From contig JBPCIO010000141.1 of the NCBI GenBank assembly GCA_051006215.1, forward strand, positions 50,455-114,454: DNA of 64,000 bases. Direction: 5' to 3'. Within the stretch, counting starts at the first letter, position 1; each line of letters opens with the position of its first letter. This document shows positions 1 through 64,000 of the stretch, piece by piece. The notes below the pieces were generated by a model. The model had not been told where the DNA came from. It saw only the letters and a list, made by a program, of their open reading frames with translations, and made no database searches. The stretch comes from Chloroflexota bacterium. GTDB lineage: Bacteria > Chloroflexota > UBA6077 > CF-72. The translations under genes were made by a program, and so were the position numbers.

Positions 1-1367
1 GTCCTGAGCTCAGGATCCCGCAACGTCTTCGCCAGCCAGATGGATCGGGCTATCGCAATCAGGGCCAGCACAAAGAATGCGATAAACCCGAATGCGCCAG
101 TCTTCATCCACACCCACAGGATGTCGTGATGGGATTCGTAGTTCCAGAATTCAAAGAAGGAAATGTCAGGCACGGTCACGACCTGCAGAAACGGCCGGCC
201 GAAGCCAATCCCGAGCAGTGGGTCGGAGGCGATGGTGGCCCGCACGTTGATTGCCTCTAGGTCTCGCCAGGCGTTCGAGGCTGCATCCCGAGGGTCGGGA
301 GTGCTGATCGAGCGTACTGCGCGGGCACCCTGACCCAGGCTACTGGTGTTAGTCCAGAACAATGGTAAATACACGCCACCCATCAGCAGCGCGGGTAACG
401 CAATAAACAGGAACGCCCTCCGATTGATGGTGATCAGCGAGAGCGTCAACACAGCGAAGGCGATCGCCACGGCGATGATGCCCGCTCGCCGCTCGCTGAC
501 AAGCATGGCGAGCGTCGCGGCCAGCGCCAGGAACGGCCCGACTACGCGCCGCCACTGCGGACCGCTTTTGAACACCTGTTGGGCAACCACCAGCATGACC
601 AGCAAGCCCCAGAACACCACCACCTCGTGCGAGAACCACTGCTCCTGAGCCGTTCCGAGCAGGCCGTTATTGATGAGCGCGAACTTCCGCCAGAGCCCCT
701 CGATGGCCGACAGGCTCACCAGGATGAAGACCAGGCTGGTGAGAGTGCGCACATGCGCTCGCGTGCGAATGGTGTTGGCTGCCAGGATGTATGCCAGGAT
801 CATGCTGAACAGGAAGCGGGACTCCCAGAACGAGTAATTCGGATTTCCGCCGCCGATGAGGCCTCGGACCAGGCCGAACACCAGCGCCCCACCGAACAAG
901 AGCACGGGAGTCCCGAACGCCCCCAGCCGCAAGTCAAACTGGCGGCGTAGGGTCGCGTGTGCCAACCACATCGCTGATGTCAGCAGCACCAGTAACTCCA
1001 TCGGGATGACGATGGCGCCGCTGATATTGAATGTTGTTTGGAGCGAGAAATTGATGTACCGACCTGGCAACATGAGCGGGTCCTGCGAGGTCCCGTCGAA
1101 GAACAGGATGATGCCAAACATCAAGTACAACCCCCAGCGGGGTTGTATGCAGACCGCGATCAGAGCAGCGACCACCAGGAGGCCTGCCACCGCAAATACG
1201 TCCATGCTCAGGACGAGCCGGGCCACAGCCAGGGAAAGTCCTATGACGAGCGCGGTGAGGACGACGAGCCGGCGTCGCTGGGTCGCGTCTAGCCAGCTGG
1301 TCGAGAAATGTCGCCCGTCGAAAGCGGCCGTCGTCAGGACCTTTGAGTCACTCACGTCATGTACCAC
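1..1367 (-). CDS. Wzy-like polysaccharide polymerase / O-antigen ligase-family multi-pass membrane protein (C-terminus runs off the window start)
   Basis: The reverse-strand frame is open from the window edge up to the in-frame stop at 1515-1517. The translation is highly hydrophobic with about 10 predicted TM segments and a Wzy_C/O-antigen-ligase-like loop (NYESHHDILWVWMKTGAFGF). It is absent from the ORF track because it reaches the window edge. The start is set at GTG 1367; it is uncertain and an upstream frameshift is possible. Confidence 0.55.
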   Translation of the reverse strand, partial: MVHDVSDSKVLTTAAFDGRHFSTSWLDATQRRRLVVLTALVIGLSLAVARLVLSMDVFAVAGLLVVAALIAVCIQPRWGLYLMFGIILFFDGTSQDPLMLPGRYINFSLQTTFNISGAIVIPMELLVLLTSAMWLAHATLRRQFDLRLGAFGTPVLLFGGALVFGLVRGLIGGGNPNYSFWESRFLFSMILAYILAANTIRTRAHVRTLTSLVFILVSLSAIEGLWRKFALINNGLLGTAQEQWFSHEVVVFWGLLVMLVVAQQVFKSGPQWRRVVGPFLALAATLAMLVSERRAGIIAVAIAFAVLTLSLITINRRAFLFIALPALLMGGVYLPLFWTNTSSLGQGARAVRSISTPDPRDAASNAWRDLEAINVRATIASDPLLGIGFGRPFLQVVTVPDISFFEFWNYESHHDILWVWMKTGAFGFIAFFVLALIAIARSIWLAKTLRDPELR

Positions 1368-1514
1368 GGGCGGAGGAAGTAGATCGCGGTGAGTGCCACG
1401 GCGATGGCGACGCAGAGCATGGCCTCTCGGCGTTTGAAATCCCTGGCGAACATCCCGACACCGGCTGCTGCGAACATCGCCAGCAGCATCATGCTCATGT
1501 CGGACTACCAGCCC

Positions 1515-2288
1515 TCACAAGCCAGCCAGACGAGACACCCAACCTGGGACAGACGACGCGCTGCCGTTCATCACTACTCCACGCAACTTGCCCGGCTCGA
1601 TCTGCTCGACCGCGCGTTGGTGCAACGCGATCGGCGTGATACCCGCGCGAACGACGCAGATCACGCCGTCGGCCAGGTCCGTCAGCAGGATAGAGTCGCT
1701 GTTGACGAGGATGGCTGGCAAGTCGAGGATGATTATGTCATAGCTCTGCCGCATCGCATCCACGACGGCAGCCATGCGACTGGAGCGCAGCGGTCGGCCA
1801 GGTTCATCCGCAGCCACACCGGCTGGCACGACGTGGAAATTCTCCAGGAATGTCGGCCGACAGGCACTGAGCAGCGGCTCCTCATGCACGAGGCAGTCGA
1901 TCAGGCCAGGGCTAGGGTGCGTACCGAAGTCCTCGGCCAGCACGGGGTGCTGCAGGTCGGTCTCGACCAGCAGCACGCGCCGCTCTGGGAAATCCTGAGC
2001 AATGGTTACCGCGAGCCCAACGCTGACGGTGGTCTTGCCCTCGCCCGCCAGGGCGCTGCAGACGGCCAGTACTTCTGACGAAAAACCAGCTCCAGCCCGA
2101 GTGTAGATACTCCGAAAGAGCTCGTCGGCATCGGGAAACACCCATTCCCGAGAGCCATCACTGCCATTCGCCAGTGCGCTGCTCCGCCTGGAGCGTAGCC
2201 AGGTGTCGGGTCGCGACTCGTCGTCCATGGGCGCCTCGAGCAAACCTGTAGCCGCTTCGCTATTGTCGGAATGGGCAATCGTCGTCAT
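1515..2288 (-). CDS. Tyrosine-protein kinase (BY-kinase) ATPase component, CpsD/CapB/EpsB-like
   Basis: Walker A GEGKTT and Walker B IIILDLPA are present, in a MinD/ParA-type P-loop fold typical of capsule/EPS BY-kinases. The ATG at 2288 overlaps the upstream stop (ATGA). Confidence 0.8.
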   Translation of the reverse strand: MTTIAHSDNSEAATGLLEAPMDDESRPDTWLRSRRSSALANGSDGSREWVFPDADELFRSIYTRAGAGFSSEVLAVCSALAGEGKTTVSVGLAVTIAQDFPERRVLLVETDLQHPVLAEDFGTHPSPGLIDCLVHEEPLLSACRPTFLENFHVVPAGVAADEPGRPLRSSRMAAVVDAMRQSYDIIILDLPAILVNSDSILLTDLADGVICVVRAGITPIALHQRAVEQIEPGKLRGVVMNGSASSVPGWVSRLAGL

Positions 2289-3373
2289 GACTTTGTCCCG
2301 ACGGCCGGCAATGCCATGCCAGCGGTTGCTCCGATAGCTCGGCGCGTGGCCCCGTATCGCAGCTTCTTCGGGACATTCTTGAGATTCAGGAGCGGAACTG
2401 ATCCAAGTAGTCGGAGTCCGGGTGCCAGATCCGTCTCGGAGCGGACCGACCGATCGCTTGCTACCAGGAGCACCATGAGCATCCCACTCAGCATGAGTCC
2501 GGCGATGGCAGCTGCGATCGGAAAAATGACGACCTTCTTGACTTGATTGGTGGGCGCTGTCGGAAGCTCGGGTGGGTCCAGCACCTGAAACCCGTACTGC
2601 AGGCCCTGCACTGACGCCACGGCATCCTGCTGTGCTCGGGTCAGCGCGGCTTCGGCGCTGTTGAAATCCAACTGCGCCGCCTGGACGTTGGACTGAAGGG
2701 CGCTCAGCTTTGGGTCGAGCATCGCGGCCGAGACCGCACCCGCGGCGCGGTCGGGCGAGAGGTCCGCACCATCGGCCTCGCGCGCTGATGTATACCGACG
2801 TAGGTCGCCACTGGCTTTGGTGAGGGCCTGCTGTGCGTCCTGCACCCGCGATTGATAGAAGTCAACTGCCACTCCGGCCTGGTCCGACTGGTCCGCTGCC
2901 GTTTTTTCCTGATAGGCATCCACAATCGACTTGCACAGCTCATACGAAAGCTGCGCAGTTGGTGCTGCAACCTTGATCACAAGGAGGTGCTCGCTCGTGT
3001 TCGGGCCAGTTCCTCCAGGTGCACTGCCGATGGTTACACCCTGCGCGATCAGCGCAGACAGGCGGGCTTGGCCTGCCACGGAGTTGTTCGCCGCAGCCAG
3101 TGAGGTGCGCGAGGCGACATCGGCGACGAAGGCGCGTGTGCGCAACAGTTCGCTCAACCGGCCCGTCTGGGTTTGCACCTCAGTCACCCACGGCGTAGCG
3201 GTGTCTTTGGTAGTCAGGTAGGCAGGCCGGTCAATCCAGACACTCACCGACGTCTCGTAGACGGGTGGGTTGGCCATCACGGCGAGCGGGCTGACAATGG
3301 CTGGAATGAGGACCGCCGGCAGTAACAGCAGCAATTTATGTTTGAAAAATGTCTCGAGTAGTTTCCTAATCAC
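2285..3373 (-). CDS. Polysaccharide co-polymerase / chain-length determinant (Wzz/CpsC-like) partner of the BY-kinase
   Basis: Short N-terminal segment, then a TM helix (LLLLLPAVLIPAIVSPL), a long coiled-coil periplasmic region and a C-terminal TM helix. The gene is immediately upstream of the kinase with an ATGA overlap. The start is chosen as GTG 3373, overlapping the upstream TGA (GTGA); the ORF track's ATG 3490 would overlap the upstream GT gene by 120 nt. Confidence 0.7.
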   Translation of the reverse strand: MIRKLLETFFKHKLLLLLPAVLIPAIVSPLAVMANPPVYETSVSVWIDRPAYLTTKDTATPWVTEVQTQTGRLSELLRTRAFVADVASRTSLAAANNSVAGQARLSALIAQGVTIGSAPGGTGPNTSEHLLVIKVAAPTAQLSYELCKSIVDAYQEKTAADQSDQAGVAVDFYQSRVQDAQQALTKASGDLRRYTSAREADGADLSPDRAAGAVSAAMLDPKLSALQSNVQAAQLDFNSAEAALTRAQQDAVASVQGLQYGFQVLDPPELPTAPTNQVKKVVIFPIAAAIAGLMLSGMLMVLLVASDRSVRSETDLAPGLRLLGSVPLLNLKNVPKKLRYGATRRAIGATAGMALPAVGTKS

Positions 3374-4503
3374 GCGGCCCTCCTGGAAGCTGGTCGAGCT
3401 ACCACTAGCTCTCCGATGAGGTCCAGTAGAAGTCGGTTGTTGCGCTGAGCATCGAATTTCTGTCGCGCCAAGGCGAACCCGGCTCGGCACATACGCTGTC
3501 GTCGGGCCGGGTCGTCGATCAAAGCAGTGAGCGCCGCAGATAACGCGGCATCATCGCCTGCAGGAATGATCAGGCCAGACTGCCCCGGCCGCACGCCTTC
3601 GGTCTGGGCGCCCACGTCGGTCGTAATCACGGGCAACGCCGCAGCTGCAGCTTCCATAAGTACCAGACCTAAACAATCGGCATTGGTTGGCAAGACGAAT
3701 AGGTCCGCTTCCACGAACAACCGTTGGAGTGCGGGGCTATTCGCCTGTAGACCCCGATGTGTGACGACATTCGGCTGCGCTGGCACCTCGAAGTTTGTCG
3801 CAATGTGGAGTTCACAGCGGCGGCCAATCGGGCCCCGCATAGCTTCCAGCAAGGCTGGGCCACCTTTGCGATGGAAGTCATTACCGACGAAGAGGATGCG
3901 TACCGGACCTTCGCGCCGCTCGCCCTCGGGTGCCGACAAGCGGGCATGCCCAACATCGAAAAAGGAGGCTGAGGCACCGGGCGCCAGTACCCGGACTCGA
4001 TGGGCATCGACTCCGTAGTCGTCGATAAGCGAGCGACGTGCCCACTCAGACCAGGTCACCAGGCCCGCGGCGGCATGAAAGGCGCGCCAATTCATCTTGT
4101 ATTTCTGACGATCGATGACACCCGTACCTGCTGGACGGTGATTGTAGTGTTTGCCCAACGTGTCATAGTTGATGGGTGTAGCGTCGAGCGAAATCAGGGT
4201 TGGCACACGACGCATCATGTTGATCGAAAACAGCGACGCGACCTGTGTGTGGAAGACGACGGCGTCGAGCGGGGTTCGCGCCATGGTCGCGTCCAGGGCC
4301 CGCCGAGCGCGCCAACTCGCCCGAACCGACCACGTGTTGCGTAACAGGGGCACGAAGCGCTCCGGGCCGCTCACGTCGAACGGGATCGGCAGCCAAACTG
4401 GATCAATATCGCCCTGCCGATCCGTGAGTTGGCGCAAGTTGTGATAGTGGGTCACGTGGCCGAGAGCCTGTTCCATCACAAACGCGATTCGAGTGGCCGG
4501 CAC
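3370..4503 (-). CDS. Glycosyltransferase family 4 (GT-B, Glycos_transf_1)
   Basis: 377 aa with a C-terminal GT4 motif region (FVLPTNADCLGLVLMEAAAAALPVITTDVGAQTE, E-X7-E like). GTG start at 4503. Confidence 0.8.
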   Translation of the reverse strand: MPATRIAFVMEQALGHVTHYHNLRQLTDRQGDIDPVWLPIPFDVSGPERFVPLLRNTWSVRASWRARRALDATMARTPLDAVVFHTQVASLFSINMMRRVPTLISLDATPINYDTLGKHYNHRPAGTGVIDRQKYKMNWRAFHAAAGLVTWSEWARRSLIDDYGVDAHRVRVLAPGASASFFDVGHARLSAPEGERREGPVRILFVGNDFHRKGGPALLEAMRGPIGRRCELHIATNFEVPAQPNVVTHRGLQANSPALQRLFVEADLFVLPTNADCLGLVLMEAAAAALPVITTDVGAQTEGVRPGQSGLIIPAGDDAALSAALTALIDDPARRQRMCRAGFALARQKFDAQRNNRLLLDLIGELVVARPASRRAA

Positions 4504-4650
4504 TACGCAGCCTCCCTACCGGCTGGTACCCAAGCCAGGTGCAAACAGCGGGAGCTGCACAGCGTTCCCTTGCACGCGCACACCCGCAACTCTTCCCTCA
4601 TCGCGTCCGACATTCTGGTGGCGACCGGCATCCGAGACCGTGTTTCCAGG

Positions 4651-4667
4651 GTTGCGATTCGGTTGAC
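4651..4667 (-). promoter_or_regulatory. Degenerate copy of the 11-bp-spaced direct repeat upstream of the GT4/Wzz/BY-kinase/Wzy operon
   Basis: Plus-strand GTTGCGattcgGTTGAC, which reads on the minus strand as GTCAACcgaatCGCAAC. It lies about 150 nt upstream of GTG 4503. Confidence 0.25.
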
Positions 4668-4696
4668 TGACGCGTCACCCACCTCGCGGCGCGTCA

Positions 4697-5227
4697 TTAT
4701 GGCCGCACCAACTGGACGATCATCCCGTCGAAAATCGACTTCCGGTCAGCAGGTGCGTCGAGCGCCAGCGAGACCAGAATGAGCAAGAGCACCGCCACCG
4801 CGGCTACCATAAGGAGTCCCAGAACGGCTGGCCCGTTCAACGCCGCCAACCGACCCTCCACTGGCCGCTGCTGGAGGGGCAGCCCACGGGCAGCGCCGAA
4901 TACGGGCGCCCGTGGAATGGCGCCGACGCGGCTGGACTGACGCATGCGTTCATGCCGGTGCGCGCGCAAACACTCCAGGTCGTAGCGTGCACGGCCGCTG
5001 GGATCACTCAACACTTCGTAGGCGGCGTTGAGCTGTCGGATGCGGCGTGCTGCCCCCGGCGCGGCATTCACATCAGGATGGTAAGAGCGAGCCAGCACAC
5101 GGTACGCCGCCTGGATTACCTCCTGGCTGGCCCGCGGACTGATTTCGAGAAGCTCATATAAATCGATCAGGTGGTGTGGTTCGGCGGTGCCAGCGGGCGG
5201 CTCCCGGCTTGGCACGTCGTGCGCCAT
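4697..5227 (-). CDS. J-domain (DnaJ-like) protein with a C-terminal transmembrane anchor
   Basis: N-terminal J domain (DLYELLEISPRASQEVIQAAYRVLARSYHPDVN ... AYEVLSDPSGRARYD) including the HPD tripeptide. A single C-terminal TM helix (VLGLLMVAAVAVLLLILVSLAL). The ATG overlaps the upstream stop (TGATG). Confidence 0.7.
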   Translation of the reverse strand: MAHDVPSREPPAGTAEPHHLIDLYELLEISPRASQEVIQAAYRVLARSYHPDVNAAPGAARRIRQLNAAYEVLSDPSGRARYDLECLRAHRHERMRQSSRVGAIPRAPVFGAARGLPLQQRPVEGRLAALNGPAVLGLLMVAAVAVLLLILVSLALDAPADRKSIFDGMIVQLVRP

Positions 5228-7134
5228 CAGGCTGGCCCGGCCATGACCATTTGACCCTCACTCAAGCCACTTACGATCTCCACGCCGGCGCCAGTCGTGA
5301 TGCCGACCTGTACGCTCACCAGTCGGCGGATCGTGCCGTCTTGAACTTCAACCGTATTGCGCCCGCCGCTCTGGTGAACTGCACTTTTCGGAACCACAAG
5401 GACGTCCTGTTTTGAGCCGAGGTTGACAGCCACCTGGACTGGCGTGCCCAGCTTGGGCACCTGGCTATCGGCCCAGGCTACGTTCAGGACCGCCGAGGCG
5501 TCCACGCTCCCATCTTGGGCTGCGGGCGTGACGCTGGCGAGCTGGGCTGGCACAGTTGTCGCCGATGCGCCCGTACCGATTTGAATACTTGCCGTCTGCC
5601 CCACGTTAATGCGCCCGGCTTGAGTGTCATCAAGGTCGACGCGCACGATCGGCGGCCCTGGCCTCGCCAGAATGACCACAGGTTTGGATGGGACCGGCAT
5701 TTCGCCTGGCCTGGCCCTAACCGAAACGACTGTCCCATCAAACGGCGCTCGCAGGTGCGTGTTTTCCAGCGACGCCTCTGCTGCCGCTACGTCTGCCTGG
5801 TCCTGGCTGATGACCTGCTGCAAAGGACCAAGGTCGAGTCCCGCGGCAGCCATCGCTGGTGTGACTTCACGCGCATTGTCCAGCACTACCTGGGCCGCAC
5901 GAACCTGATCCTGGGCCTGATTCAGCTCGGCCTTGGTCGGATGACTGTAGACCTCATCGCGTGCCCCCGTAAGCTGGGCGAGGCCGCGCTTCGCCGCCTG
6001 CATCTGGCGTTGTGCGGCGTCGATGGCGGCCTGATCTGGACCCGCTTGGAGCGCATCCAGCCTGTCCTGGGCGTTCTGCACGGTCGTTTGAGCGTCGATG
6101 ACTTTGAGCTGGGCAGCCTGCACGTCGACCTCCGCTGGGGGCTGCTTGAGCTTGGCGAGCTGAGCCTGGGCATTGTCCAGGCCGGCCTGTGCCTCCTGAA
6201 TCGCATTGTCATTCTGCATCTTGGCCACTGTGGAATCCGGTGCTTTAGGGTCGATCTTGGCGGCTTGGGCCAGCTGCAGCACGGACTGCGCCCGCAGCAC
6301 CGCCGTCGTCGCGGTGCGCACGGCCAACGCATCCGGGCCTCGGGTCAGAGCATCGAGATCAGCCTGAGCTCTGCTCAGCGTAAGCTGCGCATTTGCGACA
6401 TCGCGCTGAGCTGCGCGGATTGTATTGTCGTCCGGTCCAGCCATGGCCAGGTCCACCGCGTTTTGCGCGGACGCCATGTTCGTCGCCAGGTACTCAGTGA
6501 CGGCCGCGTCGGCGGCCTGCTTCTCGGTCGCTGATTTGCCAGCTTGTACCTTGGCCAGGTTCTCCTGGGCTCGGGTAACTGCAAGCTGCGCGTCCAGCAC
6601 TGCCTGCTGTTGCTTCTTCTGTTCGGCGGCCACACGCTGGGCGATCTCGTCCTGAGACGTTTGCGCCTGGGTTTGGGCTAGCGCGAGACTTGCCGTATCT
6701 ACCTGGAGCTTCGCACGCGCCGCGGCGAGCTTTGCCGGAATCTCGCCTTGGCTGAACTCAACCAGGATGTCGTCCTGCTTCACCGGTTGGCCAGCCTTGA
6801 CCTTCACATCGTCGACGATAGCGCGCCAGGCATAGTTGATCGGCTCCTGCGCCGGAGCGGTGGCCGTGCCGTCGAGAGCAAGTGTCTCGGTCAGGCTATT
6901 GCGCGTGACCGGGACAAATCGCACCCCACCCGTCCGCACCTTGACCGGGGTGGCCGTCGCGTTGGCCGTGTCTTGCCCGGCGATGGAGGCTGGTTGGCCT
7001 AGGCCGGCAGCGGTGTCTGAGTCCGCACCGGACTGCACCAGGGGCAAACTGATTGGGCCACATGCGGCAGAAGCGCCGATCGCCAGCAAGCTCAGAGCAG
7101 CCAGAGAGGTCGCCCTCCACAATCGAATAGCCAT
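5227..7134 (-). CDS. HlyD-family periplasmic adaptor-like lipoprotein with a very long Ala/Gln-rich coiled coil
   Basis: Lipoprotein signal with lipobox (LLAIGASAAC). Strong GAGGGG Shine-Dalgarno 9 nt upstream of ATG 7134; the ORF-track start 7218 is an N-terminal over-extension. The C-terminal beta-barrel/lipoyl-like region is typical of HlyD/membrane-fusion proteins. The central region has repeated GPD...AQ...LDAL hairpin-like units. Confidence 0.65.
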   Translation of the reverse strand: MAIRLWRATSLAALSLLAIGASAACGPISLPLVQSGADSDTAAGLGQPASIAGQDTANATATPVKVRTGGVRFVPVTRNSLTETLALDGTATAPAQEPINYAWRAIVDDVKVKAGQPVKQDDILVEFSQGEIPAKLAAARAKLQVDTASLALAQTQAQTSQDEIAQRVAAEQKKQQQAVLDAQLAVTRAQENLAKVQAGKSATEKQAADAAVTEYLATNMASAQNAVDLAMAGPDDNTIRAAQRDVANAQLTLSRAQADLDALTRGPDALAVRTATTAVLRAQSVLQLAQAAKIDPKAPDSTVAKMQNDNAIQEAQAGLDNAQAQLAKLKQPPAEVDVQAAQLKVIDAQTTVQNAQDRLDALQAGPDQAAIDAAQRQMQAAKRGLAQLTGARDEVYSHPTKAELNQAQDQVRAAQVVLDNAREVTPAMAAAGLDLGPLQQVISQDQADVAAAEASLENTHLRAPFDGTVVSVRARPGEMPVPSKPVVILARPGPPIVRVDLDDTQAGRINVGQTASIQIGTGASATTVPAQLASVTPAAQDGSVDASAVLNVAWADSQVPKLGTPVQVAVNLGSKQDVLVVPKSAVHQSGGRNTVEVQDGTIRRLVSVQVGITTGAGVEIVSGLSEGQMVMAGPA

Positions 7135-7263
7135 ATCGCCTAGTCCCCTCTCTCGCCGCCCATTACGCGACCTCACAGCCCCGACGCCGAGCGCTGTACT
7201 TCTCATTGGCACCTGCACGTGATGCTACGCACGGGCCGTTGAATGCGGTGATGTCGTGGATTG

Positions 7264-7287
7264 GTTGAGCATTGAGAATTGGTTGAG
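7264..7287 (-). promoter_or_regulatory. Triple CTCAAC repeat upstream of the HlyD-like lipoprotein / J-domain operon
   Basis: Minus-strand reading: cctCTCAACcaattCTCAATgCTCAACcaatcc. It lies 130-150 nt upstream of ATG 7134. Confidence 0.4.
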
Positions 7288-7304
7288 AGGCCAACGCTTC
7301 GGTG

Positions 7305-7931
7305 TCAGGCGGCGTACCACGCCGCGATGCGCGGAAACAGCGTATGCGCCAGCGCGGCGACATCGTCGTTTAGGCGTGGATCGAGTGGGTCCGTTTGAGC
7401 GGTCAAGTACAGTTTGTAGTAGTCGTTCGGGCGACCCAGGATGGCATCGAATACGGCCAGGCTCCAGGGCAGCGGCCCGTTACCGAGGAGTCCGCGGCGC
7501 TCCCCGTAGGCGTACATGACGAGCCAGTGCTGCTGGCCCTGCTCGGCTATCAGGCCGCTCACCCCGTCGCCAACGCCTAACTGCGGATCACCAGACGCCG
7601 GCTCCACGGTGTACCCGCCCCCCAGGAACGGCACCTCGGCCCCCGAGCCGTACAGCTTCGGCGCCTGGTTTGAAAGAACCGTCAACGTGGCCGTGCCGCG
7701 ATCAGAGCTACGGTACACACGCGAAACTTGACGCGTGGCCAAACCCGCGTGGTTGGTGTTTTCTTCGACGACTTCGCCGCCCACCGCCCACGGCTGGACC
7801 TGGTACAGGTCGTCGGCCACTGGCCAGCGCGCGGCTCCAGCGCCAGGAGGCTCGCCGGCAGCCGCGTAGAGTCCGGCGCTGATCAGTAGCCCTGCAATCA
7901 GAATGAAGTAGCGATGGTGGGGAGTTTGCAT
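7305..7931 (-). CDS. Exosortase-associated EpsI-like protein (putative)
   Basis: About 200 aa with an N-terminal TM/signal segment (YFILIAGLLISAGLYAAA). It lies immediately downstream of the exosortase gene and overlaps it by about 33 nt, the usual position of EpsI in exosortase loci. The assignment is by context and size, not by a diagnostic motif. Confidence 0.45.
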   Translation of the reverse strand: MQTPHHRYFILIAGLLISAGLYAAAGEPPGAGAARWPVADDLYQVQPWAVGGEVVEENTNHAGLATRQVSRVYRSSDRGTATLTVLSNQAPKLYGSGAEVPFLGGGYTVEPASGDPQLGVGDGVSGLIAEQGQQHWLVMYAYGERRGLLGNGPLPWSLAVFDAILGRPNDYYKLYLTAQTDPLDPRLNDDVAALAHTLFPRIAAWYAA

Positions 7932-8770
7932 CCAACGGTCCGGCTCAACACGAGCAGGCCCACCACAGCCAATCCAAACAGGACCAGGCTGGATGCGCCA
8001 TGAAAGAACCCGAGTGCAGCATCCTGGCCAAAGTCGGCGGCAACCACAAGGACCAGGGTCACACGCAGGGTATTGGCGAGGATCACCAGGGGCACCACGC
8101 CCAGGAACACGGCCAGCTTGCCTGGCAACGGTCCTCGAGTGGCATAGATCCAGAGTGCAGCCACGGACAGCAGAGAAAGCAGCGAGCTCATGCCTGAACA
8201 GGCCTGAGCCACCACGAACGCGTACTGGGGCGTGTCAGCTGCCGAATGCAGTAACAAGCCATCCCGAACCACGTCCAAGCCGATGGCATGTCCGGACAGC
8301 GCGGCGCCTTTGGCTGTCACGTCCTGCAGAGCGAATCCGACCGAATTGAGCAAGCCGCGGTACAGGCCTAGGCCAAACACCAGGAATGAGGCCGGAAATG
8401 CCACGATGCGTGCTGCGCGCCAGCCCCACAGGTAGACGACTACGCCGACCAGCAGCGGGCTGACTGCGAGTCCGGCCAGCGTGTTGATCCCGGTACGGCG
8501 GCTGACCAGTGTCACAAGGATCGCCCCGGCCACCATCAGCAGCCCTATGCCACTGCCCGCGCCGATACTGCGTCGTAGGGCGCCGCGGCGCCACCCCACA
8601 ATGGCTAGCGCAATTGGAGGTATGACAAACCCATATGTGAACTCCTCGTCTGTCGACCACACCTCGACCGCATGAGCGAAGGCCGGGTAGACCACGACGA
8701 CGAGCGCCAGGATCAGCCCCAGCCGGACGACTACTGCCCACCCACGGCCGCGGGCCAGGACGGTTGGCAT
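7898..8770 (-). CDS. Exosortase (EpsH/Xrt family) transpeptidase
   Basis: 290 aa, 8 predicted TM helices. Conserved N-terminal motif region (VWSTDEEFTYGFVIPP, variant of W..D..YSHG.L.P). Catalytic Cys in AQACSGMSSLL. Conserved Asn/Arg in ILANTLRVTL. ATG at 8770. Confidence 0.75.
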   Translation of the reverse strand: MPTVLARGRGWAVVVRLGLILALVVVVYPAFAHAVEVWSTDEEFTYGFVIPPIALAIVGWRRGALRRSIGAGSGIGLLMVAGAILVTLVSRRTGINTLAGLAVSPLLVGVVVYLWGWRAARIVAFPASFLVFGLGLYRGLLNSVGFALQDVTAKGAALSGHAIGLDVVRDGLLLHSAADTPQYAFVVAQACSGMSSLLSLLSVAALWIYATRGPLPGKLAVFLGVVPLVILANTLRVTLVLVVAADFGQDAALGFFHGASSLVLFGLAVVGLLVLSRTVGCKLPTIATSF

Positions 8771-8774
8771 AGGC

Positions 8775-10286
8775 TCAGTATGCGCCGCGGCTGGTCAGCA
8801 CCGCGGGGATCGTCCGCAGCAAGATCTCGAGATCAAGTGCCAGCGACCAGTTCCGGATGTAATGCAGGTCGAGTCGGACCATGTCATGGAACGGCACCTC
8901 GCTGCGGCCGCTGACCTGCCAGAGACCCGTCAGACCAGGCACGGCACGCAACCGGCCCAGTTGCCAGTCTTCATACTGCTCAACCTCGGCTGGGAGCGGC
9001 GGGCGCGGTCCAACCAGGCTCATCTCACCTTTGAGCACGTTCAACAACTGCGGAAGTTCATCAAGGCTCCAGCGGCGAAGGAGGCTGCCTACGCGTGTCA
9101 CCCGTGGATCGCGTCGCATCTTGAACAGTGGGCCAGACGCTTCGTTGTGCTGCCGCAGCGTCTCGAGACGATGCTCGGCGTCCGCACACATCGAGCGAAA
9201 TTTCAACATCTTGAAGCGCTGCCCGTCCTTGCCTACGCGATCTTGGCGGTAGAACACCGGTCCAGGCGAGTCAAGCTTGATCGCTACGGCGATGATCGAC
9301 AGGACCGGCGCGAGGACGATGAACCCCGCACTCAGCACGACCAGGTCCATTGCGCGTTTGACCCAGCTCACTGCCGCAGCCGGCATGTAGCCGATGTACT
9401 GCCGGCCGCCAAAGGTTTGGACATGGAAGCGTTCCGGCAGTCGTCCACCTAGCTCGGGCAGGAGTTTCACCTGCACGTGACGCCGAAAGCCGCGCGCCAG
9501 AACGCCGCTGACCTGTTCGCGGCGGCCGCTGGGTAGGGCGATGATGAGCTCGTCGACAGCGTACGCCTGGACCATATCTTCAAGTTGAGCAATCGGACCG
9601 AGCAGTGGCAACTCGAGAGTCTCGAGGTCACTGCCGTTATCCACGTAGCCGACCACCTCGTAGCCAGTCTTGAGCTCGTCGGCCAGTTCTCGGCCCAGGC
9701 GATTGGCGCCGACAATCAGCACCCGATTGGCTGGGAAGAGCGCGTCGCGGAGCACTTGATATAGGCGATGCGCAAGCGCTCGCCAGATGACCAATGCGGT
9801 CACCGAAATCGCCCACCCACTGACTAACCAGAGGCGCGAGAATGCCTGGTCGCCCAGGAAGTACGAGGCGCTGAAGCCCAGCACCAGCCCCGTAGAACTT
9901 GACGAGGCAATGCCCCGCAGGCGAAACGGCCAGGGCTGAGGTCGTTCGAGGTCGTACAGGCCGTGCGTAGCAAGGAGGGCACTCGTGAACAGCCCTACGA
10001 GCGCGGCCAGACGGATGTAGCGGTCCAATCCGAGCGTGGGCAAGCTGTCGTCGGCGGCGAACCGTCCGACATAAGCCAGCATGAAGGCACTCGCTACGAA
10101 GACCACGTCGGCGACGGCCACACAGGCACTGCCCAACCCGGGGAGCACCCGCCGGCGACGCCTGTTGATGGTTGCGCTGGAGCGTTGCTGAGGTGCCTCG
10201 TCGGCCCACACGCTCGGGTCGTCGGCACGTAGTTGGGCGGTGCTCATACTGGCGAGCTGTTGCGCGCCACACGGGTTGCTATCCAT
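8775..10286 (-). CDS. Polyprenyl glycosylphosphotransferase (WbaP/EpsB-like initiating sugar-phosphate transferase)
   Basis: N-terminal TM helices, a CoA-binding-like central domain, and a C-terminal bacterial sugar transferase domain (KFRSMCADAE...LDELPQLLNVLKGEMSLVGPRP). The start is uncertain: the ORF-track TTG is at 10403, and in-frame ATGs lie at 10286 and 10247. Confidence 0.8.
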   Translation of the reverse strand: MDSNPCGAQQLASMSTAQLRADDPSVWADEAPQQRSSATINRRRRRVLPGLGSACVAVADVVFVASAFMLAYVGRFAADDSLPTLGLDRYIRLAALVGLFTSALLATHGLYDLERPQPWPFRLRGIASSSSTGLVLGFSASYFLGDQAFSRLWLVSGWAISVTALVIWRALAHRLYQVLRDALFPANRVLIVGANRLGRELADELKTGYEVVGYVDNGSDLETLELPLLGPIAQLEDMVQAYAVDELIIALPSGRREQVSGVLARGFRRHVQVKLLPELGGRLPERFHVQTFGGRQYIGYMPAAAVSWVKRAMDLVVLSAGFIVLAPVLSIIAVAIKLDSPGPVFYRQDRVGKDGQRFKMLKFRSMCADAEHRLETLRQHNEASGPLFKMRRDPRVTRVGSLLRRWSLDELPQLLNVLKGEMSLVGPRPPLPAEVEQYEDWQLGRLRAVPGLTGLWQVSGRSEVPFHDMVRLDLHYIRNWSLALDLEILLRTIPAVLTSRGAY

Positions 10287-10446
10287 GCAAGCGGCGGCAG
10301 TCCGCTCAATAACCAGAGTGATCCCCAGACCACGCCCGTGGCCACCATGAGCAGGCCTGTGGTTAGCCCACCCGAGCAGTTTTCCTTGTCCTGCTCGTTC
10401 CAACCAAGGTCCCCAGACAGGCCGGCCGTTTGCAATCTCGCGTCCA

Positions 10447-11340
10447 TCATGAAGTCAAAGCGACCGCATCAGGCGGTTCACCTGAATCACTTGGGCCGGC
10501 CCATACGAGGCGGCCGAGCATCGGCAGGTCATTCACCAGGTATCGGCGCCAGAGGCGTTGCGGCTCACGGCTCAAGCGGAAGGCCCATTCCAGGCCAGCC
10601 CGCTGCATCCACAGGGGTGCACGGCTCACGGCGCCTGCCAGCAGGTCGAGTACGCAACCAACGCCCATGGCGATGGGCATCTGCAATTGCGCCTGGTGCT
10701 CGCGGATCCATACATCTTGGCGCGGCGCGCCAAGCGCGACGAACAGGAAATCGGCTCCCGAAAGACGAACCATGTCCACGATGCGCTGGTTCTCCTCGCG
10801 CTGCAGGGGCCCGATGGGTGGTGAATACGCCCCGGCGACGCGCAAACCCGGCTGCAGACTCTGCAATCGGCGACCCGCAGCCTCGGCTACGCCCGGCCCA
10901 GCGCCCAACAGGAACACGCTTCGATCTAGCTCGGCAGCCAGTCGGCAACTGGCGATGACCAGCTCAACACCCGCCACACGCTCGGGTAGGGGTTGACCTC
11001 GCAGACGCGACAGCCAAACCAGCGGCATGCCGTCGGCGACCGCCAGGTCCGCGGCATTCAGGGTCGCCCGGAACTCGTGATTGCGCTCAGCTATGCTCAA
11101 GAAATCGAGGTTTACGGTCACAACCTGATGTGCCTGGCCCGAGCGCGCAAACTCACCGATGCGCTCGACCGAGCCGGCCAGGTCAACCTGATCGATCAGG
11201 ACGCCGCCGAGCTCCACGCGGTTGCGCGAACTCTCGCCGCCTTCCGCATACCCCGCCACTTTGGGAGGTACCTCCGGCGACGGGCTCAGGAGTGCGTGCT
11301 GCGACAGCGTAGCTGTCGACACCACTGCCTCAGTCGCCAT
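10447..11340 (-). CDS. WecB/TagA/CpsF family glycosyltransferase (GT26)
   Basis: Characteristic GT26 core (VTVNLDFL...ADGMPLVW...FLLGAGPGVAE...ADFLFVALGAPRQDVW). ATG 11340 is preceded by a GGAGGA SD; the ORF-track start 11373 is less likely. Confidence 0.8.
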   Translation of the reverse strand: MATEAVVSTATLSQHALLSPSPEVPPKVAGYAEGGESSRNRVELGGVLIDQVDLAGSVERIGEFARSGQAHQVVTVNLDFLSIAERNHEFRATLNAADLAVADGMPLVWLSRLRGQPLPERVAGVELVIASCRLAAELDRSVFLLGAGPGVAEAAGRRLQSLQPGLRVAGAYSPPIGPLQREENQRIVDMVRLSGADFLFVALGAPRQDVWIREHQAQLQMPIAMGVGCVLDLLAGAVSRAPLWMQRAGLEWAFRLSREPQRLWRRYLVNDLPMLGRLVWAGPSDSGEPPDAVALTS

Positions 11341-11518
11341 GCTCAATTCCTCCTCTGGCGGTGGACCAACCACGCGCTCGTACTTGAAGCCTCATTGTTT
11401 GGTCGGGCGGTGGGGCATCCGTACAGCCGAAGTTACGATTTGGTTGCGCCACTCTTGCCGTTGTCCCGAGTGCTGCAATGGCTTCTCAACCCGCGCCCAA
11501 GGCGCCGGCGTACACGTG

Positions 11519-12832
11519 CTACTCAGGACTGGCGCCAGCTGCCGTCCGCGCGGTGCGGACCCAGGCCGTGGTGCGCGTGCTGAAAATCGAGACGGCGTAT
11601 AGCCCGACTTTCCAGACCACGTAGGCTGGCGCGATGCCCAGGGTCAGATAGATGCGAAACGGCGCGCGCACAAGCGCCAGGGCGGCCACGACATACAGCA
11701 CGTAGCCGACCAGGCACGCCGTCGCCACGCCGGCCAGGGCTGGGCTACCCAAGAGCCAGCTGCCGATCGCCGCTAGCGCGCTCATCGCAAATGGCACGGA
11801 CAAGGGCGGAATCAGCTGTTCGAGCGCTGCATCGACCTGCATCCAGGAACGTCGCCGCACACCCAGCCACAACAACCTCAGCACATGCTGACGAACCAAC
11901 TGCAACCGGCCACGCTCCCAGCGCGCGTTCTGGCTCGCCGACTGGCGCAGCGTCACCGGCATATCCGCCTTGACCCACGTCTCGGGCGCGAACTCGACAG
12001 GAATGCCGTGTTCGACCAGCGCCAGGTGAAACTCGACGTCCTCCGCGAGGCTGAACCATCGCCATGCGAAGCGCTCGACGATGGCAGCCGTAAAGCACAT
12101 GCCGTTACCCTTGAGGCCAGCTGACAGGCCGAACGTCGAGCGCCCGAGCGGACGCAAGTAGTGCACGGCTGAAAGGGCTGCGTAACGCAACCCGGCCACA
12201 GACGAGTGGTGCAGGTTGAGTACCGAGTAGTACGCCTGGACAGCCTGTGCACCCGCCTCCAAGCGGGCGTTCATGCACCGCAGGAAGTTCTCGGCCACGA
12301 CGGTATCGGCGTCGACCACGACGTAGGCGTCATATGCCTGGCCCTCGTCTTGGAGCTGCTGAATCAACCAGCGCAGGGCAAAACCTTTGGCGCGTTCCGC
12401 CGTGTCCCAGCGCTCGTACACCCGAGCACCGAGTGTGCGCGCGATCGACGCTGTCGCGTCGTTACAGTTGTCGGCAACAACGCACACGTCGACCGACTCG
12501 GGCGGATAGTCCAGCTGACCAATGCTCGTTAGCACGCGCGCGATTACGCCCTGTTCGTTGTGCGCCGGCACCAGCACAGCGAATCTCCTGATTTCGGCAT
12601 TGGCCGCGCCGCGCAGCTGGCGAGGTCGCGCAACCAGTGCCGCCGACGTGAGGAACAGCAGATACCCAAGTAACAAGACCTGTGAGGTAATCAGTGCCGA
12701 CAGCAGGGCAGTACTCACGAGTGAGACATACAGCACGATGGTTGGTACGGCTTTCTGCGGGCTACGCCGACGGCGCCGGGGCCCACATTGGCGCGAGAGC
12801 TTCTCGTCCGGCCGTGGCGTCAACCAGCTCAC
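11519..12832 (-). CDS. Membrane-embedded GT2 glycosyltransferase (processive synthase-like, PgaC/IcaA/cellulose-synthase-like architecture)
   Basis: N-terminal TM helices. GT2 catalytic core (VLVPAHNEQ ... VVDADTVV ... QxxRW-like QNARWERGR). C-terminal TM helices. The start is uncertain; the ORF-track start overlaps the upstream gene by about 70 nt. Confidence 0.7.
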   Translation of the reverse strand: MSWLTPRPDEKLSRQCGPRRRRRSPQKAVPTIVLYVSLVSTALLSALITSQVLLLGYLLFLTSAALVARPRQLRGAANAEIRRFAVLVPAHNEQGVIARVLTSIGQLDYPPESVDVCVVADNCNDATASIARTLGARVYERWDTAERAKGFALRWLIQQLQDEGQAYDAYVVVDADTVVAENFLRCMNARLEAGAQAVQAYYSVLNLHHSSVAGLRYAALSAVHYLRPLGRSTFGLSAGLKGNGMCFTAAIVERFAWRWFSLAEDVEFHLALVEHGIPVEFAPETWVKADMPVTLRQSASQNARWERGRLQLVRQHVLRLLWLGVRRRSWMQVDAALEQLIPPLSVPFAMSALAAIGSWLLGSPALAGVATACLVGYVLYVVAALALVRAPFRIYLTLGIAPAYVVWKVGLYAVSIFSTRTTAWVRTARTAAGASPE

Positions 12833-13925
12833 GCAGCCGGGCTGCGAAGTGATCCACGGTCAACAAGCGCTCGACCGTCCGGCGGCCCGCGGCGCCGAGC
12901 CGGTGGCGTTCCTCAGGCTGGTCCAGCAGGTGTGTGATCGCCCGCCGCAGAGCCGCCGGATCCTCGGGCGGCACGTAGTAGCCAGTCGGCTCGAGCGCGA
13001 CGCCGGCCAGCTCAGCGAAAGTTCGCACCAGGCTGGGTGGACGCACGCGTGGCTGGGCGCCCCGGGTGGCGGCGCGGCGATCCTCAATCACATCCGTCTG
13101 CCCCAGGCTGTGCGTCACGATGACCGGTTTGGCCATCGCCATCGCTTCGAGGATCGTGGTCACCCCAGCTTGAAAGTCGATGTCGTCTAGCGGCACGACG
13201 ACGATGCTCGATCGGGCATACAGGGACCGCAGCGCAGGATAGTCAAACTTGGAGACGTGCACGTTCACAGGCAGGGCGGGGCCCGCGGCGGTGTTGCGAC
13301 GTTTCGACCAGTGGCTGGCGGCGCCTATCACTACTTCCACGTCCAGGCCGTCCACAGCGCTTACAAGCGTGGGATAATCCCGGAACTCCAGGCCGGCGCT
13401 GCAAATCAAGCGTTCCTCGACCCCGGCCTGCGGGCACCAAAAGTTCGCGTCGACCTGGTACGGAATCAGCGCGAGCTGCTGGGCGGGAATTCCAAGGTCC
13501 CGAATGGCGAGGTCGTATTGCACGCGAGAATGCAGCGCGATGCAGTGGATGTGCGAGTGGGCCTTGAGCCACTTGAAAAACGGACGCTTCTTGGCCGCCG
13601 TCAGACGGTGCCCGATCGTCAAATGAGCCACTTTCGAGCGCGTCGCTTTCAGCAGGAGAGCCAGCGGAATCCCGATGTGCTCACCGTCGGTGACGATCAC
13701 GTCAAAGTGGGCCCGCTCACGGAAAGCGAGCCAGGCCTGCAAGACCGGCACGCCAATCCACCGAGCTAGGCGCCCCAGCAGGCCCGGTCCCTGGACATTC
13801 GAGCGATCGATGGTCGCCGCACTCAGCTCCTTGGCCAGCACGTCGTAGTCTTTGCGGGGCCCGGAGCCAAGGGGAGCGCCGACGTGGTCAGCACTGATCA
13901 CAAGAAGAACTCGCGGATTTGGCAC
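12762..13925 (-). CDS. Glycosyltransferase family 4
   Basis: The GT4 C-terminal domain is evident. The start is GTG 13925, directly after the upstream epimerase stop at 13928. The first ~160 aa of the ORF-track entry are an artefact overlapping the epimerase gene. Confidence 0.75.
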   Translation of the reverse strand: MPNPRVLLVISADHVGAPLGSGPRKDYDVLAKELSAATIDRSNVQGPGLLGRLARWIGVPVLQAWLAFRERAHFDVIVTDGEHIGIPLALLLKATRSKVAHLTIGHRLTAAKKRPFFKWLKAHSHIHCIALHSRVQYDLAIRDLGIPAQQLALIPYQVDANFWCPQAGVEERLICSAGLEFRDYPTLVSAVDGLDVEVVIGAASHWSKRRNTAAGPALPVNVHVSKFDYPALRSLYARSSIVVVPLDDIDFQAGVTTILEAMAMAKPVIVTHSLGQTDVIEDRRAATRGAQPRVRPPSLVRTFAELAGVALEPTGYYVPPEDPAALRRAITHLLDQPEERHRLGAAGRRTVERLLTVDHFAARLRELVDATAGREALAPMWAPAPSA

Positions 13926-13927
13926 CC

Positions 13928-14878
13928 CTAGCCCATGACCGCGACAGGCACCGCAGCGGGCACCCCGACTAGCTCGGCTAGCTTGCCAAGCGGATCCAGC
14001 AGTGGTTCGACCAGCAGGATCCGTCGCATGCGCTCGACATCGGCGATGAAGCGGGTCACTTCCATGTGACGCGCCTGCTCCAGGTGAATCTTCGGTTGGC
14101 ATTCCGCCAGGCGGCCGATCCGTCGAGCAAGATCGATGATGCGCGTGCCTGTACCGCTGCCAATGTTGATCGGTGGAATTGGCCCCTCGAATGTGCCGGC
14201 ACGTACCAGCGCCTCGACTACCTGGCCCACCCACACAAAGTCGAGCACCTGCTTCCCTCCGAAAACGGACATCTGTTGCCCGGCCTGCGCTTGAGCTAGC
14301 CAGGTCGGGATGACCCGGCCAACGTCTCGCAATCCGTAGACGCTGGCCAGCCGCAGAATCACGGTCTGCAGCCCGAACTCGCGACGGAAGGCTCGGCAAT
14401 ACACCTCCCCAGCTACTTTGCTTGCGCCGTAAGAATTTATGGCCAGCAAGGGCGAGTCCTCTTCGACAGGCAACTCGACCGCCTCGCCATACACATCCCG
14501 AGACGAAGTGAAGACGACACGTGGCACACCGCTCTCGACGGCCGCCCGCAGGACGTTGAAGGTGCCACGGACGTTCGTCTGGAAGGTGTATTCGGCGTCG
14601 CGCACTGCACCCATCAGGGTTGATTGCGCCGCCAGGTGGTAGACAAGGCTGGCTCCGCGCACCGCCTGGGAGACGGCGGACTGGTCCTGCACGTCGCCCT
14701 CGATGAGCTCAAAGGCCGGCTCACTGGCCAGATGGGCCACGTTGTCCAGGCGTCCGCGCGAGAGGTTGTCGAACCCGACCACATTGCCTGCACCATCGGC
14801 TAATAGGCGATCGACGAGGTGGCTCCCGATGAACCCGGCCCCGCCGGTTACTACGATCCTGGGGACGAGTCGCGACAT
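13928..14878 (-). CDS. NAD-dependent epimerase/dehydratase (extended SDR, UDP-sugar 4-epimerase-like)
   Basis: N-terminal Rossmann motif VTGGAGFIGSHLVDRLL and a YxxxK motif (YGASK). Confidence 0.85.
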   Translation of the reverse strand: MSRLVPRIVVTGGAGFIGSHLVDRLLADGAGNVVGFDNLSRGRLDNVAHLASEPAFELIEGDVQDQSAVSQAVRGASLVYHLAAQSTLMGAVRDAEYTFQTNVRGTFNVLRAAVESGVPRVVFTSSRDVYGEAVELPVEEDSPLLAINSYGASKVAGEVYCRAFRREFGLQTVILRLASVYGLRDVGRVIPTWLAQAQAGQQMSVFGGKQVLDFVWVGQVVEALVRAGTFEGPIPPINIGSGTGTRIIDLARRIGRLAECQPKIHLEQARHMEVTRFIADVERMRRILLVEPLLDPLGKLAELVGVPAAVPVAVMG

Positions 14879-14924
14879 TGAGCCCAGTATCAGCCGCGTC
14901 TCTCCTGCGTGTTGTTAGCCCCCG

Positions 14925-14941
14925 GTTGAATTGGCGTTGAG
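14925..14941 (-). promoter_or_regulatory. CTCAAC-N5-(T)TCAAC direct repeat (candidate operator) oriented toward the minus-strand epimerase operon
   Basis: Plus-strand GTTGAA-N5-GTTGAG, which reads on the minus strand as CTCAACgccaaTTCAAC. Half-site spacing is 11 bp. It lies about 50 nt upstream of the epimerase start. Confidence 0.4.
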
Positions 14942-14979
14942 GACACCGAAAGGGTCCTCACCTGAACGCAGTCGGATCG

Positions 14980-14997
14980 CTCAACCTTAAATCAACC
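14980..14997 (+). promoter_or_regulatory. CTCAAC-N5-TCAACC direct repeat (candidate operator) upstream of the methyltransferase gene
   Basis: gCTCAACcttaaaTCAACCg with 11-bp spacing, about 100 nt upstream of GTG 15094. It is the second copy in the same divergent intergenic region. Confidence 0.4.
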
Positions 14998-15093
14998 GAC
15001 GGGCAACTGCCCACTTGCCGAGCGGCCGCATAGTAAGGGCGGCTGGTGGAGCTGTGGTCCACCGTAGCGTGTATATAGGAAAGAGGAATCGCA

Positions 15094-15927
15094 GTGAGCG
15101 AAAATCGGCGCGACGTATGGAAGTCTGGACCCGCGCCGCAGATGCTTACGCGTCCGTATTACGAGCGTTTGCACTCCCTGGAACAACGGCACGGATGGCA
15201 TCGCGGGATGCGGGCGTACTCCAATGCGTTGCTCGCACCCCTGCTTAGGGGTGGGGCGGTTCGACACGTGTTGGACGTTGGCTGCGGCACGGGCGGCATG
15301 CTGGCGTGGCTGCGCAGCTTCCCCGGCGTGCGGAGTGTCGGACTCGAATACACGCGCGACGCACTCGCCTTCTGCCGCGCAGGTGGCCACCATGAGTTGA
15401 CTGAGGCATCTGCGCTCACACTTCCGTTTCGGAGCGGCGTTTTCGACCTGCTGGTGTGTACGGATGTCCTGCAGCACTTGCCCTACCCGCCGGGCCCCGA
15501 GGCCGCGTTGGCTGAAGCCCTGCGTGTTCTGCGACCGGGCGGGCACCTATTCCTGCGCACCAACAGCGCGTGGGGTGAGACGTCGAGTCAGGCAGCGACA
15601 TACCGCCGTTACCTGCGCAGCGACCTGGTGGCGGAAGTGCGTGCTGCAGGCTTCATCGTTCAACGCGCGAGCTATGCCAACCTTGTGCCCGCGCTGCCGA
15701 CCCTGGCCCGCCGCCGTTTCTTACCACGCGCGGCCGGGCACGTTCATGTCGAGCATGACCCTGGGCTGCAGCTCCAGACACGGTCCCCCAAACTCAAGTG
15801 GATCGACGACGCGCTCGCTGGCGTACTGCGCGGGGAGGCGGGAGTTCTTTCAAACGTTGGCGTCGACCTCCCGCTGGGCGATTCGCTGCTCCTTCTGGCG
15901 GGCAAACCCGCTGGTGCAGGGACGTAA
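15094..15927 (+). CDS. Class I SAM-dependent methyltransferase
   Basis: SAM-binding motif I (VLDVGCGTGGM) and a later motif (LRPGGHLFL). GTG start with an AGAGGA SD. Confidence 0.75.
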   Translation: MSENRRDVWKSGPAPQMLTRPYYERLHSLEQRHGWHRGMRAYSNALLAPLLRGGAVRHVLDVGCGTGGMLAWLRSFPGVRSVGLEYTRDALAFCRAGGHHELTEASALTLPFRSGVFDLLVCTDVLQHLPYPPGPEAALAEALRVLRPGGHLFLRTNSAWGETSSQAATYRRYLRSDLVAEVRAAGFIVQRASYANLVPALPTLARRRFLPRAAGHVHVEHDPGLQLQTRSPKLKWIDDALAGVLRGEAGVLSNVGVDLPLGDSLLLLAGKPAGAGT

Positions 15928-15931
15928 GCCA

Positions 15932-17047
15932 GTGGACCTCGCGGTGAACGGCCTGCGCCTCACAGGTAAGCGCTTTGGGGTGGGACGCTATGTGGAGTAC
16001 CTGCTCCGTCACTGGGGTACTGCCGAAAGGCTCCCGTTTGATCGGATCAAGGTTTATACGCCACACAAGATCGAGCCGACTGCGGAAATTCCTGAAGGCT
16101 TCGAGCCGCACGTCATCCCCGCCCCGGGACCCAATGGGTTGTGGGAGCAGGTGTTCCTTCCGTGGCACCACCACCCCGGCGATCTCCTGTTCTGCCCCAG
16201 CTATACCGTCCCGCTGGCTGCCAGAGGCAAAATCGTCGTCACCCACCTAGGCTCATATGAGGCCGTACCCCACGAATTTGCCTGGCGTGACCGACTCAAA
16301 ACGCGGATTCTGTACCAGCTCAGTGCACGGAAAGCGCACCGGGTGATCACCGTGTCCGACTCATCGAAACACGACATCCAGCGATATTACGGAATCCCCG
16401 AGGCAAAGGTCAGGGTCATCCCGCTCGGTGTGGACCCTGCCTTTCGGCCGCTCAATCGTGACGATTTGAACGATGCGGTCCGCCTGCGCTTCTTTGGCAC
16501 TCCGCAACCGTACATCCTGTTTGTGGGGAAGCTCTCCAGACGGCGGAATATCCCCGATCTGATCCGGGCCTTTGGCATGCTGCGCAGCGAAAACGGCACC
16601 ACCCACGGGCTGCTGCTGGTCGGCGAGAACACGGTTGGGTATGACCTGAATGCGCTCGCCCGAGCCAGCGGCGTCGAGGGCCTCGTGCAACACGTGCCAT
16701 TCGCTACTCACACCGAGCTCGTTGGGATCTACAACGCGGCCGAGCTGTTCGTATACCCGTCTTCGTATGAGGGATTTGGAATCCCGGTGCTCGAAGCGAT
16801 GGCATGCGGCGTCCCAACCATCACTCTGAATAACACCGCCTTCCGCGAGTTCGCCAAGGACGCGGCGATACTCGCGGACAACGGTTCCGCAGAGGCGATG
16901 TACCCAGCCATGGCGAAAGTTCTGCAGTCGCAAGAAATTCGGCATGAGATGTCCGCGCGCGGATTGCGACGGGCGGAGCGCTTCGGCTGGGCTGGCATCG
17001 CCCAACGCACAATGGATGTGCTCGCCGAAGTGGCTGGGGTCAGCTAG
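15932..17047 (+). CDS. Glycosyltransferase family 4
   Basis: GT4 C-terminal motifs (FVYPSSYEGFGIPVLEAMACGVPTI). The start is GTG 15932, just after the upstream stop at 15925-15927; the ORF-track start 15464 is an over-extension inside the methyltransferase gene. Confidence 0.8.
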   Translation: MDLAVNGLRLTGKRFGVGRYVEYLLRHWGTAERLPFDRIKVYTPHKIEPTAEIPEGFEPHVIPAPGPNGLWEQVFLPWHHHPGDLLFCPSYTVPLAARGKIVVTHLGSYEAVPHEFAWRDRLKTRILYQLSARKAHRVITVSDSSKHDIQRYYGIPEAKVRVIPLGVDPAFRPLNRDDLNDAVRLRFFGTPQPYILFVGKLSRRRNIPDLIRAFGMLRSENGTTHGLLLVGENTVGYDLNALARASGVEGLVQHVPFATHTELVGIYNAAELFVYPSSYEGFGIPVLEAMACGVPTITLNNTAFREFAKDAAILADNGSAEAMYPAMAKVLQSQEIRHEMSARGLRRAERFGWAGIAQRTMDVLAEVAGVS

Positions 17048-17048
17048 A

Positions 17049-18314
17049 GTGCGTGTACTCGTACTCGCGAGGAACTATCCGAGTCAAATGCTGCCGCAGC
17101 TCGGACTCTGGACACAGCGTTTGATCCAGTGCGTAACCCCTTTCGCGGAGCTCAAGGTGCTGGCACCCATACCTAGCGCCCCACCTCGAGTTTTGGCGCG
17201 CTTCGCGCCCTACTACGAACGCTACCGTGCAGCCGCACCGTCACGATGGGATGGCCCAGTCGAGGTGCTCCATCCGCGCTTCCTGACCGGGCCGGGCCAG
17301 AGCCTCTACGCTGTTGAGACCGCCAGCTATCTCGCTGCCGCACTGCCATACGTCATGCGGCTGCGGGCCAGGTTCCGGTTCGACCTTATCCACGCCCACT
17401 TCACCTATCCGGATGGAGTTGCAGCGGTGGCACTGGGGCGCTTGTTCCGAGTGCCCGTAGTCATCACCGAGCACGTCCTTTGGCTGCCCTGGATGAACGA
17501 TCAACCAGTCGTTCGACGCCAGGCCGCTTGGGCCGCCAGAGAATGCGCCGCGCATCTGGCAGTCAGTCACAGCGTTCGCCAGCATATCGGCCAGGTGACG
17601 GGCCGGCCGGATCGCGTGCATGTCGTGCCAAATGTTGTCGACGGCTCAGTCTTCACTCCGGCCGCGGGCCGCCACCCCGCTCCGAGGCAGATCCTTTTCG
17701 TGGGAGCAGTTCGGGTGTCGAAGGGGGTCGACGTCCTGCTGGAGACGCTGGCTCTGTTGCGGCGAAGGGGCGCCGACGTGCGTCTGACCCTGGTCGGCGA
17801 ACCCTACTACCGCGCCTACCAGCGTGAGGCGGAGCGACTGCGAGACCTCGCTGAGGCACTCGGTGTGACCGAATTCATCGACATGCTCGGCGGCCGACCA
17901 CCTGCCGAGGTGGCGCGGCTTATGGCCGAGAGTGCTGTCGTTGTGCTGCCCAGTCGTCGCGAAAGCTTCGGCGCTGTGCTGATCGAGGCGCTCGCCTGCG
18001 GCACGCCCGTGGTGGCCACCCGCTGTGGCGGCCCCGAGGAGATCGTGATGCCCGAAGTTGGCAAGCTTGTCGCACCCGAGGACCCGGCCGGCTTGGCCGA
18101 CGCACTTTTCGACGTACTCGAAGACGCACACGCCTATGATCCGCAAGCGTTACGGGAATATGCCCTCACACGCTTTGGTCCGGCGACGATCGGACAACAA
18201 ATCGCGACCCGGTATGACGTGGCGTACCGGGACGGCACATCGTTGTCGGCAACCACGGCCACCAAACGTGGGCGCAAGACCAAACGGAGTGGATACCATG
18301 AACACGCCCGATAG
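17049..18314 (+). CDS. Glycosyltransferase family 4
   Basis: N-terminal Glyco_trans_4-like domain plus a C-terminal Glycos_transf_1 domain (VVLPSRRESFGAVLIEALACGTPVVATRCGGPEE). GTG start 2 nt after the upstream stop. Confidence 0.8.
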   Translation: MRVLVLARNYPSQMLPQLGLWTQRLIQCVTPFAELKVLAPIPSAPPRVLARFAPYYERYRAAAPSRWDGPVEVLHPRFLTGPGQSLYAVETASYLAAALPYVMRLRARFRFDLIHAHFTYPDGVAAVALGRLFRVPVVITEHVLWLPWMNDQPVVRRQAAWAARECAAHLAVSHSVRQHIGQVTGRPDRVHVVPNVVDGSVFTPAAGRHPAPRQILFVGAVRVSKGVDVLLETLALLRRRGADVRLTLVGEPYYRAYQREAERLRDLAEALGVTEFIDMLGGRPPAEVARLMAESAVVVLPSRRESFGAVLIEALACGTPVVATRCGGPEEIVMPEVGKLVAPEDPAGLADALFDVLEDAHAYDPQALREYALTRFGPATIGQQIATRYDVAYRDGTSLSATTATKRGRKTKRSGYHEHAR

Positions 18315-19107
18315 CAAGCTCCGTGAAACGTCGGTGGTCAGCGCGAGGCTAGCTGCGCGAAATCTGGCCGCACCGGCGCTGCGTGTACTGGTGCTGTCCA
18401 GCAGCTACCCCAGTGGGGTCCTTCCACAAGTCGAGCTTTGGGCGCGCCGCCTGGTCCAGTCGGTGACCGGTTTCGCCGAGGCCAAGGTGGTAGCGCCCGT
18501 GCCATATGTCCCAGCCCTGCTGGATCGCTCCTCTCGGAATAACGCCCAATACAAAGACGTGCCGCGGCACCGTTGGGACGGGAAAGTAGAAGTGTTCCAT
18601 CCGCGCCTGCTGACTGGACCTGGCCAGAGCCTGTACGGGTTGGAAGCAGCGAGCTACGCCTGCACGGTGCTACCCACCGTCCACCGGCTGCGGCGTGAGT
18701 TCCCTTTCGACGTGATCCATGCTCACTCTAGCTACCCCGATGGCGTGGCCTGGGTGTTGTTAGGGCACCTGTACGGAATCCCGGTCATCATTACCGAGCA
18801 TCACCCGTGGTTGCCGAGGATGCGCCAGCTACGCCTGGTCCGCCAGCAAGCGGTGTGGGCCGCGCGCGAGTGCAATGCTCACATCGCGACGAGCCAGGCC
18901 GTCCGCGATCACATTGGCCAGTTCACTGGAGATCCCGAAAAGGTCAGTGTAATCCCCAACGTGATAGACCCGGCAGTGCTTGCTCCCACACTCCACCAGA
19001 GGCGAAACCCTGACCAGAACCTGTGGCTCGGAAAGCAATATGCGGCACTGGTTGGGCCGGTACTTCGATCGAATTTGCAGGCACGGTTCGCCGCCGCCTT
19101 GATCTAA
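18298..19107 (+). pseudogene. Truncated tandem paralogue of the preceding GT4: N-terminal domain only, catalytic C-terminal domain missing
   Basis: 270 aa aligning residue-for-residue with the N-terminal half of the 17049..18314 protein (RVLVLSSSYPSGVLPQVELW / RVLVLARNYPSQMLPQLGLW ... DVIHAHSSYPDGVAWVLLG / DLIHAHFTYPDGVAAVALG). It terminates where the paralogue continues into the E-X7-E domain. Confidence 0.5.
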
Positions 19108-19167
19108 CGAGACAACCACTCCAGGTGCGTAGGAAGGAGCGGCCAGCTTACGACTGCCACAGCGCAG

Positions 19168-19184
19168 TTCAACCGCGTCTCAAC
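19168..19184 (+). promoter_or_regulatory. TTCAAC-N5-CTCAAC direct repeat (candidate operator)
   Basis: agTTCAACcgcgtCTCAACcg with 11-bp spacing, about 70 nt upstream of ATG 19253. Confidence 0.4.
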
Positions 19185-19252
19185 CGCCCTTTGACGGCGC
19201 AGGTGGCAGGGTCCGCCTAGCCTTTGCACGTAGCGTAAAACGGAGTGAACCT

Positions 19253-20290
19253 ATGCGATTCTGGAACGACAAAAACGTCCTCGTCACCGGTGGGGCATCA
19301 TTCATTGGAAGCCATCTGGTCGATCGGCTTGTAGAGGCCGGCGCCCGGGTCCGAGTAGCCGACGACCTGTCCAGCGGGCGAGAGGCCAACCTGAGCGGGA
19401 GCCGCTCGGAGGTGGATCTCATGGTTGGGGACCTCCGTGAGCGCGAGTTCGCCCATACGGTCATGGCTGGCCAGCAGGTGGTCTTTCACCTGGCCGCCTG
19501 CCATGGCGGCCGCGGTTTCATCGACACCCACCCAGCAGACTGCGCCTCAAATATGGTCCTCGACGGAATGGTATTCGACGAGGCCTGCAAAGCGGGCGTA
19601 GACAAAATCGCTTTTGCGTCCTCCGCTTGCGTCTATCCCACTCGCCTGCAGGAGGCGCCAACCAACGGCGTGACGACATACCTCAAAGAGGAATGGGCCG
19701 ACCCGTTCAAAGAAGGTGCGGCGGGTGCGGACGGTGAGTACGGCTGGGCCAAACTTATGGGCGAAATGACGCTGCGTGCCTATAACAAGCAGCACGGTCT
19801 GCGGTCGGTAGCGTGCCGTCTGTTCACCGTGTACGGTGAGCGCGAGAACGAAAGCCACGCCATCATCGCTTTGATAGCCAAAGCGTTCACTGGTATGGAT
19901 CCGTACCCGATCTGGGGCAACGGGCAACAGGACCGCAACTTTACCTACGTCGGCGACATCGTGGAGGGCATGCTTCGTGCGGCCGCCTCAGATATCGATG
20001 ACGGCTCAGCTCTCAATATTGGTACAGCCGAGCACGTGAAGATCATCGAGAGTGCACACATGATCTTTGAAGAGACTGGCTTTCAGCCTGACAAGATCGA
20101 TTTTGACTTGAGCAAGCCAGTCGGCGTGTTCAGTCGCGCGGCGGATCTCAGCCGCACCCGTGCCCGTCTGGGCTGGGAGCCGAGCACTCGCTTTCGGGAT
20201 GGTCTCCGAGCGACCATCCGCTGGTATTACGATACCCACGATCGCAAGCACGTGGCCTCGCAACTGAACCGCTTGCTCACCGAGCGCTAG
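19253..20290 (+). CDS. NAD-dependent epimerase/dehydratase (extended SDR; UDP-glucuronate decarboxylase / sugar 4,6-dehydratase-like)
   Basis: VTGGASFIGSHLVDRL Rossmann motif. A YGWAK motif. A GGAG SD lies 8 nt upstream of the ATG. Confidence 0.85.
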   Translation: MRFWNDKNVLVTGGASFIGSHLVDRLVEAGARVRVADDLSSGREANLSGSRSEVDLMVGDLREREFAHTVMAGQQVVFHLAACHGGRGFIDTHPADCASNMVLDGMVFDEACKAGVDKIAFASSACVYPTRLQEAPTNGVTTYLKEEWADPFKEGAAGADGEYGWAKLMGEMTLRAYNKQHGLRSVACRLFTVYGERENESHAIIALIAKAFTGMDPYPIWGNGQQDRNFTYVGDIVEGMLRAAASDIDDGSALNIGTAEHVKIIESAHMIFEETGFQPDKIDFDLSKPVGVFSRAADLSRTRARLGWEPSTRFRDGLRATIRWYYDTHDRKHVASQLNRLLTER

Positions 20291-20331
20291 ACAGAAAGCT
20301 GGCTCCGCCCCATGCAACCCCAACGACGGCT

Positions 20332-21393
20332 GTGATCGAGAACGCTCCGCGTGTCCGGCCGCTGGTGTCGGTGGTCATGCCGGTCTACAACGGTGAGCGA
20401 TATCTGGCGGAGAGTCTCGACTCGGTACTCGCCCAGACCTACCCGAACTTCGAGGTGCTCGTCATGGACGACGCTTCAACCGACGGTACCTGGGCGATTG
20501 CCGAGGGGTACGGCAGCCGCGTGCGCGCACACCGGCAGCCAACCAATCGTGGTATCTACGCCAACGCCAATGCTGGCATCGACATGGCCAGAGGTGAGTA
20601 CATCGCGTTTTACCACGCCGACGACGTCTACGAGCCGACCATTATCGAAAGCGAAGTAGCCGTCCTCGAGGCCCGGCCTGAGATTGGCGCGGTTTTCTGC
20701 AAGGACCTGTTCATCGACGCTGCGAGCCAAGTGTACGGCCGCCTGGAACTCCCACCGGAGCTTCGGGGGAGTAGCGCTGTGGGCTATTCGGATGTGCTGA
20801 ATGCGCTGCTCACATATAAGAACGCGTTTTTGCGTTGTCCAAGCTGCCTGGCGCGTGCGTCCGTGTATCGCAGTGTGGGACTGTACCGCCAGGACGAGTT
20901 TCGGAATACCGCCGATCTTGACATGTGGCTGCGCATATCGCGCGCCTATCCCATCGTCGTCCTGGACGAGTACCTGTTCCGCTACCGTCACAATGTCGGC
21001 AATTCCGGACAACGGTACCGCCACCTGCGTACGGATCCCGAACGATTCTTCGCGATCATGGATCTCTACCTCCAGTCGGCCGAAGACCGGCGGTTGGTAC
21101 GTCGCAGCGCCCTCACGGCGTACGAAGGCCACCGCGCACAGGACAACCTGATGCGCGCGATCAGCTACTACGTGTTGGGTCAGGTTCCAGAGGCCGCCCG
21201 GGTGCTGCGCGAGGTGGATGGGCGGCGCTTGCTGGCAAGCCCGCGCTCCCAGCGCGTGCGCATGTTGGCCCTGCTGGGTGTGCTGCTGCTCCTGGTACGG
21301 CTGCCACGCGTACCGGGCGCGGCCGACGCGATGTATCGCCGCTGGCACGCCCAGACCGCTCCAGCGGCGGCGTCGCATCCGGCGCAAGGCTGA
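20332..21393 (+). CDS. Glycosyltransferase family 2
   Basis: N-terminal GT2 signature VSVVMPVYNGERYLAESLDSVLAQTY...VLVMDDASTDGT and a DxD-like motif. Confidence 0.8.
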   Translation: MIENAPRVRPLVSVVMPVYNGERYLAESLDSVLAQTYPNFEVLVMDDASTDGTWAIAEGYGSRVRAHRQPTNRGIYANANAGIDMARGEYIAFYHADDVYEPTIIESEVAVLEARPEIGAVFCKDLFIDAASQVYGRLELPPELRGSSAVGYSDVLNALLTYKNAFLRCPSCLARASVYRSVGLYRQDEFRNTADLDMWLRISRAYPIVVLDEYLFRYRHNVGNSGQRYRHLRTDPERFFAIMDLYLQSAEDRRLVRRSALTAYEGHRAQDNLMRAISYYVLGQVPEAARVLREVDGRRLLASPRSQRVRMLALLGVLLLLVRLPRVPGAADAMYRRWHAQTAPAAASHPAQG

Positions 21394-21398
21394 CCAGC

Positions 21399-23294
21399 AT
21401 GTGCGGCATCGTCGGCGTACTCTCGCGCGAACCGATCGACGTGGGCCTGGTGGAGCATATGCGCGATCGCATGCTCCACCGCGGTCCGGACCACGGTGGT
21501 AGCTGGCGTTCGAGCGATGGTCACGTCTGTTTCGGTCACCGGCGGCTAGCGATTGTCGACCTGACACCCGAGGCCAACCAACCCTTCGTTTCGCAGGATG
21601 GCCGCTTCGTCGTCACCTACAACGGCGAGATTTACAACTTCAAAGTCCTGCGCCACGAGCTACAGGCCTCTGGCGTGCACTTCACGACTCAGTCCGACAC
21701 CGAGGTCCTGGTGGAAGCCTATCGCCGGTGGGGTAGCGCCTGCGTCGAACGCCTGTCCGGCATGTTCGCGTTCGCGCTCTGGGACCAACTCGAGCATCGC
21801 CTGTTCTGCGCCAGAGATCGAGCCGGCGAAAAGCCGTTCTACTACTCGCTGGCACACGGCAGCTTCATCTTCGCCTCCGAGCTCAAAGGGCTTGTGGACT
21901 GGCCGGGCTTCCGCAGGGTCCCGAACTACGCGGCGCTCATCGACTACCTTTCGCTGGGTTTCGTGGCTGACCCCAAGAGCATCTGGGAAGGGGCCAGCAA
22001 ACTCCCACCGGCACACTCGATGTATGTCACGTTCGATGACTCGGGGTTGCCAGTCGTCCACCCGCCGGTTGCGTACTGGGATCTCGAGTTCGACCCAGAT
22101 TACACGATCTCGGACTGGGGCTCTCCCATCCGTGAGACGCTCCAGGCAGCCAGCCGCGAGATGGCCTTTGCAGATGTACCCGTCGGCGCGTTCTTGAGCG
22201 GGGGGGTGGACTCGTCCTCAGTCGTGGCCGCCCTCAGCCAGGGTGGCCACGACGTTCGGAGCTTCACGATCGGCTTCGACGAGAGCGGGTACGACGAGCG
22301 CGGGTGGGCCCGTGCTGTGGCTCGCCAGTATGGCGTCTCGCATACCGAGCGAGTGGTCGTGGCCGACGACATCGATCCGGTCTTCAATCGGCTTGTCTGG
22401 CACTACGACGAGCCATTCAATGACTACTCCTACCTGCCCACGTACTACCTGTGTCGGGAAGCGCGCCGCAACGTCACTGTCGCGCTGTCGGGGGATGGGG
22501 GCGACGAAGTCTTCGCCGGCTACCGCAAGTATCAGCGGCTTGCGCTGCGCGCGCACGTACGTGGCCTGGTGCCGTCGCCGCTGAGCTCGCTCATGGCAGC
22601 AACGGCCCAGGCGCTCTTACCCGCGGCAAGCCAGTTGCGGCGAACCGTGAGGCAGTATGGCCTCTCCGAACCCGAGGCCTTCGCCGATATGCTCACGACC
22701 GGCCTCAGCATACCGATGCTTCGCTCAGCTGCGCGCGGTCCGCTGGCCGAGGCATTGCGCCATTACACGCCGCTGGACGCTGTCGAACCTCTCGTACGCC
22801 ACGCCTCCCCGAGTCGTGTCGGTGCCATCAACACCATGCGCTATCTCGACCTGAAGCTCACCCTGGCCGGCGACATCCTGACCAAGGTCGACCGGGCGAG
22901 TATGGCTGTGTCGCTCGAAGTCCGCGCGGTTTTTCTGCATCGTGATCTCATGGACCTCGCCCGGCGGATCCCACCTGAACTGCTCGCGGATCGGTGGCAA
23001 GCCAAGCGCGCTTTGAAGTCAGCTCTCGAACCTTGGCTGCCCAACTCCGTTCTCTATCGGCGGAAGATGGGGTTCGCCATGCCCCTCAAGGCATGGATCG
23101 ACGGGCGCCCGGACGCGCTACCCGAAGATGGCGGCAGAGCGGCGCTGCGCGAGCTACTGGACGAAGGTCTCATGGACCGCATGCTCCGCGGCCACGCCGC
23201 GGGAAAGGCGGATCTGAGCGCCGCAATTCACGGTCAACTCTTCCTCCAGAGCTGGCTGCATACCTGGATGGATAGTGCAAAGCCAGCGGCCTGA
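21399..23294 (+). CDS. Asparagine synthetase (glutamine-hydrolysing)-family amidotransferase
   Basis: Starts MCGIVG (N-terminal nucleophile Cys of class II glutamine amidotransferases), followed by an AsnB-like synthetase domain (SGGVDSS). The ORF-track entry 20925.. is an over-extension. Confidence 0.85.
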   Translation: MCGIVGVLSREPIDVGLVEHMRDRMLHRGPDHGGSWRSSDGHVCFGHRRLAIVDLTPEANQPFVSQDGRFVVTYNGEIYNFKVLRHELQASGVHFTTQSDTEVLVEAYRRWGSACVERLSGMFAFALWDQLEHRLFCARDRAGEKPFYYSLAHGSFIFASELKGLVDWPGFRRVPNYAALIDYLSLGFVADPKSIWEGASKLPPAHSMYVTFDDSGLPVVHPPVAYWDLEFDPDYTISDWGSPIRETLQAASREMAFADVPVGAFLSGGVDSSSVVAALSQGGHDVRSFTIGFDESGYDERGWARAVARQYGVSHTERVVVADDIDPVFNRLVWHYDEPFNDYSYLPTYYLCREARRNVTVALSGDGGDEVFAGYRKYQRLALRAHVRGLVPSPLSSLMAATAQALLPAASQLRRTVRQYGLSEPEAFADMLTTGLSIPMLRSAARGPLAEALRHYTPLDAVEPLVRHASPSRVGAINTMRYLDLKLTLAGDILTKVDRASMAVSLEVRAVFLHRDLMDLARRIPPELLADRWQAKRALKSALEPWLPNSVLYRRKMGFAMPLKAWIDGRPDALPEDGGRAALRELLDEGLMDRMLRGHAAGKADLSAAIHGQLFLQSWLHTWMDSAKPAA

Positions 23295-24450
23295 GCATGA
23301 GCTGGATGCTCGTGACACTCACGTGGTGAGCCCGAAGCGGGTCGCACTGTACATCGACCCTCCTTCGCACCACTTCCGCAACGATCGCCTTTTCCAAGTA
23401 GACGATTGGCGCCCCAACGGCGACCGCATGAACGCACCTTACGCGCACCTCCGGTCGCTTCTGTCCCAATACGGCGTGGCTACCCATACCGGCGATCTGA
23501 TGCCGCCCGAGTCTGCCGTGGACGGAACCACCAAAGTGTTTGTGTCGATGGGTACGCTCTCGAACTACCACGCAGTGGGGCGACGCCAGGACACCATCCT
23601 CAGCGCCTTCTTTGCGATGGAATGTCCCATCATCGAACCGTCGATTTTTCGTGCTCTGCCAGAAGTACAGCGCCATTTCCGACATGTCTTGTCCTGGAGT
23701 GACGGTCCAGCGCTGCAGGAATTCACCGGGGGCGAACTGCTCGGCTGCGAGCCGTTTCGGTGGCCGCAAGGATTCGACGACGTCCATCCGGTGTGGAGCC
23801 GAACGGCCGATCGCAAGTTCCTGGTGATGATCAACAGCAACAAGTTGCCCCAGCTCTATCGCCGCGAGCTCTACACCGAGCGTTTACGGGCGGTCGAGTT
23901 TTTCGAGCCGTTCGGCGAGATTGACCTCTTTGGACCTGGCTGGGACCAACCTTCAAATCGCGTCGGTAGCACCTGGATTCCGTATACCGGCCGTCTACTG
24001 CTGCGCAAGGTGGCCGCCGGCTGGCAGCGGCTACGACCGAATCCGCGGCTCCTGGCGGCCAGGCGGGTGTGGCGCGGGCTGGCCAGATCCAAGGCCGAAA
24101 CACTCGGCGGGTATACCTACGCACTGTGCTTTGAAAACATGATTATGAAGGGCTGGATCACGGAAAAAATCTTCGACTGCTTGTTCGCAGGCACTGTACC
24201 CATCTATTGGGGCGCGCCAGAGATTGCCGAGGTCATTCCGCCAGAGTGTTTCATCGATATGCGCAACTTCGCTGGCTACGCCGACCTGCGCCGTTTTCTG
24301 AAAGCGCTCGGCCCCATGGACGTTCAGCGCTATCGTGAACATGGCCGCGACTTCGTGCATTCGGCAGCCTTTCGCCCTTTCTCCATGGACGCTTTTGCGC
24401 AAATATTCTGCCAGCTGATCGAACAGGACGCCGGGATCCGGCTGCGCTAG
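23275..24450 (+). CDS. Putative fucosyltransferase-like glycosyltransferase (GT10-like C-terminal motif)
   Basis: C-terminal region YALCFENMIMKGWITEKIFDCLFAGTVPIYWG resembles the alpha-1,3-fucosyltransferase motif (F.L.FENS...Y.TEK). The start is uncertain: alternative GTGs at 23320/23323 avoid overlap with the upstream gene. Confidence 0.5.
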   Translation: MQSQRPEHELDARDTHVVSPKRVALYIDPPSHHFRNDRLFQVDDWRPNGDRMNAPYAHLRSLLSQYGVATHTGDLMPPESAVDGTTKVFVSMGTLSNYHAVGRRQDTILSAFFAMECPIIEPSIFRALPEVQRHFRHVLSWSDGPALQEFTGGELLGCEPFRWPQGFDDVHPVWSRTADRKFLVMINSNKLPQLYRRELYTERLRAVEFFEPFGEIDLFGPGWDQPSNRVGSTWIPYTGRLLLRKVAAGWQRLRPNPRLLAARRVWRGLARSKAETLGGYTYALCFENMIMKGWITEKIFDCLFAGTVPIYWGAPEIAEVIPPECFIDMRNFAGYADLRRFLKALGPMDVQRYREHGRDFVHSAAFRPFSMDAFAQIFCQLIEQDAGIRLR

Positions 24451-24460
24451 CCGAAAGCGC

Positions 24461-26005
24461 ATGCTCCGCGTCATCGCCGGCATCGGCGCCCTTCAGGTTG
24501 CCGTAACCCTCGTCAACATGCTTCGGTCGAAGGCAGTCGCCATTCTCCTCGGCCCGGAAGGGGTTGGGGTGATCGGCCTGGTCGACCAGCTCGTGCAGCT
24601 CGTACTGTACGTGAGCACGCTCAGTCTGCCGTTTGCGGCTGTCCGCTTTCTCTCGCGCGCCCACAGTGAAGGCCACGCAGCGTTTGCTCAGAGCTTTGGC
24701 AGCTTCTTGCGGGCGCTGCTCATGTTGACCACCATCGGCGCAATTATCGGCGGTGGACTCGCGGTGTTTCGCCCGGACCTTCTCGGCCAACAGCTGTCCG
24801 ATTACCGCACGTTCCTTATTCCGGCCCTGGTCGGAGTCCCGGCCATGGCACTGCACGGATTGTTCAGCAACGTTCTGGCCGCCGCCCGCCGCACCCGGGC
24901 GGCGGCGCTCATGGCGATGGTCATCGCGCTGACGCTCTCCGGAGCAACCGTGATCGGCATTCTGCTGGATGGGGTACGCGGTTTTTACTGGGGTGCCCTC
25001 ATTGCGAATGTGCTGATAGCGGTCGGTGTGGCAGTCTACCTGCGGCGGAGTTTGAACCTGCTCCTGTTCGGCCGCGACCACGGCGTCCGCCAGGAGCTGC
25101 GCAAAAATCCGGACATCTTGCCGTTTGCGTTCTGGTTCTACGGGGGATCGCTCGCCTATTCGTTCGCCTTCTTTGTGGCCCGCTACGCCGTACTGTCGAA
25201 TTTCGGGGCAGCCGAGGCCGGGCGCCTTCAGGTCGGGATCGCCCTGTATACGGCCCTCAATCTCGTGCTCGGACCAGCCAACGGACTGTATCTCACGCCG
25301 ATTCTGAATCGACGCATCCCCCTGGTCGAGAAGTTCGCCGCCGCGCTTGAGTTTCAGCGCAAGCAATGGCTGGTCATCCTCTTGCTGGCTATGGGCATGG
25401 TGCTTTTTGCGCACCTCGCAGTGGTCGTCCTGTTCTCGACAGCTTTTCTGAGCGTGGCCGGCGTCGTGGCTCTGTTCGTGATAGCGCAGACCATTTATCA
25501 GTTGGCCGCCGTCTTGCAAGCCCTGATAATCGGCCTCGACGACCTGCGCCTGTACGGGACGACCGCCGTCGTCGGCCACCTTGCTCTCGCTGGTCTAGCC
25601 TGGGTGCTGGCACCGTCTTTGGGAATCATGGGGGTCGGCATAGCGTTCCTGGTGAGCGCCATACTCCACGTGGCGATGACCTTCTCGCGTCTGCGCCTGC
25701 ACTTCGGGATGATGCTGTCGCGCCGGCACGTCGTCGCAGTCGTGTACGGCATCGGGGCCCTGGCGCTGGCAGCGCTACTCACCAGTTCGCTCGATCCCTG
25801 GCAACCGCAGGGGATAGCGGTCCGCATCCTGGCGTACGTCGCCTTTGCGGTCAGCCTGCTCGCGCTGCTCGAGGGTCGCGAGCTTCGACAACTGGTCGTA
25901 CGCGGCCAATCCGTCTGGTTTCCCCAAGGCACGGAGCGCGTGCCCAGGATGGGTGGGGCGACCTACCGACGTCTGACCCGACGCTTCTTCCCCGAAGTCT
26001 GGTGA
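24461..26005 (+). CDS. Wzx-type polysaccharide flippase (MOP/PST family)
   Basis: 514 aa with about 12-14 predicted TM helices, matching the polysaccharide-biosynthesis-protein (MOP superfamily) architecture. Confidence 0.8.
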   Translation: MLRVIAGIGALQVAVTLVNMLRSKAVAILLGPEGVGVIGLVDQLVQLVLYVSTLSLPFAAVRFLSRAHSEGHAAFAQSFGSFLRALLMLTTIGAIIGGGLAVFRPDLLGQQLSDYRTFLIPALVGVPAMALHGLFSNVLAAARRTRAAALMAMVIALTLSGATVIGILLDGVRGFYWGALIANVLIAVGVAVYLRRSLNLLLFGRDHGVRQELRKNPDILPFAFWFYGGSLAYSFAFFVARYAVLSNFGAAEAGRLQVGIALYTALNLVLGPANGLYLTPILNRRIPLVEKFAAALEFQRKQWLVILLLAMGMVLFAHLAVVVLFSTAFLSVAGVVALFVIAQTIYQLAAVLQALIIGLDDLRLYGTTAVVGHLALAGLAWVLAPSLGIMGVGIAFLVSAILHVAMTFSRLRLHFGMMLSRRHVVAVVYGIGALALAALLTSSLDPWQPQGIAVRILAYVAFAVSLLALLEGRELRQLVVRGQSVWFPQGTERVPRMGGATYRRLTRRFFPEVW

Positions 26006-26116
26006 TCGCGGCCGGCTCAACCCAAACTCAATCCCGCGCAGACTGCAGCAAACGCCTCGCCCCTCACTATTCCGCAGATTAGCGGATGCCTACCAGTCGA
26101 GGGTCGTGGACACGCC

Positions 26117-27337
26117 ATGCGGAATGACAGTTACCTTCGCGCCCTGACCGGGTTGCGCTTCTTTGCCGCGCTGCACGTCGTTGGACTTCACCTCCTGGCG
26201 GCCGGGCACCTGGAGAGGATGCCCGTTTTCGTACGTGACATGATTGCCCACGGGTACATGGCGGTGGGACTGTTCTTCGTGCTGTCCGGCTTTATTCTCA
26301 CTTACACCTAGCTGGGCAACGCGAGTGGAACGCTCGGAACATCTGGCCGCCGGCGCTTCTGGATCGCGCGATTCGCCCGCGTCTACCCCGTGTACGTGCT
26401 CGGCCTGGCACTGACCAGCCCCTTCTACTTTCCCGAGGCAATCCGCGACAACATCGCGCAAACCCTGTCGTCGATCGTCCTGGTGCCCACCATGCTTCAG
26501 GGCTGGACGCCGATGACCGCCACACTCTGGAACCCACCCGCCTGGTCTCTCTCGGCCGAAGTCTTCTTCTATCTGCTTTTCCCAGCGATCGGCCCATGGT
26601 TGGCCGGCCGACGTACTACCTGGCTGTTTGGCGCGTTGCTCGGCTCCTGGGCCCTGGCCTTTGTCGGCCCGACTGCCTATCAGGTGGCCTTCCCATCCGG
26701 CCCGCCCGCGGACCCCCACCTCGTGTCAATCGGCGGCCTGGCGCAGAGATTCGTGCTCTTTGGCCCACTGTTTCACTTACCCGAGTTCCTGGTCGGTATC
26801 GTGCTGGGCCACCTCTTTGTTCGTCATCCTGGACTGGCAGAACGCGCAGGTGCATTCCGGGCCATAGCGGCCGGCCTCGCGCTAGTCGGGGTCATCGCCT
26901 ACGTCGGCGGCGCCGGCGCTAGCGCGTCCCTGCCGCTCGTGTTCGTCCAGGCGATCTTTCTCCCCGTGTACGCGATCCTGGTGTGGAGCCTGGCGGTCGG
27001 GCGGCAGGGCCTGGCACGATTCCTGTCCCTACCCGGCATGGTGTTGCTCGGCGAGGCAAGCTACTCCCTGTACCTGCTGCACCTACCGGTGATCTGGTCG
27101 GTTGACTGGCTCGTCCAATTGCTTGCCGACCGAGGCGTATCACTTGGCCAGACGCGATGGATCGCTGCACTCGACCTCACGCTCGGGATTGCGCTATCCG
27201 TAATCGTGTTCCTTTATCTGGAGCGTCCGCGTCGTATCGCCATCAGGCGTCGCTTCGAACGGGCATATTTACCTCAACCAGGCAAGCATCCGCAATCCAG
27301 GTGGCGGTTTGGTATCACTCATTCAGCAGAAGCATGA
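26117..27337 (+). pseudogene. Acyltransferase family 3 (OatA/WecH-like O-acyltransferase) interrupted by an in-frame TAG at 26309-26311
   Basis: The ORF-track entries 26117..26311 and 26390..27337 are in the same frame and together align with the intact paralogue 28269..29516 (LFFVLSGFILTYT*LG.. versus LFFVLSGFVLTYTYTG..). The TAG replaces a Tyr codon of the paralogue. Confidence 0.55.
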
Positions 27338-27373
27338 CTCGGAGTCCCTGGGCGAGTTGGACCGCTCTGGGCG

Positions 27374-28072
27374 GTGCTCACCGACGCGGACAAGAAATTC
27401 GGCCGCTGGGGATTGCAGGCGTTCTTCGACCGCGGGCAGGGGGAGATTGATCGCGCCATGGAGACAGCGACACGCCTGGGCTATCCGAGCGGCCGCGAAT
27501 GTGCACTCGACTTTGGATGTGGCGTCGGCCGACTGACGCGCGCCATGGCCACGTACTTTGGCCACTGCGACGGTGTCGACATTGCCGAGAGTATGGTTCG
27601 GCGCGCGAGAGAGCTGAACGCTGACGTGCCGGCGTGCACCTTTCTGTTGAACGACAGGCCAGATCTGCGCATGTTCGAGGATGACCGGTTCGACTTCGTC
27701 TTCACCACCCAGGTACTTATGCACATGCCCACACATGCCATCATCACGGGCTATATTGCGGAGTTCCTGCGGGTTATCAGACCTGACGGGATCGCCGTCT
27801 TCCAACTGCTGAGTCATGCGCCAGTTCTGGACCGTGTCCAGCCTCGCCGACGCGTGTGCGAGCTACTTCGCAAGCCGGGCGTCCCAGAGCAGATGCTCTT
27901 CACGAAATTCGGATATGCACCGATGAATATCAGATTCTTCCCCGAAACAGACGTCAGGCGGTTCGTCGAGAGCATTGGTGGCAAGATTCTCGAGGTCGAG
28001 GGTCACACCATCCCCGCCATGCTACCCGGCACGCACCGCATCAGCCGAACCCCCTACATGACTCGAGCGTAG
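27374..28072 (+). CDS. Class I SAM-dependent methyltransferase
   Basis: Motif I LDFGCGVGRLT. GTG start. Confidence 0.7.
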   Translation: MLTDADKKFGRWGLQAFFDRGQGEIDRAMETATRLGYPSGRECALDFGCGVGRLTRAMATYFGHCDGVDIAESMVRRARELNADVPACTFLLNDRPDLRMFEDDRFDFVFTTQVLMHMPTHAIITGYIAEFLRVIRPDGIAVFQLLSHAPVLDRVQPRRRVCELLRKPGVPEQMLFTKFGYAPMNIRFFPETDVRRFVESIGGKILEVEGHTIPAMLPGTHRISRTPYMTRA

Positions 28073-28199
28073 GCAGGGCCCCAACGCCCGTGCTGGTTGG
28101 ATATTACGTTCGTTGTTGACGAAGCACTTCCCAAACAGCCAGCGAGGTTCCCCGGGTAGAGTTCGTGCAGCATGTGCGGCCCATCTCGAATCGGCGCCG

Positions 28200-28216
28200 C
28201 TCAACCACGCCTCAAC
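28200..28216 (+). promoter_or_regulatory. CTCAAC-N5-CTCAAC direct repeat (candidate operator)
   Basis: cgCTCAACcacgcCTCAACgg with 11-bp spacing, about 55 nt upstream of GTG 28269. Confidence 0.45.
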
Positions 28217-28268
28217 GGGGAGTGAACACATCCAGACCTCGCGTAGTCAACAATGACTAACTACATTC

Positions 28269-29516
28269 GTGCACGTCGCTCCTGCCAGCCGGCCTCCGCT
28301 CCCCGCACAGCTGAAGCCGCTTACAGGGCTCCGCTTTGCGGCGGCGCTGCACGTTGTGTTCGTCCACCTGCTGGTTATTGGCCACCTCGATGGCCTGCCT
28401 GCGGCGCTCAAGGCGTTCGTCGAGCGTGGCTATATGGCCGTGCCTCTTTTCTTTGTGCTTTCGGGGTTCGTGCTGACCTATACGTATACCGGGGTTCGAT
28501 CGCGAACTGGGTCCAACCAGGACCTCAACCGCCGCGCGTTCTGGGTCGCACGCTTCGCCAGAATCTACCCGGTATACGCCCTGAGTCTGCTACTGGCTAT
28601 TCCCACGTACTTCACCCGAGCATCGCTCTCCGAGCCTCTTGCGACGCTCGGCGTGGCTGTCCCGGTGCTGCTGATGCTTCAGGGATGGTTTCCGGGCATT
28701 GTGCAAGCCTGGCTGTCGCCCGCCTGGTCTCTTTCGGCAGAGGCGTTGTTCTACCTGCTGTTTCCATTTGTCGTTCCACTGATCGCACGTGTCAGGCTGC
28801 CAAAACTGACCTTCAGCTTAGCGCTGCTCTGGTTCGCATCCGTTGTCGCCCCACTCGCTTACCCGCTTGTTTTTCCGAACGGCGAAGGTGAACCGGGTAC
28901 TGTCCGATGGCTATGGGCGATGGCCGTGTACTTTGGTCCGTTACCCCACCTGCCAGAGTTCCTGACGGGTATTGTGTTAGGACGCATCTTTCTGGCGCGA
29001 TCCAGTCGCACGACCAAGGCCCAACCTGCAAGGGTGCTCGCGGCCGTCGGCGCGACTCTGGGGGTCGTCGGCTACATCCTGGCAGCGTATGCCGGCGGCG
29101 ACTGGCTGGTGCCTCGCTTGCTTACCCACACGGGTGCCTTTTTGCCAATCTACGCGGTTCTTGTCTACAGCCTGGCCCTGGGCGGGGGGCCGATCGGACG
29201 TGTTCTTGGCACGCGACCATTGCTTGTGCTGGGCGAGGCGAGTTATGGGCTGTACCTGCTCCACTTTCCGGTGTTCTGGTGGACCGAGCGAGTGATCCGC
29301 CGCCTACCGGTGGCCGATGCGATTTTCGCCAGCGGATGGGTGTTCCCGTTGATCGAATTGTGCATGGCCGTCGCAGCCTCTGTCGTCGTCAATCTCGCCT
29401 TCGAGCGCCCGGCGCGGCGTCTTCTCAGACGAGTCCTCACCAGTCGCACCAGCGGCGCTCCCGCCCCAGAGGGTCCAGCCGGACAGAGCCCGGTCGGTGT
29501 CGGCGCCCTCAGTTAG
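28269..29516 (+). CDS. Acyltransferase family 3 (membrane O-acyltransferase)
   Basis: About 10 TM helices. Conserved N-terminal LTGLRF.AAL.VV..H motif typical of Acyl_transf_3. Intact paralogue of 26117..27337. Confidence 0.8.
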   Translation: MHVAPASRPPLPAQLKPLTGLRFAAALHVVFVHLLVIGHLDGLPAALKAFVERGYMAVPLFFVLSGFVLTYTYTGVRSRTGSNQDLNRRAFWVARFARIYPVYALSLLLAIPTYFTRASLSEPLATLGVAVPVLLMLQGWFPGIVQAWLSPAWSLSAEALFYLLFPFVVPLIARVRLPKLTFSLALLWFASVVAPLAYPLVFPNGEGEPGTVRWLWAMAVYFGPLPHLPEFLTGIVLGRIFLARSSRTTKAQPARVLAAVGATLGVVGYILAAYAGGDWLVPRLLTHTGAFLPIYAVLVYSLALGGGPIGRVLGTRPLLVLGEASYGLYLLHFPVFWWTERVIRRLPVADAIFASGWVFPLIELCMAVAASVVVNLAFERPARRLLRRVLTSRTSGAPAPEGPAGQSPVGVGALS

Positions 29517-29610
29517 CGGCCACATGGAAACCCACGTCCCATCGGCCTCGCGTCGGCCATTACCACGTTTGGCCACCGCCGGCACTCCTAGCCGGCGTGC
29601 TGTCCCAGTC

Positions 29611-31179
29611 ATGAGCCGCCTCACCTCAGTGGTGCGGGTTGGCCTGGGAATCCTCCGTCATCTCTGGCCGGCATATGTACTTGCCTCCATCCTGATCCTC
29701 TACGGTTTCGGGTGGGGGTTGCCAGACAACCAGTACCAGAACCTGTCGTTCCACGCCGACGAGAACGCGATCGTTGGCGGCATCCGAGGCATGCAGTTCC
29801 CCAGGCTGTACCCGGGTTTCTTCGCCTGGGGCACAGCAGTCTTCTATCAGGTCTGGGCCATCCAGGGCATAGTTACCCTCCACCACCTCGTTCAGCTCCC
29901 GGGCGACGCGTTGTACCTCATCGGTCGAGCCACCGTCTACGTCTATGCGCTGGGAACGCTCACGTTGACGTTCGTCCTCGGCCGCAGATTGTTTGGGGAC
30001 GCGACCGGAAGAATGGCCGCAACCACGCTTGCGGTAATGCCAGGCTTCGTACAGAGTAGCCACTACTTCAAAACGGACGTACCGACGACGTTTTGGCTTG
30101 TGGCTGCGCTGCTGGCCGCCTACCAGACGCTGACGTCACGCCGAGCGCTGTACGTCGGACTTCTAGGGCTCCTGCTGGGGTATGCAGCGTCGACGAAATA
30201 TACGAGCATCGTCGTCTTCCCCGTGGGTCTCGCGGCGATCTGGATGGCGCGCCCGCTTGCCCTCAGTTTTCCGCGTGCGGTGCTGCTCTACCTGGCTGCT
30301 GTTGGCGTGGGATTCCTGGTTGGCACGCCCTACGCGGTGCTGCGTCCGCAGGAGATTATAAACGCCGCTCTGGATCACGCAGACCTGAGTGCGACCGTGG
30401 CGAATTCGGCGTCGCCGATCGGCGCGCCGGCGTGGTTGGACTACATCATCAGGGTCCTGCCACTCTCAGCCACGTTGACTCTTGCGATGCTTGCCGCAGC
30501 TGGTCTGTTGTGGTCGCTGCTGAGGTTCGACCGCCGGCTGCTGCTGGTGTGGGCCTTCGTCATTTGTTACTTCGGCTACCTTTCCGTCGACAACTATCGG
30601 ATGGTCCGTTACACCGTTCCGTTGTTGCCCTTCGTTGCGCTGTTCATTGCCTACCTGGGAAGCTGCCTGAACAGAGCCAAATTGACTCGCGTCCTGGGCT
30701 CGATCGGTGGCATTGCCGTCATCGGCTATGCCTTTCTGTTTTCGTTTTCGTACGTGCAGGTAATGGCTGAGGTCGATCCGCGCATCCAAGCTAGCCAGTG
30801 GATTGCCACCCACATCCCCACAACCGAGCCGGTGCTTGTCGAAGACACGTCGCCGACTGACAGTCCGCGTTTCGATACCTTCGGGTACACCTCGATTCAG
30901 GTCGATTACCGCGCGGACAGAGTGCGGCACGCCACTGGCTCGTCGTACCTCCTGGTGTCGGAGTATGCCACCCGCCCATTCGGCCGCGTTACCACTGCGA
31001 CAGACGCCGAAGAGCAGGCGTTCTGGAGTCTTGTCGCCACCGACTTTGTGGAAGTGGCTCGCTTTGAAAACTCCCAGAGGCTGCTCTGGTTGGACAGCAA
31101 AAAGGACCCGGCCTCGATCACTCACGACTGGCTCCAGCCCAACCCGCGAATCACACTGTATCAGCGCGTTGGCGGCTGA
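29611..31179 (+). CDS. GT-C superfamily membrane glycosyltransferase (ArnT/PMT-like, polyprenol-phosphate-sugar dependent)
   Basis: N-terminal multi-TM region with ArnT/PMT_2-like loop motifs (DENAIVGG..., KYTSIVVFP) and a C-terminal soluble domain. ATG 29611 is preferred over the ORF-track start 29497. Confidence 0.6.
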   Translation: MSRLTSVVRVGLGILRHLWPAYVLASILILYGFGWGLPDNQYQNLSFHADENAIVGGIRGMQFPRLYPGFFAWGTAVFYQVWAIQGIVTLHHLVQLPGDALYLIGRATVYVYALGTLTLTFVLGRRLFGDATGRMAATTLAVMPGFVQSSHYFKTDVPTTFWLVAALLAAYQTLTSRRALYVGLLGLLLGYAASTKYTSIVVFPVGLAAIWMARPLALSFPRAVLLYLAAVGVGFLVGTPYAVLRPQEIINAALDHADLSATVANSASPIGAPAWLDYIIRVLPLSATLTLAMLAAAGLLWSLLRFDRRLLLVWAFVICYFGYLSVDNYRMVRYTVPLLPFVALFIAYLGSCLNRAKLTRVLGSIGGIAVIGYAFLFSFSYVQVMAEVDPRIQASQWIATHIPTTEPVLVEDTSPTDSPRFDTFGYTSIQVDYRADRVRHATGSSYLLVSEYATRPFGRVTTATDAEEQAFWSLVATDFVEVARFENSQRLLWLDSKKDPASITHDWLQPNPRITLYQRVGG

Positions 31180-31211
31180 TACGGCTGTGTCTCAGGTGCT
31201 GATTTGAGCCC

Positions 31212-32012
31212 TCAGGCCACGCGACCTGGAGCGGCGACGAAGTCGTAGTATTCGTCTACTGCAGAATGCGTCCCGCGCTCGAATATGGCGAAGTCGCCCA
31301 GGCGCATCTTCTGGAGTCGGAACTTGACGGACGTCATCAGCACGCCCAGGCCATACGTCAGGCTGCGTCGGAAATTGATCGAAGACGCTTCAGCGAAGTA
31401 GCTGGTGGGGCACGAGATCTCGCCAATGCTGTACCCGAAATACGTGACCTGAGCCAGCATCTGATTGTCGAAGACAAAGTCGTCCGAGTTCTCTTCGAGA
31501 GGCAGCGTCTCCAGCACCTCACGCCGAAAGGCTCGATAACCGGTGTGATACTCCGACAGCTTCTGGCCAAGCAGGACATTCTGGATCGCTGTTAGTACAC
31601 GATTCGAAACATATTTGTAACGCGGCATTCCGCCCCTGAGAGCGCCCCCGCCCAGAATGCGAGAGCCCAGCACCACGTCGTAGCCGCCATACGCGATCAT
31701 CCCGACCATGGGCACAACCAGCCGCGGCGAGTACTGATAATCGGGATGTAGCATCACCACCACGTCCGCGCCTCGGCGCAGTGCCTCGCGGTAGCAGGTC
31801 TTCTGATTGCGGCCATAGCCCAGGTTTTGCTTGTGGTGGAACGTGGTCAGGCCAAGGTCCCGGGCCATGTGCACCGTCCCATCCGAGCTGTAGTCGTCCA
31901 CAAGGAGCACCTCGTCGACGATCTCGGAGGGGACTTCACTGACAGTGCGCTGCAATGTCTTGGCGGCATTGTAGGCCGGCATGACGACGACGATCTTTTT
32001 CCCGTTAAGCAC
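31212..32012 (-). CDS. GT2 polyprenol-phosphate sugar synthase (DPM1/ArnC-like)
   Basis: [14 protein letters not shown]...[11 protein letters not shown]. Size and motifs match dolichol-phosphate-mannose synthase-like enzymes. GTG start with a GGAGGG SD. Confidence 0.8.
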
Positions 32013-32178
32013 GCCTTGCCCTCCAGAGCTTTACCGTCGCACGAACCTGCTCGCGCAATCCCACGCTCGGAAGCGTTGCAAGCGCGCGTCTTGACCGCTG
32101 TTGGAGGTCGGTTGCGAAGTAGTTGGCCTGCAAGTCTCTACCGTGGGTCAACCAGCGCTCTACGGACGGCCGAGCAGC

Positions 32179-33993
32179 ATGGCCTACTGTGCTCGTCAGA
32201 TGTCCCACACAGGGTCGGCGCTCGTGGACCAACTGGCCGCGGCGGGCCGCCAGAACCCCACACTGCCGACCATCCGCAGCGTCGCAGATGCTCCTTTCGA
32301 TTGGTGCCGACGCAACGTCACGGCTGCATGGCTGATGGTCGCCGTAGTCCTCGGCCTGCTGCAGGCGGCGTACTTCCGCGACTTCATCAATCCCGACGGC
32401 ATTGCGTACCTCGACATGGGCGACGCCTATCTGCGGGGTGATTGGCTGACCGCCATCCGCGGCCACTGGAGTCCTCTGTATGCATGGCTGATCGCCGCGG
32501 TGGTCCGAGTCCTCCAGCCACCGCCCAGCCTCGAATTCCCGCTCGTCCACGTGGTAAACGCAGGTATCTACCTGGTTGCCCTGGGGACCTTCACGTTCCT
32601 GCTGCGTCAGATCGAAGCCACGCTCAGCACTCCTGCTCTCACGAGCACCGCCGCGCAGGCGACCCGCTTGCCGGCTTGGGTCTGGAAGTCTCTGGGTTAT
32701 GCGGTCTTCCTGTGGTGCACACTGCGATACGGTCTGCTGGAACTGGTGACACCGGACCTTCTGGTGTCGGCGCTGGTCTACGCAATTGGAGGGGTTGTGT
32801 TGCGGGTGCGGCGAAGGTCCGGATGGCAGTCATCGGTGCTTCTGGGCGCGTTGCTCGGGCTCGGGTACCTTGCCAAGACCCCCATGTTGCTGCTGGCGCC
32901 TGTATTCGTGGCCGCCAGCGTTTTGCTCATTCCGGGGCGTGCCAAGCGGCTCGTACACGCAGGTCTCACGCTGTCGGTACTGGCCCTGGTAGCAATCCCA
33001 TTCGTGCTAGTGCTGTCGCTTGCCAAGGGCAGGCTGACGGCTGGCGACAGCGCGATGCTGAACTACCTCTGGCTCGTCGACGGAGTGACGCCCTACCTTC
33101 ACTGGCAAGGAGGCCCCGCAGGGTCAGGTCAGCCCGTGCACCGGGACCAGGTTCTGTTGGAGCAACCAGCCGTCTACGCCTTCGACAGCCCGTTCTGGGT
33201 CACCTATTCGGCCTGGTACGCGCCTGATTACTGGTACGAGGGCGGCACACCTCACTTCGTTCTCAGCGGGCAAGTCCGAGCGATTCTTGGCGGACTGACG
33301 GTGTACGAGAGCATGGCGAAGCAGCTTGCTCTGCCGTTGGTGGGGACTGCCGTGCTGGTGTTGATGCGGCCACGGGGTTGGAGCTCAGGATTTGCACCAG
33401 CGTTGACCTTGATTGCTCCATCGATTACCGCACTCTGCATGTATTCGATCGTGATTGTGGAGGAGCGCTACGTGGGGCCCTTCGTCGTCCTGTTGTTTGT
33501 CGCGCTACTCGGTTTGATGATCCAACTGCCGTTATCCAAGTGGAGTCGCACCGTCGTCACCGGCGTAGCGGCCGTGATGCTGGTGTCGCTGATGCTCCCA
33601 GCGGGTAAGGCTGCATCCGAACAAGGGAGCTCCGTTAGCACGGACGTTACTCGTGACCACCTCCTTGCGCCAGACGAGCAAGCGCAAGTCGCTATGGGCC
33701 TCCGAGCGGCTGGTCTTCAGCCAGGTGACCCGGTGGCTAGCGGGGGTCGCGCTATCGACGACGCCTGGGCACGACTGGCTCGCGTCAGAATCGTGGCCGA
33801 AGTAGGCGACCGGGAGGGCGCGACCATGCTTGCCACGGATGCGGACGCACGCGCACGGGTGCAGGCGGCGCTTCTGCAAACCCATGCCGCGGCAATCGTA
33901 GCCCGCGACTGGCCAGGGCTCACCGGCGACCCAGGCTGGGTTGGTATAGGCGGCACGAGCTACTTCTATTACCTCATGCCCAGTCGGTCGTAA
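32179..33993 (+). CDS. GT-C-like multi-pass membrane glycosyltransferase (putative)
   Basis: About 12 TM helices with periplasmic loops. It is divergent from the DPM1-like gene. The start is uncertain (ATG 32179 or 32203); the ORF-track TTG 32101 is less likely. Confidence 0.55.
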   Translation: MAYCARQMSHTGSALVDQLAAAGRQNPTLPTIRSVADAPFDWCRRNVTAAWLMVAVVLGLLQAAYFRDFINPDGIAYLDMGDAYLRGDWLTAIRGHWSPLYAWLIAAVVRVLQPPPSLEFPLVHVVNAGIYLVALGTFTFLLRQIEATLSTPALTSTAAQATRLPAWVWKSLGYAVFLWCTLRYGLLELVTPDLLVSALVYAIGGVVLRVRRRSGWQSSVLLGALLGLGYLAKTPMLLLAPVFVAASVLLIPGRAKRLVHAGLTLSVLALVAIPFVLVLSLAKGRLTAGDSAMLNYLWLVDGVTPYLHWQGGPAGSGQPVHRDQVLLEQPAVYAFDSPFWVTYSAWYAPDYWYEGGTPHFVLSGQVRAILGGLTVYESMAKQLALPLVGTAVLVLMRPRGWSSGFAPALTLIAPSITALCMYSIVIVEERYVGPFVVLLFVALLGLMIQLPLSKWSRTVVTGVAAVMLVSLMLPAGKAASEQGSSVSTDVTRDHLLAPDEQAQVAMGLRAAGLQPGDPVASGGRAIDDAWARLARVRIVAEVGDREGATMLATDADARARVQAALLQTHAAAIVARDWPGLTGDPGWVGIGGTSYFYYLMPSRS

Positions 33994-34006
33994 ACCCTGC
34001 CACCTG

Positions 34007-34249
34007 GTGGCCGATATCGACTTCTGGAGCCTGGCCACTGCATTGCGGGGGCGCGCGTCTATGTTGGCGATCGTCGACTGCGCCGCTTCGGTGACAGTGG
34101 TGGCAGTATCGGATGGCGTCTACACCATTGACGACACCGGCACGCAGCACCGACTGTTACTTGGCTCCTCGTTGTCCATCCACAGCTTGACGGCCCAGGG
34201 ATCCGCACCCCCTGCTGCATGGTCAGGCCATTGTTGTACTCGCGGATGA
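34007..34249 (+). CDS. Hypothetical small protein (80 aa)
   Basis: The ORF occupies the gap between two genes. Its third-position GC bias is consistent with coding. There is no homology evidence. Confidence 0.2.
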   Translation: MADIDFWSLATALRGRASMLAIVDCAASVTVVAVSDGVYTIDDTGTQHRLLLGSSLSIHSLTAQGSAPPAAWSGHCCTRG

Positions 34250-34337
34250 CCTCGGTGTCGCTAACACGTTCACCTCGGAGCTGCTGGCGGCTCTCTGGCA
34301 AGCGGCCTGCCCTGTCTCCGCCTGTTAGGATCCGAGT

Positions 34338-35090
34338 GTGGTCTGGGACAAGGGCTGGTGGCAGGTGCGGAGTGGCAGCCCAGCGCAGCGCCATCGTCTA
34401 GGCTGGCGCCTCGTCTGGCATCACCTCGGCCTGGCCTGCGTGAGTGTGGTACTCGGCGCCGCTATCTATGCCGCCTTGCCGGGTCCGGACGAACACTTCC
34501 GCCTCAGCATGGCAACGGCCTACGTGGGGCTGGCGTTTCTCGCGGTCACGTTGCTGATCGGCCCGTTGAAAGTGTTGCGTCGCCAACGCGGGGCCCTTTC
34601 GGACGATCTGCGGCGAGATGTCGGTCTCTGGACTGCTCTTCTGGGTGGGCTACACGTTATCGTCGGCATCCAGGTCCATATGGGGTCGCCCTGGCTGTAT
34701 TTCTTCTATGGCGCCGGTCAGCGGCCAGCCTTCTGGCCGCTGCCAGTCCGCATCGATGTGTTTGGGCTCGCCAACGACACTGGATTGGCGGCAACGCTCA
34801 TTCTCGGTGTGCTGCTGCTGGCGTCGAACGACGTCTCTATGCGCACGCTCGGCAATCGTTGGTGGAAACGAGTGCAGCAGCTGAATTACGGGCTGCTGGC
34901 TTTAGTCGTGCTGCACGGGATTGTGTACCAGCGCATCGAGGGACGCGACCCGGGCTGGGTGCTCCTATTCTGGGCAGCCTGGCTCGTAGCCGCCGGACTC
35001 CAGTTGGTAGGTTTCCGAATTCGCAGTTCTCAAAAGCGCGGGCGCGGCTCGACTCTTGCCGCAGCTGATCTTGCGGAGTCGAGGCGGTGA
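34338..35090 (+). CDS. Ferric-reductase-like transmembrane protein (MsrQ/YedZ-like heme-binding membrane subunit, putative)
   Basis: About 6 TM helices with conserved His residues inside helices (GLHVIVGIQVH, LALVVLHGIVYQ). The size of about 250 aa is typical for the family. Confidence 0.4.
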   Translation: MVWDKGWWQVRSGSPAQRHRLGWRLVWHHLGLACVSVVLGAAIYAALPGPDEHFRLSMATAYVGLAFLAVTLLIGPLKVLRRQRGALSDDLRRDVGLWTALLGGLHVIVGIQVHMGSPWLYFFYGAGQRPAFWPLPVRIDVFGLANDTGLAATLILGVLLLASNDVSMRTLGNRWWKRVQQLNYGLLALVVLHGIVYQRIEGRDPGWVLLFWAAWLVAAGLQLVGFRIRSSQKRGRGSTLAAADLAESRR

Positions 35091-35092
35091 GT

Positions 35093-36202
35093 ATGCGTGT
35101 GGCACTGGTCGGGTTGGGAAACGCCGGATTCACTCTCCATCTGCCGGCGCTAGCAGGCCTGCCATCGGCGAATGTGGTGGGTGCTTGCGATCTGGATGCC
35201 GTGCGGCGGGCCCGCGCCGAAGCAAGTTTCCGGGTACCGAGCTTTTCGGACTTCGACGAGATGGTGGCGCGCACCCAGCCGGACGTGGTCGTGATCGGCA
35301 CCCCGCCAGCCACACATGCGGACTACTGCCTGCGCGCTCTTGCCGCGGGCAGTCACGTGATCTGCGAAAAGCCGTTCGCCTCGAGTGTTGAGGAAGCCGA
35401 CCGGATCATCGGCGTCGCGAAAAACGTTGGTCGTCGCGTAGCGCTCAACCATGAATTTCGCCAGATGCCCATCTTCCGAGCCATCATCGAGGCTACCAGT
35501 GGCTCGCCGGATCGCGAGGTGGTCTTCGCCCAGGTGTGGCAACTCATGGATCTGCCGCCGTGGGCGGAGCCAGGCTGGCGCGGGGCCATGCTGCAACGTA
35601 CCCTGTACGAGGCGGGTGTTCACCTCGTGGACTTCCTCCTGGCACTCTTCCGTGAGAAGCCAGTCGCAGTTTCGGCAACCGTCTCCACCTGCGGAGTTCG
35701 GGAGGGCGAGAGTGATGCCGTCGCGGTGGCGACGTTCGAGTTCTCGCGCGGCCGACTTGCGCAGCTCGTGCAGAATCGACTGTGTAAGGGCGAGACGCAA
35801 TACTTCGAGGTACGCGCGGACACCCCCAGCGGCTCACTCAGAGCCTCGTTCGGCGGCCGCGCCCGGCTAACAGCCGGACTGTTCCGCAGTACGCGTCCAC
35901 ACGTCCGGTTCGAATTCGGGAAAGCCGGCATCGCCTGGCGCGAGGTCGGAACGCGGCGCAGATTGCTAGCGCGTAACCCGAACGATCCGGGCATGCTGGC
36001 CACGCGCGCGGTGTTTGAGCGGAGTTTAGCCGCCTTTGCCTCAGGTGGTGCACCGCCTGCAAGCGCCGATGATGGCCGAGCGGTGCTCGAAGTCATCGCG
36101 GCGTGTTACCTGAGCGCCACGACCGGGCGTCGGATCCGGCTGGATGACGCCGAGGCAGCCGAGCTCGCGTCGATGCGCATGGGCGCCCAACAGGGCGGGT
36201 GA
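35093..36202 (+). CDS. Gfo/Idh/MocA family NAD(P)-dependent oxidoreductase
   Basis: N-terminal Rossmann motif VALVGLGNAG and an EKP motif (VICEKPFA). Confidence 0.8.
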   Translation: MRVALVGLGNAGFTLHLPALAGLPSANVVGACDLDAVRRARAEASFRVPSFSDFDEMVARTQPDVVVIGTPPATHADYCLRALAAGSHVICEKPFASSVEEADRIIGVAKNVGRRVALNHEFRQMPIFRAIIEATSGSPDREVVFAQVWQLMDLPPWAEPGWRGAMLQRTLYEAGVHLVDFLLALFREKPVAVSATVSTCGVREGESDAVAVATFEFSRGRLAQLVQNRLCKGETQYFEVRADTPSGSLRASFGGRARLTAGLFRSTRPHVRFEFGKAGIAWREVGTRRRLLARNPNDPGMLATRAVFERSLAAFASGGAPPASADDGRAVLEVIAACYLSATTGRRIRLDDAEAAELASMRMGAQQGG

Positions 36203-37194
36203 CTGATCGCTGGCCGGTCCGCGCCGGGGTGGTGGGCGCCGGCCGCATGGGCAGATGGCACGCAGCAGCGATCTCGCGGGCTGGCGGGATCGTGGCGGCG
36301 GTGGTCGATCACAGCCTGGCTGCCGCACAAGCACTGGCGGCGACCTATCCAGGTGCTCGGGCGGGAACCGAGCTAGCGGAGATACAGCGTGCTGCCGCGT
36401 TGGACGTCGTGCACCTGTGTACGCCGCTGGACACGCACGCCCGGCTGGTTCGCCAGGCCCTGGAGGCCGGCCTGCACGTGCTGGTTGAGAAACCGTTGGC
36501 AGAGACTGCCGCTGTCACAGCGGAGCTCCTGTCTCTAGCATCTGAGCACGCTCGAATGCTGTGCCCTACCCACCAGTTCCTGTATCAGCCTGGCGTGCAA
36601 CGTGGTCTTTCGGCTCTCGGTCGCCTCGGTCCGTTGCTCCACGTGGACAGCGTGGCGTGCTCCGCGGGAGCTGTCGGCCCGTTCGCAAGTACCCCGGACA
36701 GCTTGATCGGTGAGATTCTGCCGCACCCGCTGGCCTTGCTGACGCGCATGTTCCCCGGCGCGCTGACCAAGGTCGACTGGCACATCGACCACCCACGCCT
36801 TGGGGAGATGCGCGCTGCCGGCTGCATCGGCTCCATGTCGGTAGCCGTGCTCGTGTCAGCTCACGGCCGGCCGACGGCGAACAGCATGCGGGTGATCGGT
36901 GAGCGCGGAACCTGGGAAGCGGACCTCTTTCACGGCTACGCGATACTCGAAGGCGGCACCGTCTCGCGTGGGTACAAGATCGCACGGCCGTTCATCCGAT
37001 CCGGAAAGACATTCGTCGCGGCGGGCCACAACCTGGCGTGGCGAGCCGTTCGACGGGAGTCAGCCTATCCTGGCTTGCGGGCGTTGATCGATCGCTTCTA
37101 CCGCGCTGTGCGAGACAAATCAGCCACGCCCATCACACCAACCGAGATCCTCGACGTCGCGATCGCGCGAGATGCGCTCATGGCGGGGTTGTGA
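36199..37194 (+). CDS. Gfo/Idh/MocA family oxidoreductase (second copy)
   Basis: AGVVGAGRMG and VLVEKPLA motifs. The GTG start overlaps the upstream stop (GTGA). Confidence 0.75.
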   Translation: MTDRWPVRAGVVGAGRMGRWHAAAISRAGGIVAAVVDHSLAAAQALAATYPGARAGTELAEIQRAAALDVVHLCTPLDTHARLVRQALEAGLHVLVEKPLAETAAVTAELLSLASEHARMLCPTHQFLYQPGVQRGLSALGRLGPLLHVDSVACSAGAVGPFASTPDSLIGEILPHPLALLTRMFPGALTKVDWHIDHPRLGEMRAAGCIGSMSVAVLVSAHGRPTANSMRVIGERGTWEADLFHGYAILEGGTVSRGYKIARPFIRSGKTFVAAGHNLAWRAVRRESAYPGLRALIDRFYRAVRDKSATPITPTEILDVAIARDALMAGL

Positions 37195-37228
37195 CAGAGA
37201 CTGCAGCGTCAATGGCTCGAGCAGCGAC

Positions 37229-37708
37229 CTACGGAATGGGTTCGAAGTGCTCGATGTTGCGGCGCAGGCCCTCGTATATCAGAACGGGGATCCAGAGGAT
37301 CAGCATAGCCAACACTGCTTCGACCACCACCGCGTATCCGGGACCCACCAGAATCTGGCCCTGGCCGATGTTCAGCCGATGCGCCACCGCGACTACCAGC
37401 ACCAGCAGTAGCGAGACAGCAACATAGATCGGCACCGGCCTTCGGGTGCGATCTGCCAGGACGCGGAAGCCAGCCAACCAGAACGTACCGAACAGCAGCG
37501 AAAGCGGCAGCAGGATTGCCGCCTGTACGACCGGTGAGACCGTGAAGTACGTCCCCGTCCACCAGCCAGCCCACAGCGCCAGAACGTATACGCCAGCGAC
37601 CAAACCGGTCAGGACGGCCGCCGTGCCAAGGACAAGTAATCGATCGGCATGGCCGCGCTGACGCGCCCAGATGACGAGGCCACCCACGATCAAGACGGTG
37701 GCCAGCAT
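37229..37708 (-). CDS. Small 4-TM membrane protein of unknown function
   Basis: Strong GGAGAGGGGGAG SD upstream of ATG 37708. About 160 aa, four hydrophobic helices. The ORF-track start 37966 is an over-extension. It is divergent from the His-Asp repeat protein. Confidence 0.5.
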   Translation of the reverse strand: MLATVLIVGGLVIWARQRGHADRLLVLGTAAVLTGLVAGVYVLALWAGWWTGTYFTVSPVVQAAILLPLSLLFGTFWLAGFRVLADRTRRPVPIYVAVSLLLVLVVAVAHRLNIGQGQILVGPGYAVVVEAVLAMLILWIPVLIYEGLRRNIEHFEPIP

Positions 37709-38031
37709 GACTGCTGCTCCCCCCTCTCCGGATCGGAGAAACGCTATGTACCCCGTGCTTGCATGGTCCACCTGAGTCAAGCACCTAATCCTACGCGGTC
37801 GCGGCGCTGCGTCATCACGATATGCTCGGGCTGGCTCGGCCTCGCCCTCGTCACCGGAGCGGCACAACCCATCTCCAACTGGTAACGGCGAGGCCGGCCA
37901 GGACGCCGAGCAACCAACATTCGACCGTAGGGTTGACGGAAGCTCTATGAGCGTGGCGCCAAACACAGGGGGTGTGTGCGATTATTTGAGTACGCAAGCT
38001 TGCTCACGCAGCCTTGCCTATAGGAGGAACG

Positions 38032-38757
38032 ATGCAACACCGACTGATCAGCATGGCTGCAGGCGTAGCCTTGCTGCTGACTGCAGGCGGGGGCGCCGCG
38101 CACGCGCAAACAACCAGCGACGCCGCCACCCACGACGTGACCACTGACGGCGTCCACGACGCCACCCCCGACCCAATGCATGACGCCACGCCCGACGCAA
38201 TGCATGACGGCGTGCATGACGTGACCGTTGACGGCGTGCATAACCCCACGCCCGACGACGCGATGCATGACGTGAGTGCTGAGGGTGTCCATGACGCCCC
38301 GCCCGACCCGATGCACGACGCCACCCACGATGTGACCACTGACGGCGTACATGACGCCACTCCGGACCCGATGCATGACGCGACCACCGACGGCGTGCAT
38401 GACGCCACGCCCGACCCGATGCATGACGCCACCCACGATGTCGTCCCCGGCGCCACGCACGACGTCAACCCCAGCGCCACGCACGACGCCAACCCGGGTG
38501 CCGCGCATGACGCCACCCACCCCGGCGCTACGCACGACGTGAACCCCGGCGCTACGCACGACGTCAATCCCGGCACGACGCACGATGTCAACCCTGGTCC
38601 GACGCACGATGTGAGTCACCCCGCGCCGAGCGCCACGCCTGAGCTGGACAGCCTTTTCTTGTTCGGCACCGGTGCTACTGGCGCAGCCGGCTATGGGCTC
38701 ATGCGAGTTCGCGCTGGCCGGCCCAAACAGTCTACAGCCGACGACTCAGAAAGCTAA
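38032..38757 (+). CDS. Secreted His-Asp octad-repeat protein with a C-terminal PEP-CTERM-like (PEL variant) sorting signal; candidate exosortase substrate
   Basis: AGGAGG SD 6 nt upstream of ATG 38032. Signal peptide (MQHRLISMAAGVALLLTAGGGAAHA). About 25 HD dipeptides at 8-residue spacing. The C-terminus reads PELDSLFLFGTGATGAAGYGLMRVRAGR (Pro-Glu-X motif, hydrophobic helix, Arg cluster) followed by an acidic tail. Confidence 0.75.
   Translation: MQHRLISMAAGVALLLTAGGGAAHAQTTSDAATHDVTTDGVHDATPDPMHDATPDAMHDGVHDVTVDGVHNPTPDDAMHDVSAEGVHDAPPDPMHDATHDVTTDGVHDATPDPMHDATTDGVHDATPDPMHDATHDVVPGATHDVNPSATHDANPGAAHDATHPGATHDVNPGATHDVNPGTTHDVNPGPTHDVSHPAPSATPELDSLFLFGTGATGAAGYGLMRVRAGRPKQSTADDSES
38100..38630 (+). 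repeat. 24-nt (8-codon) tandem repeat array encoding the His-Asp octads
   Basis: Repeated units such as gacgccacccccgacccaatgcat / gacgccacgcccgacgcaatgcat, and a later variant cacgacgtcaaccccggcgctacg. This array generates mirror-image spurious ORFs on the opposite strand. Confidence 0.7.
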
Positions 38758-38773
38758 GTGAGACTCCCGCCCT

Positions 38774-40051
38774 GTGCTTTCCGGAATGGCCGGGGCTCGG
38801 GACTCCCTCCACGCCCGGCTCGCTGTGCAACCATCGGCTAACGGTGGCGGCGGCTTGATCCGCTGGTGGTTCGCCGCCGCTGTCGTAGGCATGGGCGCCC
38901 TGGCGGCCGGTTGGTTGAGCTACGAGTTCTGGCGGCTGCTCTTCCAGCCGGGCATCATGGGCGCCGTCGACCTCCTGCTGCGCCGGGACGAAGTGCACCG
39001 CTGGTTCGGCGGCCTGCCCGTGTACAGCGAGCTCAGGACTGCCACGTACCCGCCCGCAAGCATGGTCTTGCTGTGGCCGTTGGTTGGCTGGCTGGACGCC
39101 ACGGCCAGCCGCTGGCTGTGGGCGATTAGCACGATCGGGGCGCTGGCCTGGCTGGTGTGGTTGGTGGTGCACGCGAGTGGGGCCAGGACCCGCTTCGAGA
39201 TTGCCTTCGTAGCGTTGCTGCCCCTGGCGTCTTATGCCGCTGGCGCTGCCATCGGCAACGGGCAGCTGATCGTACAGGTGCTGCCGATCCTGCTGGCCGC
39301 CGTGCTCTTGCTCCGGTCAAACGAGTTACGCGGCTGGAAGTGGAGAATTCTCGCGGCCGGACTGCTCCTGGCCAGTCTGGTGAAGCCAACCCTGGCTACT
39401 CCGTTCTTCTGGATTGCGCTGTTCGCCGCCGGCTCACCCTGGCCAGTCGTGTTCGCGAGTGCGGGTTACGTTGGGCTTACACTCCTGGCCGCCCAGTTTC
39501 AGCCCACACCTTTGCCGATACTTCTGCGCGAATGGCTCGCGCGCAGCCAAATCACAGCGACTGGCAGTAGCGGAGCCAACCTTCACGCGTGGCTTGCAGC
39601 GCTGGGACTTGGTGATTGGATCCCAGCGGCGTCACTGCTGGTCCTCCTGTTCTTGGGAGCCTGGGTATACCGCCATCGCCACGCTGATCTCTGGCTGCTT
39701 CTGGGCGTCACGAGCATCGTCACCAATATGTGGTCGTATCACCTCTGGTACGACGACCTCATCGTGGTCCTGGCCGGCATCAGCGTCTTTCGGCTCGCCC
39801 GCTCGGTCGCGCCTACACGCCCCCTGATGCTGACCCGCGCGCTGCTCGCGGCGTTGGTCCTGACCAGCCTGGCCCCGGGTGGACTGTACACTCTTCCGCC
39901 ACCCTGGAATGGGGTGTACGTGTGGTTGCAAACCGTCGTTCGGGTGGCTGTCCTGGTGTACCTCATCGGCGAGACCCGGCGACAATCGGCTCTGAGTGTT
40001 GCACACCCATTGCCGGCGCCGAGAGCATCGACGGCGCAAACGATCGTCTAA
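38774..40051 (+). CDS. DUF2029/GT87-like multi-pass membrane protein (putative polyprenol-phosphate-sugar dependent glycosyltransferase)
   Basis: 425 aa with about 10 TM helices. Its size and topology resemble GT87/PimE-like mannosyltransferases. It lies directly downstream of the PEL-CTERM protein. Confidence 0.45.
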   Translation: MLSGMAGARDSLHARLAVQPSANGGGGLIRWWFAAAVVGMGALAAGWLSYEFWRLLFQPGIMGAVDLLLRRDEVHRWFGGLPVYSELRTATYPPASMVLLWPLVGWLDATASRWLWAISTIGALAWLVWLVVHASGARTRFEIAFVALLPLASYAAGAAIGNGQLIVQVLPILLAAVLLLRSNELRGWKWRILAAGLLLASLVKPTLATPFFWIALFAAGSPWPVVFASAGYVGLTLLAAQFQPTPLPILLREWLARSQITATGSSGANLHAWLAALGLGDWIPAASLLVLLFLGAWVYRHRHADLWLLLGVTSIVTNMWSYHLWYDDLIVVLAGISVFRLARSVAPTRPLMLTRALLAALVLTSLAPGGLYTLPPPWNGVYVWLQTVVRVAVLVYLIGETRRQSALSVAHPLPAPRASTAQTIV

Positions 40052-40099
40052 CTACGCGAAAAGTCGGCGCGGACGGTAGCAAGGCCTCTTCCGACTTCG

Positions 40100-40116
40100 C
40101 TCAACGGTAACTCAAC
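40100..40116 (+). promoter_or_regulatory. CTCAAC-N5-CTCAAC direct repeat (candidate operator)
   Basis: cgCTCAACggtaaCTCAACgtgg with 11-bp spacing, about 90 nt upstream of the oxidoreductase start. Confidence 0.45.
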
Positions 40117-40209
40117 GTGGCGTAAACCTGCGTTGCTCGCCGCGCCCATCAGACTCCCATCACCAAACGTGACGCTCAATTGTCAGTACTCATGCGGGAA
40201 AGAAGTGAG

Positions 40210-41664
40210 ATGGTAGAAACTGGTCAGCGCACAGCAGTCATCATGGGAGCCGGTCCAGCGGGGCTCGCAACAGGCCTGGCTCTGGCACGCGCTGGCTGGT
40301 TTGTTCACGTCGTTGAGCAAGCCTCGGTCGTCGGCGGCCTGGCGCGAACGGTGGAGCAGGACGGCTTCCGTTTCGATATCGGCGGACATCGCTGGTTCAC
40401 CAAGAAAGATGTTCTCAACCACTTCCTCATCGACCTGCTCGGCGACGAGATGGTGATGGTCGACCGCATCAGTCGAATTTTCTTCGACGGCACGTATGTG
40501 GACTACCCGCTCCGCGCGGCCAACGTACTGTCCCACATTGGACCGATGACCAGCGCGCGTGCCATCGGTGATTTCGTCGTGTCGAAGGCTACCCAGCGGT
40601 TGTCCAACAAGCCCGTGGTGTCCATGGAGGACGCCTACGTGGGCCAGTTCGGACGCACGCTGTACGAGCTGTTTTTTCGCAACTACTCCGAAAAGGTATG
40701 GGGCGAGTCATGCTCCGAGCTCTCGGGTGACTGGGTCACCCAGCGCAGCAAGGGTCTGTCGCTATTTACCGCGGTCAAGGACGCCTTCAAACGCAGCGAC
40801 GGCGAGGTCGAGAGCCTAGTCGACAGGTTCATGTACCCGGCTCTGGGTTTCGGTCGCATATCCGAGCGCATGGTTGAGGACATCGAAGCCACTGGCGGGC
40901 GCGTGGATCTCGGCCAACGCGTCATCCGCGTCGACCACGATCACGGCCAGGTGAGCGGGATTACCGTCAGCGACGGTGCGCGTGAGCGCCAGATCAACGG
41001 CGATGTCTTCGTCTCCTCTATTCCGATGACCGAGCTGGCCCAGGTCCTGGCGCCGGCTGCCACATCCGGCGTCCTCGAAGCCAGCCGCAGCCTGACCTAT
41101 CGCGACCTGATCACGGTCAATCTGTTGCTGGACCGTCCCCAGGTAACCAACGACACGTGGGTCTACGTCCACGATCCGAGCGTATCGTTCGCCCGCCTCC
41201 ACGAGCCACGCAACTGGAGCAGCCAAATGGCGCCTGAGGGTAAGACATCGCTCGTGCTCGAGCTCTTCTGCGAAGCTGGCGACCAGCTCTGGCAGCGCAC
41301 CGACGATGATCTGGTCGAGCTCGTTTCAGGAGATCTGGCTGACAAGCTCCACTTCATCGAGCGGAACGAGGTAATGGGTGGATTCGCCATCCGCAGCCGC
41401 GACGCCTACCCTCGGTATGGCCTTGAGTACCGCGACGCGGTCGCTCAGATCAAGAGCTGCCTGGGCAGTTTCGCGAATCTGAACATCGTTGGGCGGGGTG
41501 GCACCTTCCGCTACAACAACACCGACCACGCAATCGAGACCGGCTTGTTGGCCGCTCGGCACATCCTGGGCGAGGACGTGGATGTCGATTCCGTCAACAG
41601 CGAACAGGAGTACCTCGAGGAGCGACGGGTTCCAGCGCGGCTCTCGCGGGCTGCCGTTGCCTGA
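40210..41664 (+). CDS. FAD/NAD(P)-binding oxidoreductase (amine-oxidase / UDP-galactopyranose-mutase-like superfamily)
   Basis: N-terminal dinucleotide-binding motif VIMGAGPAGLATGLALA...VVEQASVVGG. The start is uncertain (ATG 40210 or 40192; the ORF-track TTG is at 40180). Confidence 0.65.
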   Translation: MVETGQRTAVIMGAGPAGLATGLALARAGWFVHVVEQASVVGGLARTVEQDGFRFDIGGHRWFTKKDVLNHFLIDLLGDEMVMVDRISRIFFDGTYVDYPLRAANVLSHIGPMTSARAIGDFVVSKATQRLSNKPVVSMEDAYVGQFGRTLYELFFRNYSEKVWGESCSELSGDWVTQRSKGLSLFTAVKDAFKRSDGEVESLVDRFMYPALGFGRISERMVEDIEATGGRVDLGQRVIRVDHDHGQVSGITVSDGARERQINGDVFVSSIPMTELAQVLAPAATSGVLEASRSLTYRDLITVNLLLDRPQVTNDTWVYVHDPSVSFARLHEPRNWSSQMAPEGKTSLVLELFCEAGDQLWQRTDDDLVELVSGDLADKLHFIERNEVMGGFAIRSRDAYPRYGLEYRDAVAQIKSCLGSFANLNIVGRGGTFRYNNTDHAIETGLLAARHILGEDVDVDSVNSEQEYLEERRVPARLSRAAVA

Positions 41665-41692
41665 GCTCGGGCCCCATTCGCCGGGGCCAACG

Positions 41693-42751
41693 GTGGCGCC
41701 AGCGATCAGCGTGGTCGTTCCCGTCTACAACGGCGGCGCCGCCTTCCAGCGCTGCCTGGCGGCTCTGGCCGGCAGCCGCGACATAGCCTGGGAGCTGGTC
41801 GTGGTCGACGATGGTTCGACTGACGATTCCGCCGAGACCGCCCAACTGACGGGTGCCCGCGTCCTGACCACGGACCGCGCGCGCAGCGGACCCGGACCCG
41901 CCCGCAACCTGGGTGCCCGCGTCGCTCGCGCTCCGATCCTGTGTTTCATCGATGCTGACGTCCTTGCTCGCTCGGACACGCTGGCAAACTTTGCGGCGCT
42001 CTTCGCCGCCGACCCCGGCCTCACCGCCGCATTCGGTTCGTATGACCCGCAACCCGCCCACCCTGGTCTTCTCTCCCAGTATCGGAACTTGCTCCATCAC
42101 TTCGTCCACCAGACGGGCCAGGAAGAGGCCTCAACCTTCTGGAGCGGCTGTGGCGCTATCCGCCGCCAGGCGTTCCTGGACCTGAACGGGTTCGACGCCG
42201 CGTATACGCGCCCGAGCATCGAGGACATCGAGCTCGGCTATCGCGTCCTGGCCGCTGGTGGTCGCATCCGACTGGCCAAGCACATTCAGGTAAAACATTT
42301 GAAGCACTGGACGTTCTGGAACATCCTTCAGACGGATATCCGTGACCGGGCCCTGCCCTGGACGCAGTTGATCGTGCGAACGGGACAGCTTCCGAATGAC
42401 CTGAACCTTCAGACCGCCAGTCGCGTCAGCGCGGTATGCGTGTATGGGCTGTTGGTCAGCGCGGGTCTCAGCATCTGGCAGCCTCTGGCGCTTCTGGCCA
42501 CAATCCCGCTGGTGGCGCTGCTGCTGGTCTGTAACCAGCACCTGTACTCGTTCTTGCTGGGCCAGCGTGGGTTCCGTTTCCTGCTGTGTGTGCTGCCCAT
42601 GCACTGGCTGTACTACGGCTACTCGGCCCTGGTCTTCAGCGCTGGCATGGCCTTCGAAAAAGTGCGCGCCCGGCGACGGGCCGCGACCGCGCCAGTCCTT
42701 GTGCGTTCGAACGGCGGCGTCGCCTCGTCTGACGTCGAGCTCGCGCTCTGA
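41693..42751 (+). CDS. Glycosyltransferase family 2
   Basis: ISVVVPVYNGGAAFQRCLAAL...LVVVDDGSTDDS...CFIDADV. C-terminal TM helices. The start is uncertain (GTG 41693 or TTG 41657); the ORF-track start 41489 lies inside the upstream gene. Confidence 0.75.
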   Translation: MAPAISVVVPVYNGGAAFQRCLAALAGSRDIAWELVVVDDGSTDDSAETAQLTGARVLTTDRARSGPGPARNLGARVARAPILCFIDADVLARSDTLANFAALFAADPGLTAAFGSYDPQPAHPGLLSQYRNLLHHFVHQTGQEEASTFWSGCGAIRRQAFLDLNGFDAAYTRPSIEDIELGYRVLAAGGRIRLAKHIQVKHLKHWTFWNILQTDIRDRALPWTQLIVRTGQLPNDLNLQTASRVSAVCVYGLLVSAGLSIWQPLALLATIPLVALLLVCNQHLYSFLLGQRGFRFLLCVLPMHWLYYGYSALVFSAGMAFEKVRARRRAATAPVLVRSNGGVASSDVELAL

Positions 42752-42769
42752 GCAGGCATAATCCCGTAC

Positions 42770-43675
42770 GTGGGAGTGGGGCCGCCTGGGCGCCGAATTT
42801 CGATCCTCATCGCCGCCCGAGACACCCGCGCCGATACACGCGAGTGTCTCGCGGCCCTCGCCCCCCAGGTCGACTCGCAAACAGAAGTGCTGGTGGTGTG
42901 TGGCTCGGAGGATGGGACCGCCGAGATGGTGAATCGCGACTTTGGCTGGGCACGCTCACTCCAATATCCGGTGGGTACCGGCTTCGGCGAGTTACGCGCG
43001 CATGGGCTGGCCAGCGCCACGGGTGATCCGATTGTCTTCCTGGATGTGTACTGTCGGGTGCGTCCAGGCTGGCTCGCCCGCTGGCGCGAGGAGCCCTGGG
43101 AACGCTATGCAGCGGTGGGCGGCCTGGTCGAACCGGCGCCCCGCCCCAGTCTGGCGGACTGGGCCGCCTTCTTGAGCGAGTATGGTCCGTACCTCCCCCC
43201 CCTGCCGGCAGGCGAGACAGACCACCTCCTTGGCAACAACGTCGGCTTTCGCCGCGCCGCGCTGGAGCGGGCTGGCTTGATCGGTGCGGCCGAGTTCTGG
43301 AAAACCTTCGCGCTCTGGGCACTGTCCGCGCAGGGTGAACACTGCTGGACGGACCCACGCCAGCTCGTGTCTCACGTCCGGTCCATTCAGCCGGGCGAGT
43401 TCAGCATTCACCGCTACTGGCACGGGCGATGTTTCGGCGCGACCCGAACCCTGAGGAGCAGGTGGCGAGTGCGTCTCGCGCGCGCTGCGAGCTGTCCCGC
43501 CGTGCCGTTGCTCCTGACCGCGCGACTGGTCCGCGACGTGCACCCCAATCGAGCCTATCGACGTGTCCTGTGGCGGAGCCTGCCTTTCGCGCTGCTCTAC
43601 CATGCCGCCTGGGCGCTGGGCGAGCTCGACGGCTACCTGCGCGGTGCGGGCGGCGCGTGTGCCCGCCTGGCATGA
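42770..43675 (+). CDS. GT2-like (GT-A fold) protein, single domain, paralogous to the two domains of the 44817 gene
   Basis: ISILIAARDTRADTRECLAALAP...VLVVCGSEDGT and LADWAAFLSEYGPYLPPLPAG are shared with both halves of 44817..46718. Confidence 0.55.
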   Translation: MGVGPPGRRISILIAARDTRADTRECLAALAPQVDSQTEVLVVCGSEDGTAEMVNRDFGWARSLQYPVGTGFGELRAHGLASATGDPIVFLDVYCRVRPGWLARWREEPWERYAAVGGLVEPAPRPSLADWAAFLSEYGPYLPPLPAGETDHLLGNNVGFRRAALERAGLIGAAEFWKTFALWALSAQGEHCWTDPRQLVSHVRSIQPGEFSIHRYWHGRCFGATRTLRSRWRVRLARAASCPAVPLLLTARLVRDVHPNRAYRRVLWRSLPFALLYHAAWALGELDGYLRGAGGACARLA

Positions 43676-44757
43676 CTGAGGAGCGTGTGAACGACCCGGA
43701 CGCTGGGTTGATCAGCTTCTGCTGTCCTCGCTGCAGCGGTCCGCTTGCGACGCGTTCCAGCGAATATCACTGTAGTGCCTGCAGCCACACCTACCCGGTC
43801 ATACTCGGAATTCCCGACTTCCGCGTTTTCCCGGATCCGTACATCGACTACGCAGATGACCGAGCCAAGGCCGGGCGCGTCCTGCACGGCATGGACAACG
43901 CCTCGTTTGCGGCGTTGGTGCGCCGCTACTGGGACCTCACCCCCGACGTTCCGCGCCACCTGGTCGACGGCTATGTCAGCCATGTCCTAATGGCCGGCGA
44001 GCGTGCCAGCTCGATTCTCGATGAGGCGCGACGTGCTGGGAATCGCATGGGCGCGCGGCCGGCCCTCGGAAGCGGTGCCATCCTCGAAATCGGATGCGGG
44101 ACAGGCGGCTTGTTGATCGCCGCCGCCCGCGAGTATCAGCAGGTTGTGGGGGTCGACATCGCCTTCCGCTGGATCGCGATCGCCACCCGCCGCGTGCAAG
44201 AGGCGGTCACCAACGGCCAGTTGACACCCGAGCAAGCTCGTCGCGTCCGACTCGTATGCGCCTGCGCGGAAAGCTTGCCTCTGCCGTCAGGCGCGTTCGA
44301 TCTGGTGGTGGGCGCTGGCGTTGTCGAGCACGCCAGCCGCCAGCCCGACCTGCTACGGCAGGCGCGTCGAGCGCTACGCCCTGGCGGACTACTCTTCCTC
44401 ACCACGGTCAACCGCCTGAGCCTGGCACCCGAGCCGCACGTCGGGGTCTGGGGTGTGGGTTTCCTACCCCGCCGCTTGATGGAACCCTACGTACGCCGGG
44501 TGCGAGGTGTTCCGTACCGCTATATTCGATTACACTCCGCCCTGGGTCTCGCTGGCCTCCTGCGTAGCGCTGGGTTCGCCCGCTGGGAGGTTCAGCCACC
44601 GCCAGTGGCGGACGGTGACATGCGCCGCTACTCTGCCGGCGTCCAGGCGTGCGGCCGGCTGTACAACCGGGTGCGGCAACTGCCTGGTCCTCGCCAGGTA
44701 CTCAGTTTGGTCGGTCCGCTGCTCCAGATCGCAGCCGTCCGTGGCAACGAACCGTAA
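43672..44757 (+). CDS. SAM-dependent methyltransferase with an N-terminal Cys4 zinc-ribbon (Trm112-like) segment
   Basis: CPRCSGPL...CSACSHTYP followed by methyltransferase motif I ILEIGCGTGGL. The ATG overlaps the upstream stop (ATGA). Confidence 0.75.
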   Translation: MTEERVNDPDAGLISFCCPRCSGPLATRSSEYHCSACSHTYPVILGIPDFRVFPDPYIDYADDRAKAGRVLHGMDNASFAALVRRYWDLTPDVPRHLVDGYVSHVLMAGERASSILDEARRAGNRMGARPALGSGAILEIGCGTGGLLIAAAREYQQVVGVDIAFRWIAIATRRVQEAVTNGQLTPEQARRVRLVCACAESLPLPSGAFDLVVGAGVVEHASRQPDLLRQARRALRPGGLLFLTTVNRLSLAPEPHVGVWGVGFLPRRLMEPYVRRVRGVPYRYIRLHSALGLAGLLRSAGFARWEVQPPPVADGDMRRYSAGVQACGRLYNRVRQLPGPRQVLSLVGPLLQIAAVRGNEP

Positions 44758-44760
44758 CGG

Positions 44761-44777
44761 CTAAACCACGTCTCAAC
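44761..44777 (+). promoter_or_regulatory. CTAAAC-N5-CTCAAC direct repeat (candidate operator)
   Basis: CTAAACcacgtCTCAACcgagcgttgacgg with 11-bp spacing, about 45 nt upstream of GTG 44817. Confidence 0.35.
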
Positions 44778-44816
44778 CGAGCGTTGACGGGTCGGTTGGC
44801 CGCCGCGGCCTAGGCT

Positions 44817-46718
44817 GTGCGCGTGTCAACTGTCCAGCGCGTCTCGGTTGTGGTCGCTTCGCAGAGCGCGCTCGCTCAAGTTGAGCGCTGCCTCGCCGCT
44901 CTGGAGGCCCAGCGCCAGCAGGGCATCGGCCAGATCATCCTGGTTGGCAATACCATCGAGGGGATTGGTGAGGCAGTTCGAGAGAGCTTTCCGTCAGTTG
45001 AAATCGTCGATCGCCCAAGCCATGTGCTGGTGCCCGAGTTGTGGGCCGAGGGTGTCGGACGCAGTCGGGAGGCAGTCATCGCGTTGACCACAGCTGACAT
45101 GCTGCCTGACCCTGGCTGGGTGGCGGCGATACTGAGGCAGTACGAGCGCGCGTCGTGGGCCGGCGTCGGCGGCGTCATTCTCCCGAGCCCTGGGCTTGGG
45201 TCGCTGGACGCGGCTGTGTACTGGTTGCGCTACCACCGTTTCGCCTCACGCCAGCCGGCCGGAGCTGTGCGCGATATCGCTGGCGACAACGGCAGCTATC
45301 GCCGCCAGGAGCTCATCCCATACCTCGAACGTATCGCCCGAGACGGTTTCTGGGAGTACGAGTTGAACCAGGATCTCGGGTCGGCTGGCAAACTGCTGTG
45401 CCTGGAACCGGATGCCGTCGTGCGCTACCAGGGTGGCGAGTCATTCGCTGTCTTCGCCCGCCAGCGGCTTACCCACGGCCGTCGCTTTGGCGCCGAACGT
45501 TTTGCACGAGCCACGGGTCTGCGCCGTTGGCTGTTGCTGGCGGCATGGCCACTCACACCAGCCGCCATGCTGATGCGCATCTCGCGTGGCGTTGTAGCGG
45601 CTGGAGCTGTTGGCGGGTTGGGCCGAGCCGTGCCGCCACTGCTTGGTCTGGTTGCCTGCTGGAGCACAGGCGAGCTACTCGGGTATCTCAGCGGAGCGTC
45701 GCATGCGCTCCGCAGTTCCGCGCGCGCCAATCCCTTGGCTAGCCTCACGCCCACTCCCACTCGCACTCTGGCGCGTCCACCAGCGGTCGAGCCTACGTCC
45801 GGAGCCGCGGCCGCGACGGACGATCATCCGACTCTGTCGGTCGTCATCGCCTCGGTCAACGGGCCCGACTATCTCGACGCTTGCCTGGCGGCGCTCTCCG
45901 CCCAGCACGGGACGGTTCTCAGCGAAGTGGTGGTTGCCGACAGTTATGGGCCAGCCACCGCGAAGCTCGTGGCCGAGAAGTACCCGCACGTGCGCCTGTA
46001 CTCCTTCGCCGAGCGGTTGACGATTCCGCAGCTACGCGCCGCGGCGATAGCCCAGAGCCGAGGCGATCTCATCGTCATGACCGAAGATCACTGCGTGCCC
46101 GCCCAGGACTGGTACGAGCGTATCGTGGCGACGCACCAGCAGCAGCCCTATCTGGCTATCGGCGGGGCTATCGAAAACGCGGCCACCGCCAGGCTGGTGG
46201 ATTGGGCCGCGTTCCTGTGCGAATACAGCGCCTTCGTGCGGCCCCTCGCCCCAGGCGTCGCCCACGATATTCCCGGGCCTAACGTGGCGTACAAGCGGGC
46301 TGCGCTCGAGCACATTCAGGATCTACTTGACGATGGGCGATGGGAAAACTTCCTGCATGCTCGCCTCGAGGAGCGGGGCTTCGAGCTGTATCAAGACCCC
46401 AGCGTAGTGGTCTATCACCGCAAGTTCTTCTCGCTCGGCGAGTTCCTCTCGCAGCGGTATCACTACGGCCGCGGATTCGCTGGCATGCGCGTGCAACGCG
46501 CGCCACTCTGGCGCAAAGCGGTCTTCGCGGCTGGCTCGCCCGTTCTTCCACCGGTCATCCTATGGCGCCTGGGCTCGCGCCTGTTCGGTCGACGGCGACA
46601 TCGGCTGATCTTCCTGTGCGCGTTGCCTCAGCTCGCGCTGTTTACGCTCAGCTGGAGTCTGGGCGAGCTCGTCGGCTACGTTCTGGGTCCAGGTGACAGC
46701 CTGGCCAAGGTCGAGTGA
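44817..46718 (+). CDS. Didomain GT2-like protein (two tandem GT-A-like domains)
   Basis: Two internal repeats of the domain seen in 42770..43675 (VSVVVASQSALAQVERCLAALEA... and LSVVIASVNGPDYLDACLAALSA...), joined by a Pro/Thr-rich linker. Hydrophobic segments follow each domain. Confidence 0.6.
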   Translation: MRVSTVQRVSVVVASQSALAQVERCLAALEAQRQQGIGQIILVGNTIEGIGEAVRESFPSVEIVDRPSHVLVPELWAEGVGRSREAVIALTTADMLPDPGWVAAILRQYERASWAGVGGVILPSPGLGSLDAAVYWLRYHRFASRQPAGAVRDIAGDNGSYRRQELIPYLERIARDGFWEYELNQDLGSAGKLLCLEPDAVVRYQGGESFAVFARQRLTHGRRFGAERFARATGLRRWLLLAAWPLTPAAMLMRISRGVVAAGAVGGLGRAVPPLLGLVACWSTGELLGYLSGASHALRSSARANPLASLTPTPTRTLARPPAVEPTSGAAAATDDHPTLSVVIASVNGPDYLDACLAALSAQHGTVLSEVVVADSYGPATAKLVAEKYPHVRLYSFAERLTIPQLRAAAIAQSRGDLIVMTEDHCVPAQDWYERIVATHQQQPYLAIGGAIENAATARLVDWAAFLCEYSAFVRPLAPGVAHDIPGPNVAYKRAALEHIQDLLDDGRWENFLHARLEERGFELYQDPSVVVYHRKFFSLGEFLSQRYHYGRGFAGMRVQRAPLWRKAVFAAGSPVLPPVILWRLGSRLFGRRRHRLIFLCALPQLALFTLSWSLGELVGYVLGPGDSLAKVE

Positions 46719-46750
46719 GAACACGCGCCGCCTCGGCCCACCACAGGCCG

Positions 46751-47968
46751 ATGCGCATCGGCATCGACCTGGCGTGTTGGGCGAACAATCGCGGCTATGG
46801 GCGGTACACCCGCAACCTGATCCGCGCCCTGCTAGCCACCGACAGGAGCCATGACTATCTTGGCTTCGGCGATCACGCGACATTGCAGGCCAACACCTTC
46901 CCGACCGGATTGGAGCTCGTCGCCGTGGCGCTGTCGGAAGCCCCCGCGCAGGCAGCGGCCTCGGATGGTCGGCGTCGGGCGATCGATCTGTGGCGCATGG
47001 CTCGGGCCGTGCAGCGTGCCAAGCTAGACGTGGTGTTCTTCCCTTCCAGCTATACCTATTTCCCGGTGCTTGGTCACGCACGCGCGGTCGTCGTGGTGCA
47101 TGACGCGATTGCCGAACGCATGCCTCAGCTCATCTTTCCCAATCGTGCGGGGCGGCTGGCCTGGACACTCAAGACTCGGCTTGCTTGCTGGCAGGCCCAA
47201 CGCGTGGTCACCGTCTCGCAGGCGGCCGCGGGTGCCATCGAGCAGCACCTGCCGATCGCGCACAGCCGCATACGCATTATCCCCGAAGCGGCCGATCCGA
47301 TCTTCGGGCCGCCCGCCCAAGACGTGGTTGCTCGAACGCGGTTGGCCGCGTTGCGTAAACGCTTCGGGATTCCGCCTGAAGCGCAAATCGTCCTGTACGT
47401 GGGCGGATTCGGTCCCCACAAGAACGTGGGGACGTTGATCGAAGCATTTTCACGACTCGTCAGCAGCGTCGAGCTGCCACTCCACCTGGTACTGGTCGGG
47501 CAATCCGTGGGCGAGGTGTTCCATTCCGAAGTTGGCGCGCTGCAAGAGCAGCTCCGGCGCCAGAGCCTGGGGGATCGAGTCACCTTCACAGGCTTCGTGC
47601 CCGACTCTGAGCTGGTCGACTGGTATCACGCTGCCGCGTGCCTCGTGCTGCCGTCTCGCGACGAAGGGTTTGGGCTGCCGGTCGCCGAGGCTATGGCATG
47701 CGGCACCCCGGTTGTCGCCAGCCGTGTGGGTGCGCTGATGGAGATGGTCGGCGATGACGCGGGGTTGCTGTTCGACCCCGACCGGCCCGAACAACTGGTC
47801 GCGGCGCTGATGCGACTCGTCAGCGGCGACGAGGCTGTCCAACGTCAGCTCAGTGTTGCCGGGCTGAGGCGCGCGGCCACATTTAGCTGGGAGAAGGCCG
47901 CTCTGGCGCTGCGCGCCATTTTCGACGAGCTCGATCCACACCAGAGTCTCGCCTTGGAAACCTCTTGA
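46751..47968 (+). CDS. Glycosyltransferase family 4
   Basis: MRIGIDLACW start and C-terminal GT4 motifs (LVLPSRDEGFGLPVAEAMACGTPVVASRVGA). ATG 46751 is preferred over GTG 46715. Confidence 0.8.
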   Translation: MRIGIDLACWANNRGYGRYTRNLIRALLATDRSHDYLGFGDHATLQANTFPTGLELVAVALSEAPAQAAASDGRRRAIDLWRMARAVQRAKLDVVFFPSSYTYFPVLGHARAVVVVHDAIAERMPQLIFPNRAGRLAWTLKTRLACWQAQRVVTVSQAAAGAIEQHLPIAHSRIRIIPEAADPIFGPPAQDVVARTRLAALRKRFGIPPEAQIVLYVGGFGPHKNVGTLIEAFSRLVSSVELPLHLVLVGQSVGEVFHSEVGALQEQLRRQSLGDRVTFTGFVPDSELVDWYHAAACLVLPSRDEGFGLPVAEAMACGTPVVASRVGALMEMVGDDAGLLFDPDRPEQLVAALMRLVSGDEAVQRQLSVAGLRRAATFSWEKAALALRAIFDELDPHQSLALETS

Positions 47969-49626
47969 TGCGCCGCGAGCTGGGCTTCGCGCTGTTCTGC
48001 CTCCTGATCTATGTCATCAGTGGTACAGGTGTCGTCACGCATGTAGACGGGGTGGTGTACTACGCGCTTGCCCGGCGCATGGTTGACAATGCCACGTTTT
48101 CGCTCGATCGCGGCGATCCTGCCCTGATCACAAATCCAGAGATTATCACTGGCCCCGACGGCATGGGTTACGCACACTTCAATCCGGGTCTACCGATGCT
48201 CATCGCACCTCTTTACGAGATCGGCAAAGTCCTGAGTCCGTGGCTGCCACACGTGTCCGAGTTCACTGCCGCCGACTTTCTGGTGAGCATGACCAATGCC
48301 GTCGTTACAACCGGCGCCGTCTTGCTGGTCGTGCTCCTGGTGCGCGAGTTGGGCTACCCGTTGCGGGCCGCGCTGCTCGCTGGCGCCGCGTTGGGCTTCG
48401 GTAGCATGACCTGGAATTACGCCACCACGCTGTTCACCGAGCCAGCTACGGGTGTGTGCGTCTTGTTGAGCGTGCTGCTACTGGTCCGGTCGCGCCGCAA
48501 CCCTCGACCGGCGCAACTCATCTTCGCGGCCGGCCTGGCCGCGGGCGGGGCGCTGCTGATGCGCGTGAGCGGCCTCGTCTTCATGCCGGGCTTGGCCGTG
48601 TACCTGGTGCTGGCTCACCGCCGTCTTGGTTGGCGCCTGATCTGGCTGCTGGCTGCCTTCAGCCTCGGGTGCGCAGTGCTTGTCGCGGCCACCGGATGGT
48701 ACAACTTCGCTCGTTTCGGCAATGTGCTCGAAACGGGTTACACCATTACCACCAATACCGCCCACAGCAGTGACCGCAACGAGCTGGCCGATGGTCTGGC
48801 CACGCGGGTGGGCGGGCATGGCCTGGACCAGATCCTGTACGCGCTCGTAGCTTTGCTGATCAGCCCTGGTCGAGGGGTGTTGCTGTTCGCGCCCGTGCTG
48901 ATCCTGGGGCTGCTCGGATTACCTGCCCTCGCACGCCGCTGGCCATTGGAGGCGGCCTTGTTGGTAGTGTTGAGCGGCTCACTGCTGGTGGCGGAGGCAA
49001 TTCTGCCATTCGACTACTGGTTCGGCGGATGGAGCTACGGGCCGAGATATCTGGTGCCGATGCTCGGGCTGGGGGCCGTGTCCGCTGCCGCCTGGTTCGC
49101 CCGGGTGAGCCGAGGACCCGCGATTGGATTGCTAGGGGGTGGCGTGCTGGCGCTCATGGTCGCGCTGCAACTGCCGACCGTTTTGGCCAACGTGAACACC
49201 ACCTATTATCGTGCTCAGGTGGCGCGCGGTACGCCTCTGGACCACGTCTACCTGGTCGAATCATGGCAGGCATCGACGTATGTCGGAGCGTGGCTCGAGT
49301 CGGCGCTGGTGACCCAGCGCACGCTGCGCGGCCAGCCGGTGCCCCGCGGGCGTCTGGGTGATTTCCAGGATCCGTCCGCAGCGCTCGAGCAATCGGAGGT
49401 ATTGAATACCTTCCAGCCGTGGTGGCTACGACTGGCGCAAACTGGCCGGCTCGTGGGTGCTGCTCGGCTCGGCATGTTCGGCCTGGTTGGGATGCTACTC
49501 GTCGCGGCCGCGCTCGCCTTGCGAGTGGCCACCGGTGCTTCACTTCTGAGACCCAGCCGTCGCTCCGATAGGCCCGCGACAATTGGTATCCATGTCGATC
49601 GACTGGAAGAGCGCGGTAGTGCTTGA
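47968..49626 (+). CDS. GT-C-like multi-pass membrane glycosyltransferase (putative)
   Basis: About 550 aa, 12 or more TM helices, with large loops containing DxD-like or acidic motifs. The ATG overlaps the upstream stop (TGATG). Confidence 0.5.
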   Translation: MRRELGFALFCLLIYVISGTGVVTHVDGVVYYALARRMVDNATFSLDRGDPALITNPEIITGPDGMGYAHFNPGLPMLIAPLYEIGKVLSPWLPHVSEFTAADFLVSMTNAVVTTGAVLLVVLLVRELGYPLRAALLAGAALGFGSMTWNYATTLFTEPATGVCVLLSVLLLVRSRRNPRPAQLIFAAGLAAGGALLMRVSGLVFMPGLAVYLVLAHRRLGWRLIWLLAAFSLGCAVLVAATGWYNFARFGNVLETGYTITTNTAHSSDRNELADGLATRVGGHGLDQILYALVALLISPGRGVLLFAPVLILGLLGLPALARRWPLEAALLVVLSGSLLVAEAILPFDYWFGGWSYGPRYLVPMLGLGAVSAAAWFARVSRGPAIGLLGGGVLALMVALQLPTVLANVNTTYYRAQVARGTPLDHVYLVESWQASTYVGAWLESALVTQRTLRGQPVPRGRLGDFQDPSAALEQSEVLNTFQPWWLRLAQTGRLVGAARLGMFGLVGMLLVAAALALRVATGASLLRPSRRSDRPATIGIHVDRLEERGSA

Positions 49627-49660
49627 AAACGCTCGCGACCAGGCGTCTCGCTCCTTCTGC

Positions 49661-50896
49661 ATGGTCACGACGTTTTATCCGCCCTACCACTTCGGCGGTG
49701 ACGCGATGTTCGTGTACCGACTGGCAAACGAGCTGGCCAGCCGCGGCCACCGCGTCACGGTTGCCCACTGCGTCGACGCGTATAAGAGCCTGCAGCCTCG
49801 TGCGCCAACAGCCACATTCGCCAACCATCCAAACGTGACCGTACGCCGACTGAAAAGCAGGTGGGGAACGCTTTCTCCGATGGTTACGTATCTGACCGGC
49901 AAGCCCGGGCCAAAGGCGCCGGCGCTACGGGCGCTCTTCGCACGGGAGCAGTTCGACGTTACACACTTTCACAACATCTCTTTGATTGGCGGGCCCGCCG
50001 TGCTGCGCTATGGATCGGGCGTCAAGCTGTACACAATGCACGAGCACTGGCTGGTGTGCCCGATGCACGTCCTCTGGAAAAACAATCGCGAGCCGTGTGT
50101 CACTCCAGAGTGCTTCAAATGCACGCTCGCGTTTCGACGCCCTCCACAACTGTGGCGTTACAGCGGCTTGATGGCGCGCGAGCTACCCCGGGTCGATCTT
50201 TTTCTCTCGCCGAGTCTCTTTACCGAAAACGAGCACCGCAAGCGAGGCTTCACGCTGCCGATTCGGCACCTTCCGCACTTCTTGCCAGTGCCTGAAGCCA
50301 GTCCGCTCAGCCCGGGCACGGCAGCCACCACGCTCGGCCGACCGTACTTCCTGTTCGTCGGGCGCCTCGAACAGATCAAGGGCCTACCCACGCTGCTGGA
50401 GGTGTTCCGTCGCTACCCTCAGGCTGACCTCGTTGTTGCCGGCGACGGTGAGTCCGCGCAGGCATTTCGCCAACAGGCAGCCGATCTTCCCCACGTTCGC
50501 TTCCTAGGCCACGTTCAGCCCAGCAGTCTCGGCCACCTGTACAGGAATGCCATCGCCTTGCTCGTTCCCTCACTGTGCTACGAGGTTTTTGGTCTGGTTA
50601 GCCTGGAGGCTTTCGCCCAGCGCACCCCGGTGATCGTGCATGATTGGGGCGCTTTGCCCGAATGCGTCGAACAAAGCGGGGGCGGCTTCACCTATCGGAC
50701 CCAGGCAGAGCTCGTACACGCCATGCAGCGTTTGCAGCAGGACCCGGCGCTGCGGTCCGAGCTGGGCGAGCGTGGATACCAGGGCTTCTTGCGGTGGTGG
50801 TCGGCCGGACCCCACCTGGACGCCTACTTCGCCGCGATCGACGAGGCTGCCGAGCTCCACCGCCGCCGAGAGGATATGTGCACCTCCCAATCCTGA
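49661..50896 (+). CDS. Glycosyltransferase family 4
   Basis: The N-terminus reads MVTTFYPPYHFGGDAM (GT4 N-terminal domain); the C-terminal motif is LLVPSLCYEVFGLVSLEAFAQRTPVIV. Confidence 0.75.
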   Translation: MVTTFYPPYHFGGDAMFVYRLANELASRGHRVTVAHCVDAYKSLQPRAPTATFANHPNVTVRRLKSRWGTLSPMVTYLTGKPGPKAPALRALFAREQFDVTHFHNISLIGGPAVLRYGSGVKLYTMHEHWLVCPMHVLWKNNREPCVTPECFKCTLAFRRPPQLWRYSGLMARELPRVDLFLSPSLFTENEHRKRGFTLPIRHLPHFLPVPEASPLSPGTAATTLGRPYFLFVGRLEQIKGLPTLLEVFRRYPQADLVVAGDGESAQAFRQQAADLPHVRFLGHVQPSSLGHLYRNAIALLVPSLCYEVFGLVSLEAFAQRTPVIVHDWGALPECVEQSGGGFTYRTQAELVHAMQRLQQDPALRSELGERGYQGFLRWWSAGPHLDAYFAAIDEAAELHRRREDMCTSQS

Positions 50897-51648
50897 TGTA
50901 CCACAGCCTCGATGAGACCGGGTCGCGGGTATCGATCGCCCCATACACATTCGAACGGCAGCTTCGCCGTCTCCGCGACTCGGGCTACAGCGTGCTGCCC
51001 CTGGGCGAGGCGTTGGCTGGGCGGGCGTCCACGTCGGCCGCTCGGCACTCAACCCCGCGCGTAGCCGCGCTGACTTTTGATGACGGCTACGCCTCCGTGT
51101 ACCAGATTGCGGCGCCTCTGCTGGCGAATTTCGGTTGGCGCGCCACCCTCTTCCCCGTGAGCGACTATATCGGTTCGCACAACCAGTGGCCCGGCCAGGC
51201 CTCTTTTGTCCCCCGGGCGCAACTGCTGTCGTGGACCCAACTCAATGAGCTCGCGGGCGCCGGATGGGAAATTGGCGCTCACACCCGTACACATCCGGAC
51301 CTCACCCGCTTGGCGCCGCACGAACTACAAGCAGAGGTGGTAGGTGGCAAGCGCATCCTGGAAGAGCGTTTGGGGCGCACCGTCGATCTGTTCGCCTACC
51401 CCTCGGGACGGTACGACGCGCGCGTACGAACGACCGTCCGCCACCACTTCCGCGCGGCATGCACAACCGACATGGGCATCGCATCGGAGACCAGCCCGTG
51501 GGACGCCCTGGAGCGTATCGAGATGTGGGATTTTGCCCGACCCGGCACGCACTGGCTGCTAGGATCGAAGCTGATGTCCCCGTACGTCGCTGCGTGCCGG
51601 GCTGCCCGGATGCTCAAGTCGACAGTTACCATGCGTGGCATCGGCTGA
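50878..51648 (+). CDS. Polysaccharide deacetylase (CE4/NodB-homology domain)
   Basis: ILMYHSL start region, LTFDDGY motif, and later His-containing motifs (GAHTRTHPDL). The start is uncertain: GTG 50878, or ATG 50896 overlapping the upstream stop (TGATG). Confidence 0.8.
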   Translation: MHLPILMYHSLDETGSRVSIAPYTFERQLRRLRDSGYSVLPLGEALAGRASTSAARHSTPRVAALTFDDGYASVYQIAAPLLANFGWRATLFPVSDYIGSHNQWPGQASFVPRAQLLSWTQLNELAGAGWEIGAHTRTHPDLTRLAPHELQAEVVGGKRILEERLGRTVDLFAYPSGRYDARVRTTVRHHFRAACTTDMGIASETSPWDALERIEMWDFARPGTHWLLGSKLMSPYVAACRAARMLKSTVTMRGIG

Positions 51649-51663
51649 GGGAATCACACCTGC

Positions 51664-52800
51664 ATGCGCGTTCCGCTAGTTGATTTAGCAGCCCAGTTCC
51701 AGCCCATCAAACACGAAGTGATGCGGGCGATCGAAGACGTCCTGGGCGACATGCATCTATTTCTCGGTCCAAACACCCATGCGTTCGAAGAGGAGTTCGC
51801 CGCCTACTGCGGCGTGCCCTTCTGTGTCGCCGTCGCCAATGGCACAGACGCGCTGCACCTGGCTCTGCGGGCGGCGGGGGTGGGCCAGGGTGATGAAGTG
51901 ATCACCGTCGCGCACACCTTCTTCGCTACGACCGAAGCGATCGTGATGGCTGGGGCCACGCCCGTGTACGTGGACATCGATCCACGCACCTTTACCATGG
52001 ACGTCAGCCAGATCGAAGCGCGGATCACACCCCGCACCAAGGCCATCATGCCGGTACACCTGTACGGCCAGATGGCCGATATGGACCCGATCATGGACAT
52101 CGCCGCACGCTACGACCTGGTCGTCGTCGAGGACGCCGCCCAGGCCCACGGCGCCGAATACACCGGCCGCCGCGCGGGATCGATTGGGCAACTGGGGGCT
52201 TTCAGCTTCTACTACTCCAAGAACCTCGGCGCGTACGGCGAAAGCGGCGCGGTCGTCACCTCCGACCCCGAGCTCGCCCGCCGACTGCGTCTGTACCGTG
52301 ACCACGGGTCTGAGCAGCGCTACCACCACCTCGAATTCGGCTTCAACTCGCGCATGGACGAGATCCAGGCGGCTGTGCTGCGTATCAAACTACGCCATCT
52401 CGAGTCCTGGAATGTTCAGCGCCGCCAGCACGCGGCTGTCTACGATCGTTTGCTTGCCAACACGAATGTGGCACTTCCCGCAACCGCGCCTGGACGCACC
52501 CACATTTATTACGTCTACGTGGTTCGAAGCGCCGACCGCGACGGGTTGCAGCAGGCCCTTGCCGAGCACGACATAGGAACCGCGATTCACTTCCCCATTC
52601 CCAATCATCTGCAGGCGGCCAGCCGCAGGCTGGGCTATCACGAGACTGACCTGCCGCATACGGAGCAGGCCGCGCGCGAAGTACTGTCGATTCCGATGTA
52701 TCCGGAGCTCACTGGCGATCAGCTGGAGTGGATCGCCGCGTGTATCAGCCAGCACGTCGGGGTGGGTAACAGCTTCGAGTCGCACGTTCCCGTTTCTTGA
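51664..52800 (+). CDS. DegT/DnrJ/EryC1/StrS-family PLP-dependent sugar aminotransferase
   Basis: Typical N-terminus VPLVDLAAQF and a YSKNLGA motif containing the PLP-binding Lys. Confidence 0.85.
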   Translation: MRVPLVDLAAQFQPIKHEVMRAIEDVLGDMHLFLGPNTHAFEEEFAAYCGVPFCVAVANGTDALHLALRAAGVGQGDEVITVAHTFFATTEAIVMAGATPVYVDIDPRTFTMDVSQIEARITPRTKAIMPVHLYGQMADMDPIMDIAARYDLVVVEDAAQAHGAEYTGRRAGSIGQLGAFSFYYSKNLGAYGESGAVVTSDPELARRLRLYRDHGSEQRYHHLEFGFNSRMDEIQAAVLRIKLRHLESWNVQRRQHAAVYDRLLANTNVALPATAPGRTHIYYVYVVRSADRDGLQQALAEHDIGTAIHFPIPNHLQAASRRLGYHETDLPHTEQAAREVLSIPMYPELTGDQLEWIAACISQHVGVGNSFESHVPVS

Positions 52801-52861
52801 CGCATCCTACGCCACCCTCGGCACTCGACTGAGATGTAACACCCGGGTGGACGCGAGCTGA

Positions 52862-52896
52862 AGGGGTCCAGCGCGCGGCCCTCGGGCGTTTTTTTG
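52862..52896 (+). terminator. Possible intrinsic terminator between convergent genes (GC-rich stem followed by T7 run)
   Basis: cgcgcggccctcgggcg followed by ttttttt. The T7 run is conspicuous in a GC-rich genome, but the stem is weak. Confidence 0.3.
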
Positions 52897-55200
52897 TCAG
52901 CGGACGCTCACCGTCGCAGCGCTGGCGTTCCAGCTGTAGAGCGTCCCCCAGCCAGGCGAGAACACGCCGATCATGACCGTGTACCTACCGCTGTTCGCAT
53001 CGGCAGACACCTGCCACGTGGCAGTCAGGCTGCGTGTCTGACCGGCGCTGAACGATCGGTTGTCCCACGCTTGCTGAAACACCTTGGTGCCCGAGGCGTC
53101 GTACACCTCGAGGTCGACCAGCGCCGAGATCGCCGTGTTACTCCTCACCCGCGCCGTGAGTGCCACGTTGGTGCCCCGCTGGGCGACCGCTGGGGTGATG
53201 GCGCGGGTGGTGAATCCGATCTGGGTCGAGCCCGGCGTTGGTGTTGGCGTTCTGGTTGGCATCAAAGTCGACGTACTGGTGGCAACTGGCGTATTGGTGG
53301 GCACCGGCGTGCTGGTCGGCTTCGGAGTTGACGTGTTCACCGGGCTCGTCGTCGCAGTCGCAGTCGACGCCACGTCGGCGGTGACCGAAAACGTGCCGGC
53401 TGAGCTATTCCAATTCTCGAGCGCGCCCCAGCCCGGACCAAAGACGCCAACCATGATCGTGTACGTCCCGGTGGCAGCGGTACTGGGCACCTGCCAGGAC
53501 GTGCTGAACAGCCTCGGTTGTCCGGCGCTGAAGGCCTGGTTGTCCCAGTACTGCTGCGACACCTTGGTAAACGACGGGTCGTACACCTCGACGTCGATCA
53601 GCGCTGGCGATGCTGGCGGATTCGTGACCGTCGACGCTATCGAAACGATCGCACCCCGCGCGATCGGATTTGGTGAAGCGGCGGCGCTGCTGGAAAACCC
53701 CGATTGCCCCGGCTGCGTAGCCGTGGCAGTCGGCGTGACCGCAGGGCTCGGAGTGGAAGTCGGGCCGGTTGTCGGTGTGGAGGTCGGGCCTGTGGTTGGC
53801 GCCGAGGTTGGCGTACTCGTCGGCGGCGGCCCGCCGCTCAGCGGAATCGGGTTCGTGTAGTACGCCTGCCCCTGCAGACGGACGTAGCCACCATCGTCGT
53901 CCGGCACGCTTGACACGTGCGTATTGCAGATCTGTCCGGAGCTGATGCCGTCTGAGGTGCAGAAAGAAGCTGGATTCGTAATCCCATCGTTCTTGGAGTC
54001 GGTGTACGTCGTGTTTCCGGCATTGCCAGCGCCAAACATCGCACCCACGATGCCAACATTGATCAGCTCCTGAACGTGGCCGAAAATGTACTCGGCGCGG
54101 TTGTCCTGGAAATGACCGTCGGTATTGTTTTCGGTATCGAAGTACTGGTTGCCGAGTGGGACCTGCCACAGCAGCATCGGCCGGTTGGCGTCGGCCACAA
54201 TTGCAGCCTGCAGGTACTGCTCCCACCTGGCGAAGTTCGGAAAGCTCACGTTGTTGCGGTCCCACCACCGGTTTTGCCCAAACTGGACTTTGTACTGCCC
54301 GGCATCACGATCCAACGGATCGTTGAACAGCAGCTCGTGGGCTCCGAATTGGCTCACGAAGGCGCCCACCTGTTGCCCCAGCGCAGCCGCGTTGGTGTTG
54401 GAGCTGGTGTCCGTACCGATGTCGATGCCCGTCGCCCAGGCGGACACGTGGTACGCCAGCAACACGTTCGGCGCATACATGTCGCGGATGTGCGCCAGGG
54501 CCTGCGTGAACCCAGCGTAGGTGTTCGAATACACCGCCACGTCGGCGTAGCCAGAGCTACTTACTGACGCTTTCAGCAAACCAGGGTCGTTGCCCTGCCC
54601 GGTGCAGAAGCCGAAGCACGCGCCCACGTTGTTGTTGACCGCTTGCATGGCGTACCCGCCAGTGAAATCTGGCTCGAGGTCAATCAAGGCCGTCTTGCCA
54701 AAACCCTGGACACCGTCGTATGTGCCCGTCCCGAGGCGCTTCATGAGCAGGGCAAAGTTCTGGTAGTACGCGCTCATGAGCGGGACCGTATTCAAATTGG
54801 TGATGTCCTTCTGATTCTCGTTGCAGTTGGTGCAGCTGCCACTACTCTGCAGCAGCTCGTAGTATGGAAACACGGGTATGTAGCCGTGTTGCGCGGACTC
54901 CAGCGCATAGTTCGAGGCAAACGTTCCACTGGAATTCCATGTCTCCCAACCCGCTCCGGTGTTGACTCCGCCGACCAGGTACTGGTACCGGTAGTCCCAG
55001 CGAATGCCACTCTGCGGCATCCACGTGTCACCCTGCCCGGCCGCCAGGCCAAATCCGAAATGCGAAGGCAGGCCACTCGGTACGGTCTGGGCTGGGGCAG
55101 CCTGCAAGGGCAGGCCGAGTGGCACAGCAAAGACGAGGGCGGTCAGGCAGCTCAGAGCTGTCCGTGTGGCCGAAAACGGGTATTTTGCAGATAACAGCAT
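52897..55200 (-). CDS. Secreted multidomain carbohydrate-active protein: N-terminal putative glycoside-hydrolase-like domain, Pro/Thr linkers, two tandem C-terminal beta-sandwich (CBM-like) repeats
   Basis: Signal peptide from ATG 55200 (MLLSAKYPFSATRTALSCLTALVFAVPLGLPLQAAPA). Two PT-rich linkers. Two ~100-aa repeats at about 55% identity (…LIDVEVYDPSFTKVSQQYWDNQAFSAGQ… / …LVDLEVYDASGTKVFQQAWDNRSFSAGQ…). Confidence 0.6.
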   Translation of the reverse strand: MLLSAKYPFSATRTALSCLTALVFAVPLGLPLQAAPAQTVPSGLPSHFGFGLAAGQGDTWMPQSGIRWDYRYQYLVGGVNTGAGWETWNSSGTFASNYALESAQHGYIPVFPYYELLQSSGSCTNCNENQKDITNLNTVPLMSAYYQNFALLMKRLGTGTYDGVQGFGKTALIDLEPDFTGGYAMQAVNNNVGACFGFCTGQGNDPGLLKASVSSSGYADVAVYSNTYAGFTQALAHIRDMYAPNVLLAYHVSAWATGIDIGTDTSSNTNAAALGQQVGAFVSQFGAHELLFNDPLDRDAGQYKVQFGQNRWWDRNNVSFPNFARWEQYLQAAIVADANRPMLLWQVPLGNQYFDTENNTDGHFQDNRAEYIFGHVQELINVGIVGAMFGAGNAGNTTYTDSKNDGITNPASFCTSDGISSGQICNTHVSSVPDDDGGYVRLQGQAYYTNPIPLSGGPPPTSTPTSAPTTGPTSTPTTGPTSTPSPAVTPTATATQPGQSGFSSSAAASPNPIARGAIVSIASTVTNPPASPALIDVEVYDPSFTKVSQQYWDNQAFSAGQPRLFSTSWQVPSTAATGTYTIMVGVFGPGWGALENWNSSAGTFSVTADVASTATATTSPVNTSTPKPTSTPVPTNTPVATSTSTLMPTRTPTPTPGSTQIGFTTRAITPAVAQRGTNVALTARVRSNTAISALVDLEVYDASGTKVFQQAWDNRSFSAGQTRSLTATWQVSADANSGRYTVMIGVFSPGWGTLYSWNASAATVSVR

Positions 55201-55710
55201 TGCTTGAACCTCGGGCCTGGTCCCGTCTGAACCGACCACGTCAGATACACGGCGCGTGCGTGTCTAAGGGGACGGCTTGAAGGCCTTCCCGTCGTCGCCA
55301 CCTGGAGATGTATCAGGCGGCCTCGGAGCGACTTAGCTGCACGCTGGAGTCCCACATGGACTCCAATCTCGGACAGTTTCGTCCGATTTGCTCACCGGCA
55401 GGTAACGGAGCCGTGAGCCAACTGTGCACGCCACGACAACAAACGCGCCTGCGCGCCCGATGGTTATGGGCGGAGCGACCGAATTCAAGTGCGGCCGGCA
55501 AGGAGGTGGAGCTGCGCGGACGGCGTGCGCCAACGTGACCGGCAACACTGCCAGCCCCGCTCAGGTCCAGTGCCTGAGGCGTTTGAGTTCGATCGGACTC
55601 AGCCCCTGCTTCAACTGGGCTGGCAGGGCCAGGTTGTCTGTCAGATTGGTGACCAGGGGGCAGCCGAGCCCCAGGGGCGCTCGGAAGCGAAGCTAGCTCG
55701 TCCAGGGCAC

Positions 55711-55745
55711 GAAAAAGGGGCCACCTGGTGGTGGCCCCTTTCGTT
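55711..55745 (-). terminator. Rho-independent terminator for the response-regulator gene
   Basis: Perfect 12-bp stem aaaggggccacc/ggtggccccttt with a 4-nt loop. On the minus strand it is followed by TTTTT. It lies 35 nt downstream of the stop at 55780. Confidence 0.6.
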
Positions 55746-55779
55746 CCCCGAAGGGTAGTCGTCGTATGTGGTTGCGGTG

Positions 55780-56463
55780 CTAGCCGCGGGATAGGCTGTA
55801 GCCTACCCCTAGCACCGCTTTGATGCCGCGCTTGCCGCTTGGCGCGAGCGACAGCTTTTTACGGATGTGGCAGATGTGGGTCTTGAGCAGGTTCGAGTTG
55901 CCCTCGTCGTAGTAGCCCCAGGCGTACTCGATCAGCCGCGAGTAGGGGATGATGCGACCCTCGTTGAGCGCCAGCATATACAAGATGCGAAACTCGAGCC
56001 GGGTCAGCTGGACTGGCTTACCGGCTTTGGTCACTTCGTGCGACTGCAGGTCGAGGACAAGGTCGCCAACGCTCACCTGACTGGCTGGCTGACGGTAGGG
56101 ATCCGTCTGGCAGCGGCGCATGACCGCCTTCATCCGCGCAGCCAACTGCTTGGCGCTGAACGGCTTGGTCATGTAGTCGTCGGCACCGATCTGCAAGCCG
56201 CGCAGGATGTCCTCTTCCTCGTCCCGCGCCGTGAGCATGATGATCGGCGTCTTCGACTCGTGGCGAATGCGGCGGCAGACCTCGAATCCGTCAATCTTGG
56301 GCAGATTGCCGTCCAACAGGACGATATCCGGACTCTCACTCTCCCAACGTTGCAGGGCCTGCTGGCCGTCGACAGCCGCGAGTACGTTGTAGCCTTCGCG
56401 CCGCAGCGCGTAGGTCATCAGATCCAATAAATCAACGTCGTCGTCGACGACCAAAACCTTCAT
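55780..56463 (-). CDS. OmpR-family response regulator
   Basis: Receiver domain (VLVVDDD...DIVLLDGNLPKIDG...KPF) plus a winged-helix Trans_reg_C domain. Confidence 0.85.
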   Translation of the reverse strand: MKVLVVDDDVDLLDLMTYALRREGYNVLAAVDGQQALQRWESESPDIVLLDGNLPKIDGFEVCRRIRHESKTPIIMLTARDEEEDILRGLQIGADDYMTKPFSAKQLAARMKAVMRRCQTDPYRQPASQVSVGDLVLDLQSHEVTKAGKPVQLTRLEFRILYMLALNEGRIIPYSRLIEYAWGYYDEGNSNLLKTHICHIRKKLSLAPSGKRGIKAVLGVGYSLSRG

Positions 56464-56485
56464 GTGGGGAATCCTTGTCTTTGGG

Positions 56486-57301
56486 TTAGGAAACGATGCT
56501 CAGGTGCGATTTTGCGGCTAGGCCTCGAGCATTTGCGGGGATGGAAAACCAGAACCGAGCGCCACCACCACGGCGGCTCTCGACGCCCACGTCGCCGCCA
56601 TGGGCTTCGACGATAGACTTGACGATTGACAGGCCGAGGCCCACACCGTCCTTCCCACTATCGGCAGTTGCCGGGTCTCGATAATAGGGTTCGAACAAGC
56701 GATCTGCCTGGTCTGGCGAGACGCCAGGCCCGCGATCCGCGACGCACACCCGCACCGCACCAGGGCGAATCGAGATAGACAGGTCAATGGGTGTCTTGGC
56801 ACTGCTGAATTTGCTCGCGTTCATAATTAGATTGATGAGCACCTGGCCCAGGCGGCGGCTGTCTGCCAGCACTTCGGGCAGGCCGGCGCCGATGCGAACC
56901 CGCAGGCGCTGCCCGCGCTGCGCCAGGAGCGGCCCGACCACGGCATCGACATCGGCAAGCAGGTCCGACACGCTCAGCGACTGGCGGTACAGCTTCAGCC
57001 GACCTTCCAGAATTGTGGCGGCGCACAGCAGGTTCTCCACCAGCCCTTGCAGCCATAGCGTGCGTCGGTGCATCGCGCCCAACATGCTTTTGATCTGTTC
57101 GGGGTCTAGCTGCAAGAAGTCTTCTGCCAGTAGCTCGGACGACTGGGCCAGAGCGGTCAGCGGCCCACGCAACTCATGCGCCACGGTCGCAAGGACGGTG
57201 AGCTCATGCGCGGGTTGGGGTAAAGAAGGAGTGTTCAAGGCTTCAGGTAGGACTGGGGTGAGTCGCATGCTCGTCGCGGACCACTCTTGCGCCATATGCA
57301 T
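56486..57301 (-). CDS. Sensor histidine kinase (cytoplasmic, HisKA + HATPase_c, no obvious sensor domain)
   Basis: H-box AHELRGPLTAL. N-box LINLIMNASKF. G-boxes DRGPGV and GVGLGLSI. ATG 57301 is preferred; the ORF-track start is 57373. Confidence 0.8.
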   Translation of the reverse strand: MHMAQEWSATSMRLTPVLPEALNTPSLPQPAHELTVLATVAHELRGPLTALAQSSELLAEDFLQLDPEQIKSMLGAMHRRTLWLQGLVENLLCAATILEGRLKLYRQSLSVSDLLADVDAVVGPLLAQRGQRLRVRIGAGLPEVLADSRRLGQVLINLIMNASKFSSAKTPIDLSISIRPGAVRVCVADRGPGVSPDQADRLFEPYYRDPATADSGKDGVGLGLSIVKSIVEAHGGDVGVESRRGGGARFWFSIPANARGLAAKSHLSIVS

Positions 57302-57802
57302 TTTCAAGTCCAGGGGATCATACGTGTAGAACACGTAAAGCCTCGTAACAGAGACCGTGACAATGCCGTACAAGCGGCTGGCCGGGTTACAGGCGCGTTA
57401 CAAAACGACGTGGGGGTTGCGGGCGCGTTCACTTCGAGCCCGGGCCGGCGCCCTGCCGTCGTCAGGGTGCGCGCCATCTGCAATTTTCGCCTGGTCAACA
57501 GATTGCTAACGCGGCGTGAACTCATTCGCAACACCTGGCTCGCCGGCAGCGACGCTCAAGGGCGCCGGGTGGTTGAGGCAGTCGCGGTTACGACCCGGTA
57601 GCGCCCCAGCGCAGCGGTCAAGGCAAGTGTGGTTCATACCTCCGCCACGATTTGATCGAGTAGCACACTGCCGGCATGGCAGATCTGGCACTCAACTGGC
57701 AGCCCGCAAGCTGAGCCTCGGCGAGTGCATGCCGCACTGAAGCTCTTCCGCGACCGCTCCTCGAATCGTGGCTGCTGGCATTCTGGGCGATGGCCGTCGT
57801 GC

Positions 57803-58567
57803 TCAGTCGACGTGGCCCGGGCCGGATTCTGAACCCGGACCCGTGCTGCCTGGCTCGTCGTCTTCGGCGCTGAGCCTGACGCCGACGCCAGGGATGGTAT
57901 GCAGCAATTGCGGCCGCGCGGGATCCTGTTCGAGCTTGCGGCGCAGGCGGTGGACCGTCACCCGCACCACGTCCGACCCGCCTGGATCGTTGTAACCCCA
58001 CACCTGCGTGAGCAGCGTGCCCGTCCGAACCACCGTTCCAGCATTGGTCATGAGGCAGTGCAGCAAGCGAAACTCGGTCACCGTCAGACTCACCGCCTGG
58101 CCCGACTTGGTGACCGAGTGTTGAGCCAGATCGAGGGTGATACTGCCAACTTGTAGCCGCATCTCGGGCGCGCGCCGCACGGGCATTTCGCGACCACTAC
58201 GGCGGAGATGCGCACGAATTCGGGCCACCAGCTCGCGATGACTGAATGGCTTGGTTAGGTAGTCGTCGGCCCCGGCCTCCAGGCCACGTACCTTGTCTTC
58301 TTCGGAATCCAGAGCGGTCAACATGATGACCGGCAGTTGCGAGCGGCGGCGCAGCTCCTTGAGCACCTCCAAACCGCTAGACGCGCCCAGGTTGATGTCC
58401 AAGACGACCAAATCGGGTGTTCGTTCGTCGAGCAGACGCAGCGCGGTCACCGCGTCGTGAGCTCCAATCGGGTCCAGGCCGGCCCGTTTGAGCGCAAACG
58501 CCAGCAGGTCGATCAGCTCGCGGTCGTCGTCAACCAGCAGAATGCGCACTGCGCTTCGCGTCCTCAT
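57803..58567 (-). CDS. OmpR-family response regulator
   Basis: ILLVDDDRELIDLL...DLVVLDINLGASSG...KPF, followed by a winged-helix domain. ATG 58567 is preferred; the ORF-track 58807 start is an over-extension. Confidence 0.8.
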   Translation of the reverse strand: MRTRSAVRILLVDDDRELIDLLAFALKRAGLDPIGAHDAVTALRLLDERTPDLVVLDINLGASSGLEVLKELRRRSQLPVIMLTALDSEEDKVRGLEAGADDYLTKPFSHRELVARIRAHLRRSGREMPVRRAPEMRLQVGSITLDLAQHSVTKSGQAVSLTVTEFRLLHCLMTNAGTVVRTGTLLTQVWGYNDPGGSDVVRVTVHRLRRKLEQDPARPQLLHTIPGVGVRLSAEDDEPGSTGPGSESGPGHVD

Positions 58568-59780
58568 GTGCCGGCCGCGGAGCGGTGGGTAAGGTGAACC
58601 AAACCGCGGTGCCACTCCCGATGGCGCTGGCGATGCCGATCGTGCCGCCGTGCGCCTCGACGATGCCCTTGGCGATAGCCAGTCCGAGTCCAACCCCAGG
58701 CGCATCGTTTTCGTTTCGAATGCGATAGAACCGTTCGAATAGCCCAGCCTGCTGATCGAACGGGATGCCCGGACCTTCGTCTTCCACAGTGATGCGAACC
58801 ATAGCATCGGTGAAACCCGCGCTCACACGGATCTCGGCCGCTTCGGGGCTGTACTTCGAGGCGTTCGCCAGCAGGTTGGACAGCACTTGGCGCGCATAGC
58901 GCCGATCAGCCAGCACCTGCGGCAGGTCCGAAGGCACGTCGATCTGGATCCGTTGCCGACGACCCTGCGTGGCCGGGGTGACGATCTCGAGAGCATCGTC
59001 CAAAATGCGTCGCAGGTCGACCTTGCGCGGGGCGACCACAAAATGACCTGACTGAATACTGCCGGCGCTGAGTAGATCTTCCATCAGCGAGTGCATGCGG
59101 TGAGCGGTGCGCCTGGCCGAGCCGAGCACCTGAGCGAATTCTTGGTTGGTGAGATTCGGGTACTCGGTTTCCAGGATCTCGAGCGCACTGTCGAGCACCA
59201 TCAGTGGTCCGCGGAGCTCGTGAGCAACGCTGTACAACAGTTGCTCCCGCAAGCGGTTGACCTCCGCATGCCGTGAAATGTCGTGGACGACATACACTGC
59301 ATACCCCTCGTCCGCGCCCTCGTGCCTCACCGTGCGGCTGACTTCCAGGTCGACCGTGCGGCCCGTAGCATCGGCCAGCCTGCCCTGCACGTCTCCAGAG
59401 ACCAGGTCGCGCGGGTCGGCCGCGAATGGCAAGAGTTCGCGAATGGCGCGACCATACAGACGGGCTGGGCTGCCGAACATGGCCACGGCAGCGGCGTTGA
59501 AGCCGGTCACCCGGCCGCTGAGCGACGTCGTGACAATCGGCGTCCGGATCGCCTCGAGCAGCTCGCGACGGTGCGCTGCCTGTGACGCGAGTTCCGATGG
59601 CCCAGCGCCCCTCGCGACCAGCCCTGGTGCGGGTGAGGGCTCGTCCGACACGTGTAGGGTCTCCTCCTCCGTGGTGCTTACCTTGCTCCGACCACGTGGA
59701 CAGTTCGGACCATAAATCGCGCATGCCGCTTCGTCAAGCAGGAGGCCGTATTGTTGGCCGAAGTTAGCCTGATCAGTCAA
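58530..59780 (-). CDS. PAS-domain sensor histidine kinase
   Basis: N-terminal PAS-like region. H-box AHELRGPL. HATPase motifs LSNLLANASKYS, DEGPGIP and GVGLGLAIAK. The 3' end overlaps the downstream regulator start. Confidence 0.8.
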   Translation of the reverse strand: MTDQANFGQQYGLLLDEAACAIYGPNCPRGRSKVSTTEEETLHVSDEPSPAPGLVARGAGPSELASQAAHRRELLEAIRTPIVTTSLSGRVTGFNAAAVAMFGSPARLYGRAIRELLPFAADPRDLVSGDVQGRLADATGRTVDLEVSRTVRHEGADEGYAVYVVHDISRHAEVNRLREQLLYSVAHELRGPLMVLDSALEILETEYPNLTNQEFAQVLGSARRTAHRMHSLMEDLLSAGSIQSGHFVVAPRKVDLRRILDDALEIVTPATQGRRQRIQIDVPSDLPQVLADRRYARQVLSNLLANASKYSPEAAEIRVSAGFTDAMVRITVEDEGPGIPFDQQAGLFERFYRIRNENDAPGVGLGLAIAKGIVEAHGGTIGIASAIGSGTAVWFTLPTAPRPAHEDAKRSAHSAG

Positions 59781-59973
59781 AACTCACCTGAATCCCCATC
59801 CGTCCTCAACCATCACGTTTGCCTCGCCATGCAACTCTCTACCTTCCGTGGCCACTGGCGCACGCCCAACCGAGGAGGCCCAAGAAGCGGGTTGATCATG
59901 CTTAGTACCTACACCTGGATACGTTTGCCAAGCCGATCCGGTTCAGACGCTCAGCCACGGTTGCGGGCAGACC

Positions 59974-60789
59974 GTGGCTAGAAACCCGCAGTTTGGCGAT
60001 CGGACCGGCAATCCGCACGCGCCAGGCGCGACCATCCTGCTGGTCGAGGACGATGCTGCGACGGCGCTCATGCTCACCAACGTGCTCGAGTCGGCCGACT
60101 ACCGTGTCCGCACCGCGGTCACCGGAGCGGCGGCGCGCGCCCTGGTCGAGCAACTCGAGCCCGACCTGATTATCCTCGAGCTTGTCTTGCCAGACGAGGA
60201 TGGACTTGTGCTGTGCAGCGTGCTCAAGAGCATGGCGGATGTACCCGTCTTGATCTGTAGCGGCACGCAGCGCCGTCGAGACGCCTTTTTGAGTCTGAAA
60301 CTGGGCGCCGACGACTTCATCGCCAAACCATTTGATGCCTACGATGTGTTGGCACGAGTCGAAGTTCTCCTCAGGCGTGCCACCCAGCGCCACGCCGGTG
60401 AGTTAAGCCTCTCGGGTGGTCCGATTCGGATCGGCGAGCTGCGCATCGATCACTCCCTGCATGAGGTCATGGTGGCGGATGCGCGCCTGCAGTTGACACC
60501 CACGGAGTATCGGCTACTGACCGTATTGGCCGAGCGGCCGGACCAGGTCGTGCCGCGAGATGCCCTGGCCAAGTTGGTCTGGGGCGATCCTGATACAGGC
60601 ACTAGTCGTACGATCGACGTGCACATCGGGCGCCTGCGAGTGAAGCTCAGCCAGAGTGGCCAGGCGGCCCCCCAAATCGTGTCCGTACGCGGGTTCGGAT
60701 ATAAGCTTGTGCGCCCCGCCAGCAGCCCTAGCGCGAGCTCAGACGAGGCAGCCTACCGAAGCCGACTTGCTGACGGACGTCTCGGCTGA
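59974..60789 (+). CDS. OmpR-family response regulator with Glu in place of the phospho-acceptor Asp (atypical receiver)
   Basis: Receiver domain ILLVEDDAAT...PDLIILELVLPDEDG...CSG...KPF. The canonical Asp of the (I/V)LD motif is Glu (ILELVLP); the other receiver residues are conserved. Winged-helix C-terminal domain. GTG start. Confidence 0.75.
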   Translation: MARNPQFGDRTGNPHAPGATILLVEDDAATALMLTNVLESADYRVRTAVTGAAARALVEQLEPDLIILELVLPDEDGLVLCSVLKSMADVPVLICSGTQRRRDAFLSLKLGADDFIAKPFDAYDVLARVEVLLRRATQRHAGELSLSGGPIRIGELRIDHSLHEVMVADARLQLTPTEYRLLTVLAERPDQVVPRDALAKLVWGDPDTGTSRTIDVHIGRLRVKLSQSGQAAPQIVSVRGFGYKLVRPASSPSASSDEAAYRSRLADGRLG

Positions 60790-60898
60790 GCACCCGGGCG
60801 GCCCTGCGTCCGGCTGACGCCAACTGGCAACCCAAGTACCATCCTGCTGTTAGCATGACGCTGAGCGGGTACGCTGGTTGAGTCGGAGGTTTGCTGAG

Positions 60899-62740
60899 AT
60901 GGTGCCACGGCAGGCAGGGGGCGGCCGCTTCTGGCGCGCGCTGCAGCGCGTTCGCAATTGGTCGCCCAGCCTCGCGCTAGGGGTCTCGCTCGTGCTCGGC
61001 GCTGTGCTCGGCCAATCGTCGCTGGCGACGGCGCAGCCTGCCGGACCTGGACTCGACTCGGGCTTCTTCCCGGCCACTGGCTACCGCATTGGCTCGCCCG
61101 AGGTACTTGCCTACTTCGAGCATCGAGGCGGCGTGCGGACGTTCGGCTACCCCGTGTCAAACGAGTTCCCGTTGCTGGGCCAACGCGTGCAGATCTTCCA
61201 ACGTCAGATGGTCCGGCTAGCCGCAGACGGGACGGTCAGTACCGCCAACATCCTCGACCCTGACGTGCTGCCCGTCAGTCACATCGACGGGCTGAGCCTA
61301 CCCTCGGCTGACCCCGAACTGCTTGGCGGGGCACCCGTTGCCGGCAGCGACAACTACACTGCGCAGGCGCTGTCGTTCGTCAGCGTGTACGTACCCGACA
61401 CCTGGAATGGCCTGAACGTGAATTTTCAAACCACGTTCTTGAATACGGTCACGTGTGCCGACGCCTATGGCGCTGACCCGTGCGACGAGTCGCAGCTGCC
61501 GGTCCTGGCGCTCGAGCTGTGGGGCCTTCCGACCAGCCTGCCGACGACGGATCCTGTGAATGCCGACTTCGTCTATCAGCGGTTCCAAAAAGGGATCATG
61601 CACTTTTCACGCGCAACTGGCTTCACCCAGGGGTTGCTGATCGGAGATTGGCTCAAGCGTATCCTGGTGGGTGTCGACCTGTCGCCTGACATTGGCATGG
61701 ACGTCCGCCATTCACGTTTCTTTGCGCAGTACGCACCGTCGCGCCCGTTGGCTCTGGATCGACCGGCCGACCTACCAGATACGTCTCTGGCGCAAGCCTT
61801 CCGAGCCGACACCCTGTCTGCGGCTGGCCAGACCCAGCTCGAGCCGACGCTACCCGCCAACGTCGCGTCGACGGCGACTTCCGTGGCGCTGACGGCTACC
61901 GCCATAACCGCAACCCAGGTGTCCTTTCAGAGTACGCAAACGGGGCTCCAGGGAACCCAGGTGGTGCTCACCCAAACCGCGGCCGCGCTCGCCGCGACCG
62001 CCCTGGTCGGGCAGTTCACGCCGACGCCGACCCCAATGGCGGCCGTCAGCACCGTACCAGTGGTCAACCTCGGCTGTATGGGCGATGAACAGTTATGGTT
62101 TACCCCCCGCAGGCCGAACATAGGCGTCCACGTCGACATCTCGGTCACTTCCCAACGCCACCACGACGCGCGCTCCATGCGATTGACCGGTCCCCTCGAT
62201 CCTGGCCCAGTCACTGAACGTACGGGCCCGCTGGGTTTTGTCTGGACCTGGACCGTGGTCCCGGCAGTCGAAGACTTCCACCAGTGGACCTTCTACGCCG
62301 ATGGCCTGCGGCCGTGCATCACCTCCGGCTTCAATGCGTACCTGCCACTCGGCGCGACGTCCACGCCCACGCTTACCCCACAGGCGACCAATACGCCGGG
62401 GCCGACCTCCACGCCCACGTCGACGGTGGTTCCGATGCCGAGCGTTGCCAACGCGACCCAGAACGGGACCTGCGGCTCGGTGATCACCGTCGTTGGCAGC
62501 AACTTTGGTTCGCCGCCTTCCAATGTGGGCACCAACGTCCAGTTGCTGGCTGGTCCGAGTAACGCCGGCACGCCCAAGCTGCTGAACCTTATTGGCGGGT
62601 CGAACACGCAGCTGACCGCCACGTTGCCGAGCAACGGCTTGGTTTCGGGTGGCGGCTATGCCCTCATCGTGTCCAATAACGGCGGCGCTTCGAACACCGT
62701 ACCCTTTACCGTAACCGGCGCGCCAGGCACGACCTGTTAG
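60899..62740 (+). CDS. Secreted protein of unknown function with PT-rich linker and C-terminal IPT/TIG-like domain
   Basis: GGAGG SD upstream of ATG 60899. Signal peptide. Thr/Pro-rich linkers. A C-terminal Ig-like segment (GTCGSVITVVGSNFGSPPSNVGTNVQLL). Confidence 0.5.
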   Translation: MVPRQAGGGRFWRALQRVRNWSPSLALGVSLVLGAVLGQSSLATAQPAGPGLDSGFFPATGYRIGSPEVLAYFEHRGGVRTFGYPVSNEFPLLGQRVQIFQRQMVRLAADGTVSTANILDPDVLPVSHIDGLSLPSADPELLGGAPVAGSDNYTAQALSFVSVYVPDTWNGLNVNFQTTFLNTVTCADAYGADPCDESQLPVLALELWGLPTSLPTTDPVNADFVYQRFQKGIMHFSRATGFTQGLLIGDWLKRILVGVDLSPDIGMDVRHSRFFAQYAPSRPLALDRPADLPDTSLAQAFRADTLSAAGQTQLEPTLPANVASTATSVALTATAITATQVSFQSTQTGLQGTQVVLTQTAAALAATALVGQFTPTPTPMAAVSTVPVVNLGCMGDEQLWFTPRRPNIGVHVDISVTSQRHHDARSMRLTGPLDPGPVTERTGPLGFVWTWTVVPAVEDFHQWTFYADGLRPCITSGFNAYLPLGATSTPTLTPQATNTPGPTSTPTSTVVPMPSVANATQNGTCGSVITVVGSNFGSPPSNVGTNVQLLAGPSNAGTPKLLNLIGGSNTQLTATLPSNGLVSGGGYALIVSNNGGASNTVPFTVTGAPGTTC

Positions 62741-62871
62741 CTCGCGGCTCGTCTCATCCCGCCAGCCTTTGCAACCCTGGCGCGGGCCGCGGCGTCTAAA
62801 TCAAAAGGCCGTGTCGGTGAAAGGGCGTTCACCCGAAAACGCTTGCCTGATGATCCTAAGGAAGGCTCCTG

Positions 62872-64000
62872 AATGATGCGTACTCGCGGTCGATCCTCCC
62901 TCAGACCGTTGCTGTTAGCCGGCGCGCTCGCCAGCACTCTGCTCGTGGCGGCGTGTGGAGCCCGTCCACCCGCGGCGCCTGCCGCGGCACCCACCCCGGT
63001 GCCGGCTTCACCAGTCAGCGCTCAGATAGTCACGTGTGGGGTCATTCAACAAACGCTGTCCTACAGCGGCGATATCCGCGCTCGCGAACAGATCAGCGTG
63101 CTACCCAAGAACACTGGTCGTGTCGCTCGCATGCTGGTCGACGTTGGGAGTACGGTCAAGGCTGGCGATACGCTAGCGACGCTCGAGCAGGAGACTGCGC
63201 AGATTAGCTCCTTGCAGGCCAAAGCTACGCTGGCCGGGGCCCAGGCCAAGCTGGTCACGCTCCAGGCGGGCGCGAAGTCTGACGACGTCGCCGCCGCGGA
63301 AGCAGCCCTCGTCCAGCAGCAGGTGCATCTGCAGAGCATGCAATCCGGCGGTCGCGCCGAAGACATCCAGCTCGCCCAGGCAGCGCTCGATGCGCAGCAG
63401 GCCAAGCTCGACTTGATGGTTCAGGGCGGACGCCCAGAAGCTGTCCAGCAGGCCCAGGACGCGCTCGACTCGGCCAATGCCAAGCTGACTGCGCTCCAGA
63501 ATGGTGCCACCAGCGACATCAAGCAAGCCGCCCAGAGCGCCGTTGACTCAGACCAGGCCGCGCTCGCCAGCGCCGAAGCAGCGTATGCGGCCATCGGCGG
63601 CAACAACGCCGCCGACCTGCAAGCCGCCCAGAGTCAGGTCGATACGCTCACCGCCGCGGCCCAGTCAGCACAGGCAGCGGTGGCTTCAGCCGACGCCGCA
63701 CTCAGCAACTTGCAGGGCACCGCGCCGGCCGACATCCAACAAGCCCAAAGCGCATTAGATCAAGCGCAGGCCCAACTGAAGTCCGCTGAGGCAGCACTGA
63801 CGCAAGGCTTCAACCCGACTCAGGCGTCGATCGCCCAGGCCCAGGCAGCGGTGGAACAGGCGCAAGCCGGGCGGCAATCGGCAGAATCCCAGCAGACTGC
63901 CCTCGAACAGGGCGTCGCCCAGCCGTGCGCCAACACGAGCGTTGCCCCTGGCGTCACGATCAGCCGCAACAGCACTGCCTGCGGCGAGGCGAAAGCGTCA
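62872..64000 (+). CDS. HlyD-family periplasmic adaptor-like lipoprotein with Ala/Gln-rich coiled coil (paralogue of 5227..7134), 3' end beyond window
   Basis: GGAAGG SD. Lipoprotein signal MMRTRGRSSLRPLLLAGALASTLLVAAC. A beta-strand segment, then repeated ~24-aa coiled-coil units. Open to the window end, so absent from the ORF track. Confidence 0.6.

Follow-up and report, generated by a model that had tools for sequence, protein, structure and literature searches.

A conserved pairing of a tail-anchored J-domain protein with a long periplasmic-adaptor lipoprotein in a Chloroflexota polysaccharide cassette suggests recruitment of a chaperone to a sugar-polymer export machine

Hsp70 chaperones bind polypeptides, not glycans, and single-pass membrane J proteins such as Pam18/Tim14 and Sec63 place an Hsp70 at one membrane machine. 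DjlA and DnaK act through the Rcs system to induce synthesis of the colanic-acid capsule; for most class C J-proteins of bacteria, no client is known to us. All characterised periplasmic adaptors that we know of work with an inner-membrane transporter (ABC, MFS or RND), and polymer exit from Wzy-type machines in cells without a Wza-type channel is, as far as we are aware, poorly understood. Among the closest described systems, the class C protein DjlA partners DnaK, and DjlB and DjlC, class C J-proteins too, are tail-anchored and work with an Hsp70 (HscC) at the membrane and are thought to bring Hsp70 to membrane proteins (PMC8215388). The co-polymerase Alg44 is MFP-like, with an extracytoplasmic coiled coil and a regulatory domain in the cytoplasm (PMC4436075). 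No relevant paper emerged from literature searches on J domains or DnaJ in connection with exosortases, exopolysaccharides, Chloroflexi or membrane fusion proteins.

The locus described here lies on the minus strand, as do all features below, of a 64-kb window (the whole stretch of DNA that was analysed), and comprises the gene of a long periplasmic-adaptor (MFP) lipoprotein (5227..7134) followed by that of a tail-anchored class C J-domain protein of 176 aa (4697..5227). The original prediction gave the span of the two genes correctly but a length of 636 aa for the adaptor; this protein has 635 aa plus a stop codon. The TGATG stop/start overlap that it reported can be seen in the DNA (5225..5229; cTGATGg), where the adaptor TGA occupies 5229-5227 and the ATG of the J gene 5227-5225. 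In the NCBI annotation, the J protein starts at a GTG 12 nt downstream of this ATG (P0121, 172 aa), so that the two genes either overlap by 1 nt, if the ATG is used, or are separated by 11 nt. The 1-nt overlap also occurs in one related locus (L173), and the genes elsewhere are 2-39 nt apart. A Shine-Dalgarno-like run, GAGAGGGGA, is located 5' of the adaptor ATG at 7134, and a promoter and terminator scan of positions 4400-7400 gave nothing above shuffled sequences.

The J protein consists of a J domain (residues 22-83; 4979..5164), an Arg-rich disordered linker, one transmembrane (TM) helix and a 20-aa acidic outside tail. The sole Pfam match in its 176 residues, PF00226, covers profile positions 1-63 of 63 (E = 3.7e-20), and the predicted HPD loop (H50-P51-D52) is encoded by cat cct gat at nt 5080-5072. 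All of 33 orthologues share H50, D52, Y42, R43 and R47, and the proline is found in at least 90% of them. The domain is 43% identical to the J domain of E. coli DnaJ, its nearest solved relatives are the J domains of DnaJ2 and CbpA, and the four helices of the J fold appear in the AlphaFold2 model at residues 23-26, 35-48, 59-74 and 76-103. DnaJ equivalog models match residues 22-90 only, far below their cutoffs, and on its sequence the protein is class C, as it lacks a G/F region, a zinc finger and the C-terminal domains of DnaJ. Among 1.84 billion proteins, the J family forms about 160 clusters at 50% identity (E <= 1e-30), with mostly full-length matches of 150-210 aa, and it is confined to uncultured, mostly soil, Chloroflexota. 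These observations also bear on the idea that the J protein is non-functional, either a degenerate J-like domain of the Pam16 type or a mis-called ORF. Such an idea could draw on the HTD that replaces HPD in two orthologues (P0128 and the L088 protein) and on a start codon uncertain by four residues, but it is opposed by a Pfam score (72 bits) far above the cutoff of 27.8, the retention of HPD in the other 31 of the 33 orthologues, the invariance of Y42 and R43 in helix II, the number of clusters with mostly full-length members, and a pLDDT of 93-97 over the J domain (10-residue blocks), which leaves it largely refuted and highly implausible.

The single C-terminal TM helix (residues 132-156; 4760..4834) was likewise borne out, both by hydropathy (Kyte-Doolittle 3.2) and by the AlphaFold2 model, in which it is helical with a pLDDT of about 90-98. 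It is kept in all 33 orthologues and is the only hydrophobic stretch of the J protein, which has no N-terminal signal. Summed over the orthologues, the 20 residues before the helix contain 100 K+R vs 48 D+E, and the 20 residues after it 25 K+R vs 100 D+E. This charge bias predicts an N-in, C-out orientation with the J domain in the cytoplasm, which answers the topology check attached to the original prediction, and the arrangement is, as stated there, the reverse of that of DjlA. At its outer end, the helix carries a conserved Trp/Asp and then the acidic tail. Identity with DjlA itself was rejected, since the TM helix is C-terminal and the DjlA model NF006948, whose cutoff is 162, reaches 21.7 bits and matches the J domain only. 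No J-adaptor fusion was found among the best 120 adaptor homologues or the best 150 J-family representatives; what the longer J-family members have instead is LysM, DUF4850, TPR or pentapeptide domains or several J domains, and relatives in which the TM helix is followed by LysM or another ectodomain indicate that a J-TM-outside-module layout recurs in the family.

This recurrent, sensor-like layout is one reason to consider DjlA-like signalling, in which the J protein would sense the state of the adaptor or the envelope through its helix and tail and, with DnaK, modulate the kinase-like ATPase of the cassette, the priming transferase or a nearby two-component system. The action of DjlA and DnaK on colanic acid through Rcs provides a precedent, and OmpR-type regulators and histidine kinases are encoded near the cassette both here and in L001. 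However, a regulator gene is not consistently adjacent, the outside tail has only about 20 residues that are poorly conserved apart from the acidic ones, and the subthreshold DjlA score is restricted to the J domain; signalling of this kind therefore appears decidedly unlikely.

The adaptor begins with a lipoprotein signal peptide, MAIRLWRATSLAALSLLAIGASAAC (7060..7134), with a hydrophobic window at residues 8-33 and lipobox Cys25 (codon 7062-7060), and a Cys at the lipobox position after a signal-like h-region is present in 28 of the 30 family members having an N-terminus. A disordered tether extends to residue 68 and is followed by a lipoyl domain split into residues 72-127 and 460-500, a helical insert (132-457), a beta-barrel (514-581) and a membrane-proximal domain (586-632). 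The adaptor matches RND_mfp (TIGR01730, E = 8e-25) and, weakly, the Pfam families HlyD_3, HlyD_D23 and Biotin_lipoyl_2, and the precomputed Pfam domains include YknX_C and CzcB_C. A profile of 32 adaptor orthologues matches TriAB and MacA at E of about 1e-32, with the alignment to both extending to residue 632. The AlphaFold2 model (pLDDT 81.7) resembles the folds of MacA, AcrA, EmrA and MexA, with a Foldseek probability of 1.00 for MacA and AcrA. A lipoyl (barrel-sandwich) domain interrupted by a helical hairpin insert, together with the beta-barrel and membrane-proximal domains, places the protein by sequence in the periplasmic adaptor/membrane fusion protein superfamily, closer to the four-domain MacA/AcrA/YknX type than to HlyD. 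Thus, the lipoprotein nature of the adaptor, as originally described, stands, but its HlyD type does not: a type I secretion adaptor was rejected on a TIGR01843 score of 17.8 against a cutoff of 208.65 and on an N-terminus that is a lipoprotein signal peptide.

The most unusual part of the adaptor is its helical region (5764..6741), whose 326 residues (132-457) contain nine predicted helices of 67, 31, 29, 23, 29, 29, 29, 22 and 22 aa (DSSP of the model). The expected long Ala/Gln helical region of GPD-bounded repeats was recovered as about seven 33-residue units with boundary turns GPD (residues 233, 266 and 365) or, at the remaining boundaries, APD, PPA or HPT. The 33-residue periodicity has a z of 6.4 (lag-33 autocorrelation vs 200 shuffles) and is visible at the protein level only, as Tandem Repeats Finder detected no repeats in the adaptor DNA. 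Between residues 130 and 440, the composition is 24% Ala and 14% Gln.

The pairing of the two genes, which had been called unusual and whose synteny in relatives had been posed as a check, proved to be widely conserved. A long adaptor ORF lies immediately upstream in 43 distinct J sequences from genomes and metagenomes, and in 29 of the 32 J proteins that are similar through the TM region and have enough upstream sequence to judge. An adaptor is upstream of none of 37 J-only relatives (other J-domain loci). A contig scan with the adaptor profile, which used a generic C-terminal pattern, yielded only two true orthologues (L006, L007) and 78 ordinary adaptors (L008-L085), and none of the latter, reused as a negative control, is accompanied by a J ORF. 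L092, a divergent locus set in a different cluster, also encodes a full-length long adaptor (E = 2e-70), two genes upstream of its J gene. In contrast, no J gene is present within 10 kb of two distant long adaptors that belong to other glycan clusters (L087, L089), implying that the J protein is not generally required for such adaptors.

These distributions also bear on the possibility that the J protein is a private biogenesis co-chaperone, which would only hand the nascent adaptor precursor to DnaK, so that DnaK keeps an aggregation-prone Ala/Gln coiled-coil precursor unfolded near Sec, with no role for the J protein after export. It is consistent with the Ala/Gln-rich composition of the helical region, with genes that are translationally coupled or tightly spaced, the adaptor being first, with a J gene that tracks the adaptor rather than other cassette genes even in the rearranged L092, and with the known guidance of secreted and membrane proteins by DnaK (PMC8215388). 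However, the adaptors of L087 and L089 are equally long and have no J gene, and the TM helix, the outer Trp/Asp and the acidic tail would be superfluous for purely cytoplasmic holdase targeting, although an anchor near Sec would still be helpful. On balance, we consider a role confined to biogenesis unlikely, though it retains some plausibility.

The genomic surroundings are those of a Wzy-type polysaccharide cassette. In the conserved order, an epimerase, a glycosyltransferase (GT), a GT2, WecG, a priming transferase and, optionally, an exosortase and EpsI precede the adaptor and J genes, which are followed by an optional GT4, a Wzz-like protein, a kinase, a 48-aa ORF and Wzy. The same gene order was found in 14 loci, whose adaptors are 35% to 69% identical. 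In the window, these genes include a priming polyprenyl glycosylphosphotransferase (Bac_transf; 8775..10403; TIGR03025, E = 5e-124), an EpsH-family exosortase (7898..8770), which is missing from some orthologous cassettes, and an EpsI-like DUF3485 protein (7305..7931; E = 2.5e-5, just below cutoff, with a weak PF11984 match in an orthologue). Directly downstream of the J gene is a GT4 glycosyltransferase (3370..4503; missing in L001, L094 and L117), followed by a Wzz-like chain-length determinant (PCP; 2285..3490; TIGR03007, E = 4.5e-13; start codon uncertain), a P-loop (AAA_31) polysaccharide co-polymerase kinase-like ATPase (1515..2288), a conserved 48-aa ORF with two hydrophobic stretches (1352..1498) and a Wzy_C polymerase/ligase-like membrane protein that the start of the window truncates (1..1340). 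On the other side of the pair, about 45 kb of glycosyltransferases follow. As glycan genes flank it on both sides, the pair belongs to the core of the conserved cassette and not to the edge of an EPS island, where it had been placed before. The pair is present without exosortase and EpsI in L001/L117, L003/L004 and the P0214 locus, which rules it out as an exosortase accessory, and no PEP-CTERM-like sorting signals were found in the window. More distant long adaptors are likewise located within glycan clusters, and such relatives occur in other Chloroflexota glycan clusters.

The same context bears on a conventional tripartite-type exporter, in which the adaptor would serve an ABC, MFS or RND transporter encoded elsewhere, with a polymer, a glycolipid or a protein as cargo, and the J protein would be a co-inherited neighbour having no mechanistic link to it. 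The closest relatives of the adaptor (MacA, TriAB and EmrA) and the dependence of characterised adaptors on such transporters would be in line with this, as would the ABC exporter encoded three genes upstream of the long adaptor in L092. But no ABC, RND or MFS transporter Pfam match was detected when ORFs of at least 180 aa across the 64-kb window were scanned, the conserved cassette of the 14 loci contains no transporter gene, and the adjacency of adaptor and J protein outlasts exosortase and GT4 loss as well as cluster rearrangement, which is not expected of a mere neighbour. An exporter of this type is thus very unlikely.

Taken together, the conserved pairing within an export cassette suggests that a machine exporting a sugar polymer recruits a chaperone. 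Our preferred reading, held tentatively and with slightly less than even confidence, is that the tail-anchored class C J-protein brings DnaK to the part of a Wzy-type export machine that is built on the adaptor and spans the wall. The two genes would then constitute a dedicated module of the exopolysaccharide machine in uncultured soil Chloroflexota. The helical domain of the adaptor may have grown two- to three-fold as a 33-residue helix-turn unit was amplified, and by analogy with the MacA, AcrA and EmrA hexamers and Alg44, the adaptor most likely oligomerises outside the cytoplasmic membrane, where the oligomer could be a scaffold or conduit taking polymer from the Wzy/Wzz-like complex through the wall. 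With its J domain in the cytoplasm, its helix across the membrane and its acidic tail of about 20 residues on the adaptor's side, the J protein most likely associates with the adaptor or its complex via helix and tail. Its HPD loop would trigger ATP hydrolysis at that spot by DnaK, the presumed partner, and the recruited Hsp70 could act in assembly, remodelling or quality control at the cytoplasmic face of the machine. No Hsp70 Pfam match was found in the scanned ORFs of the 64-kb window. Weighing against this reading are the absence of J-adaptor fusions among the homologues covered, the long adaptors of L087 and L089 with no J gene, the HTD of two orthologues, the cassette's lack of a transporter gene, and the affinity of Hsp70 for polypeptides and not glycans. 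A link between Hsp70 and assembly or regulation of the export apparatus, as put forward in the original prediction, fits all the evidence and is drawn from gene context and predicted topology.

A bolder version, which must be regarded as a long shot, is that cytoplasmic Hsp70 ATPase cycles acting via a trans-membrane J/adaptor pair control assembly or gating of a wall-spanning conduit that is made of the adaptor and replaces the Wza-type outer component; no Wza-type protein was detected at this locus. If true, it would represent a chaperone-gated polysaccharide export route in the Wzy-dependent pathway of Chloroflexota, and the first bacterial adaptor with a co-chaperone, not a transporter, as its cytoplasmic partner. 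In any case, the conserved and greatly lengthened adaptor is a candidate for the missing extracytoplasmic component of Wzy-type export, and a J protein operonic with one extracytoplasmic partner offers a concrete place to study membrane-tethered Hsp70 in bacteria. Current annotation ('J domain-containing protein' and 'HlyD family efflux transporter periplasmic adaptor subunit') hides the family, as no dedicated Pfam or NCBIfam model exists.

Compared with the known systems, the J protein, like DjlB and DjlC, has a cytoplasmic J domain at its N-terminus and one membrane anchor at its C-terminus, an architectural match only, so that this arrangement is not unprecedented. However, DjlB and DjlC are much larger, adjoin hscC and are linked to Cd2+ tolerance, whereas the 176-aa protein has a DnaJ/CbpA-like J domain, an adaptor partner in a glycan cassette and no Hsp70 within 64 kb. 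DjlA is also a membrane-anchored class C J-protein, but its TM helix is N-terminal and its J domain C-terminal, and it is not known to be encoded in a polysaccharide operon. The homology with Pam18/Tim14 and Sec63 is limited to the J domain, and their machines move polypeptides that are gripped by Hsp70, which a glycan export machine does not offer. The adaptor resembles MacA, AcrA, EmrA and YknX in its split lipoyl domain with a helical insert, its beta-barrel, its membrane-proximal domain and its N-terminal lipid or TM anchor; unlike MacA, AcrA and EmrA, which have 371-401 aa in total, it reaches 635 aa with a 326-residue insert, and it is paired with a J protein in a Wzy-type cassette without a nearby ABC, RND or MFS partner. 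Alg44, which resembles the pair by description, belongs to a complex that polymerises and exports a polysaccharide and is joined across the membrane to a cytoplasmic domain, and a split Alg44-like gene was ruled out by the adaptor-then-J order and the adaptor's own lipoprotein signal. Alg44 is a single PilZ-TM-MFP-like polypeptide of a synthase-dependent, c-di-GMP-regulated pathway, whereas the cytoplasmic J domain here is carried on a separate polypeptide and the pathway is of the Wzy type.

Both genes lie on the minus strand, which carries all genes from position 1 to about 14.9 kb of the window. The best choice of start for the adaptor gene (7134-5227) is the ATG at 7134, with GAGAGGGGA just before it, which gives a product of 635 aa and shortens the 636-aa protein of the original prediction by one residue. 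The J protein ORF (5227-4697, 176 aa) follows directly, and the codons of its HPD loop (cat-cct-gat) can be read at 5080-5072. The TGATG stop/start overlap that had been proposed holds if the J protein begins at its ATG (cTGATGg), but not with the NCBI start (protein P0121), a GTG four codons later; depending on this choice, the spacing between the two genes is either -1 or +11 nt. A protein of a Chloroflexota MAG (P0001) has 100% identity to the window.

The Pfam DnaJ domain matches residues 22-83 of the J protein (E 3.7e-20) with the entire profile covered. H50 and D52 never vary among its orthologues, nor do the helix II residues Y42, R43 and R47, and HTD replaces HPD in two orthologues, so that the HPD motif first noticed by eye is borne out on alignment; beside such conservation, and even with the two variants, a non-functional J-like protein seems scarcely credible. 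The sole strongly hydrophobic stretch lies at residues ~132-156 (Kyte-Doolittle 3.2), and an N-terminal signal is absent. In the AlphaFold2 model, built from an alignment of 33 orthologues, the J domain is confident, with helices at 23-26, 35-48, 59-74 and 76-103. The Arg-rich linker (104-131) and the 20-residue tail are disordered, and between them residues 132-156 form a confident helix, which agrees with the single C-terminal TM helix expected. Summed over the 33 orthologues, the 20 residues upstream of this helix contain 100 K+R versus 48 D+E, and the 20 residues downstream 25 versus 100. Based on the positive-inside rule applied to these flanking charges, the J domain is predicted to be cytoplasmic and the tail to lie outside, on the same side of the membrane as the adaptor. 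The topology is hence opposite to that of DjlA, as had been suggested. Identity with DjlA itself was ruled out, the DjlA model and topology tests both failing, and DjlA-like signalling by the J protein is considered improbable. The J domain shares 43% identity with that of E. coli DnaJ, and the closest solved structures are DnaJ2 and CbpA, suggesting that DnaK is the likeliest partner Hsp70, although an HscC-like partner may be used instead.

A profile search of 1.84 billion representative proteins yielded 161 hits with E <= 1e-30; almost all of them are 150-210 aa long, and the match reaches from the J domain across the TM region. In the longer relatives, an ectodomain is added to the same J-linker-TM arrangement, for example LysM (P0359), DUF4850 (P0355) or a Cys-rich region (P0324 and P0342), so that a layout in which one TM helix joins a predicted cytoplasmic J domain to a module outside is recurrent. 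In the cassette J protein, the outside module has shrunk to a short tail beside a separately encoded adaptor; no J-adaptor fusion was seen among the relatives. One 679-aa protein (P0241) has six tandem J domains.

The adaptor gave weak Pfam matches to HlyD_3, HlyD_D23 and lipoyl domains, and its NCBIfam RND_mfp match (E 8e-25) falls slightly below the cutoff. A profile of 32 orthologues searched against PDB retrieved TriAB, MacA, MexJ and EmrA (E 1e-33 to 1e-21), with alignment through the C-terminal residue 632. In the AlphaFold2 model (pLDDT 81.7), residues 1-68 are disordered, and the lipoyl domain is split (72-127 and 460-500) around nine helices that lie within 132-457; a beta-barrel (514-581) and a membrane-proximal domain (586-632) complete the chain. 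Of the 30 family members having an N-terminus, 28 carry a Cys at position 25 preceded by a basic n-region and a hydrophobic h-region, which is the sequence pattern of a lipoprotein signal. The earlier designation as a lipoprotein is borne out; membership of the type I secretion HlyD group is rejected (model score 17.8 versus a cutoff of 208.65). With this precursor encoded immediately before a predicted cytoplasmic J domain, the J protein might serve the export of the adaptor precursor alone, as its private chaperone, an unlikely reading that keeps some chance.

The helical region is rich in Ala (24%) and Gln (14%) and repeats with a period of 33 residues (z = 6.4 relative to 200 shuffles), with unit boundaries marked by GPD at 233, 266 and 365, APD at 298, PPA at 332 and HPT at 398; the repeated GPD..AQ..LDAL units were thus described correctly. 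The longest loop (292-300) falls at the exact midpoint of 132-457, which makes the model compatible with one segmented hairpin of ~160 residues per arm, by arithmetic up to ~240 A if extended. Alternatively, the region may form a zigzag of 29-residue helices.

Approximately 57 full-length adaptor relatives were found (30-69% identity), all metagenomic or from Chloroflexota MAGs, and in all the loci examined, which reach down to 35% identity, the J gene lies 2-39 nt downstream (P0011, P0027, P0006, P0045, P0025 and the two species-representative MAGs L006 and L007). Five additional loci picked by J-protein similarity (P0188, P0214, P0160, P0122 and P0227) agree without exception, each having either this gene order or a long adaptor close by. 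When 80 loci from a metagenome scan with the J alignment were scored jointly with those fetched before, a long-adaptor ORF was directly upstream of 43 distinct J sequences; for J proteins similar to the window protein through the TM region and preceded by 400 nt or more of sequence, this was true of 29 out of 32. No J ORF occurred in 78 ordinary adaptor loci fetched by a generic pattern, and no adaptor in 37 loci with J-domain-only similarity. The co-occurrence is strict and specific, and the pair is syntenic in related genomes.

One of the three exceptions (L092, 1-13155) is a divergent locus where a full-length 723-aa long adaptor (E 2e-70) lies two genes upstream of J in a different cluster, ordered ABC exporter, NTP_transf_5, 254-aa protein, adaptor, GT1 and J, with asparagine-synthase-like genes also adjoining; among the loci seen, this one alone offers a candidate transporter partner. 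In L091 (7945-9964, GCA_963738395.1), the adaptor gene is broken into two reading frames that overlap, and the priming transferase is split too, which looks like assembly frameshift errors and not real pseudogenes.

Mapping of window proteins by phmmer onto 16 loci, together with called-gene tables, revealed a conserved cassette: epimerase, GT1, GT2, WecG, a protein of ~80 aa, priming transferase, optionally a ~210-aa protein, exosortase and EpsI-like protein, then adaptor, J, an optional GT4, Wzz-like protein, P-loop kinase-like protein, a 48-aa membrane ORF and Wzy_C. The pair was originally placed at the edge of the EPS island; it instead occupies the cassette core, with glycan genes extending to Wzy_C, truncated by window position 1, on one side and to ~52.8 kb on the other. 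It is retained where GT4 is absent (L001, L094 and L117) and where exosortase and EpsI are absent (L001/L117, L003/L004 and the P0214 locus), which rules out an obligate exosortase accessory. No ABC, RND, MFS, Polysacc_synt or Hsp70 Pfam match was detected in the window ORFs scanned. A conventional exporter, with its transporter unlinked and the J gene an unrelated neighbour, would suit the structural matches to MacA and EmrA, but is judged decidedly improbable beside the strict co-occurrence.

More distant long adaptors (P0055 and P0056, 32-35% identity; loci L087 and L089) belong to Chloroflexota glycan clusters of a different kind, where SIS/GHMP-kinase heptose-type genes are accompanied by a Wzz-kinase (Wzz-ATPase) fusion, a priming transferase, a BNR-repeat protein and, in L087, a nucleotidyltransferase. 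No J gene is present within 10 kb of them, indicating that the link of the long adaptor to glycan synthesis is older and wider than its link to J.

Several further features of this region were observed. The 48-aa ORF (1352-1498, minus strand), between the kinase-like gene and Wzy_C, has two hydrophobic stretches and no Pfam match; phmmer shows it conserved at the same position in 11 or more related cassettes (E 1e-5 to 1e-23). The P-loop protein (1515-2288, minus strand) resembles polysaccharide tyrosine autokinases, its best NCBIfam match being below cutoff, and its C-terminus (...NGSASSVPGWVSRLAGL) lacks a tyrosine cluster, suggesting that it may not autophosphorylate in the manner of BY-kinases. 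The exosortase (7898-8770, minus strand) passed the general EpsH model, with every named subtype below cutoff (XrtA 135 versus 208), and across the 64 kb of the window none of the ORFs of 100 aa or more ends in a hydrophobic stretch and basic tail resembling a PEP-CTERM sorting signal. In L086, L088 and L090, an unannotated gene just before the exosortase encodes ~206-236 aa and could be a candidate substrate. A very large glycan island on both strands (10447-52800) encodes GT1/GT4, GT2, GT10 (fucosyltransferase-like) and GT87 glycosyltransferases, three PMT_2-like proteins (one a weak match), two Acyl_transf_3 proteins, two methyltransferases, an AsnB-like amidotransferase, a polysaccharide deacetylase and a DegT aminotransferase; neither a Wzx-type (Polysacc_synt) flippase nor an ABC transporter was detected in it. 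A 514-aa ORF (24461-26005) has no Pfam match, and a 630-aa ORF (32101-33993) has only a weak PMT_2 match. Three OmpR-type response regulators and two histidine kinases lie beside the island (55780-60789), and three response regulators and one histidine kinase just upstream of the cassette in L001.

For the identities, predicted topology, operon arrangement, co-occurrence and cassette membership of the pair, the best explanation, advanced tentatively, is that the adaptor serves as an extracytoplasmic scaffold or conduit of a Wzy/Wzz-like machine, to whose cytoplasmic face the J protein recruits DnaK. By analogy with MacA, AcrA and EmrA assemblies and with the MFP-like co-polymerase Alg44 (PMC4436075), the adaptor would oligomerise outside the membrane and form this scaffold or conduit. 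The helix and tail of the J protein would touch the adaptor or its complex, and its J domain would bring DnaK for assembly, remodelling or quality control, similar to DjlB/DjlC, which are tail-anchored and paired with HscC (PMC8215388).

No publication on this pairing was found in the literature, and Pfam and NCBIfam have no dedicated family model for either protein. The J protein belongs to the class C J-domain proteins and the adaptor to the periplasmic adaptor proteins, both known superfamilies; the adjacent transporter gene that defines the latter was not found in the window ORFs scanned. While function is proposed from gene context and predicted topology, the pairing is solid as an observation, and what is new in these uncultured Chloroflexota is that a tail-anchored J protein and an adaptor of greatly increased length form a fixed pair in a Wzy-type cassette.

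Follow-up and report, generated by a model that had tools for sequence, protein, structure and literature searches.

The window, by which we mean the whole 64-kb stretch of DNA that was analysed, contains on its reverse strand a gene (7898..8770) for a 290-aa protein with at least seven hydrophobic segments, hence a polytopic membrane protein. The product scores above the cut-offs of the exosortase family models PF09721 (157.7 bits, cut-off 25.7), TIGR02602 (119.5 bits, cut-off 105.55) and TIGR04178 (58.2 bits, cut-off 23). An earlier note on this DNA had recognised an exosortase from three hallmarks, and all three are present: the N-terminal motif VWSTDEEFTYGFVIPP (residues 37–52, 8615..8662), the sequence ACSGMSS, which includes the putative catalytic Cys191 (codon 8198..8200), and the sequence LANTLRV, which includes Asn233 and the putative catalytic Arg236 (8063..8065). 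His257 (8000..8002) is also a putative catalytic residue. Cys191, Asn233, Arg236 and His257 are invariant in an alignment of 32 sequences, so that the loss of the Cys/Arg motif in orthologues, which the note had named as a counter-argument, is not seen. A search at E ≤ 1e-5 returned 326 homologues, whose sources are named "Chloroflexota bacterium". Judging from the family models and the conserved residues, the product of 7898..8770 is a true exosortase, with a predicted activity.

This enzyme belongs to a Chloroflexota clade outside the named Xrt subtypes: none of the named subtype models reaches its cut-off. The best score is that of XrtA (TIGR03109; 135.1 bits for a cut-off of 208); XrtD (105.8 for 400), XrtC (51.6 for 300) and XrtG (TIGR03110; 16.3 for 102.75) score lower. 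The PDB holds no entry related by sequence to the clade.

The gene directly downstream (7305..7931, reverse strand) encodes a 208-aa protein with an N-terminal membrane anchor, and shares 34 nt with the end of the exosortase gene. The protein scores 24.5 bits with PF11984 (EpsI/DUF3485), just below the cut-off of 26.1, and has no match in NCBIfam. Its orthologues, which are 53–57% identical, are flagged PF11984:EpsI; they include those of two related loci, L001 and L003, where the 34-nt overlap is also found. An EpsI-like gene directly follows the exosortase gene in L001–L004, L010, L011 and 16 metagenome loci. The overlap, the flagged orthologues and the adjacency kept in the relatives examined bear out the proposal that an EpsI-like gene overlaps the exosortase gene.

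The other genes around this pair are on the same strand. The gene of a priming polyprenyl glycosylphosphotransferase (8775..10403; TIGR03025, 415 bits, cut-off 295.55), an assignment that synteny also supports, ends 4 nt ahead of the exosortase start. Further downstream, 5227..7218 encodes a HlyD/membrane-fusion-like protein with a long coiled coil (TIGR01730, 86.9 bits, cut-off 94.9; PF13437), whose gene is kept downstream of EpsI in relatives, and 4697..5227 encodes a membrane protein with a DnaJ domain (PF00226, 72.2 bits), which is also kept in the locus.

The locus is embedded in a polysaccharide island. On the reverse strand, the Wzz-like chain-length determinant (2285..3490; TIGR03007, 48.3 bits, cut-off 278.85) and the BY-type tyrosine autokinase (1515..2288; TIGR03018, 121.4 bits, cut-off 230.65; PF13614) both have their best matches among XrtA-system models, under the cut-offs. 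They are followed by a Wzy-type polymerase with a Wzy_C domain (3..1337; PF04932, 34.4 bits, cut-off 31.7; NF041870, 65.2 bits), which is cut by the edge of the window; relatives have a Wzy_C gene in the equivalent position. On the forward strand, 20925..23294 encodes a glutamine-dependent amidotransferase of the asparagine-synthase type (PF00733; TIGR01536, 450.6 bits, cut-off 267.1), whose best match is TIGR03108, a model of the XrtA/PEP-CTERM system (548.9 bits, cut-off 816.9). The true start of this ORF is probably near its residue 159. WecG and many GT1, GT2 and GT4 genes complete the island. The earlier note had described it as a Wzx/Wzy exopolysaccharide island: the island and Wzy are confirmed, Wzx is not. 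Indeed, no flippase model matched any of the genes tested, and the Wzx candidate, 24461..26005, has no match in Pfam, NCBIfam or the PDB. The window also contains two-component genes at 55780..60789.

The candidate substrate of the exosortase is a 241-aa His/Asp-repeat protein encoded on the forward strand (38032..38757). Its signal peptide, SMAAGVALLLTAG, covers residues 1–25 and ends in AHA, before Q. It is followed by a spacer of 176 aa, rich in His, Asp, Thr and Pro (19% Asp, 14% His) and made of 8-aa repeats which derive from 24-nt tandem repeats. The protein ends in the tail ...SATPELDSLFLFGTGATGAAGYGLMRVRAGRPKQSTADDSES, whose sorting domain (38635..38721) consists of TPELDS, the Gly-rich hydrophobic helix LFLFGTGATGAAGYGLM and the basic sequence RVRAGR, after which an acidic extension runs up to the stop codon (38755..38757). 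All the features that had been read from the sequence, namely the signal peptide, the Pro-Glu-X tripeptide, the helix and the Arg cluster, could thus be located. The six-frame translation of the window reveals no further tail of the TPEL type. A conserved 48-aa ORF after the kinase gene, which was considered as a mini-substrate, has no such tail and was rejected.

The region that encodes the His/Asp-repeat protein is built of tandem repeats, the opposite strand has two long open frames of its own (37945..38619 and 38004..38591), and a search with the full-length protein found nothing. One may therefore ask whether 38032..38757 is a spurious ORF generated by GC-rich repeats, which would leave the exosortase of the window without a substrate. 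However, the empty search is expected for a repeat protein of low complexity, because of the composition filter of HMMER, and a search with just the tail returned 19 small proteins, with E-values down to 6.5e-8. The signal peptide recurs almost unchanged in one small protein, P0122, the non-repetitive tail fits the family profile residue for residue, and the GC3 of the gene (0.76) is like that of its neighbours. We give next to no credence to a spurious ORF, and we consider 38032..38757 as a gene in what follows.

The tail defines a family of C-terminal domains of about 30 residues, with the consensus [A/Q]-T-P-E-L-[D/G/S]-S-x-x-L-F-G-x-G-x-x-G-x-x-G-Y-x-L-x-R-x-R-A-R-R-R. A profile search found it in 460 cluster representatives at E ≤ 1e-3 (155 at E ≤ 1e-10). 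Among the 150 matches listed, which are on proteins of 39 to 766 aa, it invariably lies at the C-terminus, with the Pro of PEL 28–45 residues from the C-terminus (median 32). In 165 tails, six signature residues are conserved at 98% or more (T 99%, P 100%, E 100%, L 98% and S 98% in the signature); they are followed by the helix (L 100%, F 96%, G 96%, G 98%, G 97%, Y 99%) and the basic cluster R-x-R-A-R-R (98% for the first two Arg, 90% for the last). The residue that follows Pro-Glu is Leu in 98% of the tails, Met in 1%, Val in less than 1%, and never Pro. The PEL tripeptide is therefore real, as proposed, except that it is part of a longer signature, T-P-E-L-[D/G/S]-S. The acidic end, which had been described as atypical, is in fact the norm in the family, where RRRQD is usually followed by acidic residues.

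The proteins that carry the tail are diverse. An N-terminal hydrophobic region is present in 98 of the 122 carriers that appear to be full-length, and the 66 N-terminal parts that are 100 aa or longer, when compared by BLAST, form 29 unrelated clusters. The Pfam domains found on carriers include DUF11, CHRD, NIDO, CARDB, HAF, PKD and TIG. The small TPEL proteins (73–140 aa) consist of a signal peptide, a low-complexity spacer rich in Gly and Asn, and the tail. The earlier note had considered that the tail might be unconserved and confined to a single protein; it is strongly conserved and found on many unrelated proteins.

Haft has listed criteria for tripartite C-terminal sorting signals (bioRxiv 10.1101/2023.06.07.544157, section 5): a C-terminal location, a signature with three or more near-invariant residues, then a hydrophobic helix and a basic cluster (criteria 1 and 3–5), several occurrences per genome (criterion 2), and carriers that begin with a signal peptide and have nothing but the tail in common (criteria 6 and 7). 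The features of criteria 1, 3–5, 6 and 7 are all seen in the TPEL family. Regarding criterion 2, a stringent 20-codon DNA pattern found two copies of the tail in each of three incomplete MAGs, which sets a lower bound of two per genome. Adjacency to a sorting enzyme, a further mark of such signals, is seen in the gene order described below. The helix is Gly-rich and weakly hydrophobic on the Kyte-Doolittle scale, which counts against its role in sorting.

Could a known system, XrtA/PEP-CTERM, simply have turned up in a further phylum? If so, the exosortase would be an XrtA orthologue and the tail a PEP-CTERM domain with a trivial Pro-to-Leu change, and nothing would be new. Indeed, XrtA is the top subtype model (135.1 bits), the amidotransferase, the chain-length determinant and the tyrosine kinase match XrtA-system models best, and the EpsI adjacency and the polysaccharide-locus context are as described by Haft et al. 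in 2006 (PMC1569441). The tail region also aligns, below threshold, with the C-terminal ends of full-length PEP-CTERM protein models (positions 205–259 of 261 in floc_PepA, 150–193 of 194 in NF038129 and 203–260 of 260 in MHFG). Because of these weak alignments and of the companion genes that match XrtA-system models best, a kinship with PEP-CTERM is apparent. However, the XrtA-system models are far under their curated cut-offs (135 for 208 bits, 549 for 817, 48 for 279 and 121 for 231). The tail of the window matches no Pfam or NCBIfam model at E ≤ 10, and PF07589 (PEP-CTERM) matches none of 147 tail representatives at E ≤ 0.01. TIGR02595 (PEP-CTERM) is absent from the 25 most frequent NCBIfam matches of the representatives at E ≤ 0.1, and therefore matched at most one member of the family. 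Moreover, at the position of the near-invariant Pro of PEP-CTERM, 98% of the tails have a Leu, and the signature is longer, T-P-E-L-x-S. That the system is merely XrtA/PEP-CTERM seems unlikely.

Gene order connects the tail to the exosortase. That the window contains both genes speaks for a link. In the window itself, the tail gene is about 30 kb from the exosortase gene and not adjacent to it, and it is the only one of its kind in the 64 kb, which counts against a link. The tail was first suspected to be unrelated to the exosortase because no tail gene is found in the 20-kb stretches around the exosortase relatives of L001 and L003, but scans that started from the tail overturned this view. 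A tail gene is located directly upstream of a same-strand exosortase of the window's clade in 28 of 118 metagenome loci, or 20 of the 60 loci that have at least 1 kb downstream. In the 28 loci, the gap between the two genes is −17 to 143 nt, and the exosortases are 50–74% identical to that of the window. The same arrangement is found in three genome loci (L010, L011 and L016). In many relatives, the tail-bearing gene sits between the genes of the priming transferase and the exosortase, and the adjacent target is about 200–250 aa long. On the other hand, about two thirds of the tail genes have no exosortase gene next to them, which also counts against the link.

The distribution of the tail is restricted. 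In genomes representing 185,579 species, all ten matches are Chloroflexota MAGs, and this is the phylum named for the exosortase homologues. One of the hosts is named Ca. Limnocylindria.

Chloroflexota are generally considered single-membrane bacteria, and they also encode sortases. Instead of marking exosortase substrates, the tail could simply anchor proteins in the membrane by their C-terminus, or be read by some other enzyme, for instance a sortase; the large proportion of tail genes away from any exosortase fits this idea. Sortase genes do occur within about 1–2.5 kb of tail genes in two loci, at about 1 kb in L005 and, in the case of a sortase homologue, at about 2.3 kb in L009. However, in L005 the sortase and tail genes lie on opposite strands and are separated by a regulator gene, and the L009 sortase adjoins its own partner, a 451-aa protein with a different C-terminal anchor; the sortase was rejected as the processing enzyme on these grounds. 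The tail logo has no LPXTG-like motif separated from the helix by a spacer: signature and helix are contiguous, which is the layout of exosortase signals and not of sortase signals. Furthermore, an exosortase gene starts less than 150 nt downstream, on the same strand, in the 28 metagenome and three genome loci, an adjacency that is not due to chance since each genome has thousands of genes. A simple anchor or sortase signal is thus very improbable.

The proposal of an undescribed exosortase/cognate-signal subtype is supported, since all the named Xrt models stay under their cut-offs, the tail is not recognised by any PEP-CTERM domain model, the terms PEL-CTERM and TPEL-CTERM were not found in the literature searched, and a tail gene directly precedes exosortases of the clade in three genome and 28 metagenome loci. 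On this comparative evidence, the exosortase and the TPEL signal appear to be an undescribed variant, akin to the XrtA/PEP-CTERM system. It is likely that the window contains the core of a Chloroflexota protein-sorting system, a divergent relative of XrtA/PEP-CTERM, in which the exosortase processes targets with a TPEL tail.

The targets would be exported by means of their N-terminal signal peptide and held in the cytoplasmic membrane by the tripartite C-terminal domain, that is, T-P-E-L-[D/G/S]-S and the Gly-rich helix L-F-G-x-G-x-x-G-x-x-G-Y, with the cluster R-x-R-A-R-R-R on the cytoplasmic side. The exosortase may be a polytopic membrane cysteine protease or transpeptidase (Cys191, Arg236, His257), which would recognise the TPEL signature on the outer side of the membrane, remove the helix and hand the protein to an acceptor of the surface or matrix, probably linked to the polysaccharide of the surrounding island. 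The co-translated EpsI-like protein would be the partner of the exosortase. In this scheme, cleavage and its site, the acceptor, the localisation and the role of EpsI are drawn by analogy from work on exosortases and archaeosortases. The His/Asp-repeat protein (38032..38757) would be one target; many relatives would have another one, of about 200–250 aa, directly upstream of the exosortase, and further ones scattered around the genome.

In environmental bacteria, exosortase systems are believed to attach proteins to the cell surface or the biofilm matrix. The TPEL signal is unusually sharp, with a dozen nearly invariant positions in 30 residues, and the exosortase operon often includes the gene of a target. 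The hosts, soil Chloroflexota, are abundant, and a single new profile could annotate hundreds of "hypothetical" proteins as sorted surface proteins. The exosortase and its adjacent target are a compact test case for substrate attachment, possibly in a cell without an outer membrane. More speculatively, the TPEL tail and the exosortase clade might constitute a novel sorting system, confined to one phylum and found in a lineage generally seen as single-membraned, and the first exosortase outside outer-membrane bacteria with a clear cognate signal. The targets might then be attached to the polysaccharide matrix or the cell wall and not to an outer membrane, the operon target of about 200–250 aa might be a structural partner of the polymer, and the Gly/Asn- or His/Asp-rich spacers might tune the matrix, for example by metal binding. 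We regard this broader picture as possible, although rather doubtful.

The closest known system is XrtA/PEP-CTERM/EpsI (PMC1569441; TIGR03109, TIGR02595, TIGR02914). In both systems, the gene of a polytopic exosortase, in which Cys, Arg and His are invariant, is directly followed by that of an EpsI-type partner, and the two lie in a Wzy-type polysaccharide locus with a priming transferase, a chain-length determinant, a tyrosine kinase and an asparagine-synthase-type amidotransferase. The targets of both begin with a signal peptide and end in a tripartite tail, in which signature and helix are contiguous, and many are small and of low complexity. However, the signature is T-P-E-L-[D/G/S]-S here instead of (V)PEP, conservation over the 30 residues of the tail is much higher, PEP-CTERM domain models do not match this tail, and all the XrtA-system models are under their cut-offs. 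In addition, about one tail gene in three directly precedes the exosortase gene, and the locus includes conserved HlyD-like and DnaJ-domain proteins. The host belongs to an uncultured lineage of the Chloroflexota, whereas Haft et al. (2006, PMC1569441) described PEP-CTERM from outer-membrane bacteria only.

The pairs XrtJ/PExPT-CTERM, XrtD/VPLPA-CTERM and XrtC/VPDSG-CTERM are precedents for a signature of its own and a target next to the enzyme, and five TPEL proteins weakly match the model of the XrtJ target (TIGR04200, targ_of_XrtJ). These subtype models are nevertheless under cut-off on the enzyme of the window, and the TPEL system combines a one-to-one relation (the adjacent target) with a one-to-many relation (dispersed targets with unrelated N-termini).

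PepA of Zoogloea, an Asn-rich PEP-CTERM protein involved in flocculation (NF033554, floc_PepA), resembles the small TPEL proteins with a Gly/Asn-rich spacer. Nine representatives of the TPEL family weakly match the C-terminal part of the model (at most 17 bits, for a cut-off of 80). The asparagine-synthase-type gene of the window's island is another similarity. In contrast, the spacer of the window protein is rich in His, Asp, Thr and Pro and not in Asn.

Finally, XrtG (TIGR03110) is an exosortase homologue of Gram-positive bacteria, which have no classical outer membrane. We know of no C-terminal signal that has been paired with XrtG. The enzyme of the window is distant from it (16.3 bits for a cut-off of 102.75), and here a clear signal is present.

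The 290-aa product of the gene at 7898..8770(-), from a Chloroflexota metagenome-assembled genome (63.5% G+C in the window), is, judged from its sequence, an exosortase, and every available test agrees. In a profile search the protein exceeds the cut-offs of PF09721 (157.7 bits vs 25.7), of the general exosortase model TIGR02602 (119.5 vs 105.55) and of the signature model TIGR04178 (58.2 vs 23). The identical database protein P0001 (100%), encoded on a contig of 142.5 kb, is named [quoted passage not shown] by NCBI. Across an alignment with 31 relatives (55–86% identity), no substitution occurs at W38, E43, F44 or G47 (N-terminal motif), at C191 (CSGM), at N233 or R236 (AN-x-x-RV), or at H257 (FFHG). 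Cys, Arg and His are the residues inferred to make up the catalytic triad in this family (Haft, bioRxiv 10.1101/2023.06.07.544157). The earlier note had called this protein an exosortase from its N-terminal, Cys and N..R motifs, and both the call and the motifs hold.

The EpsI-like gene (7305..7931(-), 208 aa) overlaps the exosortase gene by 34 nt. Its product scores slightly below the cut-off of PF11984 (EpsI/DUF3485; 24.5 vs 26.1 bits); its orthologues are flagged PF11984:EpsI and keep the overlap, and the gene comes directly after the exosortase in every relative with readable DNA, as the earlier note expected of an exosortase locus. The order conserved with relatives is: epimerase, GT1, GT2, WecG, small membrane ORF, priming glycosylphosphotransferase, exosortase, EpsI, a 630–730-aa HlyD-like protein, a DnaJ-domain membrane protein, GT1, Wzz-like protein, BY-kinase, a 48-aa two-helix ORF and Wzy (3..14878(-) in the window). 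The HlyD/membrane-fusion-like protein, with its very long coiled coil (5227..7218(-)), and the membrane protein with a DnaJ (J) domain (4697..5227(-)) are constant components of the exosortase locus in the clade.

Two small ORFs also keep their place. One encodes 47–48 aa with a pair of hydrophobic helices (MSMMLLAMFAAAGVGMFARDFKRREAMLCVAIAVALTAIYFLRPWYMT) and separates the BY-kinase gene from the Wzy gene in all relatives examined (1352..1498(-) in the window; 17197..17343 and 17264..17407 in the related loci L001 and L003); it has neither a family match nor a sorting tail. The other, between the WecG and priming-transferase genes, has a hydrophobic C-terminal half (GSLWLLSGLPPLAWIATRV in the window, 10244..10450(-)) and is called as 66–92 aa in relatives (8173..8451 in L001, 32..301 in L004).

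The polysaccharide island reaches about 52.8 kb, with extra GT1, GT2 and GT4 genes, acyltransferases, methyltransferases, a DegT aminotransferase, an asparagine-synthase-type amidotransferase and four GT-C-type membrane glycosyltransferase-like genes (29497..31179, 32101..33993, 38774..40051 and 47965..49626, all +; PMT_2 or GT87, some weak). It had been described as a Wzx/Wzy island; Wzy is indeed supported (PF04932, 34.4 vs 31.7), while profile matching identified no Wzx flippase among the island genes tested. The flanks encode two two-component systems (55780..60789) and two large, probably secreted proteins, one of 780 aa that matches MG2 and BsuPI weakly (52897..55239(-)) and one of 620 aa (60878..62740(+)), both devoid of the sorting tail.

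The candidate substrate, a repeat protein encoded at 38032..38757(+), consists of a signal peptide (MQHRLISMAAGVALLLTAGGGAAHA, followed by Q), a spacer and a tail (SATPELDSLFLFGTGATGAAGYGLMRVRAGRPKQSTADDSES). The spacer (176 aa; 19% Asp, 14% His, 14% Thr, 12% Pro) is encoded at 38120..38594(+) by tandem repeats 24 nt (8 aa) long, which come in two types, HDATPDPM and THDVNPGA. The tail matches no Pfam or NCBIfam model at E≤10. Used by itself as a database query, the tail brought up 19 proteins (73–89 aa), each with a Gly/Asn-rich spacer between a signal peptide and this tail; one of them, P0122, has the same signal peptide as the repeat protein. By these shared parts, the repeat protein is a member of the tail family with a longer, different low-complexity spacer, rich in His and Asp instead of Gly and Asn. 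It is unlikely that this repetitive ORF is spurious, given the signal peptide shared with P0122 and the fit of the tail to the family profile. The PEP-CTERM zinc protein ZepA has a His/acid-rich tract (PMC10957091), and by this likeness one may guess that the spacer binds metal. One GT-C-type gene begins 17 nt past the Thr/Pro-rich substrate gene, which hints at glycosylation of the sorted protein.

A 40-position profile of the tail, scored against 1.84 billion cluster representatives, matches 460 proteins at E≤1e-3, of which 155 also pass E≤1e-10. The match is C-terminal in 150/150 of the matches listed, in carriers of 39 to 766 aa. The logo of 165 tails (in %) starts with [A/S/G] [A/Q] T99 P100 E100 L98 [D70 G19 S7] S98 [L/I/V] x, continues in the helix with L100 F96 G96 [T/S] G98 x x G97 x x G81 Y99 x L x, and then becomes basic, R98 x R98 A85 R R90 R, usually followed by Q/D and acidic residues; 28–45 residues (median 32) separate the Pro from the C-terminus. 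The PEL tripeptide pointed out previously is thus conserved; the acidic extension, which had been considered atypical, is the rule in the family, since it usually follows the Arg cluster. An N-terminal hydrophobic region is present in 98 of the 122 full-length-like carriers. By BLAST, the 66 N-terminal parts that reach 100 aa or more sort into 29 clusters unrelated to one another. Among the domains on carriers are DUF11, CHRD, NIDO, CARDB, HAF repeats, PKD and TIG, modules typical of surface proteins. As far as sequences can tell, the attributes of the tail match those that Haft listed for tripartite C-terminal sorting signals (bioRxiv 10.1101/2023.06.07.544157).

The tail is also linked to the exosortase by gene position. 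A stringent DNA pattern of 20 codons (about 0.1 matches expected by chance, by our estimate) has 10 matches in the genomes of 185,579 species, all in Chloroflexota MAGs, one of which is named Candidatus Limnocylindria; three MAGs have two matches each. In two of the loci, L010 and L011, the orthologous polysaccharide locus has the tail gene flanked by those of the priming transferase and the exosortase; the tail gene stops 1–12 nt before the latter (exosortases 55% and 66% identical to that of the window, respectively). In L016 (GCA_963738395.1, CAVTWN010000001.1), a tail ORF which is not called in the public record (9400..9855(+)) stops 146 nt before the exosortase P0013, in surroundings without polysaccharide genes. 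This exosortase sits among transposase genes. Two more relatives (contigs of P0002 and P0085) carry an unannotated gene, of 232 aa or 212 aa, directly at the tail-gene position, a candidate tail gene by its place. In JGI metagenome contigs the pattern occurs in at least 120 loci. Among the matches listed, 118 have a recognizable tail ORF and 28 of these 118 an exosortase homologue downstream on the same strand (50–74% identity, starting at −17 to 143 nt); the adjacency is seen in 25/90 loci with at least 300 nt downstream and 20/60 with at least 1 kb, and a priming transferase is also present in 19 loci. The window has only a 4-nt gap at the place of the operon tail gene, so that its tail gene is that of the repeat protein alone, 30 kb away. 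The remaining tail genes lie in ordinary housekeeping contexts, dispersed like PEP-CTERM genes.

The best-supported scheme starts from the observed enzyme family, conserved triad, signal and genetic link. The targets would be exported by the Sec pathway, and the tail helix would keep them in the membrane for a time; at the outer membrane face the exosortase would recognize T-P-E-L-[D/G/S]-S, remove the helix and hand the protein over to an acceptor, on the surface or in the matrix, that is linked to the polysaccharide. For cleavage, its position, the acceptor and the part played by EpsI, the scheme relies on analogy with exosortases and archaeosortases. Processing by a sortase is unlikely: sortase genes do occur 1–2.5 kb from tail genes (8372..8956(-) in L005, 1997..2740(+) in L009), but the tail lacks an LPXTG-like motif and its signature runs into the helix without a spacer, and the sortase of L009 has a substrate of its own next to it. 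This substrate, a 451-aa secreted protein encoded before the sortase, ends in a different hydrophobic anchor and RRRR. Two separate C-terminal sorting systems therefore appear to exist in the Chloroflexota of these loci.

The main rival reading is that the system is just XrtA/PEP-CTERM under another name. Membership tests argue against it. No named Xrt subtype model of NCBIfam reaches its cut-off on the exosortase (XrtA 135.1 vs 208; XrtW 112 vs 425; XrtD 106 vs 400; XrtV 105 vs 313; XrtB 80 vs 275). Several companions match XrtA-system models best yet fall far below the cut-offs (amidotransferase TIGR03108, 548.9 vs 816.9; chain-length determinant TIGR03007, 48.3 vs 278.85; tyrosine kinase TIGR03018, 121.4 vs 230.65); the system is therefore, at the level of sequence models, a distant cousin of the XrtA system and no member. 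The Pfam PEP-CTERM model matches 0/147 tail representatives at E≤0.01, and the NCBIfam PEP-CTERM domain model is outside their 25 most frequent matches at E≤0.1. Weak sub-threshold matches (E 0.002–0.05) place the tail region at the extreme C-terminus of full-length models for PEP-CTERM proteins (floc_PepA, positions 205–259 of 261; NF038129, 150–193 of 194; MHFG, 203–260 of 260; and the XrtJ target model).

The earlier suggestion of an undescribed exosortase/signal subtype gains from these results: searches of NCBIfam release 20 and Pfam brought up no curated model of the tail, we found no named subtype for the enzyme, and no paper was found that uses "PEL-CTERM" or "TPEL-CTERM" or deals with exosortases in Chloroflexi/Chloroflexota. 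Exosortase subfamilies, each with a signal flavour of its own, are already known in large number, so the TPEL tail and the exosortase are a new variant rather than a system of a new kind. The variant stands out by its sharp signal, by how often enzyme and target are paired in an operon, and by the host phylum. Chloroflexota are generally regarded as single-membraned. The phylum is notable because PEP-CTERM has been described solely in bacteria with an outer membrane (PMC1569441). The DnaJ-domain and HlyD-like proteins, constant in this type of locus, are absent from the described XrtA system. As in PEP-CTERM, the signature abuts the helix and the Arg cluster comes next, but its third residue is a conserved Leu, whereas that of PEP-CTERM is a near-invariant Pro (PMC1569441).

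Follow-up and report, generated by a model that had tools for sequence, protein, structure and literature searches.

The window analysed here is a 64-kb stretch of DNA on a contig at least 142 kb long, from an uncultured Chloroflexota bacterium, and it carries a polysaccharide/exosortase island. As a preliminary description of the locus had reported, three OmpR-type regulators and two kinases are encoded at 55.8–60.8 kb, arranged as follows:

55780–56463, minus strand: 227-aa response regulator of the OmpR/PhoB family, sharing an operon with the kinase at 56486–57373
56486–57373, minus strand: short histidine kinase (maximal ORF extent)
57803–58567, minus strand: 254-aa response regulator of the OmpR/PhoB family, encoded downstream of the PAS histidine kinase
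58530–59780, minus strand: PAS-domain histidine kinase (maximal ORF extent)
59974–60789, plus strand: OmpR/PhoB-family response regulator of 271 aa, monocistronic, with recognition helix SRTIDVHIGRLRVKL

The three regulators consist of Response_reg and Trans_reg_C domains only, and DNA-binding Pfam domains among the ~60 ORFs scanned were confined to them. None reached a curated equivalog (the PhoB, CtrA and YycF/WalR cut-offs were missed), and we regard them as generic family members. The regulator at 59974–60789 carries Glu69 at the phospho-acceptor position, which is Asp in all relatives. Neither the window nor the conserved regulator/kinase cluster yielded a sigma factor gene.

The preliminary description had pointed to a recurrent CTCAAC-N5-CTCAAC direct repeat in the promoters of the island. 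The repeat is real and stronger than was claimed; allowing one mismatch, it occurs 8 times in the window against 0.22 expected (shuffle maximum, 2), and exact CTCAACNNNNNCTCAAC has two matches (28200 and 40100) and none in 100 dinucleotide-preserving shuffles. All eight matches are intergenic, in a 64-kb window of which only ~10% is intergenic. All eight are also co-oriented with the downstream gene, as had been stated, and this orientation holds for all strong sites. Start codons, originally placed at 45–150 nt, lie 56–114 nt beyond the first half-site; the site at 4667 is the exception, at 164 nt from GTG 4503 or 66 nt from an upstream ATG. Each copy described earlier was recovered, at 14925–14941 (minus) and at 14980–14996, 19168–19184, 28200–28216, 40100–40116 and 44761–44777 (plus), together with a triple copy on the minus strand (7253–7287) and a degenerate one at 4651–4667 (minus), which has two mismatches and whose orthologous sites in relatives are stronger. 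To these we add 26016–26032 (plus; CTCAACccaaaCTCAAT), 11432–11448 (minus; CGCAACcaaatCGTAAC) upstream of a WecG-type gene, and a third half-site that follows the CTCAAC pairs. The arrays and their promoters are listed below.

4640–4667, minus strand: GTCAAC-cgaat-CGCAAC-cctgg-AAACAC, 24.6 bits; -10 CAGAAT at 4612–4617; ATG 4601 opens a 32-codon upstream ORF; glycosyltransferase GTG 4503
7238–7287, minus strand: variant array, CTCAAC-caatt-CTCAAT, a third CTCAAC shifted by 7 nt and an in-phase TTCAAC at 7238–7243; -10 TAGCAT at 7222–7227; HlyD-like gene downstream, start GTG 7218 or 7212
11421–11448, minus strand: weaker sense array, CGCAAC-caaat-CGTAAC-ttcgg-CTGTAC, 19.0 bits; WecG-type glycosyltransferase start 11373
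11474–11501, plus strand: antisense-oriented TGCAAT-ggctt-CTCAAC in the same intergenic region as 11421–11448, with neither a third half-site nor a -10
14914–14941, minus strand: CTCAAC-gccaa-TTCAAC-cgggg-GCTAAC; -10 GATACT at 14886–14891; epimerase ATG 14878, 7 nt past the -10, so that a leaderless mRNA is predicted
14980–15007, plus strand: CTCAAC-cttaa-ATCAAC-cgacg-GGCAAC, divergent partner of 14914–14941; -10-like ATAGTAA at 15030–15036; methyltransferase GTG 15094, preceded by a Shine-Dalgarno sequence
19168–19195, plus strand: TTCAAC-cgcgt-CTCAAC-cgccc-TTTGAC; -10 TAGCCT at 19218–19223; epimerase/dehydratase ATG 19253
26016–26043, plus strand: CTCAAC-ccaaa-CTCAAT-cccgc-GCAGAC, 23.1 bits; -10 ACTATT at 26066–26071; acyltransferase ATG 26117
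28200–28227, plus strand: CTCAAC-cacgc-CTCAAC-gggga-GTGAAC; -10 within 28244–28255 (TAGTCA or AACAAT); acyltransferase GTG 28269
32100–32127, minus strand: weak candidate of low confidence, GCCAAC-N5-CGCAAC-N5-TCCAAC, back-to-back with the next
32136–32163, plus strand: weak candidate of low confidence, CTCTAC-N5-GTCAAC-N5-CTCTAC, in a divergent intergenic region; these two back-to-back candidates score 11.1 and 11.2 bits
40100–40127, plus strand: CTCAAC-ggtaa-CTCAAC-gtggc-GTAAAC; -10 CAGACT at 40150–40155; amine-oxidase-like gene ATG 40210
44761–44788, plus strand: CTAAAC-cacgt-CTCAAC-cgagc-GTTGAC; -10 TAGGCT at 44811–44816; glycosyltransferase GTG 44817 or 44823, which predicts a leaderless mRNA
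57386–57432, minus strand: promoter of the second kinase/regulator pair, with a degenerate GTGAAC-N5-CGCAAC at 57416–57432 and then an exact TGTAAC-N5-TGTAAC at 57386–57402
59783–59810, plus strand: weak-weak-strong CTCACC-tgaat-CCCCAT-ccgtc-CTCAAC; -10-like AACTCT at 59833–59838; promoter of the regulator 59974–60789

A scoring matrix trained exclusively on sites from relatives gave 12 matches of at least 14 bits in the window (mean 0.63, maximum 2 in 30 shuffles), and its top 10 window scores all fell in intergenic regions. Counted against control DNA, matches of at least 14 bits numbered 11 in the window and 0.45–1.07 per 64 kb in the controls. The best score per intergenic region was bimodal; nine regions between 4.5 and 45 kb reached at least 16 bits, and in five further non-coding stretches the best score was 5 bits or less, so that the motif is missing there. 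Its absence from at least five other non-coding stretches indicates that it is regulon-specific.

Alignment of 31 sites, most of them picked without using the third half-site or the -10, disclosed an array of three half-sites in an 11-bp register (CTCAACc, tCTCAACc and nnnAAC), starting at positions 1, 12 and 23. Information peaks at positions 1–7, 10–18 and 26–29; in the third half-site, A27 is present in 30 and C28 in 29 of the 31 sites. A further peak at positions 51–56 corresponds to a -10-like AAnAYT, with T56 in 23/31 sites, and in nearly all sites it is separated from the third half-site by a non-conserved gap of 22 nt. At several genes the start codon lies 6–9 nt past the -10, which predicts leaderless mRNAs. 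About ten promoters of the polysaccharide/exosortase island carry the array at this fixed distance, and their target genes encode glycosyltransferases, sugar-modifying enzymes, export proteins and an exosortase.

About 20 kb of each relative was read. The exact 17-mer occurred in 8/8 related Chloroflexota loci and in 0/160 unrelated loci (2.2 Mb). Comparison of the epimerase promoter across eight genomes left the three half-sites, the -10 and the start codon as its sole invariant parts, and the spacers have diverged; hexamers kept while the DNA between them diverged bear the mark of selection acting on them. The HlyD-like promoter keeps CTCAAC-N5-CTCAAT in L084, L085, L087 and L168, and the later (T/C)TCAAC and TAGCAT in L084 and L085. 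Sites orthologous to 4640–4667 are located at L083 9758, L084 20448 and L168 9725. The antisense pair recurs in the same place, exactly in L081 (13380, minus), with one mismatch in L084 (13531, minus) and L083 (4374, minus), and with two in L168 (4308, minus). Neither the odd number of half-sites nor this conserved antisense copy would be expected from a simple model.

The copies might instead descend from one promoter cassette or small mobile repeat that spread in the island with no selection for binding. The promoters at 19171–19231 and 44764–44824 are 74% identical over 61 nt, and at least one promoter duplication therefore probably happened. The remaining sites, however, share the hexamers only, with unrelated spacers and flanks, and orthologous promoters in eight genomes kept the hexamers through divergence of the intervening DNA, which makes this explanation extremely improbable. 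A dispersed repeat, mobile promoter cassette or REP/MITE-like element was likewise rejected, the copies not being alignable over their whole length except for that one pair. The earlier proposal of a candidate regulon operator gains ground: the array is promoter-restricted, lies at a fixed distance from the -10 and leaves a footprint in eight relatives, and its exact 17-mer has no match in 2.2 Mb of unrelated DNA. That the arrays are the operator of a regulon is well supported.

No canonical -35/-10 promoter was found in the array-bearing intergenic regions. Assuming that transcription starts ~7 nt past the -10, the hexamers would occupy about -63/-58, -52/-47 and -41/-36; at those positions the proximal unit abuts the place of the -35 hexamer, where no -35 consensus is present. 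In a lineage whose -35 elements are generally weak, an absent -35 would be no proof of activator dependence.

It is conceivable that the hexamers are themselves promoter elements read by an alternative sigma factor, the AAC of the proximal unit serving as the -35 with no regulator involved. ECF sigma factors use AAC-type -35 elements, which the proximal unit (GnnAAC, TTGAC) resembles, and the -10-like element does stand at a fixed distance. The 22-nt gap from AAC to this element is nevertheless too long compared with the 16–18 nt of sigma-70-family spacers, the two best-conserved units would lie farther upstream still, near -50 and -60, in a stretch that sigma does not read, and no sigma factor gene was detected in the window or the conserved cluster. 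We consider such a reading very unlikely.

The arrangement agrees better with operators of OmpR/PhoB-family regulators, whose standard architecture comprises head-to-tail hexamers at 11-bp spacing that abut the -35 position. Here, too, half-sites are repeated directly at 11-bp spacing, the repeats lie in fixed orientation at or upstream of the -35 position relative to predicted transcription starts, and regulators combining a receiver with a winged helix are linked to them. The array is therefore real but an ordinary kind of regulatory site. The Pho box of Escherichia coli PhoB shares with the array direct repeats placed head to tail every 11 bp, the orientation with transcription, the position occupying or abutting that of the -35 in promoters without a -35 hexamer, and cognate regulators built of a receiver and a winged-helix Trans_reg_C domain. 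It differs in its half-site (two units of CTGTCAT compared with three of CTCAAC), in ending ~10 nt rather than ~22 nt before the -10 hexamer, and in its phosphate targets, those of the array being polysaccharide and exosortase functions. Membership of the Pho regulon was rejected on the CTCAAC half-site, PhoB/PhoR models far below their cut-offs and the non-phosphate targets.

Streptomyces PhoP PHO boxes and actinomycete GlnR boxes consist of two conserved 11-nt core units with less-conserved, cooperative extension units, and their half-sites are GTTCACC (Streptomyces PhoP) and GTnAC/GAAAC (GlnR). The build of these boxes seems similar to that of the array and their half-sites are related in style, whereas phylum, word and regulon all differ. 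The CtrA box (TTAA-N7-TTAAC) and the WalR box (TGTWAH-N5-TGTWAH) are further direct repeats of the OmpR family, likewise with an 11-bp period. Neither has CTCAAC as its word, and the regulators miss both equivalog cut-offs. The TGTAAC-N5-TGTAAC at 57386–57402 agrees with the WalR consensus in every letter.

A two-component system, PrsK/PrsR/PrsT, has been described near proteobacterial PEP-CTERM/exosortase loci, with a common cis-regulatory sequence upstream of the system's genes (Haft et al. 2006, PMC1569441). PrsR belongs to the NtrC-type sigma-54 enhancer-binding proteins, and its motif includes a -24/-12 element; outside Proteobacteria, more regulators and DNA motifs were said still to be found (PMC1569441). 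The present locus resembles the Prs system in having two-component genes near exosortase and polysaccharide genes and a shared cis sequence. In contrast, its regulators are OmpR-type and lack a sigma-54 interaction domain, its promoter element is of the -10 type, and the array precedes biosynthesis and export operons rather than the PEP-CTERM-like gene at 38032–38757, near which the best motif score was 9.3 bits. Sigma-54 regulation by PrsK/PrsR was rejected on the Response_reg and Trans_reg_C domain content and the -10-type promoters.

Inspection of the regulators' own promoters bears on the identity of the binder. The CAACC/GGTTG half-sites previously noted as dense at 59781–59973 are indeed enriched (4 versus 0.62 expected), but they are conserved only within the array at 59783–59810. 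Of the autoregulation proposed from them, what stands is this one conserved array, and not the other half-sites. The array scores 2.6 bits by the two-half-site matrix, lies at the standard distance from its -10-like hexamer, and is conserved in four genomes (the window, L081, L085 and L089); we regard it as a candidate autoregulatory site of the regulator 59974–60789. Next to a 49%-identical homologue of this regulator, found by protein similarity alone, the intergenic region contains a site of 23 bits; two 60%-identity homologues (L090 and L091) lack any motif in their vicinity. L081 and L085/L086 have kept both repeats of the second kinase/regulator promoter. The TGTAAC-N5-TGTAAC found there makes it probable that one or more of the three regulators differ in specificity, and nothing in the three regulator sequences is predictive of CTCAAC specificity.

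The TGTAAC repeat could also indicate that the array is bound by a factor encoded outside the window, whether OmpR-type, SARP-like or unrelated, and that the local two-component genes control something else or only a part of the island. The window covers only 64 kb of the contig, and the DNA read from four motif-bearing relatives (L083, L084, L087 and L168) shows no regulator cluster within 10 kb of the epimerase gene. Yet the cluster borders the polysaccharide core in the window, in L081 and in L085/L086, the last two counted as one relative because of an identical epimerase protein; both independent relatives with a visible flank thus have it beside the core. In addition, the regulators' own promoters have CTCAAC-type arrays conserved in relatives, and no further DNA-binding domain was detected in the window. 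An outside factor is unlikely on this evidence, if less so than a sigma factor. The putative binder is most likely one of the three OmpR-type response regulators nearby, among which we favour 59974–60789, with 57803–58567 as the alternative.

We consider it probable that the array is the operator of a co-located OmpR-type regulator that activates most of the island's transcription units in concert. In the proposed mechanism, three head-to-tail units 11 bp apart would lie on one face of the helix, the two promoter-distal units strong (CTCAACc) and the proximal one weaker, with mainly AAC kept. A head-to-tail dimer of a winged-helix OmpR/PhoB-family regulator would occupy the two strong units and recruit a further subunit to the weak proximal unit. 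The regulator could then contact RNA polymerase, substituting for the absent -35 element, so that the glycosyltransferase, sugar-modification, export and exosortase operons would be switched on together, several of them giving leaderless mRNAs. The motif, its phasing, its oriented distribution in promoters, its set distance from a -10-like element, its conservation and its linkage to the regulator cluster are observed; activation rather than repression, the start points, leaderless translation and the identity of the binder we infer.

A repressor site that keeps the island silent until release would accord with the extra in-phase TTCAAC (7238–7243) between the -35 and -10 positions of the HlyD-like promoter and with the conserved antisense copy inside an operon, both positions being more typical of repression. 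Standard arrays, however, span about -63 to -35 and do not cover the -10 or the start point, and a layout with no -35 element is typical of activator-dependent promoters; we give repression little credence.

It is possible, although we put it forward tentatively, that production of the exosortase-linked polysaccharide in this lineage is controlled by three OmpR-type regulators acting as a dedicated cascade through two or more distinct operators. CTCAAC arrays would then serve ~ten biosynthesis and export promoters as well as the regulators' own promoters, and TGTAAC arrays the second kinase/regulator operon. The master regulator 59974–60789 would act at promoters that lack a -35 and give leaderless mRNAs, and the Glu at its phospho-acceptor position might lock the island on in the sampled genome. 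Such a cascade would replace, in this lineage, the sigma-54/PrsR logic of Proteobacteria.

The recurrence of CTCAAC-N5-CTCAAC in promoter regions, proposed in the preliminary description, was confirmed against shuffled sequence and extended by one site. The 17-mer CTCAACNNNNNCTCAAC has two exact matches in the window (28200 and 40100; sites are named here by the coordinate of the first half-site) and none in 100 dinucleotide-preserving shuffles. With up to one mismatch allowed, eight sites were observed against 0.22 expected, the shuffle maximum being 2.

Sites matching the 17-mer with at most one mismatch
7271–7287, minus strand
14925–14941, minus strand
14980–14996, plus strand
19168–19184, plus strand
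26016–26032, plus strand, absent from the preliminary description
28200–28216, plus strand
40100–40116, plus strand
44761–44777, plus strand

Within the window, comparison of intergenic with coding DNA placed all eight sites in intergenic regions, which make up at most ~10% of its length, and all eight are directed at the downstream gene, in line with the orientation first described. The lone hexamer CTCAAC is likewise over-represented there, with 15 of 42 copies in intergenic DNA. The degenerate copy reported at 4651–4667 (minus strand) is real insofar as the orthologous sites in relatives are stronger.

A position weight matrix trained on 20 sites from relatives, with the window sites excluded, returned ten top window matches that are all intergenic (4667−, 26016+, 7287−, 44761+, 11448−, 14980+, 19168+, 28200+, 14941−, and 40100+). 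At the 14-bit threshold the window gave 12 matches, whereas 30 Markov shuffles gave 0.63 on average and never more than 2. The best score per intergenic region was bimodal, reaching at least 16 bits in nine regions between 4.5 and 45 kb and at most 5 bits in five stretches (33994–34337, 55240–55779, 60790–60898, 62741–64000, and 1–1514). The motif therefore marks a regulon, and its reading as a general promoter feature was rejected because it is absent from these other non-coding stretches.

As controls we used 160 unrelated loci totalling 2.2 Mb, split evenly between asparagine-synthase loci of other phyla (80) and loci of regulators (80). A genome-contig scan with the asparagine synthase recovered only distant taxa (≤62% identity), none of them with the motif, and these loci could therefore serve as negative controls. 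A metagenome scan with the 271-aa response regulator encoded at 59974–60789 recovered nine relatives at 46–81% identity, mostly on short contigs; matches at ≤36% identity were assigned to the controls. The exact 17-mer occurred in none of the 160 unrelated loci (2.2 Mb) and in every related locus, and matches of at least 14 bits per 64 kb amounted to 0.45–1.07 in the controls versus 11 in the window.

Homologues of the epimerase led to eight related Chloroflexota contigs with a common core gene order (L081, L082, L083, L084, L085, L086, L087, and L168), in which the arrays are kept at orthologous loci. Alignment of the eight epimerase promoters revealed invariant half-sites CTCAAC, TCAACC, and CTAAC, together with the A..A.T of the −10 element and the TG of the start codon, while the spacers have diverged. 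Arrays are also kept in the promoters of the HlyD-like gene, the glycosyltransferase gene after the DnaJ gene, and the WecG-type gene. Within the window, promoters 19171–19231 and 44764–44824 are 74% identical over 61 nt; the other sites have only the hexamers in common. A mobile-repeat reading was rejected because sharing is limited in this way, and retention of the hexamers while spacers and flanks diverge points to selection on the hexamers rather than to cassette spread.

Alignment of 31 sites from the window and its relatives on the first hexamer disclosed four blocks of information over a flat background.

Conserved blocks in the 31-site alignment
Positions 1–7, first half-site, CTCAACc
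Positions 10–18, second half-site, a/t-T-CTCAAC-c
Positions 26–29, third half-site, AAC-g (A27 in 30/31, C28 in 29/31)
Positions 51–56, −10-like element, AAnAYT (T56 in 23/31; genome 63.5% G+C)

The element therefore consists of three head-to-tail units in an 11-bp register, followed at a distance of 22 unconserved nt by a −10-like hexamer. Most of the sites were selected without regard to the third unit or the −10, which therefore represent independent signals. Array promoters show no −35 consensus, and a consensus scan of the motif regions detected no canonical sigma-70 promoters and no terminators. Were transcription to start ~7 nt past the −10, the hexamers are predicted to lie near −63/−58, −52/−47, and −41/−36. 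Recognition of the array by a sigma factor as a −35 element was rejected on the spacing of 22 nt. The promoter of the HlyD-like gene departs from this layout by an additional in-phase half-site located between −35 and −10.

Several start codons follow closely behind the −10: the epimerase ATG lies 7 nt past GATACT, the 44761 promoter has one GTG immediately after TAGGCT and a second 6 nt after it, and the HlyD-like gene and several orthologues are similarly spaced. Leaderless mRNAs are therefore predicted for these genes; the remaining units have leaders of 20–50 nt with Shine-Dalgarno sequences. The genes at 14878, 44817/44823, and 7212/7218 and their orthologues in L081–L087 and L168 start 6–9 nt past the predicted −10 without a Shine-Dalgarno sequence, which suggests that this Chloroflexota lineage makes frequent use of leaderless mRNAs. 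In the promoter with the 4667 array, a 32-codon ORF (4503–4601, minus strand; MREELRVCACKGTLCSSRCLHLAWVPAGREAA) begins immediately past the −10, and its TAG overlaps with the GTG at which the glycosyltransferase gene starts; in L084 the equivalent ATG is the glycosyltransferase start itself.

A further CTCAAC pair lies antisense at 11474–11501 (plus strand), between the family-2 glycosyltransferase and WecG-type genes, and recurs at the equivalent place in L081 (13364–13380, minus), L083 (4374, minus), L084 (13531, minus), and L168 (4308, minus). The window pair lacks both a third half-site and a −10; it may serve as an antisense promoter, a roadblock, or an upstream activating site.

Winged-helix regulators of the OmpR/PhoB family, such as PhoB, OmpR, Streptomyces PhoP, GlnR, and CtrA, classically bind hexamers that are arranged head to tail at intervals of one helical turn and abut the −35 region. 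Three such regulators, accompanied by two histidine kinases at 55.8–60.8 kb, are the sole transcription factors detected in the window; the ~60 scanned ORFs yielded neither a further DNA-binding domain nor a sigma factor.

Regulators and kinases at 55.8–60.8 kb
59974–60789, plus strand, 271-aa OmpR/PhoB-type regulator
58530–59780, minus strand, PAS histidine kinase
57803–58567, minus strand, 254-aa OmpR/PhoB-type regulator
56486–57373, minus strand, short histidine kinase, paired with the 227-aa regulator
55780–56463, minus strand, 227-aa OmpR/PhoB-type regulator

In L081 and L085/L086 this arrangement, a monocistronic regulator divergent from a kinase-regulator-kinase-regulator series, also borders the polysaccharide core directly; L085 and L086 are counted as one relative because their epimerase proteins are identical. 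The promoter of 59974–60789 contains CTCACC-N5-CCCCAT-N5-CTCAAC with a −10-like hexamer 22 nt further downstream, and this array is conserved in L081, L085, and L089, a further genome. A 49%-identical homologue of that regulator, found by protein similarity alone, has a 23-bit CTCAAC-type site in its adjoining intergenic region. Because of the cluster linkage, the array in its own promoter, and this homologue, we favour 59974–60789 as the binder. In our rough, subjective estimate it falls just short of an even chance; a factor encoded elsewhere seems rather unlikely, 57803–58567 unlikely, and 55780–56463 very improbable. Solved structures and NCBIfam models described all three as generic MtrA/RegX3/PhoB-like proteins and did not discriminate between them; the recognition helix of the 271-aa regulator (SRTIDVHIGRLRVKL) is invariant among close relatives. 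Comparative evidence supports the preliminary view of the repeat as a candidate operator for the local OmpR-family regulators, to which it is linked indirectly.

Codon 69 of the 271-aa regulator (60178–60180) encodes Glu (GAG) at the phospho-acceptor position of the receiver domain, where each of the ten aligned homologues and both other window regulators have Asp. Glu69 could make the regulator independent of phosphorylation or mimic its phosphorylated state, or it could stem from the assembly or from variation in the population. As read by eye from the alignment, the gene is preceded by an upstream ORF (~59866–59981) with a strong Shine-Dalgarno sequence (GGAGGAGG), whose TAG stop overlaps the regulator GTG start (GTGGCTAG). 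The GTGGnTAG overlap, read in the same manner, is retained in L081 and L085 with ORFs of different length and sequence, which suggests translational coupling.

In front of the short kinase/227-aa regulator pair, the promoter combines a degenerate CTCAAC-type pair with a distinct exact repeat, TGTAAC-N5-TGTAAC; the latter occurs once in the window, and L081 and L085/L086 have kept it.

Occurrences of TGTAAC-N5-TGTAAC
57386–57402, minus strand, window
4613–4629, L081
4060–4076, L085
375–391, L086

In L081 and L085 more TGTAAC-like words follow the repeat, whose form corresponds to the WalR-type pattern TGTWAH-N5-TGTWAH. Since this promoter contains two different repeats, at least two specificities seem to be at work. 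Most simply, the TGTAAC repeat is the autoregulatory site of the short kinase/227-aa regulator pair, and it probably serves as operator for a cluster member other than the presumed CTCAAC binder.

The mechanism is most likely activation, in which the two strong distal units would be occupied by a regulator dimer and a further subunit would join cooperatively at the weaker proximal unit; that subunit would contact RNA polymerase at promoters without a −35 element. Activation is preferred over repression solely because of where the array lies (−63 to −35, with the −10 left free). Two features do not fit this simple model, namely the conserved antisense pair and the variant HlyD-like promoter.

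Pfam scans of the window (63.5% G+C) disclosed a large polysaccharide island with more than 20 glycosyltransferases, sugar epimerases and dehydratases, aminotransferases, methyl- and acyltransferases, an asparagine-synthase homologue, an initiating sugar transferase, a WecG-type transferase, an exosortase (7898–8770) with an EpsI-like partner, an HlyD-like protein, a DnaJ-domain protein, and a MinD/ParA-type NTPase (AAA_31, CbiA). When 20 kb of the window was compared with plasmids by megablast, nothing matched. A secreted protein encoded at 38032–38757 (plus strand) contains ~30 His/Asp-rich tetrapeptide-type repeats (DNA periodicity of 12 and 24 nt at 38096–38647) and a PEP-CTERM-like C-terminal tail (PELDSLFLFGTGATGAAGYGLMRVRAGR), and is therefore a likely exosortase substrate; the long opposite-strand ORF 37945–38619 is probably spurious, and no convincing CTCAAC array was found upstream of 38032. 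Downstream of the 26016 array, the acyltransferase gene 26117–27337 (plus strand) has an in-frame TAG (26309–26311) after codon 64 (..ILTYT*LGNAS..), which could reflect a pseudogene, a sequencing error, or a population variant. Two small conserved membrane proteins are not evident from ORF length: one of 48 aa (1355–1498, minus strand) after the MinD/ParA-type NTPase gene, 73% identical to an L083 protein, and one of ~65 aa (10250–10444, minus strand) between the WecG-type and sugar-transferase genes. The latter lies inside the maximal ORF 8775–10403, whose gene therefore probably starts later.

The CTCAAC array belongs to a well-known kind of system and reveals no new kind of mechanism. It works similarly to the pho box and the Streptomyces PHO box but differs from them in word, targets, and regulators. 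Our literature search for a CTCAAC direct repeat with a response regulator found no paper describing the motif. For proteobacterial PEP-CTERM/exosortase loci, Haft et al. (2006; PMC1569441) proposed the sigma-54 PrsK/PrsR system, of which the array is a functional analogue and not a member; further regulators and motifs outside Proteobacteria were still to be found (PMC1569441). The present findings bear on that question by providing a concrete cis-regulatory code (site, geometry, and target promoters) for a large polysaccharide/exosortase island of an uncultured phylum. The arrays are ready probes for binding assays with the three candidate regulators, and for metagenome-assembled genomes the motif offers a way to delimit the regulon; it also predicts transcription units and leaderless starts, which is useful for annotation in this uncultured lineage.
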